Below are positions 1 to 64,000 of a stretch of DNA of 64,000 nt, in pieces; the stretch's first letter is position 1, and the number at the start of each line of letters is the position of its first letter. The notes beneath the pieces are model-generated. The model did no database searches, was not told the DNA's origin, and was given only the letters and a program-made list of their open reading frames with translations. The DNA is from Lingula anatina (Eukaryota > Animalia > Brachiopoda). Where the stretch lies: contig CM120644.1 in assembly GCA_051362555.1 (NCBI GenBank), positions 6,890,954 to 6,954,953 of the forward strand. Direction: 5' to 3'. The position numbers and the translations under genes were made by a program.

Positions 1-906
1 AGTCTTTCAGACTGAAAACCACACAAAATACTCAGCATGGCCTGGGCCTGCAAGGAGGTTGACAGGGGGGCAGCAATCTTTGTTCTTTTCTTCTCGGTCC
101 AGTCGAATAGGCATCCCGTAAACGCACAGCATTTACCTGTAGTATTCAAATAAATTGTTATTAAACGCACTTATTACCTCGTATCAAGGCACAAAGAAGA
201 CATAATGAATACCAAACTACGCACTGGGAGCCTACACTATTGCATGCCATCAATTATCCCTCCTTCCGGTTCAGGGGCATACTTAAAAGGAAAAAATACA
301 ATTTAATATGCAGTGTCGCGTTTCACAAAGAATGGATATCAAGACGCGCATGCGTAGATGGGATCGTATTTTTCGACAGTTTAAATTTGATTCATTTCGT
401 ATCACGGGCGAGAGCCTAAGAAGAAAGGGCATCACTCGAGGTATTGTGCTGGAGAACATGAAAAATATCACTACGGTCGTCTTACAAAATGTGTGAATAG
501 TGTTGCAAGGTACGCACAGAGCCAGGAGGAGAAATTAAATCAAGCTCTTTGTTCTTTGAGATAAAGGGCAGGAGACTATCCGTGCGTGTTACTCTAAATT
601 TGGAATTGTTTTAACATATTTTTTCACTCTGCATAGTTAGTCGCCACAAATGTCTTATGTTGACTAGCTTAACAATCTTTGACGACGTAGGACCAAATAA
701 CCTCACCCCACCTCTGCTAGTACAACCTTAATGCCAGTCTATTTGCACGTTCATATATGTACATGTACATGTCTATAAGAATGATGTTTTCAGTCCTTTG
801 ACAAAATGCCCTGTACTGTTGCCGTATTTGTTCACCGAACTTACTGTATTTTTCTTTTTCAAATGTATGGACTATCCGTTCTTCCCTGAACTAACCCAGC
901 GACAAG

Positions 907-908
<2 letters not shown>

Positions 909-973
<65 letters not shown>
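909..973. repeat. (CT)n(CA)n microsatellite; other simple repeats lie at about 3557 (poly-T), 5077, 10278, 11715, 16284, 20938, 25636, 43470, 46612 and 57336
   Basis: Direct inspection. Confidence 0.95.
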
Positions 974-976
<3 letters not shown>

Positions 977-1820
977 ACCAAATGGTGATTACAAAACCAA
1001 AGTACAATTTGCGAGGGATATTTTTAAGCAGATTCCCCACATACATTTAGGTTTAAGCAAGCACACCGTAGGAACCTGCCCTCATAACTAACTGCTCTGA
1101 TCCTCCGCCAGGGTGCAGCACAGGAAGGCAGCTCTTACAGACGATTTAGCAGGGGATGTCTCAAAACACAAAACGAGTTGGTGAAAAAGGTAACAACAAA
1201 ATTTATTTTGGGCTAGATATACTTGCATGTAAATTTACAAAGAATCTGAGATGATTGGGGATGTTGCGGGCTGGAGAGGACAGAGGCACACTCCTTTATC
1301 TGGACATTAATAATGGGAGGAAGTATTGTCTACCGCAGGTGAATATGTTGAAAAATTAAACACATTACAAGTCTTGAGTAAATGTTCATGCTCCACAATG
1401 ATTTGTTGTTTTCATGACTATAAAGCATGTTAGAATGGAGTGGGAGAGAGACTATCAAATCATATAATAGAGCACCACAAGAAAAAACAATAATCAGAAA
1501 AACATAAATGCGCCTTGCCCGCACGTAAAATAATACTTCTTCGCCTCCCCCCCTCTCTTTCCTCCGCCACTCTCCTCCAGTCTGTATGCACCTTTCGTCA
1601 GTGCGTCTTTCAGTGCTTCAAAGTTTACAACATTAAGCACTACGGAGAACCCGACCGCTTTGGTGGCTGAGTCTAAATAAACGATGCCTCATGTTACGAC
1701 TGGTTAAAAAGGCTGAAATTGAGTCCACATGCCCTCGAAGTCACCCTGAGGTTCATACTGCTGAATTCCTCATAGTGAGAATTCCTCCACCTAATATCCT
1801 CCCCGACAAACTGAGTTTAA

Positions 1821-2080
1821 GGGTGTGTTCGCAATGAAACTATCGTACTAGATAGTTCGAACTAATTCCGCGGGGACTCTTGCTAAATGCAATCGGACTA
1901 AAAAATAAACATGCTTCCTTCTTGTTGATTAGAATACAGAAAAGCTGGTGATTATATGAGTACGTATAAAACAAGAGAAGGCGTGAGAACCTGTTGATCT
2001 GATTGCATTCAGCGAGAGTCCCTGCAAAGGAAATGTAAGTTCGAACAACTTAGTATGATGGTTTCATTGCGAAACCACCC
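1821..2080. mobile_element. Harbinger/Tourist-like MITE
   Basis: Long imperfect TIRs GGGTGTGTTCGCAATGAAAC.../...GTTTCATTGCGAAACCACCC with a TAA TSD. Confidence 0.8.
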
Positions 2081-3554
2081 TAAGACAAAACTATCCATCT
2101 CTATCCTCTATCCAGCATACACTCCCCAGCACCCTGAGTATCATAGTGCTTTACCTGGTCGTCTCTATATTTTACAAGGCATAAATAGCTGAACTAGGTA
2201 TAGAGACGAAATTACAATAGACACGGAAACTCAGGGGGCCCGAGTAATGTGCATGTGTAGATGCACTGCAGTCTGTAAAGCGACCACGATCTGTGTGTTT
2301 GTGTACACTATTACCAAATGCCATTTATTTATTTCATAAAAATCTTGAATTGAATCTGTATGAGCCTGGAATTAAATAAAACCATGTTATCCGCCTTGAC
2401 ATACAATTAGTATAATTTTCTTTAGGCTATATCGTCTAAATATTCCTTATTTGTCTTAAAATTTAATCGGTTGAAAAATCAAAGTATACAAATGATTGTT
2501 AAATTTTTTATAGCGTTATGATGTCTTAAACTAAAAAACCAAACAAACCATGACCCAGTTTCTATAAAATTTCCAACCTGAAAAAAAAAATCACCCCAGT
2601 ATTTCACCTGGTGATGTGTTCAGTTCACTTTTCCATTGCCCTGTTAGCTGCAGTGCGTGTTAGTTTTCTGTATCCCCGCCTGGAGTAATCAGTGGAAATT
2701 TGGAATATCGCAGCTTTAATCTATTTTGAGGTCGCTCTTACTTCAACCCTTAAAGTTTACATGGCACGACCTTAAGACCTCCACAAAGCGGCTTTGTGCA
2801 TTCAATTTTAAGGGAGAGAGGGGAGTGATTTTGATTATGCTGTAAGTCTTTTTTTTTTCGGATCCCTCTGTAGGCATGAACCGGGAAAGAAGGGCATATA
2901 ATTTGTATTGCACGTTCGTGCATGTTTAAATTTGTACTTAAGACGTAGAAATGTTGCAATAGTAATCTCTCTCTCTCTCTCTCACGGACACACGCACACA
3001 CAAACACATACATACACACACATACACATACACAAATAATAATGATAATAAAAAAACTACAACAATGACACCAACAAAACATAATCAACAAACTTTTTAT
3101 CAGCGACTCTACGGCGAATTTACGGATCAATTCCATAGAAAGAAAAAAAAAATTAAAAATGTATTACAAACTTGTTCAAATATTTGTTTAACTTCGACAT
3201 TAGCGATACCAGCTCGTTCATGCCCTGATTCCTTTGAATCGCTAGATGATGTCGATATCATTGTCCCACAACTGAAATATTCATCAAAACATGTTTGTAC
3301 ATCTGTTTTATCATTTTCATAATAATCACCATCATTCAAGTCTAGTCTTAAACAATTCACAAAACGCTATAAAACGGACAGATGGTAGCTGGGGGAGGGA
3401 GGTGTACTCAACAGCCTCAGTGCAGTTAATTAACGCGTCGGTCACTTCTAACGAAATAGATAAGGAAAGCAACCAGGGGGCTGGTTTGGGGTGGGGGCGG
3501 GGTGGAGAGTTTAAAAAATGACTATCTTCCTGATACATATCCCTTCGGCTGATG

Positions 3555-3610
<56 letters not shown>

Positions 3611-4497
3611 GGGGGGGGGGGAGGAAGGGGGTGTCGAGAATTCAATGGTGTATTTTTTTTACCAAGTACTCAGCAGGTTGTTATATTGACGTGAGGTTCT
3701 TAATACATGTATGCGCTGTTCTATACCAACAAAATTAAACAATAGTGCAGCGCTTGAAAATATAACCTAAAATAGAAGCATTTGTGAATCCAGGCAGTAT
3801 GGACGTTTGGGTTTCGATATGATAGCTTTCTTTCAAAATTCGCTGGTATGCCATTACCAATGCCGTAAATATAGGAATCAAACAACATTTAATAGCAGTG
3901 GGTATAGAGCGCGCCATATTTAAAAAAATCACAGAACAAGAAACAAAGGTCGTGTGCACTTCCTGGTTTCCCTCACATCCTTGAAAGACATCGAAAAAAG
4001 CATTTTGTTTGTTTTCTTTTTTTATTTCAAAAACAAAGCCTTGGTGCAAGGGTCCATTAAAAAATCTTTCCAGTGACCTATTGTGATATAGGTGCTCTTT
4101 TATATAGGAGACGCGAAAATATCATCCCATTCGATCACTGAACTGTTTTTAAAACTCTTTGTTTTGTAGCAATCGCTTACGCCTCTCATCATAATTATTT
4201 CGTCACTGCACACGTAGCGTCCTTATTAGTTTCCTCCCCTCTCTTTGATGGGTCTTTTTTCAACCTTTAACACGTGTACGAGCAGCCAACACATTATGTT
4301 TTCATTTCACATTTTCAGTCTTTGCAATGCATTTGATGTAAACACCTAACAAAAGTAATTAATAATTAGACTCATTGTTTAAAGAGTATTTTCTATCAAT
4401 TAAGAAAAAAAAAAAATACTTATTCAATATAGATATAAAAATCTATTTCATTTTCATGAAGTTATTAGCCGACATACCAAATTACTGAGGTTAACAA

Positions 4498-4665
4498 CAG
4501 GGGGGGATCCAGAGCTATTTTCTGACAGTCTTCCAAATTATCTTTGTTGATCAATCCTCCAATTTTGACCGTCTTCCAACAGAAAAAATTACATACCTAT
4601 CTATGTAAACCTGAAAATCTGACCGTCTTCTGGAAGACCCAGAAGACGGCCCAAATCCGCCCCTG
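4498..4665. mobile_element. Short MITE of the CAGGGGCGGATCC type
   Basis: CAGGGGGGGATCC...ATCCGCCCCTG termini flanked by AACAA direct repeats. Confidence 0.55.
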
Positions 4666-5067
4666 AACAAGACTGTAGACAAATATATCTTTATATCTTA
4701 TTTACCATTACTTACATATGATAGCAGAAAAGGCTCTTTTTCTAAATCACTATAGAATGTCATTGTTGTCGAGATGAATGGGAAAAAAAGTAATTCAGCA
4801 AATTACATGAAATTAGATTAAGTAGAAAAATCTAATTAGATGTATAAATTAGACGGAATAAAATTTAGTTAGTTTCAAGCGTCTTAATTTTTCTATTCCA
4901 TTGTCAGAAGTTCCATTTGCACTCCCTCTATTTGAACCGGGCACTATGTATAATTTTTATTTTTCTTTCTTTTCTTTAACACTGTGAAAACTTGTGAGGA
5001 TCTTGGTGTTTTATTAGATTATTACGAAGACAGATGCTGCAGCAAAAATGAGATTACCCCTCTCAAA

Positions 5068-5106
<39 letters not shown>

Positions 5107-7399
5107 GAAGGTGAGAGGTCTGAGATGACATGACCATAACAATAGGAAAAAAAAAGAAAATTAAATATATTTACTCCAATTTGCCCCAACATTGATTCAA
5201 CTATTTAAAATACCCAAAATATAACCATAAAAGGATGTTACAGTTTGGCTGTGCTGTATGAGATGAAAGAAAATTTCAAAATAGTTATTTTGATGACAAC
5301 AGTGAATAAAAGGAGGTATTTCTCTTCTAAAATTATGTTTATTTTAGGCCGATTTAAAGCTTTTTCTTTTAAAAAGGCTAATTTCTCGAACTTTATTATT
5401 CAGTATAAGCTTATGTTTAACTCGCTTATCTGCTACATATAGTACATTGTTCATGAAAACGTTTTTGCAATAAAAATTCAGAACTTATGTTGTATGCACT
5501 CTTCTCGTATTCTGATCTGTTTATACTTACCACTGCCTTTAAATAAAAAAGAGATGTTGTAAATAAAATTTAGTAGAAGACAATGCACAATTTTCTTATG
5601 TATTGCTGGCGACTGCGTTGATAAATCACATCTTAGGTCCTAAAAGTCAGTCAGAATTTTTAAAAAATCAAACAAATAAAATTTCTAAGACCTTTTTATA
5701 AGGTGAAACTTATAGTCTCTCTCAGTGTATATTTTTTTAGCCCTGGGGTAAATTTTGGAGTCATTTGCTCTTGATCACATATTTCTAATCTATTGTGCAT
5801 GGACTGCGGCTAAACTTACTCGCTGGTCCTGAAACGGACACAAATAAACACTTCTGTCATTTTCTATACTAAATCCTCAGTAACGTACACGTTTTCAAGT
5901 GCAGGCCACCCGCTGCTTTTATTTGTATGCGATACCATCATATTTGTTTGAGGAAGGATCTCTCAAGAAGATATCCATGTGGAAATTTCTCACAATGGAG
6001 GAAGCAGTACTGGTAACTATGCTATGTACTTGACCTTTTCTTTTTACCGCTTCTGGAGACGCGAATCTCTGCAGTTCTCAAATACCTAACGCATGAATTC
6101 CTGGGTATTTATTGTTTCACTTCAATACAGTTTTCAGTTTGTGGATCCAAATAATTTAATTTTCAGAGGAGTACAGAATTCGAACGCGCATGGTTTCTTG
6201 GTGGGCATAAAACTCTTGAAAGCCATGAAAAAACTAGAAACTAATTCCTTCTTGAAATAATTCCGAAAAAAGTCTCAATTTGTTAAAACTTTTGATCATA
6301 TGCACTCCCAACACTTTGATCCATGTTGTATTTTTTTCTTTTAGTGATAGACTGGCTGCTACCAAGAAGAAAAGCTGTTCATGTATAGTTATTTACAGAA
6401 AAGCATTGAGACTCAATTAAGGAAACTAAATTATTAGGAGTCTACAGTAGTTACTAGAAAGTAGACGGTATTTTGCTTTATTAATTTTTCATGTGAAAAA
6501 GAAAAACCAAAATGAATATCAAAGCCTGTAGACACTAAAAAACGATTTTTACAGAAACTTCTAGTAGGCCTACTTTCAGGAATGTGGGCCCCTACTTCTG
6601 TTAATTTTGGTGCCATACCATTTTTAAAAGCCAGTTAAAATACACAACAAGACCAGATGATGTGAATGAGTTCTGCTGTTCGCTTCAGTGCCTAAAGTAT
6701 TATCAGCGGTTCAAATACATTATGTGAGGAAATTAGGTCGCATTTTACGCAAACAATAAATAATGAGATACGACCTCGTTTACTTATGGAGTGAATATTG
6801 ACCTCTTTATTTACCCACTAGCCTGCGCTGCCAGACACTAGAACAGGGGGGACCTGGAGCTGTACATGTCAGCTCATGGAATGTTCATTAAAAAATAAAC
6901 AATTAAACCGAGTCCCTGTTTACATGAAGTACGACAGTAAATATCAGTAGATGCCGCGAGTTATCGAGCATTAACGGTTTCATTTATGGGTACTGGTAGT
7001 CTGCCTATAGGCCTAAAAGCAGACATTTCTGTATTGCTGAAGTGGAATATTTCGTTTGCAGACTTTCGTTATTCCCATTCTTTATTTTTGTCACGCCTAC
7101 TGTACAGAATATTGACTTAATTTTGGACTTTGTGGTTCTTTGGAATAGGTTTGCCAACATCAAGGCTACCCATGCATCGATGGATGCTGCACAATTTGCT
7201 ACATTGTAGCGAAGACAACATATGCAAAATGTGCGACTGAAAGGTGCAAAGTTAATGTAAATGTCCCTTTCTTTAAAGGCTAATATTGCACGAGTCTTTT
7301 TGCGTTTTGAAACTAAAGCTGTTCTTCTTATTAAATGCCCACTACAATAACCCCGCAGACGTTATAAATAACTCAGCAATCACGTGACTCATTGTGAGG

Positions 7400-7920
7400 T
7401 TGCACATGCGGGGAGCGAGAGAAAACCGAGAATTAGGCTACAGATTTCGCCGATTATAACTTCGCCGGGATATATCGCCGTTTGCCACCAGGTGGGTTCG
7501 GTAGTACACTAATTCAACACTTAAATTTCGTAATGGCTCGTACGTAGTTAACGTAGAAATGTCGAAATCAGGCAAAAATACCTCGGTGCTTTCGTGACAT
7601 CTTTTGCATTACCAAAATGGCGGACTTGCGTTATACGCCAGTTCAGGTTGCGCAGAAACATTGATTAATTAGCCGAATTTCGCGCATTGCAATAGAACGC
7701 TGCAGTAGTGATTAGATAAATTGATAGCTTAACTAGCTGTGTATTAAATCTCAGAACGCTCTCTAAATCAGAAAGACGCTGATGAGTCGAATTCTGTGCA
7801 GTAATTTTAAAGGGCTGGAGGTCAGCGAGTAGAAGGTCGGACGAGCTTGTCGGCTTTAATAGGTGCACACTTGGGTTGTTCGCTTGTCGAGTTCTTTTAC
7901 GGGCGCGACAGCACACGTAG
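7400..7920 (+). promoter_or_regulatory. Candidate CpG-rich promoter / non-coding first exon region of BMI1
   Basis: Local CpG enrichment and a YY1-type AAAATGGCGG motif at about 7615. The BMI1 ATG exon has a splice acceptor (TGTAG, 14021-14025) 1 nt before the ATG, so an upstream non-coding exon is expected. Linking it to this region is inference. Confidence 0.3.
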
Positions 7921-10269
7921 AAGAGATACTTATCCCATTTCTCTTTTGGAATTTAAAGATGGACCTGTCATGCTCATTTTAATACAGTAAAACTCAAAAA
8001 GATATCACATTGATGCTGGGGTAGAATTCAATTAATTAGGGCAGGCGCAGACCTCGACGTATCTACATCATATGTCAGTCGCGAATAGGGTCTGGAGAGT
8101 GTTGCATCGACTTTGGAATATTTCGGTATTAAAGTTTTTGTTTGTTAACCTACAAGGGCATTGTCTTATGAAAAACAGCGTGAGGAGGGCCGTTTTAGAC
8201 CTATTTTGATCATGAGCTAGGCTTACCATTTTAATCAGAAAGACGCTGTATCGATTTTAAATTAATTTTCTTGAAATCAGTAGGCCTGTTCGTGTCTTTG
8301 TAGGCTTTATCATAAATTGGCAGTACATCGTTAAATTTCCACATAATATTTTATACCTATTTGTAGCTCCTTTGGGATGGTAATTAATTTGAAAATCCAA
8401 TTCGCGAAAGTGCGTAGGCTTATAGGCCTACTAAGTGGTTAAGATACTCGCTGTTTTTAACCACATACGCAATTTTAGCGTATTAAGCTCTACTGTTTCA
8501 GTTGCCAATTTACTTTTATTTCACAGAATTAATTTTAATTCAGCCACTTCTGGCACATTAGGTAACCCTTCACGTTTCAGTGTCAATTGCATTTGATCCG
8601 ATCAGTGCTGATCAGTTTAAATCTGCATTCTAAATCTTGTATACATAGTATTTTGCTGAAGAAGAAAAAAATCGGTACTATTTTACATGACTCTTTTTTA
8701 CTTTAACATTTTTGTCGTATTCTGTATGATGATTGACCTGAAGTAATATTTATTTCCCAGCTTTCTCAAGTTAAATATCTGAATGCGCATTATTTATGAC
8801 GAATGAGTTTCATGATCTATTCACGACCGAAGTGATACATATTCCTGAAGAAATATGATGGGTTATCAGGCGTGTATTGATATCATACTATAACATACAA
8901 ATGAAATACTTCGAAGAAAAAAAAATCATTTAGTGAATCTAACTGTTAGAATTGAAAGTGATTGTGAAATGGAATCTGTTAATGAAAGTAAATCTGATTT
9001 TGCAAGTGAATCTGATTGTTAAACTGATACGTAAACATTGCTACATGTATGAGTAGACATGGTTTACTACTTATTTGGCGTGGATTTTGGGAATAAATAC
9101 TAAAAGAACTAGCTCGTTACTAGCATTCCCGATTTCAGGGACGTCTAATCCTTATAAATGATATTGGTATAAAGTTTTATCCCCTAGTAAATCAGCCATT
9201 TCAAAATATATCAGTATATCAAATTTTAAGTTGTGCGACTTGTCTTCGATTAAAGAATTTGCTTTAATTTTCTTGAATACTTATCTTGATATATTTTGTT
9301 TTTAATTGTTAAAGTATATCATCTGTTTTAGTCTGAATTTTGAAAGCGTTATTTAACTTGGATCAATTTAATACTTATTTAGGACCTTATTGTATTCCTT
9401 TTTTTCATGTTGGCTTTGTATTTTTGTCAGAAAATATCTGTCTTCATAAATATTAAACTGAAAGTTTGTCAGGAAAGCAGGAAATTCAAGTATTTTACGG
9501 TTGGAATTCATGCTTATAGTGAGTTATGATTCACCTGACACGAAACCGAAGTCGAGGAAAAAATATCAGAATTAAGAAGTTGTTTTACTACTACTGCTGC
9601 GGGGATTTCGACTTTGCCCAGAAAATCGAAATATTTTACTGTAAAATCCTACGTAAACATCGATAGGCGCAATATTTGAACTCCAAACAATATATTAAAA
9701 AGCACTTGGTATTTCTTTAAATAATGTAGATATTTTGATTGTTTTTATTATTTATTTATATATATATATTTTTACTATTTTATGTAGCTTTTTTTTGCGA
9801 TCTAGGCTTTTCAAAAATCTGGAACAAAAAAGAGAAAAAAATGCAGAAGAATGTGGCGAGTCCAGAATGAATCTTAATAAGTTTTAGCTTGATTTTCATG
9901 TTTTAAAGGTTTTGTGTAATATTCGAATTAAATATTCTGGCTGTTTTTATGACAGAGGGCCTATAGGGCATTAATGTAGACAGATATATTTGAGGAAGTT
10001 AAACGGTTTAAATAAGTATCATGTTCAAAGTCATGTGTCGTCTGTGTAAATGTGCATGAATATTTATTGAAGTTACTGTTATTTCTTAAACAAACATCCA
10101 TAGACAATATCGCTCAGATAATTGGAAGCTATGTGTGTTAGTTTGCGGTATAGACCCTCGAACTTACGTGGAGGACCTTGCTTACGTCACAACGCCTAAT
10201 TCTCACCAGCTGTCACACGTGTTTTTAAGCTGCTTTGCCTTCCATCAGTTTAATTTTTACAGTACAAAA

Positions 10270-10305
<36 letters not shown>

Positions 10306-11165
10306 TACTCGTAGTGCTGCCTTAATTGCCAAATAGATGGGATCAGTTTTACACCGTAATTTTACACCTGAGTAGCACATGAACTAAAAATGGTCATTTT
10401 CAGATCAGAATAAATTGGTTAAAATCCAACTACAACTACAAACTATTGAACTCAAATATCACCCACTCATTTTGTGTTAAAAACAAGCCCAATATTTCGT
10501 TTTAGATTACTATTACTGATTTATGCTGGGGTCGCAGAGGGCATTACAGATTTTGGTCTAATATCTACATATTTTATTTGCCCAACCGTTTCCTGATCAA
10601 ACCGGGTATGCACACAATGGCCAGGTAATAGAAAACAGATCATTAGGCATGGTGCGGTAGTTCGGGCGGATATTTTCTGTTTTATCCAGGTAATAAGACA
10701 TGCTTAATTTGAAGTACACGAATTTGTTAAAATTGGGTTATACTCGCCGTGTTAAGTACCCGAGTATCGTGGTAACGACAGAGGCCTGCTGCTCATAGAT
10801 GTGAGCTTGCAGTGACCTTTGAAAAAGTCGTCTTGAACCGTGACGGGATTTTTAAAGTAGCCAACCCTTTTTTAAACAATTTAAAATAATATGTAAAATG
10901 AGAGTGCAGCGATTAATGCGGCCACTGGACTTCTTGCTCTTGCTGGTCGGTACACAAAAATGAACTGACCCTTAAAGGCAACTTTACGTCGATAGTTTGA
11001 GGATGAAAATAATGTTTTTGAGATGGCTATGTAGTGTACGTGAGATAAGGCCATGTCAGTAATGGCGAACTACGTCTTTATTACTAAGTGTAAAAACAGC
11101 TGTCTTGTAATAATCTAAATACCCACAATGTTTTGTTATTTTATGTCGAAGGCTCATAAATGATG

Positions 11166-11270
11166 AATCAAAATAATTACGATTTTGTGATAGATCTCTC
11201 ATCATAAATACGTCATAAATCAAAATAATTACGATTTTGTGATAGATCTCTCATCATAAATACGTCATAA
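11166..11270. repeat. Perfect 52-bp tandem duplication
   Basis: Two consecutive copies of a unit beginning AATCAAAATAATTACGATTTTGTGATAGATCTCTCATCATAAATACGTCAT. Confidence 0.9.
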
Positions 11271-11716
11271 ATGTCAATCAAATACCGCATTTCAATTCAT
11301 TGAGGCATTTCTGTCCGAAATGAGAGAAATTAAACTCAGCTGCTCAAGTCTACGCTTCTTTCAGATACAACCGCGGTAGCCAGCTATATATTAGGACATC
11401 ATCGATGTTTGCAATATGTCAATGGACATTTGCCAAGAACACGTCATCTATACTATATTAATCCCAAGGGCAATACTTTTAGCCCCGATTGTGTGATAGT
11501 GTAAAACCCCTAAACCACCGGGAACTCTTACGCCACAAAAGTTTCATGGAAAAATTCCGGTAGCAAGATTCAGAATGTTTAAAAGCCCTTTAAACTAATG
11601 TTTTATCTCATTTAAAAAAAGCTAGTAAAGACTTAATTTCTCTCTCTGTTTTCTTTACTGTGTCTTGTGGCTCATTGCATCAAAACGGCGTCTTTCCTTG
11701 TTTTACAAATGAAAAA

Positions 11717-11755
<39 letters not shown>

Positions 11756-14026
11756 AATGGCTTCACTGATATTACTGAGGGTCATTTTACAGTAGCTATT
11801 TCAACTGTTGGCTTTTAACTGTAGGCCTATTTTACGGTATGTCATTTGGCAGATAGGCGTCTTGACGTAAAAAGATTTGTAGTTACGATATGTTTTCCGC
11901 ATCATCTACTTACTGGGATTGTGCGACTTTTTTGATGCATATGCAAATACAGACACATGTTGCTTGTACGAAATGTATGTGCTGTAAAGTAGCATCTTCT
12001 ACATAATTGCATTGATTGTCAAATCTGAGATGCTTTCTTTGTTAAATTCCACTTCTACAAATATTCCTAGCTCAATTCTTCTCTCTATCAGGCTTCAGCT
12101 GAATGATGACGTCATTTTTGCTCATAAATTCTCGCTGGACAGAAATGTGCTTAGAATTAGCAGAGAATTATCTGTGAATATTTAGCCAAATTTCCCTGCG
12201 GCCCTGGTAGAGGGTAATAGTAGCTCTAATTCAAATCAGTGACGTAAGCCGAGCAACTCGTTGATACGTAATCTGATATTTTTTCCATTTGTTTATGTAT
12301 CCTAGGGGATAGAGAAAGCATTGCATATAATAAGCAGCTATTTTAATAATAATGGGCTGAGTAAATTTGTGAAGAAATCAGTAGTAACGTTAATATGAAT
12401 ATGCGGAGTTCTTGTCCGCAAGTATTTCGAGTGATTTAGAAATTGTAATACGTTGTGCTGTCGTGACTAGCCATATTACCGGTGTAAAAAAAAGAAGGTT
12501 TGAAAAACAGAAAGTCCGTCCTGTGTTAGATTCATATATATGGGTTAAAGTTAGCGTGACGTAACTGGATCGTAATCTACGATGGATAAGACAAATCAAT
12601 GGGAATCTGCCCACGGCTGTTTCACAGGTGTCTCTCTCTCTTTCTTGCATGACACCGGCGTCATTTGTTTCGGTGTAAACACGAAGTGAGGTAATGGTCA
12701 TGTGACCAGGGTTTGCACTGACTGATGTCGGCACAAGGTCAGCGTTAACACGTTGTTTACAGCCTGGGCCAGACTATTATCAGCTGGAGTCTTCTCTCAG
12801 TTTCGTAAAATGTCTCTTAACTTATCAAGATAGAAAAGATTATAAAACCATATATAACGTATATACTTATGTTGTTATATCTGAGCGTCATAGTGTTGGC
12901 TAATTTAAAATCGTGACAGTTAATATGATAGTTAATATGATATATAAAAAGCTGCATGCTTTATTTTTACATTTAAATTTTAATAAACCAAACCTATCAG
13001 AGAACAGTATGCAAAAAAAAAAAATCTTTTCTCCAGAGAAATGAGGACGCCACACTGCTGAATATAACTGCGTGCTAGGCTTAGTGCTACCTATAGGTAG
13101 AAAATGTGGTCTGTTTCACAAAACGGCTATAGCACCAAAGTTGGACTTCACTTTTAGACCCCCAAAAATTAGCATACTTTACTGTAGTCAATTTTTTAAA
13201 AAGTAGCTATAGGTCTGAAACATGGGCTATGCCATTCTCGTTATAAAACAAACGCAATACTCCATTTTATTGGACTACTACGGATTAATCTTGTATCAAC
13301 GTGGACTGAAATAAGTCTAAAAGTTAAAACCAGGTTACGGGCTGTACCCCTTTCGTGACACAAGCCCTCGTTATGGAGGCTCCAGGCTAATGCGGACAAA
13401 AATGTTAGGCCTACATGCCCTCGCCGTGTACTACATGGCTGTCTAATAACCCCTGTCACGCTGTGGTAAAAACCAAGCCAGGTTGCCCAATGTTATGATT
13501 GTGGTGAACCGCAGTATCAAGTAGTTGTGAAGCTTGCGGTTTTTGTGTCAACAGAAAAGGTCGGCAGCGCGCGGTTAAAAAGAGCACTTTTAAAGTGGCG
13601 GCTGCTGGCTTTTTGTGTTAGAAAGGTTGGGGTGGTCGTTAGTGTAAGGGTTTTTATATTCATTGTGAGATTATTTTTAATATATATTTACATTTATAAA
13701 TATGTGATGACATATTATAATAGGCTTAATGTTGTCATTATGTTAAATGAATAGTTAAAGTGATCTTATGAATTCTTTATATCGGTCATTCAAAACTCAT
13801 TCTTAACACTAATGTCGCTCTTTGCGTTAATTCCTTCATTACCTCTGCTGAGTTTGTTACTTCGTTACCTCGGGGTATCTTTATTTAAGGCCATATTTCC
13901 TTGACCTGTTGAACTCTGTCGATTCATAGTTCATACCATTTTATGCAGTGTATTCTTTTTGACATTGAGGGGTCTATAATATGGTTGTCTTACAAGTATT
14001 TAATTCAAACTGTTGTATATTGTAGC

Positions 14027-16280
14027 ATGCACCGGACCACGCGCCTGAAGATCACTGAGTTGAACCCGCATCTGATGTGTGCACTCTGCGGGGGGTATCT
14101 CACAGATGCCGCCACCGTCGTCGAGTGTCTCCATTCTTGTGAGTATTGGAAATTTGCGATTTACATAGTAGTATACCTTTAACACCGTGGAGAGGAGCGG
14201 TTTTGGAGAGGGGAGAGGAGCGACAGTCGTTGCTTTCCAAGCCGTTTTTAAACAGTATAGAAATACCCTTTCAAACGTAGTAATTGACGATTTAATCTTG
14301 GGCGTAAGAAAGAAAAAAAAGTTTCATAGTCCAAGTTATAATTAATATTTTGAAATATGGATAAGAGGGGGAAAGGAAAGGTCAAGAGCGGATTCTGGGT
14401 TAGTGAAGTTCAGTGAGATTCTCGCTTCTTTGTTCACCAGGGGCAACTGTTGCACAAAATAACTTTAAGCCAGAAAATTGGCCCAAATTTTTAGATCGTA
14501 ATTGTGGTCTGCTTTCATCCAGGATGGATCCGTAGTAAGCCAAGTGAAGAAAATATTACTTTGGCTTTTATGACTAGGAAGACATGGGCGATGTTTCAAT
14601 TTATTTTATATTTATTTGGAATACTGTGGATTAATCTTGGACTGAATTACAAAACTAATAACTTAAGGACCGATTTTCTCGCTAAATTTCATTGTGAAAC
14701 AGCCCCGGTCTATTTAATATCTCATGGTTTACTATAGACAGCGTGGAACACTGAAGACACTTTTTAGCGGTGTTTGTATTTTTATATTATGTAACAAAAG
14801 ATAATATGATCGAGGAAGAATGGTTGTTTTTGTCAAACTATAATTTAATTTTCATAAATCATGAAGTAAAGAGGTTTTCTTTCAGTTTGCAAGACCTGTA
14901 TTGTTCGATACATGGAAACCAGTAAATTTTGTCCCATATGTGACGTCATGGTGCATAAGACGAAGCCGCTCACGAATGTCAGGTATGTATCAAACTTTGT
15001 TGTCATGTGTTTCTCCTTGTCGTTAAGGTTCTTCCTCTTCTTTTTGCACTTCCTGTCTTTTTCCCCCCTCTTCGACCACCTGTTTTCCTAATCTGTGTTG
15101 CCTTTTTATTGTCTTTTTTATCTTGAAAAGCATCCAGAGAGCGTTAACTTTCGCCAAGGACTTTACCTGTACTACGTAATAGATGATTGACATTGCATTT
15201 GCGTAGAAACTTTCGAGAACGTTTCAAAACAGACGCAAGACGTAATTATTAGGCACGATACCAAAGGCACGATACCAAAATCTTAATTTTATAAATGAAA
15301 ACGTGTCTTGTGACCATGTAAAAAAATAACCTGTGTTTTATGTATAGGCTGGACAAAACGCTACAAGATCTGGTCTACAAGTTGGTCCCAGGACTCTTTA
15401 AAAGTGAGTAATTTTTAGCGTATCCTTCTTTAAAAGCCAACAGCACTACTCTATTCACTGACTGTTTATAATTTAAGAAAATAATAAGTAAATGTTTATT
15501 AATGTCCTTTAATTCCTGGTGTACGTGTAAAATATTTCCTTTGTTGTGTTTATGGTTTTAGTTAATACCTTCGTTGGTTTTTTATTTACTTACTTATAAC
15601 ATGGTAATTATTCCTATCTATAAAAACTTGAGTCACAGTTACTGCGCTCTATATTATGTTTTTTTGTCAACTTCGAGTCAAATTTTTTCTAGACAGACAC
15701 CAGAATATTTTTACATTGAGCGTTACAGTTTTCAGTATCGCACCAGTTTGAAAGATCGGCATACTCAGGCTTATGCGTCATAGAATCACCTACTACACAG
15801 AGCTTCCGTGCTCCACAAGACCAGTAAATCAGATTTATTTTGATTAGTACATTGGTGGATCCTCTACCAGGGCCGCAGTTTATATTATGTGTGCATTTTC
15901 TTTGACGCGAACAGTGCAGAAATAACGGTCAATTTAACCAGAGACATACCTGTGAACACGTAGTGAAAAATCAACCTGTGGCCCTGGTAGAGTGTAACAG
16001 TAGGGCACGTGAAATATAGTAAAACCCCGGAACTGAATGACATGTTGGGACCAGTCAAACTGGAACGATACAGAAAACTGTGCCGCTACATGTGAAGAGG
16101 GCCCTAGAGTGGAACAGCTCTGGTTTCAATCGGTGATTTAAGAAATTACTGTGGTAACAAGTCACATGTGTGTTATATCTTTTGATTGTTTTTTCTGTAG
16201 ATGAAATGAAGAGGCGCCGAGAATTTTATTCTGCAAATCCTGACTTAGGTAAGTGGCGCATGATCCGCATCTCCTGCCAT

Positions 16281-16361
<81 letters not shown>

Positions 16362-19300
16362 ATAGGTCTTTGTGATAATAAAGGCTTTCTGCGATAATTC
16401 AGGTTACTAGGCGAAATGTTTAATTACGTGAAATCGTATTGACAATCTTTTAAAAAGGGACAGGACAGTCTTCTAGTAGCTTCTGATTTGCTGCTACTGT
16501 TTTCAAATTTTTACTGAAACAAATGGGATATTCATAGTAATATAAACAAATATGTTACAAAATTTTAGTAATAATCAGCATTTTGTTCAAAATATCAGAT
16601 TTCCAGGGTCATCTAAAAGCATCAAGATGGCATTGATAATTATGGTATTTCGATGAAAAACGTCCCTGCCACTTCTGCTTGTAAAATTATTTTGTTTACC
16701 AATTTATTGTGATTTTTCCCCCAAGTTTTCGACTCTTCATTGGAAGCCAGAGGAGAGGTGGCACCCGAAGATCGACTGATCTATACAGACGATGATAAGA
16801 TAAGTTTGTCTCTGGAATATAGTGCCAAGTAAGTAGCCATGAAACAACAACAGCAACATAATATCTTTTCTTGAAAACGTGGTCTTCTATAGAGATTTAT
16901 TCACGCTTTGTGATATTTATGCCCACATAGTGACATTTATATGCACGCATGGGGGTGTTTATGCAGATATCTTGTACAAAGGTGGAAATGATGGGTGGGT
17001 CACATTTGCCTGTTAGATATCGGCTTAATAAACAATGGTAGCATCTCACACAGGGTTCCCACACTTGGATCGATCCATCTGGATCGACCTTACTTACTGG
17101 GGTTTCACGCTAAATTGCTATCAGCTCAAGAGGCTTAAATGTCTGTCTCGCCTACCGAATCAGCTAGGGGTAAAGATGATTACCACCTAACAGTTTTACT
17201 AGGCGAGACAGACGTTTAAACCGGTCAGTTTGATAGCAATTTAGTGAGGCTCCCCAGGGAGATAGATCGATCCAAATTCCTTTGGGAATGGTCCCTAAAA
17301 GTGCATTCCCAGAGATTTAGATCGATCCATTCGGATCGACCTAACTCCCTGGGGGTTCACGCTAAATTGCAGTCAGCCGAGTGCGCACGGTAGTTAATTA
17401 CCCCCTTACAGCTTTTAGTAGGCGGGACAGACGCTTAAGCCGACTAAGCTGACAGTAATCTAGTGAGACTCCCCACAGGGATAGATCGATCTAAAATTTG
17501 TTGGAATGGGGTCTAAGACTCAGTAATCTTATTCAATTTGTTACATAGAATATACAGTAAGGGATCCGAAATGCGAAGGCTTGTTTTATTATTTCATTTG
17601 TTTTTTTTTAAATAGATTTTATTTAAATTTATTTACCCTTTGATAATTACAGATATGACACTTATTATATTTCTGATATTCTGGCAATGTAAATATTACA
17701 TTTGATGTTCAATTAGTTACCATAAGGCTTTTTTTCTGATCACTTCATGGTATCTCTACTTTGAATGTTATGCTTCGCTTACTCCAACAGCGGGAGACCA
17801 AACAGAGCGACTCAAGTGAAAAGCAAACGCCAGCCGAGGGCTGATGTGAGCGATGATAACGCCAGCAGAGAGAGCCTTACCCCAGACTTCAACGGAAACA
17901 ATGAAAATGATTCCTCGGAGAAAAAGGGAAAGTTAGAGGTATGATATGAAGATGATAAGAAAATGTACTTAGCTTCATAACAATTTTCACATTGTAAAAA
18001 TTGTATGATTGTACAATCCGATTTTGTAGATGTGAAATGTGAATGTTGAAAATACTTTTCAATTACACATAGGATAGTAAGGTGTATTATTATATTAGTA
18101 AGAAGGTTGGCCCTCACATTAAATCTGTGAGGGTCTGAACAATTATACGATTTTGGGCTTCTTCTAATCACACATGGCTGTTGCTTTTGTTTTTTGTAGA
18201 AACACGAAAGAAGATATCTTCTATGTCCGGCTGGTTTTACTGTATCTCACCTGAAAAAATTCATACAGATGAAGTACGACCTGCCACTAAAATTCCAGGT
18301 AATGTAAAGACTTAGAATTGTGAAGTCAGTAACTCAATCTTGGGTGGTGATGATATATTTTATTTTTTAAATTTTGAGCAGTTCCTTTGAAACATGCAAC
18401 CACTGCCCTGTGCTGCAAAGTTTGATCCATGGGGTGGGCGGGGGAGGACCCCTGTTTTCAAAGCAAAATGTAACATATAATCCCCAAAACAGGAGAAACG
18501 ATACACAGCGAATTCTAAAATCATCTTATTATGTACCATATCATCATTTATTTATTGATTTTCGTGGGGGGAGGGGGGGTGGGTGGGAGGGGAAGTAGGT
18601 GTTAAAAGCGACTATGGTTCCTACAGCTATAGTATAATATTTTGAATCCTTCAGTGTCTTGCTTTAGCTTTTTATCATAAGTTAGAGTGAACGTTCCTCT
18701 ACTTCTCTTTCTCAGATCCAAATCTTCCATTCCGATGAGCCACTGAGTAATGACTACACCCTGATGGACGTGGCCTATATCCACGCCTGGAGGCGGGTAA
18801 GTACGCAGACAGGGGGTACTCAAACGAGTGTTGCAAATGACACACTGGCAAATGTCTTTTTGACAAAAGAAGTACAGTCATAAGTAAAATGAGTTTATGG
18901 ATATTATTCATAGATAAAATTGCTTTGTAGATGTAATTGATTGTAGATGTAATTTGAAAATCGAACCGTTTCACACTTAGATGAAAAATTATGTGATAAC
19001 AGTGGCGCACAAGTACACTTGCAGACTACGTTATCACAAAATAATTTAATATTGACTTATTAAATTCCAGCGAGGCCCTTTGCGGTTGTACTACACCATA
19101 TACGAAGCACTTTTTCCAAAGCGGTCGTCTGAGCACATAGAAGAAAAAGACCTCCACGTGTTGGAGCAGGGTGTTACATCAGACCTCAGCGAGAAGCAAA
19201 ATAAGGACTCGGAGCCAAATAAAAAGAACTTTAAAAATGATTCCAGTTTAAAAAGCTCGCCTAGTACTGAGGGTGAATCTTACTCTCAAAATGCTTCGGT

Positions 19301-19586
19301 TTGCACGGAAAACAAATCAACGGATCTTAAGGAGAACGGCACGAATGGTGGCTTGAATAATAACAGAGATTTAAAAGACTCGAGCGTGGTTGCAAGTAAT
19401 GCTAAGAGCAGTGGTGCTACTAATGTCACGTCTCAAAACTTAGCGTCGGTTTCAAATGCTGGAACGCCGTCAAATGAGCCCAGTGTAAATGGAAGTAAAG
19501 AAAGTGAAATGGACGTATTAAAAGGAGTCACCTATACCAAGGAGGATTCTTCAAAATTGACATTAGGAAATTCTCCAAAGGATTAA
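14027..19586 (+). CDS. BMI1: Polycomb group RING finger protein, BMI1/PCGF2-4 (Psc) orthologue; 9 coding exons, 419 aa
   Basis: Exons with GT-AG boundaries and consistent phases: 14027-14138, 14886-14982, 15348-15403, 16201-16248, 16726-16828, 17791-17938, 18200-18298, 18716-18796, 19071-19586 (1260 nt in total). The translation starts [66 protein letters not shown] (C3HC4 RING) and continues [27 protein letters not shown]. The RAWUL region reads [19 protein letters not shown]...[28 protein letters not shown], followed by a Ser/Asn-rich tail. Confidence 0.95.
15862..15991. mobile_element. Small MITE-like inverted repeat in BMI1 intron 3
   Basis: CTCTACCAGGGCCGCAG ... CTGTGGCCCTGGTAGAG; a solo end lies at about 12196-12213. 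Confidence 0.55.
17053..17513. mobile_element. Two adjacent copies of a palindromic GATCGATC MITE family (about 215-240 bp) in BMI1 intron 5
   Basis: Copies at about 17053-17295 and 17302-17513, homologous in opposite orientation to 25002-25216 and 32825-33039. Confidence 0.75.
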
Positions 19587-20229
19587 CACACACACACAAA
19601 CACACACTGTTTAAAAAGAGAGACATCTGCCCAAGTATAAAAAACAGCAACATATCTACTGTCTTTTTCCATCATGTCGCATATAGAAATCTTACGATAT
19701 TCAAAGTTAAACGTTATAATATGGATACAATGTCGCATGAATAAAACGTTTCAAAGATCAAATCTGGCAATTTAGAGCGTTGTGCAATGTTAAAAGAGAG
19801 TTGTTGTTGATGGGTGTTGGTACTTTGTGAACTGTATATCTGAACTCTGGGGGAAGATCCTTTTACCGGTAGCTCGTCCTGTAATTAGGGCATATCATCA
19901 ATTTGTAATAACAATGGCTATCATCAAACAAATCCATTTTTTGTAAAGGCCAACAAAAGAGATGTACATGTATGTGAGATAATGAAGTGTAACGCAAAAA
20001 TTTTCATATTACATCAAATTAACTATCATTTAAATATGCCATGGCCAATTAACGGGAACGGGAATAATACAGATGTCAACTTTGAAGTGCATCTTTTCTT
20101 AAAATTTTATAATATTTGTCTGTGAACCACGAGAATTAAAGACATTAATGTCATATGAAATGGAAAATATCAGCAGTTTTTGTAACCAGCAGCAGTTTTT
20201 GTAACCAGTACTGTACCCCGTGTATGTTT

Positions 20230-20235
20230 AATAAA
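20230..20235 (+). terminator. Candidate BMI1 polyadenylation signal AATAAA (a proximal one lies at 19740-19745)
   Basis: AATAAA downstream of the stop codon, followed by a T/GT-rich tract. Confidence 0.45.
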
Positions 20236-20454
20236 TGTATTTGGCTCTCTATTTCGATATGTCCAACTACATGAACATCAAATGTTGATTTTTTTATATA
20301 TGTTACAGGCCCAGTCCTAATCGAGTCCACTTTCTAAGACAAACTTTAAAGACAATACAAAGCTTCAATCGACATCAAAAAGGTTTGTCAGTAAGACCCA
20401 TTGGAAAGCCCTTGCTGCACTATTGAAATCCGATTGGCATCAAATGTTCAATCA

Positions 20455-20580
20455 GTGTCACGTGATATTTACCTTCGGTGACCTGACCCTAAGTGGGGGA
20501 TTTTTTCTCTGCGCATGCGCTAATCTGGGAATTTCCATTTACCCTGGGAATTTCCATTTACCTTGGGAATTTCCATATAA
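20455..20580 (+). promoter_or_regulatory. Orphan promoter copy with an E-box, an NRF1-like site and three tandem NF-kB-like sites
   Basis: TCACGTGA at 20458-20465 and TGCGCATGCGC at 20510-20520. GGGAATTTCC occurs at 20527, 20546 and 20565 (19-bp period). The region 20330-20536 aligns by eye with 26077-26284, upstream of the first Death/CARD gene. Confidence 0.6.
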
Positions 20581-20934
20581 TACTGCCTTGCTTCAGGAGA
20601 AACGGCAGGACAAGTCAGAAAACGGCGGAAACGGCACCACAGGCGACAGGCACCACAGGTCATTTGTTAATAAATGGCGCAACGAGTAGTTTTTAGAGGA
20701 CTTTTCTGTGCAAAGATGAAAGATCGCTTTCGTCAGGGTTTACAATTGTATATTTTATGAAATATGTGTTAACATATTTATTTTTCTTTTTTACCTACAA
20801 CGTTAAAGATCTCCTGAACTGGCGTGCCCAATACAAATTTAACTGATACGTGCAGAGTGGGCATTATAGAGGTAATCACAAGAAGTTGAACGATATTAAG
20901 GTACGCCACCCCACCCCTGCTTCCAACCCGCCAC

Positions 20935-20965
<31 letters not shown>

Positions 20966-21555
20966 AACACAACACTCCTCCCTCTTTCTCTCTTTCACCA
21001 TGGACATAATGAGAGAAGGTCTCTCATTATGTCCATGCTTTTACTCTCTCTAGCTGATCATCCTCTGCTCAAAAAGAGTTTTGTTTTTATTATGTTCTGA
21101 AAGCTATTACCTGTTTTTTGTTGTTGGTGATGGTAATATTTTTTTAATCAACAAGAGTTCAGGGTCCGATTTTAGTCTTTTCTAGAATACAGCTCCTTCC
21201 AGTGCACAGTAACAATGCAAAGCTGAGTTTTCTTTAAGGTAAACATTTTTCATTGTTGTCGCACAGCCGTGATATTAAATTAAATTAAATTGAGAAGTAC
21301 CTCTACCGATGGTCTATGGCTAATACTATTAGTGGTTTTTTTTTTTGACAAAAGAAATACAATCATAGTGAAAAGAGTTTATGGATATTATTCACAGATA
21401 AAAATTGCTTTGAAGACGTAATTGATGTATATTTCAATTTGAAAATCGAATCGTTTCACCCTCGGGTGAGAAATTATGTGATAACAGTGATAATGTAGGC
21501 TACTTTATCACAAAATAATAAAAAGATTATTATTTTAAAAATTATTAAATTACAG

Positions 21556-22062
21556 CGAGGCCCTTTGCGGTTGTACTACACCATATACTCTTTCCAAAGC
21601 GATCGTCTGAGCACATAGAAGAGAAAGACCTCCACGTGTTGGAGCAGGGTGTTACATCAGACCTCAGCGAGAAGCAAAATAAGGACTCGGAGCCAAATAA
21701 AAAGAACTTAAAAATGATTCCAGTTTAAAAGCTCGCCCAGTACTGAGGGTGAATCTTACTCTCAAAATGCTTCGATTTGCAAGGAAAACAAACCAACGGA
21801 TCTTAAGGAGAACGGCACGAATGGTGGCTTGAATAATAACAGAGATTTAAAAGACTCGAGCGTGGTTGCAAGTAATGCTAAGAGCAGTGGTGCTACTAAT
21901 GTCACGTCTCAAAACTTAGCGTCGGCTTCAAATGCTGATACGCCGTCAAATGAGCCCAGTGTAAATGGAAGTAAAGAAAGTGAAATGGACGTATTAAAAG
22001 GAGTCACCTGTACCAAGGAGGATTCTTCAAAATTGACATTAGGGAATTCTCCAAAGGATTAA
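21556..22062 (+). pseudogene. Duplicated BMI1 last exon, frameshifted; possible alternative last exon with a short ORF at 21556-21618
   Basis: Near-identical to 19071-19586, with about 12 substitutions and deletions of 7, 1 and 1 nt. The acceptor TTACAG is intact. The reading frame gives [20 protein letters not shown]. Confidence 0.85.
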
Positions 22063-22214
22063 CACACACACAAACACACTCTGCATAAGTGTATAAAAAA
22101 GCAACATATCTACTGTCTTTTTCCATCATGTCGCATATAGAAATCTTATGATGTTCAAAGTTTAGCGTTATAATATGGATAAAATGTCGCATGAATAAAA
22201 CGTTTCAAAGATCA

Positions 22215-24618
22215 TCATCATCATCATCATTTAGAGCCTGTAGTGTTCCACTGTTGGACAAAGGCCTCAGCATGCTTTTTCCATTGTTTCCTATCCTGAG
22301 CCTCAGATTTCCAGTTTGGCCAATGTTTCTTCTTCCAAGACTTCCAGTAGTCATCTTATTCATCCCTCCATCGTTTGACCGGCCTTCCTCTTTTTCTTTG
22401 TCCATACCTTGGGGTCCATTCTGTAAGCCTGATTGTCCACCTATTGTCCTTCATTCTTTTGACATGTCCTGCCCACCTCCATTTCATTTCTTTAACTGTG
22501 AGCAGTACGTCCTTAACTTTGGTCTGTTCACGTAACCATACATTCGTTTTCCGCTCTCTTGGATTGATGTTCAACATAATTCTTTCCATCTTTCTCTGAG
22601 CTACTTGTAGCTTGTGTTCCATGGAGGCATTCAGTGCCAAGGTCTCTGAACCATAGGTGATTGCCGGCAGCACACAAGCATTGAACACTTTCTTTTTCAG
22701 GCAGGTAGGACGGTTGCTCTTGAAGATGTCATTGTGTTTCCCATATGCTGCCCATCCTGCTTTTATCCTTCGTTGGATTTCTTTCTCCAGTGTTCGAGCA
22801 ATAAGGCTGAACCGTTGCCCAAGGTATATATACTCTTCCACTGCTTCTATCTCTTTGGTGTTGACTTTCACTGTGCAAGGGGTGGTTAGTGGTCCAAACA
22901 TCACCTTTGTCTTGCTGGTGTTCATCTTTAGCACACTTTTTGCGCTTTCATCTGCTAACGCCTGTAGCATTTCTTCGAGGTCTTTTGCATCATCTGCTAC
23001 TATTATGATGTCGTCTGCAAACCTAAGGTGATTGAGCCTGGTACCGTCTATGTTTATGCCCTTGTCCTGCCAGTCTAGATCCCTGAATATACGTTCCAAT
23101 GCTGCTGTGAACAGTTTAGGAGAGATTGTATCTCCTTGGCGTACACCTTTCTTGATCCTGATCTTATTGGTGGTCTCGTGTAGTTTGACTGTTACAGAGC
23201 TATCGGTGTATATGTCTCTGAGGACGTCTACGTATCCATCTTCGATCCCTAGATCTTGCAGGGATGCCAGTATATACTGGGTTTCTACTGAGTCGAAGGC
23301 TTTTTCATAATCAACGAATGCTACACATAGTGGAATGTTATACTCGAGACATTTCTCTTTGAGCTGGTTGACAGTGTGCATATGATCAGTAGTGGTGTAC
23401 TGGCCTCTGAAACATGCTTGTTCCTTTGGCTGCGCTTCATCTAGTTGTCATGTTAGCCTTTAGGTCAATATTTTGGTGTAAATCTTGTACAAATTAGAAA
23501 GTAGGCAGATGGGTCTGTAATTCTTGATGTCTTTCCTATTGCCCTTTTTGAACATTATGATCATGTTGGCGTTCTTCCATGCTACAGGAATTTCCTTCAG
23601 ATGTAAGCACTTTGTGAAGAGCCTGGCTAATTCCTGAGATAGGATATCTCCTCCTGCTTTTACCATTTCTGCTTTGATGTTGTCATTCCCTGCTGCCTTT
23701 CCGTTCTTCATTTTCTGGACTGCTGACTCTACTTCCCAAGCTGTTATGTCTGGTAGATCGCATGCCTTTGTTGAGATTTCTATTCCCTTGTTGCTGTCAT
23801 ACAACTCTCCATAGAATTCTTCTACTCGTTCTAATATCTGGTCTTGTGTGGTGAGCTCATTTTCATCTTTGTCTAGAAGAGTCAGCATTCTATCCTGCCC
23901 TAGTTGAAAGGATCTCTTTGTTCTTTTCATGCTCTTTCCATTTTCGATGGTCTCTGCTATCTTCTTCATGTTCTGATTCCTGATGTCTTCCCTTGCCTTC
24001 TTCTTGATGGTCTTATCCAGTTCTGCATATTCGATGTTGTTTCCGATGTCCCTGTTGTTGTTTACCTCCGTTTTCTTCATCATCCGTCTTTTCTTCATGA
24101 GAATCCTCGTTTCTGTTGAGAGCTTTGAGTCCTTCATTTTACTGGCCGGTGCGACTTCTGATGCACATTCTAGGATGGTGGTCGTTATTCTATCGTTCAT
24201 TTCATCACTCCATCTTCACCTTCTAGCTCTAGTGCACTGAATCTGTTCGTTAGGAGGATTTGGAACTCGTCTTTCTTTATGACCAGTTGCTCGATACTAG
24301 GTCTCTTTGATGGATTTGACAGGCATTTCTGTCTGTCCTACCTGACATTGATCCTAATCACTCCCATAACTGCTCTGTGGTCACTGCCCGCATCCAGTCT
24401 GTTTAGCACTTTCATATCCGTGAAGATGTTCGGTCTGTTTGTCATGATGTAATCAATTTCGTTTCTTGTACATCCATCTGGGCTTTGCCATGTCCATCTT
24501 CTTGACATCTTCTTCTTGTAGACGGTATTCATGATCTTCAAGTTATTTGCTGTCGCCCATTCAATCAGTAAGTCTCCTCTATCATTCCTCTCTCCGCTGC
24601 CAAATTTCCCTGATCAAA
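22215..24618 (-). mobile_element. 5'-truncated RTE-clade non-LTR retrotransposon (end of AP endonuclease plus reverse transcriptase, with stops and frameshifts)
   Basis: EN motifs WTWQSPDG..NEIDYI..SDHRAV. RT motifs NYRPICLLS, FVDYEKAFDS, GVRQGDTISPKLF, LRFADD and YIYLG, then an RTE-type C-terminus WRWAGHV..RGRP..RWRD. The 3' tail is a (TGA)n microsatellite. A 12-bp TSD TTTCAAAGATCA lies at 22203-22214 and 24619-24630, and the empty site is visible at about 19749-19760. Confidence 0.93.
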
Positions 24619-25001
24619 TTTCAAAGATCAAATCTGGCAATTAAGAGCGTTGTACATTGTTAAAAGAGAGTTGTTTTTGAAGGGTGTTGTTACTTGTTGT
24701 GTACATCTGAACTCTTGGGGAAGGTCTTTTTAGTCCGTCGTGTTATTAGGGCATTTTTCAAGTTGTAATAACAACACGTACCTTCAAACAAATCCATTTT
24801 GTGTAAAGCCCGAGAAAAGAGTTATATAAGGGACCACGAAGAAAATAGCAAAGTTTATTATATCCTACAACAGCAAATTTAATATCATTTAAATATGTCA
24901 AGGGCAATTAACGGAACGAGATTTATATAAAAGTCATAACTATGAAGTGCACCTTTTAACAAAATTTCATAATCCCAGTCATTTACACCACGGGAATTTA
25001 A

Positions 25002-25216
25002 GGCTGTATTCCCAGAGCTTTTAGATCGATCTATCCCCGCGGGGAGTCTCACTTGATTACTGTCAGAAAACCCGGCTTAAATGTCCGTCCCGCCTACTAC
25101 AAGCTGTAAGGGGGTAATTAACTTTCATGGCCGCTCGGCTGACAGCTATTTAGCGTGAACCCCCGGGGAGTTAGGTCGATCTAAAGTAGATCGATCTAAT
25201 CTCTGGAAATGGGGTC
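25002..25216. mobile_element. GATCGATC-family MITE (Harbinger-like, TAA TSD)
   Basis: TAA on both sides; absent from the paralogous 3'UTR at about 20135. Confidence 0.8.
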
Positions 25217-25436
25217 TAAGGAATTAATGTTGCGTGGAGTGGACAATATAATTAATGTAGGACGCAGCAGTTTTTGTAACCAATACTGCACCCCATATAT
25301 GTTTGATAAATGTATTCGATCTGGTTATCTATTTCGATACGTCCATCTGCATCAAATAATGATTTTAAATACAGATACTGTATGAATTGTGGGTATATAG
25401 ATATACTAACGCCCCTATGGTCTTCGTGGCCGATAC

Positions 25437-25469
<33 letters not shown>

Positions 25470-25632
25470 TATAATAAGATTCTTATATGGCGCCTTACAG
25501 GTACATTCTATCTCAAGGCGCCTTTCAATAATGGCTCACATACTAAAATCATTACAATATTTTAATCATAAACTCTCATTGGAAACCATTTCAAATTTAC
25601 ACTACTAAAAATCAATCTTATTTAAAAAAAAA

Positions 25633-25687
<55 letters not shown>

Positions 25688-25823
25688 CTAAGAGATATAG
25701 ACAGAATTAAAAATGTGGGTCTTTAAAAGAGATTTGAATTGGTCAAAGTCTTCTGTTTTTCTAATAAAATTTGGTAGGGCATTCCACTTTTGGGGCGTAG
25801 ATTATAAAAGCACGATCTCCATA
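25437..25823 (-). mobile_element. L2-clade LINE 3' terminal fragment
   Basis: Minus-strand remnant YGDRAF...WNALP..IR..EDFDQFKSLLKTH, then a GGCGCC..GGCGCC hairpin and an (ATT)n tail typical of L2 3' ends. Confidence 0.7.
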
Positions 25824-26249
25824 AGGGACCGTTCACATGGAAAGTCTATTTTCTAAAAATGTATTTTCTATTCGCGGTATCTTGTGATCACGGTCTGTGC
25901 CCTGAATATCCCGCGGCGTAATTACTGGCAGCGCAGGGAGTAACTGGCTCGGGCTGCCAGTAGTTATGCCGCGGGGTATTCAGGCCACGGACCGATGATT
26001 TTTCACAAAACTGATTTTTTGATTTTAAAGGTTACATGTATATCAGAGGCACCAAATGAGGTTAAAAGAATGACTCTTTCAAATATATAAACTTCTAAAA
26101 AGCTTCAGTCGATATCAAAATAGATCAGTCGATAGGACTCATTGTGAGTCCTTAGTGTACTATTGAAATTCGACCGTCATCAAATGTTCAATCAGTGTCG
26201 AGCGATATTCACCTTGGTTAACCCATGGAGGCTCATTATAAACTTCTTC

Positions 26250-26290
26250 TCTGCGCATGCGCGTAAATGACGCTGGGAATTTCCAGAAGT
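26250..26290 (+). promoter_or_regulatory. Paralogue A proximal promoter with NRF1-like and NF-kB-like sites
   Basis: TGCGCATGCGC at about 26252 and GGGAATTTCC at 26275-26284, about 85 nt upstream of the ATG. Confidence 0.55.
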
Positions 26291-26367
26291 GCGCGTCGTC
26301 TTTCCATTTTGTGCAGTTAGAACATAGACCAAAGTCGGTGGATATTTTATTTTTGAAATACGCCAAG

Positions 26368-26656
26368 ATGTCAGATAATGATAGACTACCTGTTAATGTT
26401 CTGGTGGTCAGTAATGTTTCTAAAGCTAGAACATTAACGTCGGTGGTCTTCGGACGTGTTTTTGGAACTAAAAGAGAAAGGCGGGAAGATATGCTAGCCT
26501 CATTTAATAGATGGAGAGAGAAGCATGATGTTCCTGTCGAATTTAACATGAAATGGAGCAATACGGATGATCCAGTACCACCAGAGCACTTTGATATACT
26601 TGTAAAAGAGGATTGGGATTTATTCGTTGTTCAGGGTACTAGTAAATACAGTGCAG
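26368..26656 (+). CDS. Paralogue A exon 1 (unknown N-terminal domain)
   Basis: ATG in a good context (GCCAAGATG) and donor CAG|GTAGGT. Homologous to 50192-50423 (PVxVLV...LxASFNxWREKxxVPVEF). Confidence 0.75.
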
Positions 26657-29600
26657 GTAGGTCTACATGAACCTTTTTCCTTATTTCAGTTAAAATTGTA
26701 TATTGATCATGGTACATTTTTCGTGCAGTCCAGTCCGATAAACCAAACGATTTTTTATTCTTAAATTGAATTCATTATTCATAAGAAGCACGTCGGAAAT
26801 AATTAATAAAAAAATAGATAAATGATATAAACACTGTATCCGTAATAAAGGTATTATAAAATAAGTTCGATCATTACTGTCTACAGGTACCCAATGATTG
26901 CTTTGTCATGTACTGGCATAAGACGTAAACTTACTGGGTATTACATTTCTTAAAACATCCTTAAATTAACTTACATAATTTATAAACCTAATAGTTTCAA
27001 CAAACTATATATGAAGTGTTAACTTACACGCCGTTGTGAATAATCTTGCCCTGTCTTGATATCAACTTGACTTTGACTTTGCAAACTATAATAACGTGGC
27101 ATCTACGCATAAAAAACACACCCTATTAATATATCACTAGGTGCACGTAACACACTTTCTCTCTACTAGTATGTGTCTGACCCGGCCTACACATTGCCCA
27201 GTACTAAAACACTTGTATAAATTGACAAAGCAAATGACATGTAGTCCTACTATCAAAACGTACAGGTTAGGCCTACATGTGCGCGCTGAATTTTTATCAG
27301 CGCTCCGTCAGTTTCTTTAAAGGTACATACGAACCGAGCATTGGTGGAGCGTGGATTCGCAGTAACACATGTAAACCACTTCTCTAGATTCTTATATGAC
27401 CCAAATAAATTCGACGTGCCAAGGGATAAACTGATTAGATCACTAGATCAGCCATAAAATACCTTAAGACTGCTCCTTTCTTTAAATTTCGGTTGTAAAT
27501 TTAACCTACTTTCGTGACCTACTTTCCTGCCCCATTGACATACAGATTAGAATGCCAGAAGAAAAATCCGTTCATACATCATTTTCGGGTAAAATTAAAC
27601 AATGCCTTTTGGAAATTCTCTTAGTTATACTACATGTACTTGAAACTATATGGTGGCATTTGGTTGGTTTTTGTGACAAAAGTTGACTTTGTATGCATCT
27701 TTAATTACTCTACTATATCTTTATATGTTAAACCAAGGAGTTATAACAGAAGGAGATTACACGCAAGCCTCTCTTTTGTCCGATGTCTGTTACGGTGGGC
27801 GGAGCTAGCTACGGGGGGCCTCCTGTCTCAAGGTTTCGTCTGCGTCGCTCTCCTCAGCTTAGAGATTAATTTCATATGCGTTATTTCGCGTTAGAATTCG
27901 AGATCAGTAGTGTCAGAGCGGCGCTGTATGCTGACGATTTTTTTCACAAATAATTATTTGGACGATGTGCTGGAAGGGAACGATATCATAGAAAGCGATT
28001 ATAAGGTGGTGACTGAGGATGGTCACCATGAGTTTTTTTGAGTCGGTGATAGATGGCTTTTTTTTTTGCACAACCCAGTGAAAAATCACCAAGGAGAAGT
28101 CAAAAGAAAACGTCCCAACTGTGGTTTGTGAAAATGACATTCAAGTGAACGTCTGTCCTCACTGCCAAAAGACATTATATGAATACATAAACGTTTGGAC
28201 CCTCCTGCCCTTGGGTCCCATAAACATATACATTGTGACAATGCCTAAGCGTTGTGACTGGTTTTAAATTTCTTTAAGTATTTTTTCTCTCACTCGGTAT
28301 AATTTTAATATCATAATGCATTAAAGTGAAATTTTAATCAAAGGTTGAGGCAATGCCACGATATGTCAGTTTACTGAATACTCGTTATAAATTTCTTTAT
28401 CTTGGAAATCTCCCTTTTTTCAGGATTATTTTGACACATACTTACACTGTTCATATTTGTCGGTAAACAAGTGCACAGTGCTAAACATTAAGAATAATTT
28501 TTATTCATTCATAAATATATTTATGTACAAAATATATCAGAAATTTTAGTTTTAACTGAGCTCTTTAAAGTGAAACAAATAAAGATGAGAATTTTGAATT
28601 TCAAACTATTATTTACTATATTTACTTAAAATATCTTATATGTCAACTCTATACTCAAGCATCATGATAGTAGCATCTGTGAGTAAAACCATTTTATTAT
28701 ATCAATAGAAGAACAAAAACAAAATTTTACACATAAGCCGTCATAATGAAGTCATAAGAATGATTAAGTTGCTACAGTTTTCCAGTTTTATGCAGTCTAT
28801 GTTGGCATTTTTTTCAACCGTGCAAATAGAAATAATTATATTCTTTTTTATCTGACTTGCTGATACCAGTCTGTGCCAGATACTATTCCACTCACAGGCC
28901 AGCAAGGTCTGAGAATCTAATGGGCCATTGAAAAAAATCCTAGAAGATAAAATGGCTAATTCCTGCAAATAGGATAAAAAACATGGGATTTTCAAAAGGT
29001 TATAGATCAAGACAACACTTAGTAAGAACATTTATAAAATGAACTGGAGTACATGTTATAGCTGAAAAAATTAACTGGGCCAGTAAATGACTGCTTTAAA
29101 GAAATTTCACTGAAACAGTCCAAATTTTACTGGCAATCAGGTAGACTGTTATACCATGGCACTTAACAAATTATATATAGGTTTTGATTTTTTTCCATGT
29201 GACAGTAACATAAAATTTATGTCCACTTTTGAAATGTATAGAGTCAGGTGACTAAAAATATTTTAAAATGTCATGAAGGATCACTATTAATTTAATGTAA
29301 TCTCTGTTGGCCAGTCTTATCCAGTTTCTTCTCCAAAAAGGACAACTCAAGTGAGAATTTCTTCAGGGCCTTTTCTTCTGCCTTGCCAATGCCATGCCAC
29401 TCAGAAAAGAGAGAAACCTGTAGGTTAGAAAAAAAACATAATAATAGCATTATGAACTAGTAGTATCCATGTAGACATTATGGAATTACGCAGTGAAGTT
29501 TAATGTGTCATGTTATGACTTGACTGAAATAATGTTCACCACATAAATGAACAATTTACAACTAAATTTATATAGAACATCAAGATTCATGATCACAAGC

Positions 29601-32600
29601 TAATTACCCCAAGAAATTGAAAGAAATTGTACTTATTACAAGAAATTATTTAAATCCGCCCTAGTTCCTACTCTTCTGATAGGACAAAAAGGGGATTTCA
29701 GAGAGGCTGGTTGCTAAAAGGAAAATGCCCAAGATTGTTGTATTTTGAAAAAAAAATTAAAAAGGGTACTGTTGTTAGTGAATGTTTAATGCATCGTAGG
29801 CATTATGACAAAAGTAACTTACTCCGGACACACTGACCTCCTTTTTTCAATGACATTTTTTAATTTTTTTCCAGCCTGACCATAATTCATACAAGGTATA
29901 TTCAATGCAGCCTTCTTCCATATCTATAATAGAAGAAAAAAATGGGTAGTGTTAAGATATGCATGTCAGCTTCATTATCTATTTTGAGAGAATTTCTGTT
30001 TCAGCACTGCAAGATGAAATATTTACTTTCAATGAATAAACCTTAATAGAGTTCTATTCTTTTGTAACCACCAAGGCAAAGCTTCTTTCTTAAAATGAAC
30101 TGAAACATCCAAGCTTACCACCTAACATGCCAAAGTAGTGAAGTATAGTTAAAGTAGAGAAGCAAGTACCCCTTAAATATAGAGGTGTCTTACACAATAA
30201 GGTGTGTCTTACACACCTTGACTCAAAGGGAGATGTGTAGTGAGATAACAGGTAAAGTAATTGGTGGAGCCTAGGTGAACTTAAAACCTTAAGACTTCAA
30301 ATTAAGAAGCACCAGGATTCATGTGTGTTCTTTTTTCAAATGTTTAATATGAATTTAAACATATATATGTAAAAAGAAGACTAAATATGTTTAAAATAAC
30401 TATATCAAAGACACTGTGAAGTCAAACTTCCTGTTAGACCGCCATGATGGAAAATGCTGGGTGGAGCCAAAATTTTTCCGGTCAAAATAACTGAGCACCT
30501 TAATCTAACAACAAAGTTACCACTCCAAAGCCACCCACCTTGGTGAGAAGAAAAATGATGACCAACTGTCATGATAAGTTTTTTTAGTTTTAAACACGAA
30601 AAGGTACAGGCAAAAATGGTACATTTACCCATAACACTAAAGTAAAAATTGGTATTCTGAACAAAACGGGTTTTTTTTTCAAGAAATATTGGAGCAATAC
30701 CCATGCGATATATACCAAGCCAGAACCAAGATGTTCAAGAATCTAAACACACCAATCACGCATTTGAAAAGTGCAAAAACGTTCGGGCTTTTGGCCGTAA
30801 CAAGTGTAAGTTTTTGATCTGGACTCGTGAAAATTGGCCCTTGTCGTATTCAAGCTAGAATACATATAAAATCGAAAAAAAACAACAATACTCATCAAGA
30901 AAATGTATTGCACACACACACACCAATAACTTAAATTTTATGACTGTCATGTGACACAAGTATCAAAAAGTAGGAGGAAAATGTCTTTTGGAGTGATTTT
31001 TTTTCGAAACATAAACAAGATGGCGGCTTATGCATCTGCTTGTTATTCGGCTACTGAAAGTGCACTGAAAGTTTTATTCTATGCTGTTGCCACAAATTAC
31101 TTAACAATTGCAACTGTATAAAGACCAAAATTTCTTCATCTGATACTATATTTATAAGCACTTGTTATGAGTGGGAAATATTTTTCGTGCAATATTTATT
31201 CTCCACACACCACCTCGCAAGATCGACGTGGAGCTGGATACTTACACAGTGAGACCCTACGTCATAAAAGTTGCAATTTATATTCATATTTCGAGTAGTT
31301 ATGCATTTAAAAGCACTTACCTGTTTTTTGATAACCTTATCCAACGTTATATCCTCTGCACTCTGTACTTCTCTCATTTTAACAAACTTTTGAGTACGTT
31401 TCTGTTTGTGTCCTCTCGAAATGCTAGACGAAGGCACCTATTCTGACAAACGAGATTTAAATGAGAGGGTAACAGAGATAGGCACCCATTGTTCTCTGGG
31501 TTCTATTCATTCCGACCAATGAGAGACCGTAAAACGGGCTCCGCCCCCACGCGCTTAATCTCCTTCTGTTATAACTCCTTGGTTAAACATATTACTTAGA
31601 TCGCATTCACAACGAGTTGAGCCAGGCTTTACAAATATGGAGAACTAAATATAGCGGGCGTACATGAAAGAAAAACCGCCTAATCTTTTACTGGCAGCAC
31701 GAGCCAGTTACTTATACAAAGCTGTAATTAATTCTCGGCTGTGCTCGCATTCTATAAAATCTCATCCTCCGTTGCCGCATCGCTTGCCGTCGGATCATGA
31801 CGGTTGCACTCGTATATGTCGTCTGTATAGCTTCTTCATCTTCTTCGTCTTGTTGTTGCACAAAATCGACAAACACATTTTTCAAAGCAACCGCGACCGC
31901 CATTAACTATTTAACTCCCAACTGCGCATGCGTCAAGGTATCAGAATCTCCTCCGAGCACAGCCGAGAATTAATTACAGCTTTGGAAGTAACTGGCTCGC
32001 GCTGCCAGAAATTACGCCGCGGGATATTCAGGGCACAGACCGTGATCACAAGATATACCGCGAATAGAAAATAGATTTTTAGAAAATAGATTTTCCATGT
32101 GAACGAAGCCCAAAATCTGTAATTAAGGGCTCATGACTCAAGAACAAAAATAATTAAAGCTGTCTCAGTGGGTTAAGCCCTTAATTTAGCAAGAAAATGA
32201 ATCTTTTTGGAAACCTCACCAGTTTTCCCATAATGGCCAAGGTACGTCTTATCCAAAACCGTTCAGAAAATGAAGCTACCTAAATACCGCGCGGGAAAGA
32301 AAAGCAACACCCTAACTCTCCTTCGAAACCCGGCTAGTCTCCTTCTTCTATCCGTCAAATTCTTCCTCTTCTTACTTGAATCTTCCTTCGACGACTTTGG
32401 GTTAAATTTGATGTTCCAAAAACAAACACGCGAGAAAAAAAACCAGAGTGCCAGAAGAGCAATGATTGGGGACATATTTTTGTTTTCGTGAATTCTGCGC
32501 ATGCACGATTCTTCAAACCGGAACCTCCACCTGGATTTTTCAGTGCACGATTCGGTTTCCATTTGCTGTGTGCGGCCAGAAAACCAAATTGGAATTTCAC

Positions 32601-35600
32601 TCGTAATTCCCATTGCACAAATTCGGATATTTCAAATTGTAGTGTGAACGGGGTATAAGACGACTTGTCTCAAATACTCAGCTACCATCTCACAGTACGG
32701 AGGATTACTCCGAGGATTACTCGCCGAATCAACTGCCTACATGCCCTACATCAAAATGTACCAAATTGGACAATTTTGGACCGATGCCTGGAATAATATT
32801 CCCAATTGAACTCTAAAAACCTAGGGCGCATTCCCAGAGCTTTTAGATCGATCTATCCCCGCGGGGAGTCTCACTAGTTTACTGTCAGATAATCCGGCTT
32901 TATTGTCCGTCCCGCCTACTACAAGCTGTAAGGGACTAATTAACTTTCGTGTCCGCTCGGCTGACAGATATTTAGCATGAACCCCCAGGGAGTTAGGTCG
33001 ATCTAAAGTAGATCGATCTAATCTCTGAAAATGGGGTCCTAGAGTTTTTCAAATTATCATCTGTGAAAGAGTTATACACCCCACAAAATACACTCATATC
33101 AGTGTCTAATCACAGCAACAGTCGCTGTTACGCCTGACCTCATCTGGTTGCTACCAGGGCTCTCAAGCGGCAAGGCATTCTTTGGGATAGGTTTTTAGAG
33201 TTTAATCTGAATAACATATCAGGCATCGGTAAAAACGTAAAAAAGTGCCCTGTGTGAATTGGCAATCTGATCGTGCAATCTAAAATTGTTCCTTAAATGC
33301 CCCCTATCAAATGATAGTCAATTGGTTCCCATTTTTTTCTTTTATTTGATATGGTTCAGGTTTTCATCGATGGTTACCATTGGTGTTTTGGCACCAATGT
33401 GGTATCCACTCTAGATACTGACGCTGTCAGTAACCTTAGTCACTTAAGACGCAGCACACGCTTCGGCGTAGGCCTCTTCGAATGTTAGAAAACTATGTTT
33501 TGTCAATTTGAGGGGTACAGGTGAAATCTGACCTCAATAGAGAAAGCCAAGCAGTTTCAGTGTTCTACCCAGTCCCCAAGTCAGCATACAGACGCCGATG
33601 TTTTGTTGTTTACAGTGGCTTCCTCAGAGGTCTTCTGGTATTCTAACCTGCTAAATCCAGTTTGGTGTTCGCTAAGGGCCTTGCTTTTTGTTAAGCATAT
33701 CCGGAAGGATAGTGGGTCCTGTACCCTGGTGGTAGGATTTTAATACATTAGTTGTGATCTCTGTGCAGGTGCATCAGTTTAGGCATAGCTCTATAAAACT
33801 GAGCAGACCTTTCCGCAATAATCTGTTTGGTAATGTGCGTCTTTTTCGCGCCATTCTGGCACAGATTAGCAATTTTGTAAAAATACTGCTTAAGGCACTT
33901 AACGCCCTGAAAAACCGGCCGCTTGCATGCAAAATGTCAAATTCTTCTATGCAGCAGTTGCCGTCATATGGATACTTTTTTTAACAAAACCATGCTTCAT
34001 CAAAGCCAAGCTTTGACCAGACCAAAGAAGCACTACACAATAAAAACAATGCATATATTTGCACAATGCAGCCGTGCAACAGACATGGTAGTCATTTAAT
34101 TGGTAGCCACAGACTTTACGTCACACTTCTTTTTCATATCTCATATGAGATCTGATTTAAAAAAGAACCCGTTTTTACCTAGGCATACCTTTGAAACTGA
34201 AATATTCTATATTAAATGTCAAGTCTGTGCCTTTGTACATGCATGAAAAACCTCATTTTCAGTAACTGGGTGATAATAAAGGATTACAATACCATTAACT
34301 TTACTTTTACGCAATGGCCTAACTGTTAGGTGAGGTCCTTCAACATTTACGTAATATACTGCATAGATTTTGGTTACTATACTCCCCTTATCTTTATTTT
34401 ATGCAGCATCATTTTAATAGTGCTCATTCACTGTACATATATGATACATGTCGTTAGATATGAATTGAACGACTAGCAGATCTGGGAGCATAGATCTATG
34501 GACTGTTTATTATACAGCTACCTCACGAATGGGTTAATATATCTTACTGGGTTATGTTGATCTATAAATTAAGATTAATTCTTTAGAATTTTATCAGTGC
34601 GCTTTTGTATTAAACCATTAGAAATATCATCAAGCCTTTTAATCATTCTCTTTCACTTTCACATTCTCAGATTTTACTATAAGATGGGGTATTCATAGGT
34701 TTGACTTCAGTGAAAGTAGGAGATTGGTCACGATAAGATCACGCACTGATGACGATCTGCACTGGGCGCTGGATCATTGGTTTGTAAACAAGCAAACGGA
34801 GATAAGCTCTCGTTTAGCTACCCTTCCTCAATATGAAAGGCTATTGCTTGAAAGAGAAGCTTATAGAAGTATTCAGGCGTGCAGGGAGAAAGCAAATCCA
34901 ACTGATTCAACAACTTTAGACATCGTCAAATGTCTGGAAAAGGTTATAAGGCGGTATGAATGTGCTGTAAGGGAAAAGGATGTCAAAATGGTTGACATGC
35001 AAGGTACTATCTCATTGATGAAGAACGAGATTGAGGGAAAGGGGGAGAAAATTAAGGAAAGTATCTGTCGTCTACAAGAGCAATTACAAACTAGTAAAGA
35101 GCTTGAAAAGACACATGCCGCCGAACTAAAGGAAAAGGTGGAAGAAATAGATAAAATGCGTTTAATCTTCTCAGAGATGAAGAAAGAGATTGAGAAGAAA
35201 GAGGAGAGAATCGAAGAAATTACAGAAGCAAACCATCAAATGAAAAAACTTATCAGCCAGCTACAAGAACAAGTGCAAATCAGCAGTGCAGAACTACAAA
35301 AGAAGGAAGCGTATGAGTCAGAAATTCATGAACAGTTATCAGGAATGGAGAAGAAGATGGCGGAGAGAAACAAAGAAATACAAGGTATGACCAACACACT
35401 ACATCAAAAATCACAAAGAATTGACAGTCTTCAAGAGAAGACACAAGATATGCAAGAAAAAATCTATCAGTTAGAAAAAGAAATAGAGCGTGTCATGAAA
35501 GACAAGTACGATCTAGAGGCCAAACTTGCACAGTGTCAGGAGCTATCCGACAGTTATCAGGCTGCTTTAGTCTCCCTAGCTGCATGGAATCAACAATTGA

Positions 35601-38110
35601 AGGACATGGAAACCAGGCTAAAGAAAGACAACGATGAGGTAAGCACATTCTATATACATGGCATGCTATTGTATTTACACTCAGTGTGTATTTACGAACT
35701 CTTAATTTTGGACACAACTGGGGGGAGAGGTTAACAGAGGCTGACCAAATATAACTTACTCCTAGACCATCATGAATGATGCTGGTTGGTAAACTAGTGA
35801 GATCCTTTCTGTAATGAGAGAGGAACAACTATGTGATAAGCATTCTGCTGCTGCTGCTGCTGCTGCTCCGCCCATTCAGCCCAAGGGCGAAGGATGATGG
35901 CGATGATGATGATGATGTATTTGCGTTTAAACTGTGTAATTTGTGTAATGATATATATTCTTCATGAATACAACTGTGTGTATTAATAGTTTCTCCATCT
36001 CTCTCTCCAAATTAAGGTGCAGAATGTGCAGTTATGTTTCATTACATCACTTTTTCAGAACACAGGACAATTGTTAGAAACGGTCGACCAAATTTGGCAT
36101 GGACAAAAAGAGGAGGTTCTTTCTTCCATTGAAAAAATGGGGGATCGCGTGATAGGCTGTCTTGCATCACACGACAAAACTCAGGGATCTGAGGAGTTAT
36201 ATTCACGGCAAGAAAGCGGATATGAATCTCCTTTGGAAGGGGATGCCGAGTTAAGAAATGTCTGCTGTTTACTATCAAAATGCCTAGGTAAGTAACCCTT
36301 AATAGGGGGGCACGGCGATACTAAAATGTCAGTGTTCACAATCTTGTTTTATTATACCGTCATAATGAATCAAACAATGTAATACTCCTGCATTTTAAAT
36401 GGAATATATAATGTGTATTTCAGGTGACTCGTGGCGTGAACTGGGCAGAGAGCTTAAGATAGACACGCGCTGCCTTGACGCCATTAGCGCACGGTATGGA
36501 CAGGTCGGAGGAGCAGAACTTGTGTGGGCTGTCCTTGAGAAGTGGGCTGAACGGGGAAATCCTACGAAAGAGGGTCTGTTACAAGCTGTTGAAAACATTG
36601 GACAGGAAGCTATTTTGGGTTAGTACTATAGTGTATAAATACACTCTCTATTATCCATTACCCTACCGTTACGTGCGGTATTTTGGTGTAACTTTTCTAA
36701 GAAATCATCCCAAGCGAATAGATATTCCCCTTTTCGCTAAAAATGTTCTCCCTGCGCTACTAAATATAATTATTCTCACAAGTTTTCTAACATCGTATGT
36801 GTCAAGGACTATTTTTGGTCAACCCAATTGATATCAAGATGTAATCTGAAAGTGTCCAATAATACAATAATGTATAAGTAATGGTTTTATGTTGTATAGG
36901 GCCGCCCATGACTGATGACCATCGTGACATGCTCCAAACCCTCTATCCATACCTACACAAAGAAATGATGGATGTGGAACTGCTCATGCCTTACCTTAGA
37001 GGAGATAGAATCCTTACCAGCTCTCAGATAGAGGTGATCCAACAAGGTCGAGGACGATTTGGGAAGATTGAAAAGCTTCTCAAGATGTTACCTAACTTGG
37101 GATGCAGGGCATTTGATGGTTTTGTGCATGCTTTGAAACAAAGTGGTCAGATGCACATTGCTGAAAAATTAAGAGGTGAAAAATAAACTCATCCTTCAAA
37201 AAAATTCTCATTGTTCTTTCAATTTTCTTTTAAAATTCTAACGACGTATTATATTGTATTTAAAAGTGTAACGCTTCTTTATAATCGTCCCAGTTTTTCT
37301 CGATCATAATGCCTTTTTAAGTCCAGTGGCAGTTTGAAAAAGTTTAAATTGAACAGATAATAAATATCCCCTTTACTGAATAAAAACCTCCGTCTATCTA
37401 TTCTTTAGAAGTTGAGTCCAAGGAGCCCTGTGTCGTTGAAAGTGTTGAGACAGGGGGCGAAACTGTACCCAAAGTATCCTCAGAAGAGACTGGTGTCAAA
37501 GTGGTGGAAGGTATGTCAATTGTCTTAAGAAGTATCTTAAAGTAATAATACATGTATATCATCATTATATCTGTCCAATGTGTAGCCCAGTGACAGACAG
37601 GAACGTTCTATAAAACATGTATATATGATCACAGTGCATTGTTTTGTTTGATAAACTTTTAAAGATAAAGTGCATAATTGAAAGTGTTGTATTCAATAGT
37701 CCCCACCCCCCCCCCAAAAAAAAAAAAAAAAAAAAAAGAAAGAAAAAGAAAAAAAGAAAAAAAAAACCTTTGTGTTGCTTTCCTATTGTTGGGAAATGAG
37801 GGTGTCACACTTATCCACGTCCTTTTTAAACGTTGGACGTGCACACGTCTCCATGGGATGACAATGTGTAATTCTGTTATCAAAGTTTTTAACTCGTTAC
37901 ATGCATGACCAAATTTTAAAAATTAAATTTTCTCCTATAGGCAGCACCTCCTGTGATCTGCAAGTACATAACACCAAAGTTATTATGCAAAAATTATCCC
38001 TTCTTGAGCGTTTTGTAAAACAAATCGACGCCAAAACCGGCCGGATTGAAGGATATATAGACGAGAAAAACACAACTGTCAGACAAACATCGACCAGCGA
38101 GGAATCTTAA
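26368..38110 (+). CDS. Paralogue A: unknown N-terminal domain + coiled coil + Death domain + CARD protein; 7 exons, 742 aa
   Basis: Exons 26368-26656, 34671-35638, 36059-36287, 36424-36618, 36900-37175, 37409-37510 and 37941-38110, all GT-AG and phase-consistent (2229 nt, no internal stop). Death-fold motif LGDSWRELGRELKI...VLEKWAE...TKEGLLQAVENIG. CARD motif MDVELLMPYLRGDRILTSSQIEVI...KIEKLLKMLPNLGCRAFDGFVHALKQSGQMHIAEKL. The exon 1-2 join across an 8-kb intron is inferred from phase and from paralogue B. Confidence 0.82.
27734..31581. mobile_element. Non-autonomous TIR DNA transposon with 7-bp TSD (P/Galileo-like) in intron 1 of paralogue A
   Basis: Perfect 26-bp TIR CAAGGAGTTATAACAGAAGGAGATTA at both ends. 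Flanking direct repeat GTTAAAC at 27727-27733 and 31582-31588. No intact transposase was seen. Confidence 0.85.
31690..32111. mobile_element. Foldback MITE; a related partial copy lies in inverted orientation at 25825-26000
   Basis: Internal inverted arms at 31691-31748 and 31954-32008. The segment 32000-32105 is the reverse complement of 25830-25935. Confidence 0.65.
32780..33230. mobile_element. GATCGATC-family MITE (32825-33039) nested in another inverted-repeat element
   Basis: Inner copy closely matches 25002-25216. Outer arms read ACCGATGCCTG..AACTCTAAAAACCTA / TAGGTTTTTAGAGTT..CAGGCATCGGT. Confidence 0.7.
34671..35638 (+). CDS. Paralogue A exon 2 (end of N-terminal domain plus long coiled coil)
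   Basis: Polypyrimidine-CAG acceptor, open 968-nt exon with E/K/Q-rich heptads, donor GAG|GTAAGC. Confidence 0.88.
36424..36618 (+). CDS. Paralogue A Death-domain exon
   Basis: GDSWRELGRELKID...LEKWAERGNPTKEGLLQAVENIGQ; phase 1-1 exon. Confidence 0.85.
36900..37175 (+). CDS. Paralogue A CARD exon
   Basis: CARD-like six-helix pattern ending LLKMLPNLGCRAFDGFVHALKQSGQMHIAEKL; phase 1-1 exon. Confidence 0.88.
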
Positions 38111-40743
38111 TCATTATACACTAACAAGAGATACAAATTGGAATGTTACTAAGAAGATAGAAAAAATAATTATATTAAGATTTCTAACTTATCCCATTGA
38201 ATGATCCGGCTGTGATTTGATTTTGATATAATGCATTGATATTTGCAGTTATATGAATACACATTACGTCATAGATATGTTCCTAGAGTGTAAATGATAA
38301 AATAACCGATTAATAACGAGGCCCAGAGGGGTTGAAAGTACAGCACAAAGTCAGTGGTAAACGCATTTCCAGTTTATATACTGTACATAATACGAGAGAG
38401 GGGGAGAGAGAGAGAGAGAGAGAGAGAGTGAGGATGATGAGTCTTATACATGTGGGTACATGCAGTTACGTCCAACCTAAGATTTAATAAACAGAAAGAT
38501 TGGACAGCGACATTTTCCCTTTGACCAGACGTTCGTACGGGTAAACATTGCTCTATTGTTCCCCTTAAGTTGTTTTGATAGCCGGGCTTAATTTTAATCC
38601 CCATTGTACCTAACCCGTGTTTAGCGAATAGCGTGATTTCTCGTGCATTCTCGCGGACGCCACATCGTCGTCAAGTAGATCCGCCATATTGGATAAGCAA
38701 TGGCACACGAGTTTTTTTTATTAAAAAGTTCTAAAGATGTACAGTTTGTTTACATTTCGTAGTTGTCTTAATACTTTATATTCAGAGGAGGCAATACCCA
38801 ATAGCGCACTCCCTGTAACAAAAGCTGCCATTTTATAGAAATTGACTCAACGTGGAGATATAGCCGGAAACGTGACGAGATCATCAACGTAACAGATAGT
38901 GATATTCGATGCCGTTTTGGACAATAAGGTCATGCTAATCACTGGGAGAAACTGAATGGTGAAGCTACACCAAAACAGAAACTTGATCTATTATGCATGT
39001 TTGTAAAACTTTGTCACTATTAGCGGTCATTCTTTTAGAGCATAATCAATTCAAATTCACCAGAATATTCGTAGCAAATCAGTGAAACAAAAAGGACTGA
39101 AAAAAAATCCTTTAAGAAAAAGTAGTTTTTAATTTCACTTTCACAAACACTAATTTGGGTACCTACTTCACAATGATAGTGAAAGGTAAGACATATCTTT
39201 ATACTGACAATCAAATAAAAGTAAACTCGTTTTTTCATATTTATAAAGAACACATGCAATATAGTTTCCTTGCGACTTCATAATCATGCACATATTTTTA
39301 AACTCTGCAAAATCTGTTTTGAAACATATGTCTTTTGAACATCTTCCACAGAATGTATTGGAAGAATAATATGTGTAACAATTTTGTTTGCCATCTCACT
39401 AAAAATGACTAAATAAAAGATGATTGCTAAAAATTATCAATATTTCATCAGATTTAGCATTTAAAACTGATCATTCATTTCTGGCTGATATAGTAACATA
39501 ATACAAGTCATATTCTGTTCATAAGCATTTTATTATAGATTTAATAAGGCACAGATATTGAAATGCAAATAAAAATGTTAACACCTTTAGATACCACTGA
39601 CTGTTACACAATCACAACAGATAGGTAATTTATTTAGGAGTACTAGTTTCACATGACAAAGAATTATAGCATTTTCCCCCTATTTTGACTTGTTTCAACA
39701 TTAATATCTCATTCAATAAAATTATGCACGTGATGATAATATTTATCTATTGATAAGAGCACTACTGACTAATTCCAACCTAGACTTGACAGAAACTAAA
39801 CTTCAGAGTTTACAGAAGGGAGACAATTTATAGTGATATATTTGTTTTTCATGAAGAACAACATATGGCTAGTTTCAAGGTGGTCCATTTGCTGAAATAT
39901 CAATGTGCCTGTCAGGTTCTTGAGTAGCACCGAGTTAACTTGACAGAGGTACGTCGTCATCAGAATCACTTCCATTGCAACATATATCTGAAAAAATATT
40001 ATGACACAGTTAAAAAGATGCTGACGTGTTAATTGCTCATGTTATGTTAAAATCCACGGTACGGACAACACTGACCTAGCTTTTCGTGCACTTGTAAAAC
40101 TATCGAGCAAAAATTAAATATTTAATTTCGGGCAGCTTACCATTTTGCTTATTTAATACATCTGTGTGTCTTTTTGATTGTTTACAATCACTTTGCAAAC
40201 TTGACAGTGGTGCATCTAAATCATCTGCAACACTTGCATTATGACATTCACCCGAAATAATAAAATAATATTTTACTGTTAAAAAGGTTCTGACATGTGC
40301 TAGTCTCTTATTATTTGTCATTTGTATAATTCCACTCAATCCACTGTGGTGATTGCACCTGCCTTTTTGTATCCGATACTGGTAATAATGTTGTTGGTAC
40401 AGTGGAAATCCGATACTTGTAATAATGTTGTCGGTACAGTGGAAATATCTTACTGAGCATGACACACAAGGGACAGATTGATAGTGCCCATGTATGTAAG
40501 ACATTTTACTTTCAACTCCATAAACTAAAAAGTTCTAGTTATAGACCAGAAAGCTTACCTTTTGATTTTGCTGCCAGATTTTGCTCTTTATTTTTTCTCC
40601 TGCGGGCCTTGACCCATTTTAATGGCATCTGAAAACAAAACAAAACAAAAAAAAATAATAATAAGGATGTGAGGCACATTTTCACGCAATCTTCTCATTA
40701 CTTAGGTATAAATCCTGGATAAAAATATCACCAGTTGTAGTCC

Positions 40744-41330
40744 CCGCCATCTTGTTTTATTGTCATCTTTACCGATAAATATTTCTAAGAAAAAAAACTA
40801 AATTTGAGCTAAGTTTGACCCTACGACCTTCCACTACTTTTTTAGATGAACACAGGTTAACTGCCAATGCATAGTACAGATCTAATTTCGTGTTCGGCTG
40901 TGCATTTGAAGCCCATCGATAACAAAAGTCGCCGCCATCTTGTTTTATTGTCATCTTTACCGTTAAATATTCCTAAGGAAAAAAGCTTAAGTTTAGCTAA
41001 GTTTGACCCTACGACCTTCTACTACTTTTTTAGATGAACACAGTTTAACTGCCAATGCATAGTACAGATCTAATTTCGTGTTCGGCTGTGCATTTGAAGC
41101 CCATCGATAACAAAAGTCGCCGCCATCTTGTGTTATTGTCATTTTTACCGTTAAATATTCCTAAGAAAAAAAAACTAAATTTTAGCTAAGTTTGACCCTA
41201 CGACCTTCCACTACTTTTTTAGATGGACAAAGTTAAACTGCCAACACATTGTATAGATCCACTTTCGTGTTCGGCTGTGCATTTTAACCCCGGCGATTAT
41301 GATCAGCACCGCCATTTTGCTTTATTGCCC
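40744..41330. repeat. Tandem repeat with a unit of about 187 bp, about 3.1 copies
   Basis: Units starting CCGCCATCTTG at about 40744, 40932, 41120 and 41309 (partial), sharing GCTAAGTTTGACCCTACGACC and TTTCGTGTTCGGCTGTGCATTT. Confidence 0.9.
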
Positions 41331-41557
41331 GAAGTATTGTTTAAATTTTCATAGAAAACGAAGCTACTATAAATTAAATTATCAACCAATAAAACGACAG
41401 TGTTATTCAGTCATCAGTAATATAAAAACCAACGTACATAAAGTTAAACTCCCCGTGTTAGACCTTAGGTAACAAAGAACAGTTTCATTAGCTATGTTAT
41501 TATAATAGACTTGTGAAGATTCTTTTGTCTATAGCTATTTATATTAGTTTGATCTTA

Positions 41558-41605
41558 CCATCCAATATTTCATCTGCTTGCAGTCAGATTTCATCAGGGA
41601 ATGAG
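41558..41605 (-). ncRNA. Minimal hammerhead ribozyme motif in the 3' Penelope pLTR (same sequence as 42697-42744)
   Basis: Reverse complement of the motif above, on the element's sense strand downstream of the ORF. Confidence 0.65.
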
Positions 41606-42696
41606 GTTGTGACAGGTATGACAACCTGTCACCCCCTCTGGTGTGCTATTTGGTCAGATCCCCCCCCCTTGCCTGCCCCTCCCTTAGGAGTGGTAGGTAG
41701 AGGTTGGGTAGCTCAGTCCCATCATTCCGATTCAACTTGGCCCCATGTAAGCGGATGTTAATTGCTTCAAGAACTTTCCGGTGTAGATCTCGTGGCTCTC
41801 TTTCCAAGATTATTATGTCTTCTATGGTTGTTGATGTTATACAATGCCCTGTCTGTTCCTGGTGTTGGCTGAGGGCAGATTTTTTATCATGTTTTTTGAT
41901 CGATTTTTGATGTTCAGCGATTCTTTCAGTTAAGGAACGTCCTGTCTCTCCGATGTATTTCTCTCCACACACCTGACACTCACACTGGTATACAACTCCA
42001 CACTGTTCTCCTGGGTCTAATTTGTCCTTTGGGGATACTAGGATGCCTCTTAGTGTCTGTCCTGCCTTATGGTGTAATACTACATTCCTTTTTCTGAATG
42101 CTCTTTTTAGCTTTTCACTAACCCCTTTCATGTAAGGTAGTACTGCATATCCTTTGGGTTTTTCTTTTTCAGTCATGTTCTCGGGCCTTTGTTGTTTTTC
42201 TCTTCCTTTCTTTTCCCCTTCTTTTATAGCCCATTTTGGGTAACCACAATTTCTAAAAGCCACTCTGATTTTTTCCTTCTCTATCTCTACCTTGGGTTTC
42301 TCTTTTATCAGTGTGTCTGCCCTATGCATCAGCGTCTTGATGATTCCTATCTTCTGTTGGACAGGGTGGTGGGATGTCCACTGAAGGTAGTGGTCTGTAT
42401 GCGTAGGTTTTCTATAAATGTCTGTTGTGATGTTATCATTCTTCCTAATAAGCTGTAAGTCCAGCATGGGTAATGTCTGGTTGTCATCTTCCCTTTCTAT
42501 TGTGAACTTAATGCTGTCATGTTGTGCATTGATATGTCGGAAAAGCTCCTTACATGGGGCCAAGTTGAATCGGAATGATGGGACTGAGCTACCCAACCTC
42601 TACCTACCACTCCTAAGGGAGGGGCAGGCAAGGGGGGGGGGGATCTGACCAAATAGCACACCAGAGGGGGTGACAGGTTGTCATACCTGTCACAAC

Positions 42697-42744
42697 CTCA
42701 TTCCCTGATGAAATCTGACTGCAAGCAGATGAAATATTGGATGG
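42697..42744 (+). ncRNA. Minimal type-I hammerhead ribozyme motif in the inverted Penelope pLTR
   Basis: CTCATTCC-CTGATGA-A-ATCTG(actgcaag)CAGAT-GAAATATT-GGATGG: core CUGAUGA/GAAA, 5-bp stem II, palindromic stem III (AATATT) and a bulged stem I. Confidence 0.65.
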
Positions 42745-43936
42745 TAAGATCAAACTAATATAAATAGCTATAGACAAAAGAATCTTCACAAGTCTATTAG
42801 GTAACAAAGCATTCAAACTCGCTTGTCTGTCGCCATATTGCTAATTTGAATGCAACAACGGATTGAAGGCAAATTTTCACGATAATATCTGCTCCAAAAT
42901 ATTGCATATTTTACACACAAGTGAACCCTGTTAGTTTTCCCTTCTGCTCATACATTCTCAGAGAAACTACAAGACTAAAAGAGGTAATTTACCTACCTTG
43001 AAATCGCCCACATGCAACAGAGCTCTACCTGCGCACGATCACAACGCGACTGACTACTTCCGCCGTACGAACGTCTTTCCACAGTTAATCGGATTACCCT
43101 TTGAAGAATCGCCGAGTGTCCAATCTTTCTGTTTATTAGATCTTAGGTCCAACACAGTGAATGCTGGAATAATTCCGTGTCACGTTGGACATCAAAATTA
43201 GGTCTCGTAAGGACAGCCCTATAACGACATTTTACAAGGAGTGCCATCGTGTGTGTAGAATATGAAGTAAATTAGATAGAACTAACTTTTAAAACAAGAA
43301 AGAAAAATTTGATCATTACTTATTTTACACCATAGACCTTTTAGATTTAGTGTCATATATAATTATTCTATAGTATTTTATTATTATGGAATGAACAATA
43401 TTTATCACTTTAAATACCTTTATTGTCACCAGGTACCAATATAGTGTGCAAGCCGCATTTCTTTCTATCAATCTATCTATCTATCTATCTATCTATCTGT
43501 CTATCTATCTATCTATCATATGTTAGATAGATAGATAGATAGATATCTATCTATCATATGTTAGATCTGTATGTTGATAAAAACTTTAGTGCTTAGATGT
43601 GTGTGTGGATAGGGAAACGTACATATATCACAACTGTTATTATTATAAAAATTAATGGGTCATATACATTTAATGGGTCAGATATATCATTTAACTTCAA
43701 AGGAGATGGCCAGTCAAGGGCCTCTCTGTAAGCTAGCCAGACGTCTCCGACCACACTCATAAATTATAATTTAATCATAAGTCATCGTCCTACCTGTAAT
43801 TAAGTTCATTGTTTATTGTCCTTTGTTCAGATAGGCTATATAACTAGTAATTCTCTGAAAGGAGAAGACTGGACTTGGCTATACCAGACAGCTGAACAAG
43901 CTGACTGGAGGTCCCAGCTCTCAACCAGGAATAAAC

Positions 43937-44255
43937 CGGACTTTTTGGAAATATATTCTAAGTCTTGCTTGTTTATTCTTGGACAATGTCGCGATGGATC
44001 TGATCCCCAAACCCCGCCGTGATACATATACATGTATAGTAGTAGACGTAGGTATTCAAGAATGAAATTAAGAGAACACAACGAGCTGAGCAATCGGACT
44101 TTTTGGAAATATATTCTAAGTCTTGCTTGTTTATTCTTGGACAATGTCGCGGTGGATCTGATCCCCAAACCCCGCCGTGATACATATACATGTATAGTAG
44201 TAGACGTAGGTATTCAAGAATGAAATTAAGAGAACACAACGAGCTGAGCAATCGG
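43937..44255. repeat. Near-perfect 158-bp tandem duplication
   Basis: Units start CGGACTTTTTGGAAATATATTC at 43937 and 44095. Confidence 0.9.
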
Positions 44256-44554
44256 TAGTCATACATGTATACATGTAATATGTATAGTCGTGGGGGAACT
44301 TTTTAAATATACATTGGAATATTCACTCAAGATATGTATGGTGTCCAACAACCCAAGGTCAAGCAGAATTCTCGCGAGAAAGTCAAATTAAGGAAAAGTA
44401 ATATATATCATAGATCTTTTAGATTAAGTGTTATACATTATTATTCTGTTGAATTATATTATTTTGGGATGAACAATATTTATCACTTTAAATACATTTA
44501 TTGTCATTAGACGCCTATAGGCCTATAGTGTGTAAGCCGCAATTATGTCTGCCT

Positions 44555-45110
44555 ATTTTAAATATATACTGGAATATTCAGGCAAAATATATCTTGTATA
44601 CAACAACCCAAGGTAAAACAGACTTATCAAGAGAAAAATCAAATTAAAAGATAGAGAGAAAGAAACGAGACAATCCAGACAGACGTAACAGCAGTTTGTA
44701 CGGTATTGAAATGATTGATTTGTAAATTACTTACATTTTTATTTGCTGTTGTGCAATCTATTAGCAATATTTCAACGTGTATGTACTCTGTAACTCTTAA
44801 AATAAAACTTTTTGTCAAGCTTCATGTTTTATTATCCCCATCTATTGCACGATACTAATAGAATTAATGTTCTGTCTTTTCCCTTATCCTAGTATAGCTT
44901 ATTTGTAACTTGGACTACATGTAGTACCTAAGAACAGTTTTAATGAAAATCCTCTAAATAGCTAATTTTAATTATATATTTTACCAACTCCTATTTAAAT
45001 AGTTCAAGATGAATTAATTTAAACCAACGGCTAAAATTGCTTTCGTCAAATCAAGATGCTTACATTGAGTTTTCACTAATCCACGTTTTCCGGTCAGTTA
45101 CATCGGCCTG
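44555..45110 (+). repeat. Segmental duplicate of about 61100-61478 plus 62867-63030 (3' flank of the Death/CARD gene unit)
   Basis: Shared ATTACTTACATTT..ATTTGCTGTTGT, CTAATAGAATTAATGTTCTGT and TTCACTAATCCAC blocks; the second copy is split by the Tc1 element. Confidence 0.8.
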
Positions 45111-45759
45111 ATGTTTATCGTCCCAATCCAGAAGTGGGCTAGAATGTTGATTTACATCGTTTTAAAACAATGATGAGTGCGAATAACCATTGGCAAAGTG
45201 CCCATCGTCAAATTTTTTTTAAATGTGCTATTATAAAGTTTATACATATATTGGTTGTGTGATAAAATGGTATTTGGTTTGAGGCATCGTAACTTAGTAT
45301 TTTTAATGAGTTATATGGGAGGGGGGGGGAGGTAGCCAGATTTACCTGTTGTATGCAGTCTAATGAATCAGAGCAACTTGTTTCAGCATATATATTACAT
45401 AAATGATTTTTTTGTCAAATGAAACTTGTGATGTAAAAGAGTTATATGTAAAGTGAATGTGGTGTGGCACAAGTGAATGGGAAAGTAATTATGTTTTTTT
45501 TTTTTTAATCCTAGAGAAGAGAGGGAGGGGTGGCATATTACGGTATTTTCTCACAGAATTAAGCCATCTCTGATTTCACTTAACTGTATAAAAGCCTTGT
45601 AACTAGAAAAACTTGTTTCAGTGTATTTATTATTGTATATGACTTTTCTCACAGGCCAGCATTTATTGGTCTAAATAATTGTATTTTAACTAATACACAT
45701 TTTGTACAAGGCTATAAGGAATAGTAAAAAATGCTTAAAGCAAAAGGCTGTGACAGTAA

Positions 45760-45794
<35 letters not shown>

Positions 45795-46199
45795 GTGTAA
45801 AAGCACTCTTAACAGCTATTTGGAATGTTTACATTAACCATAAAATAAACAAGGTTTAAATTGTACCAAAATAATAATAAGGTATAACTAAAAACTAAAT
45901 TGAAATATATAACACATAATAACAGTTATAGCCAATAATCTGTTTGACAATGAAATTAAATCACCTAAAAAGTACTTCATATATGATTATGTATGTGATA
46001 AAGAGCTTGTACAGAATGCAATGCAAGAGCTTTTTTATACAAAATATACAAATACATTGTATGAGTATAAAAAATACTATATAAAGAAACAAAAGATAAT
46101 TAATCAGATGTGCTGTCCAAAACACTTTTTGTCTCACTAATACTGTCACCACTTGATGTTGGTAAATGTGAAGTATCCAAACAGCCTTCTCCACAACAT

Positions 46200-46520
46200 A
46201 ATTTTCGATTGTATCCCAGCCTCATAGCAAACCCCATATACCACATGACTGAAGTGATATGTGCACAACTTCCAATTGTCTTGGAACCAGCTTTACACTG
46301 TCAGTACCATACACTGATGGGTCTAGTTTTGCTATGGGAGGTCTGAATCCATAAGGTGTACTGGTGGCAATAGATGTGTGCCTTAATTAACTATTTTGGC
46401 TCTGATTAAATCAGGTGCATCCTTGCATACACTGATACCAAACTGGCCATCTAGCAGATGCTCATCAGTATATTGGCTAGCTTCTTTCATTTGGTAAACT
46501 TCTGGTAATTATTTTAGGCT
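46200..46520 (-). mobile_element. Degenerate transposase C-terminus with SWIM zinc finger (Kolobok-like, tentative)
   Basis: Minus-strand remnants YQMKEASQYTDEHL..APDLIRAKI..RHTS..YTLWI..VWY*QCKAGSKTIGSCAHITSVMWYMG (CxCx8CxH SWIM with the first Cys mutated to a stop). The family assignment is from recalled motifs and the termini were not found. Confidence 0.55.
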
Positions 46521-46608
46521 GGTGGTCTCTTGTTTGGACTATTTACCAAATCACTAGGTTTTCACAGATTTCCTTGACAAATAAAGCTATTCTTAGCATT
46601 TTGGTGAA

Positions 46609-46671
<63 letters not shown>

Positions 46672-49600
46672 CTGCAAGCTATTATGAATAGTGCTGGTGT
46701 GGAAGATTAGGTCATAAGTAACAAAACTATATAGCTAGTGTGGGTGGGATAGAGCATTTTATTTTACTTTTTATGCAAAATAGTCATAAAGGGAGACGTT
46801 TACTCAACACTTTTGGTTGTGCAAAATGTACTTTCATGCCCATTAGAGGGGCTTCAGTCAAGCCACCCTTATGTGTAGAGGTCTATTACAGCATGGGTCT
46901 CTATATTAAGTAGGAGCCATCACAATGTACATCTGCTATTTAGATAATTAATATAACTTTGAATATCTGAAGAACATTTTACATTTAATCTTTCTTGATC
47001 CTAAGAAATAAGAATCAAAGTATGATATACTTACCGTATTTGGACTCTATTTCCTATCCATACCCCCCCCCCCCCTTTATTTTTTGGATAGCTAGCATGC
47101 ATTACATGAAAATGACTTTTCTTTTTTTGGTTGTAATTGAAAATATTTTACTGACTCTAACCCCTATTTTTCTTTCAAAGACGTACATTTTATTTTTGGT
47201 TGTTCTTTTTGTACAAAAGTTTCACTGTATCTGCCTAGCCATCCTATGTAAGCATGTGGCAACTACCTCATGACAGGAATAAACATGGCCGCCTGCTAGC
47301 ATATGGACTGAAAATGTCCCTATTTAGTTTGAGTACATATCGAGCCCAACCCTCAGACAAGCTGATTTTCACATATATCTCACCTTATATTCATATCTTT
47401 TCAACCGTGAATACTTACAGGTAGCTTGTCTGAGGCAGGGGCTCATATAAAAAATGAACATTTTTCATCCTCAAGTCACTGTAAGAGTCTTCTTTCAATC
47501 AGCACCACATGTATAAATAAAGCAATCCATATATTGATCACAAGCAGTGATTGACTACTTATTGCCTTTCTTTTTTACACAGGCACCTTCTGTACCCGAT
47601 TACAAAATTTCACAGTTGTCACCTCACTATATCTAAAGATATTATCTAAAGCATTACAATACAGCCCCCCCCCCCTAAAACACACATTTTCAAGAATATT
47701 TGACAAGGTCATTTTGCCATTAATTTTTTATATTTCAAATTCAATAAAAAAATTTTTATGTGGATCATAAAAGTGTAAGACCCCAACTTTAATTTGGCAT
47801 CAATTTTTTTCATTTATTCACAATTTATTTTTCATGTACAAAAGTGGGCACTTTTACCCCTTATTCGCACTCATCCTTTACACCACAAAACTGCAAGATA
47901 AAGACTATGCGTCAGACCAACAAGGCGGACTAAATGCTGGTAAATAAAACTTGTTGAAATGTAAAGAATGGGCGGCATCTTGTCATCTTCTATGCAGTTA
48001 TCAGTTTGTCTACTAAGTGGATTTTATAGATATATATCCAGTTTAGTAGCATAGTGGATCATTTAAGTAAAACGAAAACAGTGAATATGTAATTGTAATA
48101 TGAATTGCTTATGTACAAAAGGAAATTAGTGTTCAAGTTTTGTTAGCTGTGCACTAAAACATTTGACCCAAAATTGCAGGAATAGCAAAGTACGAGCTGC
48201 TCCAAGATGAATATCATTTTATATACATGTACAAACATGTAATTAACAAAGCTTTGCTTGGTATTTTTCCTGGTACCACTTAAGTTGAATTTATAATTTC
48301 TGCAGCTCGTGTCAAAAGGGGAAAAGTCTGCAGCTTTCGCAAGCTTTTTTTTACCCCCATGTAAACTTCACAATGCTGAATAATTCATTGTACACCGAAT
48401 CACTTTGCATTAGTTCCACGCGCTTCTATATTGTACATGTTCCATGATGCAATTTAATTTTATATAAGCCAGGAAAAAAAAGAAAAAAAGTGTTCGCGAC
48501 TACGATATAAAAGGTAAACATTGTGAAAGGGCAGCAATTAAAAACGCAGGGATGTCTGTTATGGGACTTTTACGTACCAGTGATAAGATCTACACCAGGC
48601 TATGCCTGTTAATTATATAAGTTTGACACCCGTTGTGACAGGAATGGAGTCTGGGGTCCCATATGATTACTACAGGTTAGGGATATACATGTATATAGTC
48701 GGAATGTTGGGGTTAGTACAGGTATATTGGACGAATGTCACCTGTACAAATTAATGGGGGACTGGACTTCAGTTCATGGCGGACTGCCATTTCTGTCACG
48801 CCGGGGCTAACGAGACAACAAAGTGACACGACTGAATCAATCCAGAAAAGACCATATAAAAAGAAACAACCGACATACAATATGTTGGGGCACTAACAAT
48901 GTCGAACGGTGTAACACCTTCAATCAGATGAGAGATGATCTAGCAAAAAGATTACCTCACAATATAACCAACAGGGTCGACAGAATACAGCATCTGCTGC
49001 CTGGGACATATACAGGAAATTAATTTATAAAAATTATCCTCTGCGTCGAACCAAAATATACTGTGCCAAAATTGAGAACTATCAAACCTGACAAGACATT
49101 CAAACCTTAATTGGCTTTTTACTAAACTTGGTCTTATAAACATATTGAACTTTTGGATGTCGTCATAGTACTGCATGTTGTTTCATCTCAACACCTTTAA
49201 TTGACAATTATATTAGTTTTGTTCTCGTATTCACTGGCATGAAATGAAAAAAGACGACATTGTGGTCAAAGTGAGTGGCAGGACATGTATGTATATGTTT
49301 GACCCGTTCATGAACATACCAGTCATTGTTGACGTTCCCTCTTAGAGAGCCGCAGATTGCTTTTTTCCCTAGATATTCACAGACATTTCTTTGGAAACCC
49401 ATGACACATGTCTAACGAGGGTTTTGGTATACCATTGTTTTCATCACTCAGATGGCCTTCACTATATCCTTGATGAACGGTACCTGTTGTACCCGCACTT
49501 GGCTCTCTTTCCTTAGGCTCAGAAAGTATCTGGCAAGGACACAGTACGGTGAAATCGCATACGAATTTCTTTTGACATCGTTAGTAACCTCGGGCTACGG

Positions 49601-50009
49601 CAAGTACCGGTATATGTACTATGTATGTTTACATAACACTGTACGTACGGGTGCTGTGCTTTTTCTCCGATATATCTACATATAGGCCTACATTGTAGAC
49701 ACCTCATGGAAGAGATGTACAGTAAGCGTGCACCCTGTGAACACGTATAGGCAAATATAACCCAGGCTTTAGGGGCTGAATAAAGGATTAAATACCGGGT
49801 CTGGCAGTGAAATATATTGTTCTTATATGTATGTTGTCTTTTACCACCTCATGTGCCAGGTGGGCTGTACCCACCCCCCCTTCCAGGGAGGAGAGGACAT
49901 CTGCAATCATTTTAAATGAGAGTTAAAATACCAAAGTAGATCATTCGATTGGACTGATTTGTTCACCACTGCTATAAAAACAATGACCTTTCACCCAAAG
50001 TTCGTTGGA

Positions 50010-50130
50010 TATCACGTGATGTTTACATAAACCTTAGTTGGGAAATTCCGGTAACTATTCACGTACCTACGCTTTACAGTATATACCTGTTTTGGAATTT
50101 CCGTAACTGCGACTTACTTTCAGTTTTGTA
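50010..50130 (+). promoter_or_regulatory. Paralogue B proximal promoter with an E-box and two NF-kB-like sites
   Basis: TCACGTGA at 50012-50019, GGGAAATTCC at 50040-50049 and TGGAATTTCC at 50093-50102. An IRF-like CTTTCAGTTTT lies at about 50117. Confidence 0.55.
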
Positions 50131-50191
50131 GTCGTAGCATAAAATAAAGTCGTTGGATATTTTACCGGTATTTCGGTGAAAAACGAGAAAA

Positions 50192-53100
50192 ATGTCGGTT
50201 GATGAGAGATTCCCTGTTAAAGTTCTGGTCAGTCCAAGTCTTACTAACGCCACAGGCAAAATGACCCAGACTGATCTGATTGCATCATTTAATGGATGGA
50301 GAGAAAAGTACGGTGTTCCCGTCGAATTTTCCATGCATGTTACAGATGATCCTATTCGAAGAAAAAACTATGATATAGTGGTATACACCCAAACCCAATA
50401 TAGAGGTGCAAACGATGTCACAGGCATGTTCCTAAAAATATGTAGTGCACAGATTACAAACTATGTTTGATTATTTTAGGGTCCCACATAAAGAAGTTTG
50501 TATTAAAGTTTCACTTTCCTCGAACCACGAATAATACAAAATAATTCATCATCTAACCCCAAAAAGGAACATACGTTACTGTCACAAATGCATAACGTCT
50601 AGCTGTTGAAGCGTTTTAATCACTTTGAAAATTCAATCATCACGGGTTTTGTTCTTTAATTTATCTCCTACAAGTATAACGTTGTAAAAAATTATGAAAA
50701 GCTTTTGTATAGAGCAGTTAATTGTTTTTTAGCGACTTAAGTTTGCCTGTCACTGAATATTAAAAAAACGGGGAAAATACACCCTACCGACAGTAAAATA
50801 AGCATTTAATAAATTAATTTTCCCCTCGTGCTCCAAATATTATATCTGAAATGTCAACCTATCATGGAATCACTATATATTTTTCTGTCAGCAAAAGAAA
50901 ACATTGTTTTCTCTTGCACCAAGTACTTGTACAAAATGAAACATTTTGTCAATTTTCCTAGGGAACATACGTTACCTAGTATTAGCTATGACGCAGGCCC
51001 CATTAGTTACGGTTTAAATGTTTATAAAAAACGTCCTTACGTCATATTTAATTTAACATGATCGAATCACTTTAAAATATATAAGAACACGTTATGAAAA
51101 GAAAAATTAGGTGGCCCGGAACATACGTTACCGGAACATACGTTACCAGTGAAAATCTACTTGTGCCCGAAACTGGCTCCGAAAGAAAAATAAGCTTCTG
51201 TTTGAGATGTCAGGTGGTTCTTTCTGACGTCTGCTCGAGCTAAAGATTAGATGAGGTTAGTTACATGTGTAAATAAATCCATAAAATCCTCAGTAACGAT
51301 GTAAGCGAAGTGAATGATTTTGTCGTAATAACAAATTTAATTCAAATACAGAAATGAATGTCAAAGACGGAAATAAATGTCAAACAAGACTATGGAAGGA
51401 AAAAATAATCGCCAACGAGCGCAGTGAGCACAGTGCAAAATACATTGATACCGAACGGAACATCATTATTTCAGAAAAATTCGAAAACAAGAGCTGAGAT
51501 TTAAAAAAAATATATCGATCTCTTAAAAAAATGAGGGTGACGCTTATTTGGAAGCGAAAGAAAACGGGTTAAAAATACTATGTAGGCCTACCTTCCGCCT
51601 CCTTATAAATGTCGTGAAAGACAAAAGAGGCATGCGAAGACTAAATCGCGAAAACGTAGACTTCACCAAAGGAAAGAAGAGCTCCTAGCTGCTATAGAAG
51701 TTGCCGTGGCAAGTCCACAGCAATCACCACCTGAGAGACTTGTTGTGTGTGCGAGGTGGCCACAACGTGGAAACGATTGAGAAGAAACTGAAGGCAGTCA
51801 CAATGAACAATTAAAGAACTACAATCACAGGTTAATTCCATAAGAAAGAGGGAGAATGCTATCCGGCAACGATTTAGCCATTGTAGAAGACGAAATACGG
51901 AACCACCTGAATTTCCCACATGCCCCAAAATTAAGACAGAACGCATCATACAGCAGGCTATAGACCCAAGCTAACACTGTGCAGAAGCAATTACTTTTAT
52001 GTCTCCTCCATCCCAGTGTACCACAAACTTTCATAGTCTTATTTATAACAAAAAGAAGGCAACAAAGAATATCGATTTTGTCAAACAAGGCCGCTTTTAT
52101 CTTATAACCCCACTACCCTAATTATTTTAGCAATAATAACAATGTAGCAAATTGTTGCCTTTATCCTTGGATAAAAATAATATTATATATATACATATAA
52201 TATTCAATAAGACTCATCATCCTAAAAATATGATGACTTATAGAAAATGTTTTTTTAGCTACAGTGGGTCAAGTTTAACGAGTTACACCAAGAAGTTAAT
52301 GAACATTTTGCATAATATAGTGGCTGAGAAGATTGCGAAGACGTACCGTTGTCTCAGATTTCTTTCCGCTGCTACTGGCATTTGCCTGAATCGTTGGTCG
52401 AGAACTCGCGAAAAGGGGATGAACTGCTCGAAAAGTCGACGGATGGGAGTAGCAGGAAAAAAAGGCAAGCTGTATACATTTTTTGAACGAGACGACTATA
52501 GTAGAGCCCAAGAGCGCCAGTAACCAAAAAAAAAAAAAAAAAAAAAAAAATCATCCATCACGTTGGCACAGTAAAAACACTGTATGAACATCTAAGAAAT
52601 CTCAAGGAAACTTTTACAAGAAATCATGCAGCCTATAAAATGTCTTAAATAGCGACTGATGAGGACCGTAGAGACCCTTGAACTCTAAAGTGATACCTGT
52701 TTCTTATACCCACTCAGTGGAAAGACTTAAAAACGTAATTTTGTGAGCCACTAACTTTTTATAGATGGAACAAACATTATATATATATACATATTTTTTT
52801 AATTCCCAAACGTGGCGAAATCCGCAAGACAATTTAGACCTTTCAGAGAGGATAGTAAAGCTCATTTTGAACGAATTCTCTGATGTATTTGAAAACCTAA
52901 AGGTGTGTTGAAAAAGGCTTCGTTTAAAGAGGTGGTAGGTTAGATGTTTCTGGGATCTGTATTTTTTTACATGCAAATGATTGAGACGTTTGATACGCGG
53001 ATCGTGTTTGTGTAATAGGTTATCACTTTTGATGTCTGAGTTACTTTTAATTACCTCAATAAATTCTACGAAAAAAAGCGAAAAAATATCTTATCAATAT

Positions 53101-56100
53101 TTATTAAACTCGTGCTCCATATCTTTTCTATGGCTGTGGAACATACGTTACATTACGGTATGCGAAGGATGCGAGGCGTAGTTGGTATTGTAACTAATAC
53201 ACCCGAAATTTGAAACTGTCAATGAGTTTTAAATTGATGACGAATATGACCAGTGGTAGATAACTTTTAGGTAAAAAAGTTTTCAATTCTCTATACAATT
53301 GACAATTACTGCCATTGAAAGAGTCATCAACGTGGACATTTTCATGAAAAATGATCTTTAGTTTGAAAGTAATTTTCCTAGATCTGGTCAATATAAATGT
53401 ATTTTCCCATCACTTTTCCATTATTAATGACTCATAGGGTTCTGATAGTGTTTAGCTTGCACAAAATTCCACAGCGTTCAACTAATGATCGTGTTTGTAT
53501 CAGGCGATTCAGAGGTAACGTATGTTCTTTCTTACGCTTTTTTCACTACAAACGGCTATCAATTTATTTGCTTACAAAACAGAAACGCGTGGGCGTAAAA
53601 CTGGGACATTTGTGGATTTTTGTTCTATACACATGTAAGTTTTAAAAAATTGGATAATACATCGAATTCATTCAATTTCATTTTTTGAGACTTGAACTTG
53701 TGAAATGCACCTATTGGGTTTGGGTGTATATTGCAACACTTTAATGATGAAAGTATTACACACTGCGATCCAAAGGGCAGGTACTTATGCATCATACAGT
53801 ATACTTATTTAGCATACATTGGTTATATAAATCATTCTATTCTCTTCAAGTTCCTTAATTTGAGCTGTTTTTGACATGCTGGTAAATGCACTCATACGTA
53901 TGTATGTACATGAAACTTGATGTTGTGTAACATGCAGGCCTGATTACACATTTTGTTGAAACTTTAAAACATTAAAAACTATCTAAGGGGCCCGCGCATG
54001 GTGAGCATTCGGCGCGCGCCACTTGCGCTGCGCCAGATGCTCGCGCTCCTCAGCTCCCGGCAAACGCTGAGCTCTTTGCTCAGCAAAGGTGCCTCCCGGC
54101 CTGCCCCTAGCGGACGCACTGTGAACTGTGGGATCATGTGTTTAAGGAAACGTTACATATTGTTGTTTTTCTCATAGTAATGGATAATGGTGACCACGTT
54201 AATCAATCAGACTAACTATAACTGTGTACATTTTTGTTGACTTCGCTGGGGGCTGCCATTTTTGTTTGTTTCCGGCTACTGGCACACGCGCATTGTTAGC
54301 ATGGCGTGAGCAATCGGCGCTTGCACCCCGCACACGCTGAGACGTTTGCCTCAAGAGACCAAAAAAATCAAACACGTGAGAAATTTTGCTCAGCCGCCCG
54401 TGAGGCAAAAATCTCACCAAAATACCCCCGCACACGATGAGAAAACGGCGCAGCGCAAGTGGCGCGCGCCAAATGCTCACCGTGTGCGGGCCAGTTTTTT
54501 TCTTAGAATTTATTACAAATTTTCTTTGTTCAGATTTTACTATATCCGTCGGTGTCTCCGATTACTGCAGCCAACGCACTGAAGACGAAGGGCATGCTGC
54601 AGTAGAATCGTGCACTGATGACTCCGTACACTGGGCATTAGGACGTTGGTTTGTAAACAGAAGCACAAAGATTAGTCCACGCCTAGCTTCCCTTCCGTAC
54701 TATAAAGTACTATCACTTCGTATAAAAACTGATGCTGTCCTGCAGTCTTGCTGTCTCAACCGATCAAAAGCGGAACATGATCAAAACGAAGAAAAACATT
54801 TCAAATTCTTGAAAATTTTGGAAGAGTGGAATAAACTTGTAGTAGAATTCAAAACAGATAATCGAGTTGTAAGAAGCTTTGTCAGTGAACCAAAGGAAAA
54901 GTTGACGAAAATAGATGAAATGTGTGGCACATGTGCAGTTTGCCTGATGAAGATTGAAACTAGGAAAAGGGATGAAAAAATCGAAGAACTGACGAAAACA
55001 AACAACCAGAGTGAAAATTCCATCTGCATCCTACAAGAAAAATTACAGGCTACCAGCGTAGAACTAGAGAAGAAGACACTGCAGTTAGTTAACGTTAGTG
55101 AACAGCTGGAGAAAGTAGTGGCCGAGAAGGACCAAAAATTGCAAGAGAACACCTTAAAACCTGATAAAAAATCACAAATAATTAACGCACTTCAACTTAA
55201 AATACAAGACTTGCAAGATAAAATTTGGCATTTAACAATTGAAAAACAGCGCGTCAAAGATAACAAGTACGACCTCGAGGTAGAACAATCAAAGTGCCGT
55301 GAACTTTCAGTCAAATATAAGAATGCTTTGGCTTCCATAGCCGCTTGGAATCAACAGGTGATGGACATGGAAGCAAGACTAAAGAACGAAAATAAAGAGG
55401 TAAGTATATCGTATTATGGGGTTTGTTTATCTTTTTATTTTTACATTTGGTGCAATTTGGTGTATATATTTACATTTTTAAATATTTTAAAATATACGTG
55501 ATGGAAAAGATGTAAATGATACATGTCATAAGTATGTATATAAGTATCTATTTATCTGTTGGTTGGAGAGGGAGCGGGGAGATTTCTGGAAAAGAAAACT
55601 GAATTTTTACGACATGCTTGTGCACAACAAGCGAACAGTAAATAAGGTGGTGCGTGTGATTATCTGTGTGCGCATGTGTTTGCGCTTGCCTTAGTTCATG
55701 TACTAGTTCCCTATGCCACAACCCTGAAGCCAAATGAGCGTCCAGTCAAGGTCAAGAAGGAAATGTCATTCTGTTTTGTTCCACTTTTCTGTTTCAGAAC
55801 ACAGGACAATTACTAGAAACAGTCGACCAAATTTGGCAAAGAGAAAAAGATGAGATTCTTTCTGCCATCGAAAACATGGGTGATGATATCATCGAATGCC
55901 TCAAGTCACGCGGGGAACATCGTGATACGTCGTATTCACAAAGAAGAGAAATTAAACCTCTCTTTAAAAAATATCCCCATTTAAGGAATATCTGCCTATC
56001 ATTATCAAAAGGTCTAGGTATGTAATAAAAGACACATACACTGTAGCTTTATTTGGTAATACAGTCTGTGTTTACAACCCAATCATACTGCCAATTTTCC

Positions 56101-57334
56101 TGTTAAAATTTTTGGTTTATATTTCAGGCGATTCTTGGCGTGAATTGGGCAGAGCCCTTGGAATGAGCACTGGATGCCTTGACGAACTTATGGCACGCTA
56201 TGGAAAGTTTGGGAGTGCAGAAGTCGTCTTCGGAGTTCTTGAGAAGTGGGCTGAAATGGGAAATCCTACGAAGGAGGGTCTGTTGAAAGCTGTAAAGGAA
56301 ATTGGCCAAGAAGCTATTTTGGGTTGGTATACTTACACATACCCCTGTATATATATTTTTTTATTTAGTCACGCAGTCACGCATGTCACCTTCTTTATAA
56401 TTTTAAATCTCTGTTTGTGTAAAATCCGCCTTTATATCAATCGTATCCGGACTTAATAATATAATTTGTCAAGTTGTCAATTATAATGTACAGGTCCTCC
56501 CATGACCGATCAGCAACGTGAGATTCTCCAAGCTCTACGCCCATATCTACACGAAGAAATGATGGATGTCGAACTGCTCTTGCCTTACCTTAGAGGAGAC
56601 AGAATTCTTACTAGCTGTCAGATTGAGATGATCCTACAAGATCGGGGGCGCATTAGGAAGATTGAAAAGCTTCTAAAGATGTTACCGAACTTAGGATGCA
56701 GGGCGTTCGATGGCTTTTTGCATGCATTGGAACAGAGTGGTCAGGTGCACATTGCTAAAAAATTAAGAAGAGGTAAAAATTAATTATTTATTCTTGAGGA
56801 TTACAATTCTTCATTTCAGGCTTTTTGCCCAACGATTAGTTATGCTTCACTAAAAATGGTATCAAAATGTTTAAACGGTCGGCACTTGTATAGTGTACCT
56901 ACTTAACCTGACAGGTCTTTTTAAAACTTATTCTTCTTAAACACATTCCTGTAAGTACAAGAACCTTTGTGTTTAATAGCTGCCATTGCTCAAAGTCACA
57001 TATTACTGGGTTAAGAAAAACATTAGAAATCAGGCTTTTAACAAATCTGTTACTTCATGATTTCCCCTTTATCCCCTAATTGTTTATCTTTATCTCAGCC
57101 ACTGAAACCCCACTTATAGTGGAAAAAGTAGTCATGTGTGTTGTCTACAGGGAAAATGCAATTTCTTCCTGTGCTGAATTAGATTCTCTAATTAGAAGCC
57201 GAGTCAAAGTACCCTCTTGTCCAAGGCAGCATTGAGAAAGGGAGCGAGAATGAGCAGACTGGTGTCAAAGGGACGGATGACGGTACGTCAATATTCGTCT
57301 CGTATCTCATGTCTAATATCTCATGTGCTTTAAG

Positions 57335-57382
<48 letters not shown>

Positions 57383-58917
57383 TATAACTTATATATATAT
57401 AAAAATATATATATATATTAAAAATGAAAACGTTTTTCCTGTACGAGTAATATTATATATAATAAAAGAAAAAGAAGAACAGCAACTTTCTTGCCCCGAC
57501 CGGTTTCTTTCTTTCTTCAGGGGGTTTTGTTTATTTGTTACTAGGTGATGTCATAAAGGCTTAAATGTGACGTCTTTAACAATGAGTGTTTAATTGTTAC
57601 TTTTACCAATGCTTTTATCTATTCAATGTAGGTTTATACTTATTAATGAATAGATTTTCTTTTATTTCCCTTTCTGTTTGGGTTGTTTCCCTGGTGAATT
57701 TATAAAATGGGAATACCGTAAAATCCTTGTTTTTGTTCATAGAGCATTCCCTAATGTGCCCACTCACAGACGTGCACTGATATTTAGGTTGTCTTATTTG
57801 TTGTCTGTGAACGGTCATTCTATGTCGGAGAGTGTCTCCAGTTTGTCCTATATAGTTCTCACCGCATCCACTGCAAGTTAATACATAGATTAAATTTGAG
57901 CTGGTGCAGGTGAATGGGTGTTTGATTCTGAATGTAAGTCCATTTTTAAATGTTATATGGCTCCCCTCTTTAATTAGTGGACAGGTGCCACACCTGGGTA
58001 CCTCACATTTCTGTACTCGTATTGTTGAGGTTTCCACATATGTCCTGGAATTGTTTTCAAATTTTGCTTTTGTTAAAATTTGCTTTAGTGATGGACTTTG
58101 TCTCTTACTCTTTATAATCTGCATTTCGGTTAGTATCTCATTCATTTTGTCATCTTGTTTTACCAAAGGTAAGTTTCCAGTTATGACCTTATGTATTTCC
58201 GGATTTTTTGGATTATATGTTGATATGTACGGTATGGCTTCCTTTTTAATTTTAATTTTGTCTTTGGTGGTCCTCAGGTCGTTCTTCAGTATCTGTTTTG
58301 CCTTTTTAATCCCAGTTTGTATCAGTTGTCTTGGGTATTGTCTCCTTAATAGGAATCCTTCCAGCTCTTTGAGCCTTTGTTTTAATGTGGTTTCATTTGA
58401 GACAATTGTGCATAGTCTTCGAGCTAGATTGTATGGTATGTTGTGCTTAATGTGCCTGGGATGACACGCGTATATACGCGTAAGCCAGTGGCAGCCAAGA
58501 AGGAAGGAAGATTACTGTTATCCACATTTTTTTAAAATTTAGGCACTGATAAGTGCATGGAGAACTACCAATGGAAAACAAGCACATAACGCCGTTTCTT
58601 AAGGGGTTTACAACTGTGCACTTTGATTTAAAAATGATGTAAGGGTGCGTTTAATATGGGTGAGTTTTATATAAAATGTCATATGCTATTATAAATTATA
58701 AAACTTTTTTCGAGTTTATATAAAAATAAATTATTTTTCTCCTGTAGACGACGCCTCGTGTGATGCACAAGAATTGAGCACTAAAGGCAACGATCAACGG
58801 ACAGCCGATATACTCCATATCGTAACACAAATCGACGCCAAAGCTGGCTGGCTTGTAAAAGTTGTAGGCGGGAGGATGGCATCCCACAGAAACACACTGA
58901 GCAGCGAGGAATCTTAA
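50192..58917 (+). CDS. Paralogue B: unknown N-terminal domain + coiled coil + Death domain + CARD protein; 7 exons, about 676-682 aa
   Basis: Exons 50192-50423 (GC donor; a GT donor after 50405 is an in-phase alternative), 54534-55399, 55798-56017, 56128-56322, 56494-56772, 57196-57282 and 58748-58917. Exon order and phases match paralogue A and the frame is open throughout. Both proteins end in SEES*. Confidence 0.8.
50560..53720 (+). mobile_element. Decayed DNA transposon (Sola2-like N-terminal transposase remnants, tentative) in intron 1 of paralogue B
   Basis: Broken coding remnants at about 51490-52600 (RAEI.KKYR..KNEGDAYLEA..; FFERDDYSR). The motif GGAACATACGTTAC recurs at 50566, 50962, 51118, 51133 and 53138, and inverted at about 53515. 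Ends are uncertain. Confidence 0.45.
53989..54492. mobile_element. GC-rich MITE with TIRs of about 46 bp
   Basis: GGCCCGCGCATGGTGAGCATTCGGCGCGCGCCACTTGCGCTGCGCC and its inverse. It ends about 40 nt before the exon-2 acceptor of paralogue B. Confidence 0.8.
54534..55399 (+). CDS. Paralogue B exon 2 (coiled coil)
   Basis: Starts DFTIS (A: DFTIR) and shares TDDxxHWAL.xWFVN and KYDLE...AAWNQQ..DME.RLK with A. Donor GAG|GTAAGT. Confidence 0.87.
56128..56322 (+). CDS. Paralogue B Death-domain exon
   Basis: GDSWRELGRALGM...LEKWAEMGNPTKEGLLKAVKEIGQ; 195 nt, the same length as in A. Confidence 0.85.
56494..56772 (+). CDS. Paralogue B CARD exon
   Basis: About 80% identical to the CARD of paralogue A by manual count (18 differences in 91 aa). 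Confidence 0.88.
57420..58465 (-). mobile_element. Second Penelope-like element fragment (RT thumb plus GIY-YIG) in intron 6 of paralogue B
   Basis: ORF with C..PRCGTCPLI, FTCTSSNLIYVLTCSGCGENYIGQTGDTLRHRMTVHRQQI and REIKENLFINKYKPTLN. Upstream in frame: HPRHIKHNIPYNLARRLCTIVS. The left boundary is approximate. Confidence 0.88.
57494..57524 (-). ncRNA. Ultra-minimal hammerhead-like motif
   Basis: Minus strand reads CCCC-CTGAAGA-AAGAAA-GAAACCGGTC-GGGG: intact core, palindromic stem III ACCGGT, GUC triplet, 4-bp stem I and no paired stem II. Confidence 0.55.
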
Positions 58918-60682
58918 GATAATATCTTTAAGGGGTCAAATTGTTAATATTGAGTCCATCTACAGTTGAATTTGTTACCTTTAAATTTGTTTTAAATTTC
59001 AAGTGTGTGTGTGTGTGTGTATGTATGTGTGTGTGGTTTTGTGTCACAATTGAGATTCAGATTCTCGCAAATAGCTAATCTGCCGAGAAAAGTGCAGTAA
59101 GTTATCTGATGTGAACACATAAATCTTACATTTATAATAATCATTTAGTGTCATAGTTAACTTTCTTTTAGATAGTATATATTCCTTTATTATTGTGTAT
59201 TGAGCACCATTTACAAGGGTATATCTTTAATATATGGTACATGTACTCGCACATGATACCTGTATACACCTGTACCTCCGCTGTATAATTACAGATAATA
59301 TTTCTATCAAGTTATCTGTACTCTTTGTACCGCACTTCCCTAGACACTGTCTTTCTTCTCATTTCTGCTTTTGTCAAATAATTCGCATTTTTTTCTCAAA
59401 AGTATACATTTTTTGATTTCATCAATATGGTAAATATTTCATGTGAATCCAATTCCCAATTACAAACATCCGATAAGAAATTTTCCCTTAGGTCGCTATA
59501 TAAAGAGGACATTCTAACAAAAAGTGGCTTTCGCACTCGACTACCCCAGTACCTCCCAATTACAACACTGACAAAATCTTTGATCCCTAGACTAACCACT
59601 ATGTCTATCTTTTTCAATTTCAAGTTTATGATTGAAACATCTTGATCTTGCTTACACTGATATACAACTACCTTTATCAAATACTGTAACGTAGGGCTTA
59701 ATAATAAGATCATGCTTATAATTAACTTATATACATCTACTGCTAGTTTCATGTAATATTGTGGTATAGATTCCCAGTAACAGGTATGTCTTGTGTGGAA
59801 CAACTGAAGCCACAGGGACTGAATAGTAAAAAAAAATACTGAAGAAACAAATCGAGACATTCTTAACAACAGATCTATGTCATACGGAATACATTATGAT
59901 TAAATATGTAATTTATGTAATAATGATGTTCTATTATTTGTGTTGTAGTTAGCGACGCTTGATCTTTCGTCTAGTCTGTAACCTGTAACTTTTGAATAAA
60001 ATATATTCCGATACACCTGTGTATAAGTTTCACATTCTTGATCTAATACAGTATACTAATGGAATTATTGCTCCGATTACGTCTTAAAATTTATGTCCAC
60101 TGTTCACTTGGGCCATAATCTCAAAGCATTGTTAGAATAAACTTTTACTAGTCTCAATATAAAATGAAAAGAACACCGAAAAAATGATTGTAAATTATCA
60201 AACAGGTAAAATTTCTTCATAATTGTCTTTTGTTAATAGTATTGGCGTTGTCTATATTTCCGATGTTTCATGGATGACACTTTCTCTTTATGTAGAATGA
60301 TGATATTACCAGCCCCATCTCAACAACCACATTTGTCACCGCAGTACTTGTACAGGGGATGTATGAAATAAAAATCGAGGTAAAAAAACTGTTAGGATTC
60401 ACTGTTGGAACTTCACAATATTTCCCATGTCTTTCTCAACACTATAAAGTACATTCTATACACACAATACCTAGGCCTTATTATAAACTTCGAGAGCATG
60501 ACGGTTAGAGCGTGATTTTACAACCGAATGTATTAGTATGCTTTAGTTGTCAAGTCCTTTCACCAAGACCGGCGTGCTATTAAAAAGTAAAACTGGTGTA
60601 ACGTCGATTCTAAGTGGTACATGGACATGGACATAATGTGCCCTTTCAGACATGAAAAACGGAAGTAAGAGAAGAGTGAAAA

Positions 60683-61090
60683 ATGAAAAAAAAAATCACC
60701 GAAAGAAACAGTCAGAATGAAGAACTTACCTATCGTCTAGAAATACAAGCACAAAATAGCAGTACAGAACCAGAAAAGAGAGAAACGCATGCAGCACAAA
60801 TTCGTGAACAGCTGTCAGTAATGGAGAAGATGGCGGAGAGAAACAAGGAAATACAAGATATGACATACAAACAAGATCAAAAAGTACAAATAATTGACAG
60901 ACTTGGAGAGCAAATACAAGAAATGCAAGAAAAAATCATCAGTTAGAAAAAGAAAAGAACGTATACGAAATGACAAGTACGATCTGGAGGTCAAACATGC
61001 AGTCGTGAACTATCTGACAAGTATCAGGCTGCTTTAGTCTCCATAGCCGCATGGATTCAACAGTTGAAAGACACGCAGACCAGGCTAAGG
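60683..61090 (+). pseudogene. Decayed third copy of the coiled-coil exon of the Death/CARD family
   Basis: Matches about 35240-35620 (EQLSxMEKxMAERNKEIQ; GACAAGTACGATCT; TATCAGGCTGCTTTAGTCTCC) with frameshifts. It is joined directly to 3'-flank-like sequence and has no Death or CARD exons. Confidence 0.85.
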
Positions 61091-61478
61091 GAAATTTTTT
61101 TTTAATTTACATATAGACATAAAGTTCATATCATATGTCCAACAGCCCCAGGCCAACAGACATCTCAAGATTAAAGTCAAATTTGGATAAAGGAGGAACG
61201 AGAAATCCAAAACAATCGTTACACCAGTTCTATGTGATATTGAATATATCATGCTTGGAATTTGAGAATTACTTACATTTCATTTGCTGTTGTACAGTAT
61301 ATTAACCATATTATATGGTATATATAACCTGTAACTGCTAAATTAAAATATTTTCCGATACAGCTGTGCAAACTTCATGTTAACAATCCCTATCAATTAC
61401 ACGATTCTAATAGAATTAATGTTCTGTATTCTCCTTTAGCTTTTTAGCCTATTTGTCACTTGAACTACAGGTAGTATA

Positions 61479-62866
61479 CACACACTGGACAAAAGAAGTG
61501 TCACCCCCTACCTCAGAGTAATAAAAGTAGGCAGATCTCGGGTACTTATAATGCCTGGTCTACTTATAATGTGACTGCTGAGTATACAACCGCTATACCA
61601 TGGAATTGTATTGTTGGTCTTGTACATGTACAGCAAATGTTTTTCCTGTCTTCCTCCAATATGGAAAGATACAGGCAATTATCTAACGGTTATAGGTGCA
61701 AGTTATTAACCTGAAGAGGCGGAATATAAGCAATGTCAGAATATCGATACAATTGAATTGTTCAGTCAGAACCGTGCAGAGGGTCTGGTCTCGATATAGA
61801 AGCACTGGATCAAGAGACAAATTGCCTCTGATGGGTCGTCCAAGAAAAAAATACCGGCCGTGAAGACCGACGACTGATTTTGATGTCCAGGTTGTCAAAG
61901 TTCGACACTGCTTGTCAGTTGACAACACAGTGGAACAATTTCACACATAAGAATGTGTCTGTGAAAATTGCTAGGCGTCGGTTACATGCTCTGAGAGTGT
62001 ACAGCAGGGTAGCAAGACTGAAACCTCTTATATCGTTACAAAACAGGCAACGTAGAGTAAACTAGGGTCAACAGGATCTGGAACTGGACAGTTCATGACA
62101 ATTGGTCCTATATATTTTTTTCTGATGAGTGTCGCTTTGGTCTGACCTCTGATGACAGACGGGTACTATGCTGGCAAACTGCTGGTAAAGCATTTGAACC
62201 ACATGCACTGAATTTTCGAACCCGGAGCAGCATATTCATCATGGTGTAGGACTGCATCAGCATCCATGGCTTGGGCGAATTGATAGTGGTTAATGGAAAC
62301 ATGAATCACTAGAAATATATCGATGTTTTGGAGTCAGGCTTGCTACCATCTATAACTAACATGTTTGGTGACAGGAATTATCCATTTATTCACCAGGATG
62401 ACAATGCTCCTTGTCACAGGCCCAGAGCAGTTGATGATTGGTTTGACCAACAGGACATTCGCAGGGTGATGTGGCCTGCCCAGAGTCCGGATGCAAACAG
62501 AATAGAAAATATGTGGAATGATATGTCAAAACTTTTCACAAATGCCCGTCTAACCAGCAGAGAAACTCTGTTATATTCAGTGTTTCATGCTTGGGCCAGC
62601 ATAAGCCCTGAACGCATCAGACAATTATATGAAACCTTGCTTCGTAGACTGGCACCTATTATTAGGTCACGTGGCTATGCCACTAAGTACTAATTTTGGA
62701 CTTGAAACTGCATATTTTGGTAGAATGTATATTTTGTTCTCATTTTGTGATTTTTTGTGAAATTTGATGTGAATAAAATGAAACCAGGAGCATATCATTC
62801 CACAGTCATTTATCTCCCCCATAGTATTGGCTCAGTAGGGGTGACACTTCTTTTGTCCAGTGTGTG
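61479..62866 (+). mobile_element. Tc1-like transposon, full length with a disrupted transposase
   Basis: TIR CACACACTGGACAAAAGAAGTGTCACCCC with a TA TSD. Transposase remnants at 61661-62693: FSDECRF, HQDDNAPCH, WPAQSPDANRIENMW and GYATKY*. The empty site is visible in the paralogous segment at about 44920. Confidence 0.93.
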
Positions 62867-63342
62867 TATGTGCCAAAGGACAGTTTTAGTTTAAAATCTT
62901 CTACTTTAGATATAAGATTAATAGTTCATTATCAATAAATTTAAATCAACGGCTAGAGTTTCCGCTTGTCAAACCAAACTGCTAACATTAAATGTTCACT
63001 AATCCACATTTCCCAGTCAGTTTCATGTACGTCTGCTTCTTGTCTGCAGCTCCAAGCTAAAGGTCTGATAAACGGTTGATTAACTTTTTTTCATTTAAAC
63101 AAATTCACGCGACAAATCGCAAAGACAAAGCATATACGTATGTAATATAGCATCATCAAGGTGGACTAATTGCTGCTAAACTTATCGTTAAAAATGTAAG
63201 CACTCGGCAGCTTATTGATATCTTCCGAGCATTCGTCAGTGTGTCTTTTAACTGTTATGATTTTATAAATAAATATTCAATTTTTAGCCTGTTGGATCAT
63301 TTAATTGAAACGAAAACAGTGGAGATATCCTTACAAAAAAAT

Positions 63343-63556
63343 CAGTGGCGGATTTAGGGGGCTGTCAGGGGGTTCTGCCCCCGCCTTCGATTTCTGAAAT
63401 GGTCCCCAATGGTCCCCTCTTGTAAATAGCATTTTGACTGCTGCATCATGGTTCTAAACCGTACCATATGGCATCGTTCGCCCTCTAAAATACTATCTGG
63501 GAGGGGGGGCTTTGCATCCGAGGACCCCCTTCAAAAGATCCTGGATCCGCCCCCGT
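63343..63556. mobile_element. MITE of the CAGTGGCGGAT...ATCCGCCCC type
   Basis: Termini similar to 4498-4665. Confidence 0.5.
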
Positions 63557-64000
63557 GAACTGATTATATACGAAGGAAGTTCGCATTGGAGACCTTAACA
63601 CCGAATCGCCGTATTTGTTCTTCGTTTTTCTAAATTGCATTTAGACCGATAAAGCAAAAAAAAATATGTTCGAGACTGCGATTAAAAAGGTAAACCTTTT
63701 TCAGTTAAACAAAACGCGCCAAATGGCAAAGAAAAATAATATGCGTATGTAATATATTATCAAAAAGATAGACTATTAGGTAAATGTATCGTTAAAATGT
63801 AAGACTCGACGGCTTCTTGCTATTTTCTGAGCAGTCATCAGTGTGTCTACTAAAGAAGCTTTAAACAGATGAAGTGGAAAATTTTACTGATATGAAGTGC
63901 ATCACAGACCGAATGGCTGTGTAGTCAAAGCATCCACTTCTGGGGTGGGACAACACATACATGTGGGTTTCAGCCCGTCTGAAGACATCGAATTATAACT

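What the first reader, a model, noticed from the sequence alone, without database searches (positions are those of the whole stretch)
26368..58917. Tandem family of [unknown domain]-coiled coil-Death-CARD proteins: candidate undescribed innate-immune or cell-death sensor-adaptor system
Seen: two intact 7-exon paralogues plus a decayed third copy, with a domain order of N-terminal domain (about 140 aa), coiled coil, Death domain, CARD and a short tail. Established: Death and CARD domains nucleate signalosomes. RAIDD/CRADD is CARD-DD with no coiled coil, CARD9/CARMA proteins are CARD-then-coiled-coil, and NLRs use a NACHT domain for oligomerisation. I know no characterised protein with this order and no enzymatic or NTPase module. 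Inference: a lineage-specific receptor or adaptor in which a variable N-terminal domain senses, the coiled coil oligomerises, and the two death folds recruit caspases or kinases.
Basis: partly seen in the sequence, partly recalled or inferred. Interest (0 to 1): 0.8.

Follow-up and report, generated by a model that had tools for sequence, protein, structure and literature searches.

The report
Brachiopod coiled-coil Death-CARD adaptor family
Two intact neighbouring genes, likely of a lamp shell (Lingula), each encode an unrecognised head domain, a long coiled coil and back-to-back Death and CARD domains, and they likely act as immune-induced scaffolds that would cluster and pass signals to cell-death proteases, a layout already listed for a sponge protein but not tested in any animal I found.

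Summary
Genes A (26368-38110, 742 aa) and B (50192-58917, 682 aa) have seven exons, identical intron phases and no stops. Pfam finds Death in exon 4 and CARD in exon 5, after about 250 aa of coiled coil. RNA reads of relatives (mostly under 95% alike) support five of six joints; exon 1-2 is untested. The third copy is only a broken 470-bp piece of exon 2. The only true protein relative found is Lingula anatina XP_013381545 (Death-CARD-ZU5...CARD), which shares only the Death-CARD-linker cassette. New here: both genes keep an aligned NF-kB-type site 84-90 bp before the start codon, and Death-CARD is under stronger purifying selection (dN/dS 0.22). The head domain has no detected relative and is no more variable than the coiled coil (0.49 each), so a variable sensor is unsupported. 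The order X-coiled coil-Death-CARD is already listed for sponge LOC109590195 (Kaur 2021 supplement). Best reading: an inducible, non-enzymatic death-fold scaffold; main rival: a feedback decoy. The scan had not noted this family elsewhere. New variant of a known kind.

The parts
26275..26284 (+). NF-kB-type site GGGAATTTCC, 84 bp before the ATG of gene A
   Evidence: aligned with the site of gene B; consensus pattern recalled; function untested
26368..26656 (+). Gene A exon 1: first part of the orphan head domain (aa 1-96)
   Evidence: no family or relative found; low RNA depth; joint to exon 2 untested
34671..35638 (+). Gene A exon 2: rest of the head domain (to about aa 150) and the coiled coil
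   Evidence: RNA coverage and joint to exon 3
36059..36287 (+). Gene A exon 3: end of the helical stalk, linker, inferred first helix of the Death domain
   Evidence: joints; no relative
36424..36618 (+). Gene A exon 4: Death domain
   Evidence: Pfam PF00531 28.8 bits; only solved hit FADD DD, E 0.04; joints
36900..37175 (+). Gene A exon 5: CARD, abutting the Death domain
   Evidence: Pfam PF00619 44.8 bits; solved CARD hits RAIDD and CARD8; joints
37409..37510 (+). Gene A exon 6: acidic linker, shared with L. anatina XP_013381545
   Evidence: joint 5-6
37941..38110 (+). Gene A exon 7: tail and stop
   Evidence: loose end of 11 reads from exon 6 carries 16 letters of this exon
50040..50126 (.). 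Gene B upstream motifs: NF-kB-type sites at 50040-50049 and 50094-50102, IRF-type site at 50116-50126 (minus strand)
   Evidence: consensus patterns recalled; the IRF pattern alone is not above chance (8 of 100 shuffles)
50192..50423 (+). Gene B exon 1 (GC donor)
   Evidence: no RNA test
54534..55399 (+). Gene B exon 2: head domain end and coiled coil, 34 codons shorter than in A
55798..56017 (+). Gene B exon 3
56128..56322 (+). Gene B exon 4: Death domain
   Evidence: Pfam PF00531 E 0.0005, 20.6 bits; 47 of 65 residues identical to A
56494..56772 (+). Gene B exon 5: CARD
   Evidence: Pfam PF00619 50.7 bits; 74 of 92 residues identical to A
57196..57282 (+). Gene B exon 6
58748..58917 (+). Gene B exon 7: tail and stop
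60622..61091 (+). Broken fragment of exon 2 (distal coiled coil), closer to A (79%) than to B (69%), with stops and frameshifts
20356..20574 (+). Duplicate of gene A's upstream region with the NF-kB-type site in three tandem copies and no exon 1 behind it

Best explanation
These are two intact members of a spliced multigene family, likely Lingula-specific, whose products likely work as NF-kB-induced, non-enzymatic scaffolds: the coiled coil would cluster the chains, and the clustered Death-CARD pair would seed or bridge death-fold assemblies that recruit CARD caspases or adaptors. Shown: gene structure, domain order, splicing of relatives at five of six joints, no transmembrane stretch, no Walker A or caspase motif, strong constraint on Death and CARD, and an aligned kB-type motif before both genes. 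Inferred from established mechanism: multimerised CARDs nucleate downstream CARD polymers (CARD-CC/BCL10), and two-death-fold adaptors such as RAIDD link a Death-domain partner to a CARD caspase. The likeliest downstream partners are the CARD caspase-Y paralogues (six reported in L. anatina) or CRADD; this is untested. The head domain is most likely a docking or autoinhibitory module rather than a diversified sensor.
For: Intact frames and shared phases. Death and CARD hits. Exon-restricted coverage and joints in RNA from several related transcripts. dN 0.135 and dN/dS 0.22 (0.14-0.35) over Death-CARD against dN 0.42-0.49 in the other four regions. GGAATTTCC sits at aligned positions before both ATGs. 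It occurs at 7 places in the window (14 strand matches, 1.9 expected, 0 of 100 shuffles), and 6 of the 7 are in three homologous upstream copies. No hydrophobic 19-mer above 1.13, no Walker A, no caspase motif. The cassette is shared with an L. anatina ZU5-CARD protein. L. anatina has six caspase-Y paralogues, and brachiopods have CRADD and FADD but no APAF-1 (PMC11463336, passages). Activated CARD multimers nucleate BCL10 (PMC9342958, abstract).
Against: No partner, polymerisation or induction was tested. The three kB-bearing regions share ancestry, so they are not independent; the strict pattern GGGRNWYYCC alone is not above chance (5 matches, 16 of 100 shuffles), and other upstream blocks are conserved too. 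Only 7 of 384 laid reads are 95% or more like gene A, and X1, X4 and X5 show no depth on A's exons 2-6. The exon 1-2 joint is untested. A kB-induced protein with death folds and no enzyme can equally be an inhibitor.
Confidence: 0.5

Rival explanations
1. Inducible feedback decoy: the proteins are made after NF-kB activation and cap or sequester Death and CARD assemblies, as CARD-only proteins and cFLIP do in mammals (recalled).
For: kB-type sites; no catalytic motif; strong constraint on the death folds fits a binder of fixed host partners; low basal expression.
Against: A 250-aa coiled coil and two intact death folds suit multivalent seeding better than capping (inference). Several family members are expressed together (different loose ends at the same places).
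Confidence: 0.25
2. One reading: the head domain recognises a microbial or danger ligand and varies between paralogues for that reason; binding releases the Death-CARD output.
For: The head domain has no detected relative. It carries insertions between A and B, and reads of another member diverge just before its conserved HW motif (loose end at 34760).
Against: It diverges no faster than the coiled coil (dN 0.49 against 0.48; dN/dS below 1). Its helical block 34722-34843 is among the best-covered parts of exon 2 in reads of relatives, so it is conserved across the family. The head carries no repeat-type recognition module.
Confidence: 0.15
3. The head is a degenerate TRADD-N (RRM-like) adaptor domain, which would make these genes members of the known marine-invertebrate TRADD-N expansions and point to TRAF recruitment.
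For: TRADD-N+coiled coil+Death(+CARD) is listed for sponge, coral and amphioxus proteins, and L. anatina has 31 TRADD-N proteins in that table (PMC8195603 supplement). The head appears mixed alpha/beta in a low-confidence model.
Against: No Pfam family hits either half at E up to 10. No tiny-residue-Ser turn is shared by A and B at the expected strand turn (the only aligned AS lies in the predicted first helix). None of the Lingula rows has this order.
Confidence: 0.12
4. Truncated offshoots of a longer Death-CARD-ZU5-UPA-CARD gene, now drifting or doing a non-immune structural job.
For: XP_013381545 carries the same exon 4-6 cassette followed by ZU5 and a second CARD. The tail evolves near neutrally (dN/dS 0.91, 0.52-1.62). 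The region holds broken and orphan pieces.
Against: Both frames are intact at dS about 0.8, and Death-CARD is constrained. Exon 7 is not detectably a ZU5 remnant (628 and 706 of 2000 shuffles score as high), and no ZU5 lies in the window. Exon 6-7 joins are transcribed.
Confidence: 0.1

Closest known systems
Lingula anatina LOC106152482 (XP_013381545, 786 aa; uncharacterised, automatic UniRef name 'Netrin receptor UNC5')
   Same: Death-CARD-linker cassette, 134 of 192 residues identical to A (70%), starting at the exon 4 boundary
   Different: The annotated model has no head domain, coiled coil or exon 3, and continues into ZU5 and a second CARD instead of the short tail. Its 5' end may be incomplete; this could not be checked.
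Amphimedon queenslandica LOC109590195 (XP_019861674: DED+TRADD-N+coiled coil+Death+CARD; Kaur et al. 2021, PMC8195603, Figure 4-source data 1)
   Same: Order head-coiled coil-Death-CARD, similar length (671 aa), no enzyme, part of a lineage-specific expansion in a sessile marine animal
   Different: Its head is DED plus TRADD-N; ours matches neither by Pfam. No sponge protein was recovered with our CARD (a word-limited search), so the likeness is probably convergent. Annotation only, no function.
RAIDD/CRADD
   Same: Two different death folds in one adaptor; best solved CARD match by sequence, E 0.00015
   Different: RAIDD is CARD then Death, about 200 aa, with no coiled coil (recalled). Brachiopods have their own CRADD homologue.
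CARD-CC proteins (CARD9, CARD10, CARD11, CARD14)
   Same: A long coiled coil able to multimerise a CARD; the likely working principle
   Different: CARD is N-terminal to the coil there and there is no Death domain; here the coil precedes Death-CARD.

Membership tests
Death-fold superfamily proteins | Death domain (Pfam PF00531 above cut-off) | tested here: met
   A exon 4 28.8 bits against 22.6; B exon 4 20.6 bits, under the cut-off when scanned without exon 3, 47 of 65 residues identical to A
Death-fold superfamily proteins | CARD (Pfam PF00619 above cut-off) | tested here: met
   44.8 and 50.7 bits against 23.9
Death-fold superfamily proteins | Homotypic assembly or filament formation | not testable with these tools
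   needs experiment
RAIDD/CRADD | N-terminal CARD followed by C-terminal Death domain, nothing else | tested here: not met
   order reversed, with about 430-480 aa before it
CARD-CC (CARD9/CARMA) | N-terminal CARD followed by coiled coil | tested here: not met
   coiled coil precedes Death-CARD; exon 1 has no CARD hit
NLR/STAND receptors and AIG1/GIMAP GTPases | P-loop NTPase domain with Walker A | tested here: not met
   no Walker A pattern in either spliced protein; no NACHT, NB-ARC or AIG1 hit in the 12 pieces scanned
FIIND/ZU5-UPA proteins (CARD8, PIDD1, UNC5-like) | ZU5-UPA module | tested here: not met
   the ZU5-bearing part of XP_013381545 has no match in the window (best E 2.7)
TRADD-N expansions (DEDD2 and NCOA6 clades) | tiny residue-Ser (uS) turn between strands 2 and 3 | tested here: not met
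   definition read; no such pair shared by A and B at a strand turn; strand assignment is by eye
TRADD-N expansions (DEDD2 and NCOA6 clades) | RRM-like four-stranded, two-helix fold | tested here: inconclusive
TRADD-N expansions (DEDD2 and NCOA6 clades) | Profile match to a TRADD-N model | tested here: inconclusive
   0 Pfam families for either half; the whole domain was not scanned
NF-kB target genes | kB-site-dependent induction | not testable with these tools
   motif present and aligned; induction needs challenge RNA or a reporter

The most novel reading that the evidence does not exclude
The head is a previously undescribed sensing fold, and the family is a polymorphic class of NTPase-free cytosolic immune receptors in brachiopods: ligand binding unlocks a coiled-coil-clustered, rigid Death-CARD tandem that converts a Death-domain input directly into CARD-caspase activation in an animal reported to lack APAF-1.
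Probability: 0.15. Interest if true: 0.72.

Novelty: new variant of a known kind. Interest (0 to 1): 0.42.

Why it matters
L. anatina is reported to lack APAF-1 and caspase-2 and to have six caspase-Y paralogues (PMC11463336), so what activates its CARD caspases is open. This family is a concrete candidate. A Death domain directly abutting a CARD is common in sponge expansions but, in the papers I searched, untested, and A and B give a small construct to test whether it packs rigidly as tandem CARDs and DEDs do. The orphan head may be a new domain. Against this, shuffled death-fold adaptors in sessile marine invertebrates are an expected pattern, so a specialist would be interested rather than surprised.

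Full report
The window is eukaryotic DNA (31-42% GC per 2 kb, with introns and mobile elements), and no whole genome is held for it. The only relative of the CARD exon, 1 of 61 candidates, is Lingula anatina XP_013381545 at 75% identity. The organism is therefore likely a Lingula brachiopod. Notes on other pieces of the same genome say the same (unchecked notes).

Observation. Gene A has exons 26368-26656, 34671-35638, 36059-36287, 36424-36618, 36900-37175, 37409-37510 and 37941-38110. Gene B has exons 50192-50423, 54534-55399, 55798-56017, 56128-56322, 56494-56772, 57196-57282 and 58748-58917. They translate without stops to 742 and 682 aa, with the same intron phases (1,0,1,1,1,1), AG acceptors and GT donors, except one GC donor in B; they are 52% identical over 675 codons. 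Pfam finds Death in exon 4 and CARD in exon 5 of both, B's Death just under the cut-off when scanned alone, and mostly sub-cut-off coiled-coil-type families in A exon 2 (12 pieces scanned, not including exon 6 of either gene or B exon 7). Death and CARD nearly abut. The third copy is a single fragment of exon 2 at 60622-61091, 79% like A, with stops and 8 gap openings; none of the other exons has a third match.

Splicing. At 92% likeness over 26000-39000, only run X7 showed depth on A's exons 2-6, about 0.3-1.3, and repeats crowded the joint table. At 82% likeness over 34600-38250, 119, 159, 88 and 18 reads were laid from X7, X8, X9 and X2. Depth follows exons 2-7, and most intron bins are empty. 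Joints match introns 2 (424 skipped with 4 letters between, 420 net), 3 (136, GT..AG), 4 (281) and 5 (233, GT..AG). A loose end of 11 reads at the end of exon 6 carries 16 letters of exon 7. But only 7 of the 384 reads are 95% or more alike, and different loose ends stand at the same places; read by eye, some resemble B and some XP_013381545. So the family is transcribed and spliced as modelled, in several versions. Expression of gene A as assembled here, of gene B, and the exon 1-2 joint are not shown.

Relatives. XP_013381545 shares the Death, CARD and exon 6 parts (134 of 192 residues with A), begins at the exon 4 boundary, and goes on to ZU5 and a second CARD. Nothing ZU5-like lies in the window, and exon 7 is not a significant ZU5 remnant. 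Exons 4-6, all bounded by phase-1 introns, therefore look like a movable cassette; a fused or 5'-incomplete annotation of the L. anatina gene cannot be excluded. Exon 1, the start of exon 2 and exon 3 found no true relative. The word-based searches are weak evidence of absence. The two halves of the head gave low-confidence models and no meaningful fold match. Its identity stays open, because the domain is split by intron 1 and was examined only in halves.

Selection and motifs. Between A and B, dN is 0.135 over Death-CARD (dN/dS 0.22, bootstrap 0.14-0.35), 0.49 over the head (0.49, 0.28-0.75), 0.48 over the coiled coil (0.49, 0.31-0.73) and 0.49 over the tail (0.91, 0.52-1.62). The head is not singled out as hypervariable. 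There is no transmembrane-like stretch, Walker A, caspase motif or RHIM-like tetrad (patterns recalled). GGAATTTCC lies at aligned positions 84 and 90 bp before the two start codons, B has a second site 143 bp before its start codon, and a gene-less duplicate of A's upstream region has three in tandem. The 9-letter pattern is above chance (14 strand matches, 0 of 100 shuffles), while the strict 10-letter kB pattern (16 of 100) and the IRF pattern (8 of 100) are not. The copies share ancestry and other upstream blocks are conserved as well, so this is suggestive only.

Mechanism. The best reading (0.5) is an immune-induced scaffold: the coil clusters chains, and the clustered Death-CARD pair seeds or bridges death-fold assemblies towards CARD caspases. 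The clustering principle comes from the CBM signalosome (PMC9342958, abstract; PMC11874512 and PMC5978004, passages). Candidate partners come from PMC11463336 (passages): six caspase-Y paralogues and no caspase-2 in L. anatina, with CRADD and FADD present and APAF-1 absent in brachiopods. PMC11508797 (passages) predicts NLR, CARD caspase and gasdermin E together in brachiopods. Rivals are a feedback decoy (0.25), a true receptor (0.15), a degenerate TRADD-N adaptor (0.12, compatible with the scaffold role) and a drifting truncation (0.1).

Comparison and novelty. It fails the membership tests for RAIDD, CARD-CC, NLR, GIMAP and FIIND proteins. In Kaur et al. 2021 (PMC8195603; sections 8 and 11 read whole, passages, and rows of supplement file 4) I saw all 65 Lingula places, none with this order. 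I also saw all 21 'coil+Death' places, 2 of which are Amphimedon LOC109590195 with coiled coil+Death+CARD, and 32 of 77 'Death+CARD' places, all Amphimedon. The order is thus in print as an annotation, in a class of lineage-specific death-fold expansions of sessile marine animals. Seven literature searches listed no paper on the brachiopod family, and the scan had no look-alike. Verdict: real, a new variant of a known kind with an orphan head domain; interest 0.42.

Noticed in passing
window 13913-19586 and 21342-22214: A Polycomb RING finger (BMI1/PCGF-like) gene, named from recalled sequence likeness and not confirmed (no Pfam hit on single exons); its likely last exon is duplicated at 89% identity.
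   Followed up: partly
window 18857-20537 and 21342-26285: A tandem segmental duplication just upstream of gene A; the second copy is interrupted by a reverse-transcriptase element at about 22214-24619 on the minus strand.
   Followed up: partly
window 27723-31592: A 3.9-kb stretch bounded by 37-bp inverted repeats (97%) inside intron 1 of gene A, with strand-biased RNA reads mostly 90-95% alike; likely a DNA transposon expressed from other copies.
   Followed up: no
window 41646-42599 and 57615-58511: Two GIY-YIG-bearing, likely Penelope-type retroelement pieces on the minus strand, the second inside intron 6 of gene B.
   Followed up: partly
window 62313-62693: DDE_3 (Tc1/mariner-type) transposase fragment.
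   Followed up: no
window 37176-37186 and 56773-56783: In both genes an in-frame stop lies three codons past the exon 5 donor, so skipping that splice would end the protein right after the CARD; no such isoform was shown.
   Followed up: no
window 36900-37175 and 56494-56772: Synonymous divergence is lower in the CARD exon (dS 0.53) and the tail (0.54) than in exons 1-4 (0.77-1.24), which could reflect gene conversion between paralogues; not tested.
   Followed up: no
window 44589-48522 and 61128-63853: Sequence behind the broken fragment resembles the spacer in front of gene B (72-81% in several pieces), so another family member may follow beyond the window's end.
   Followed up: no
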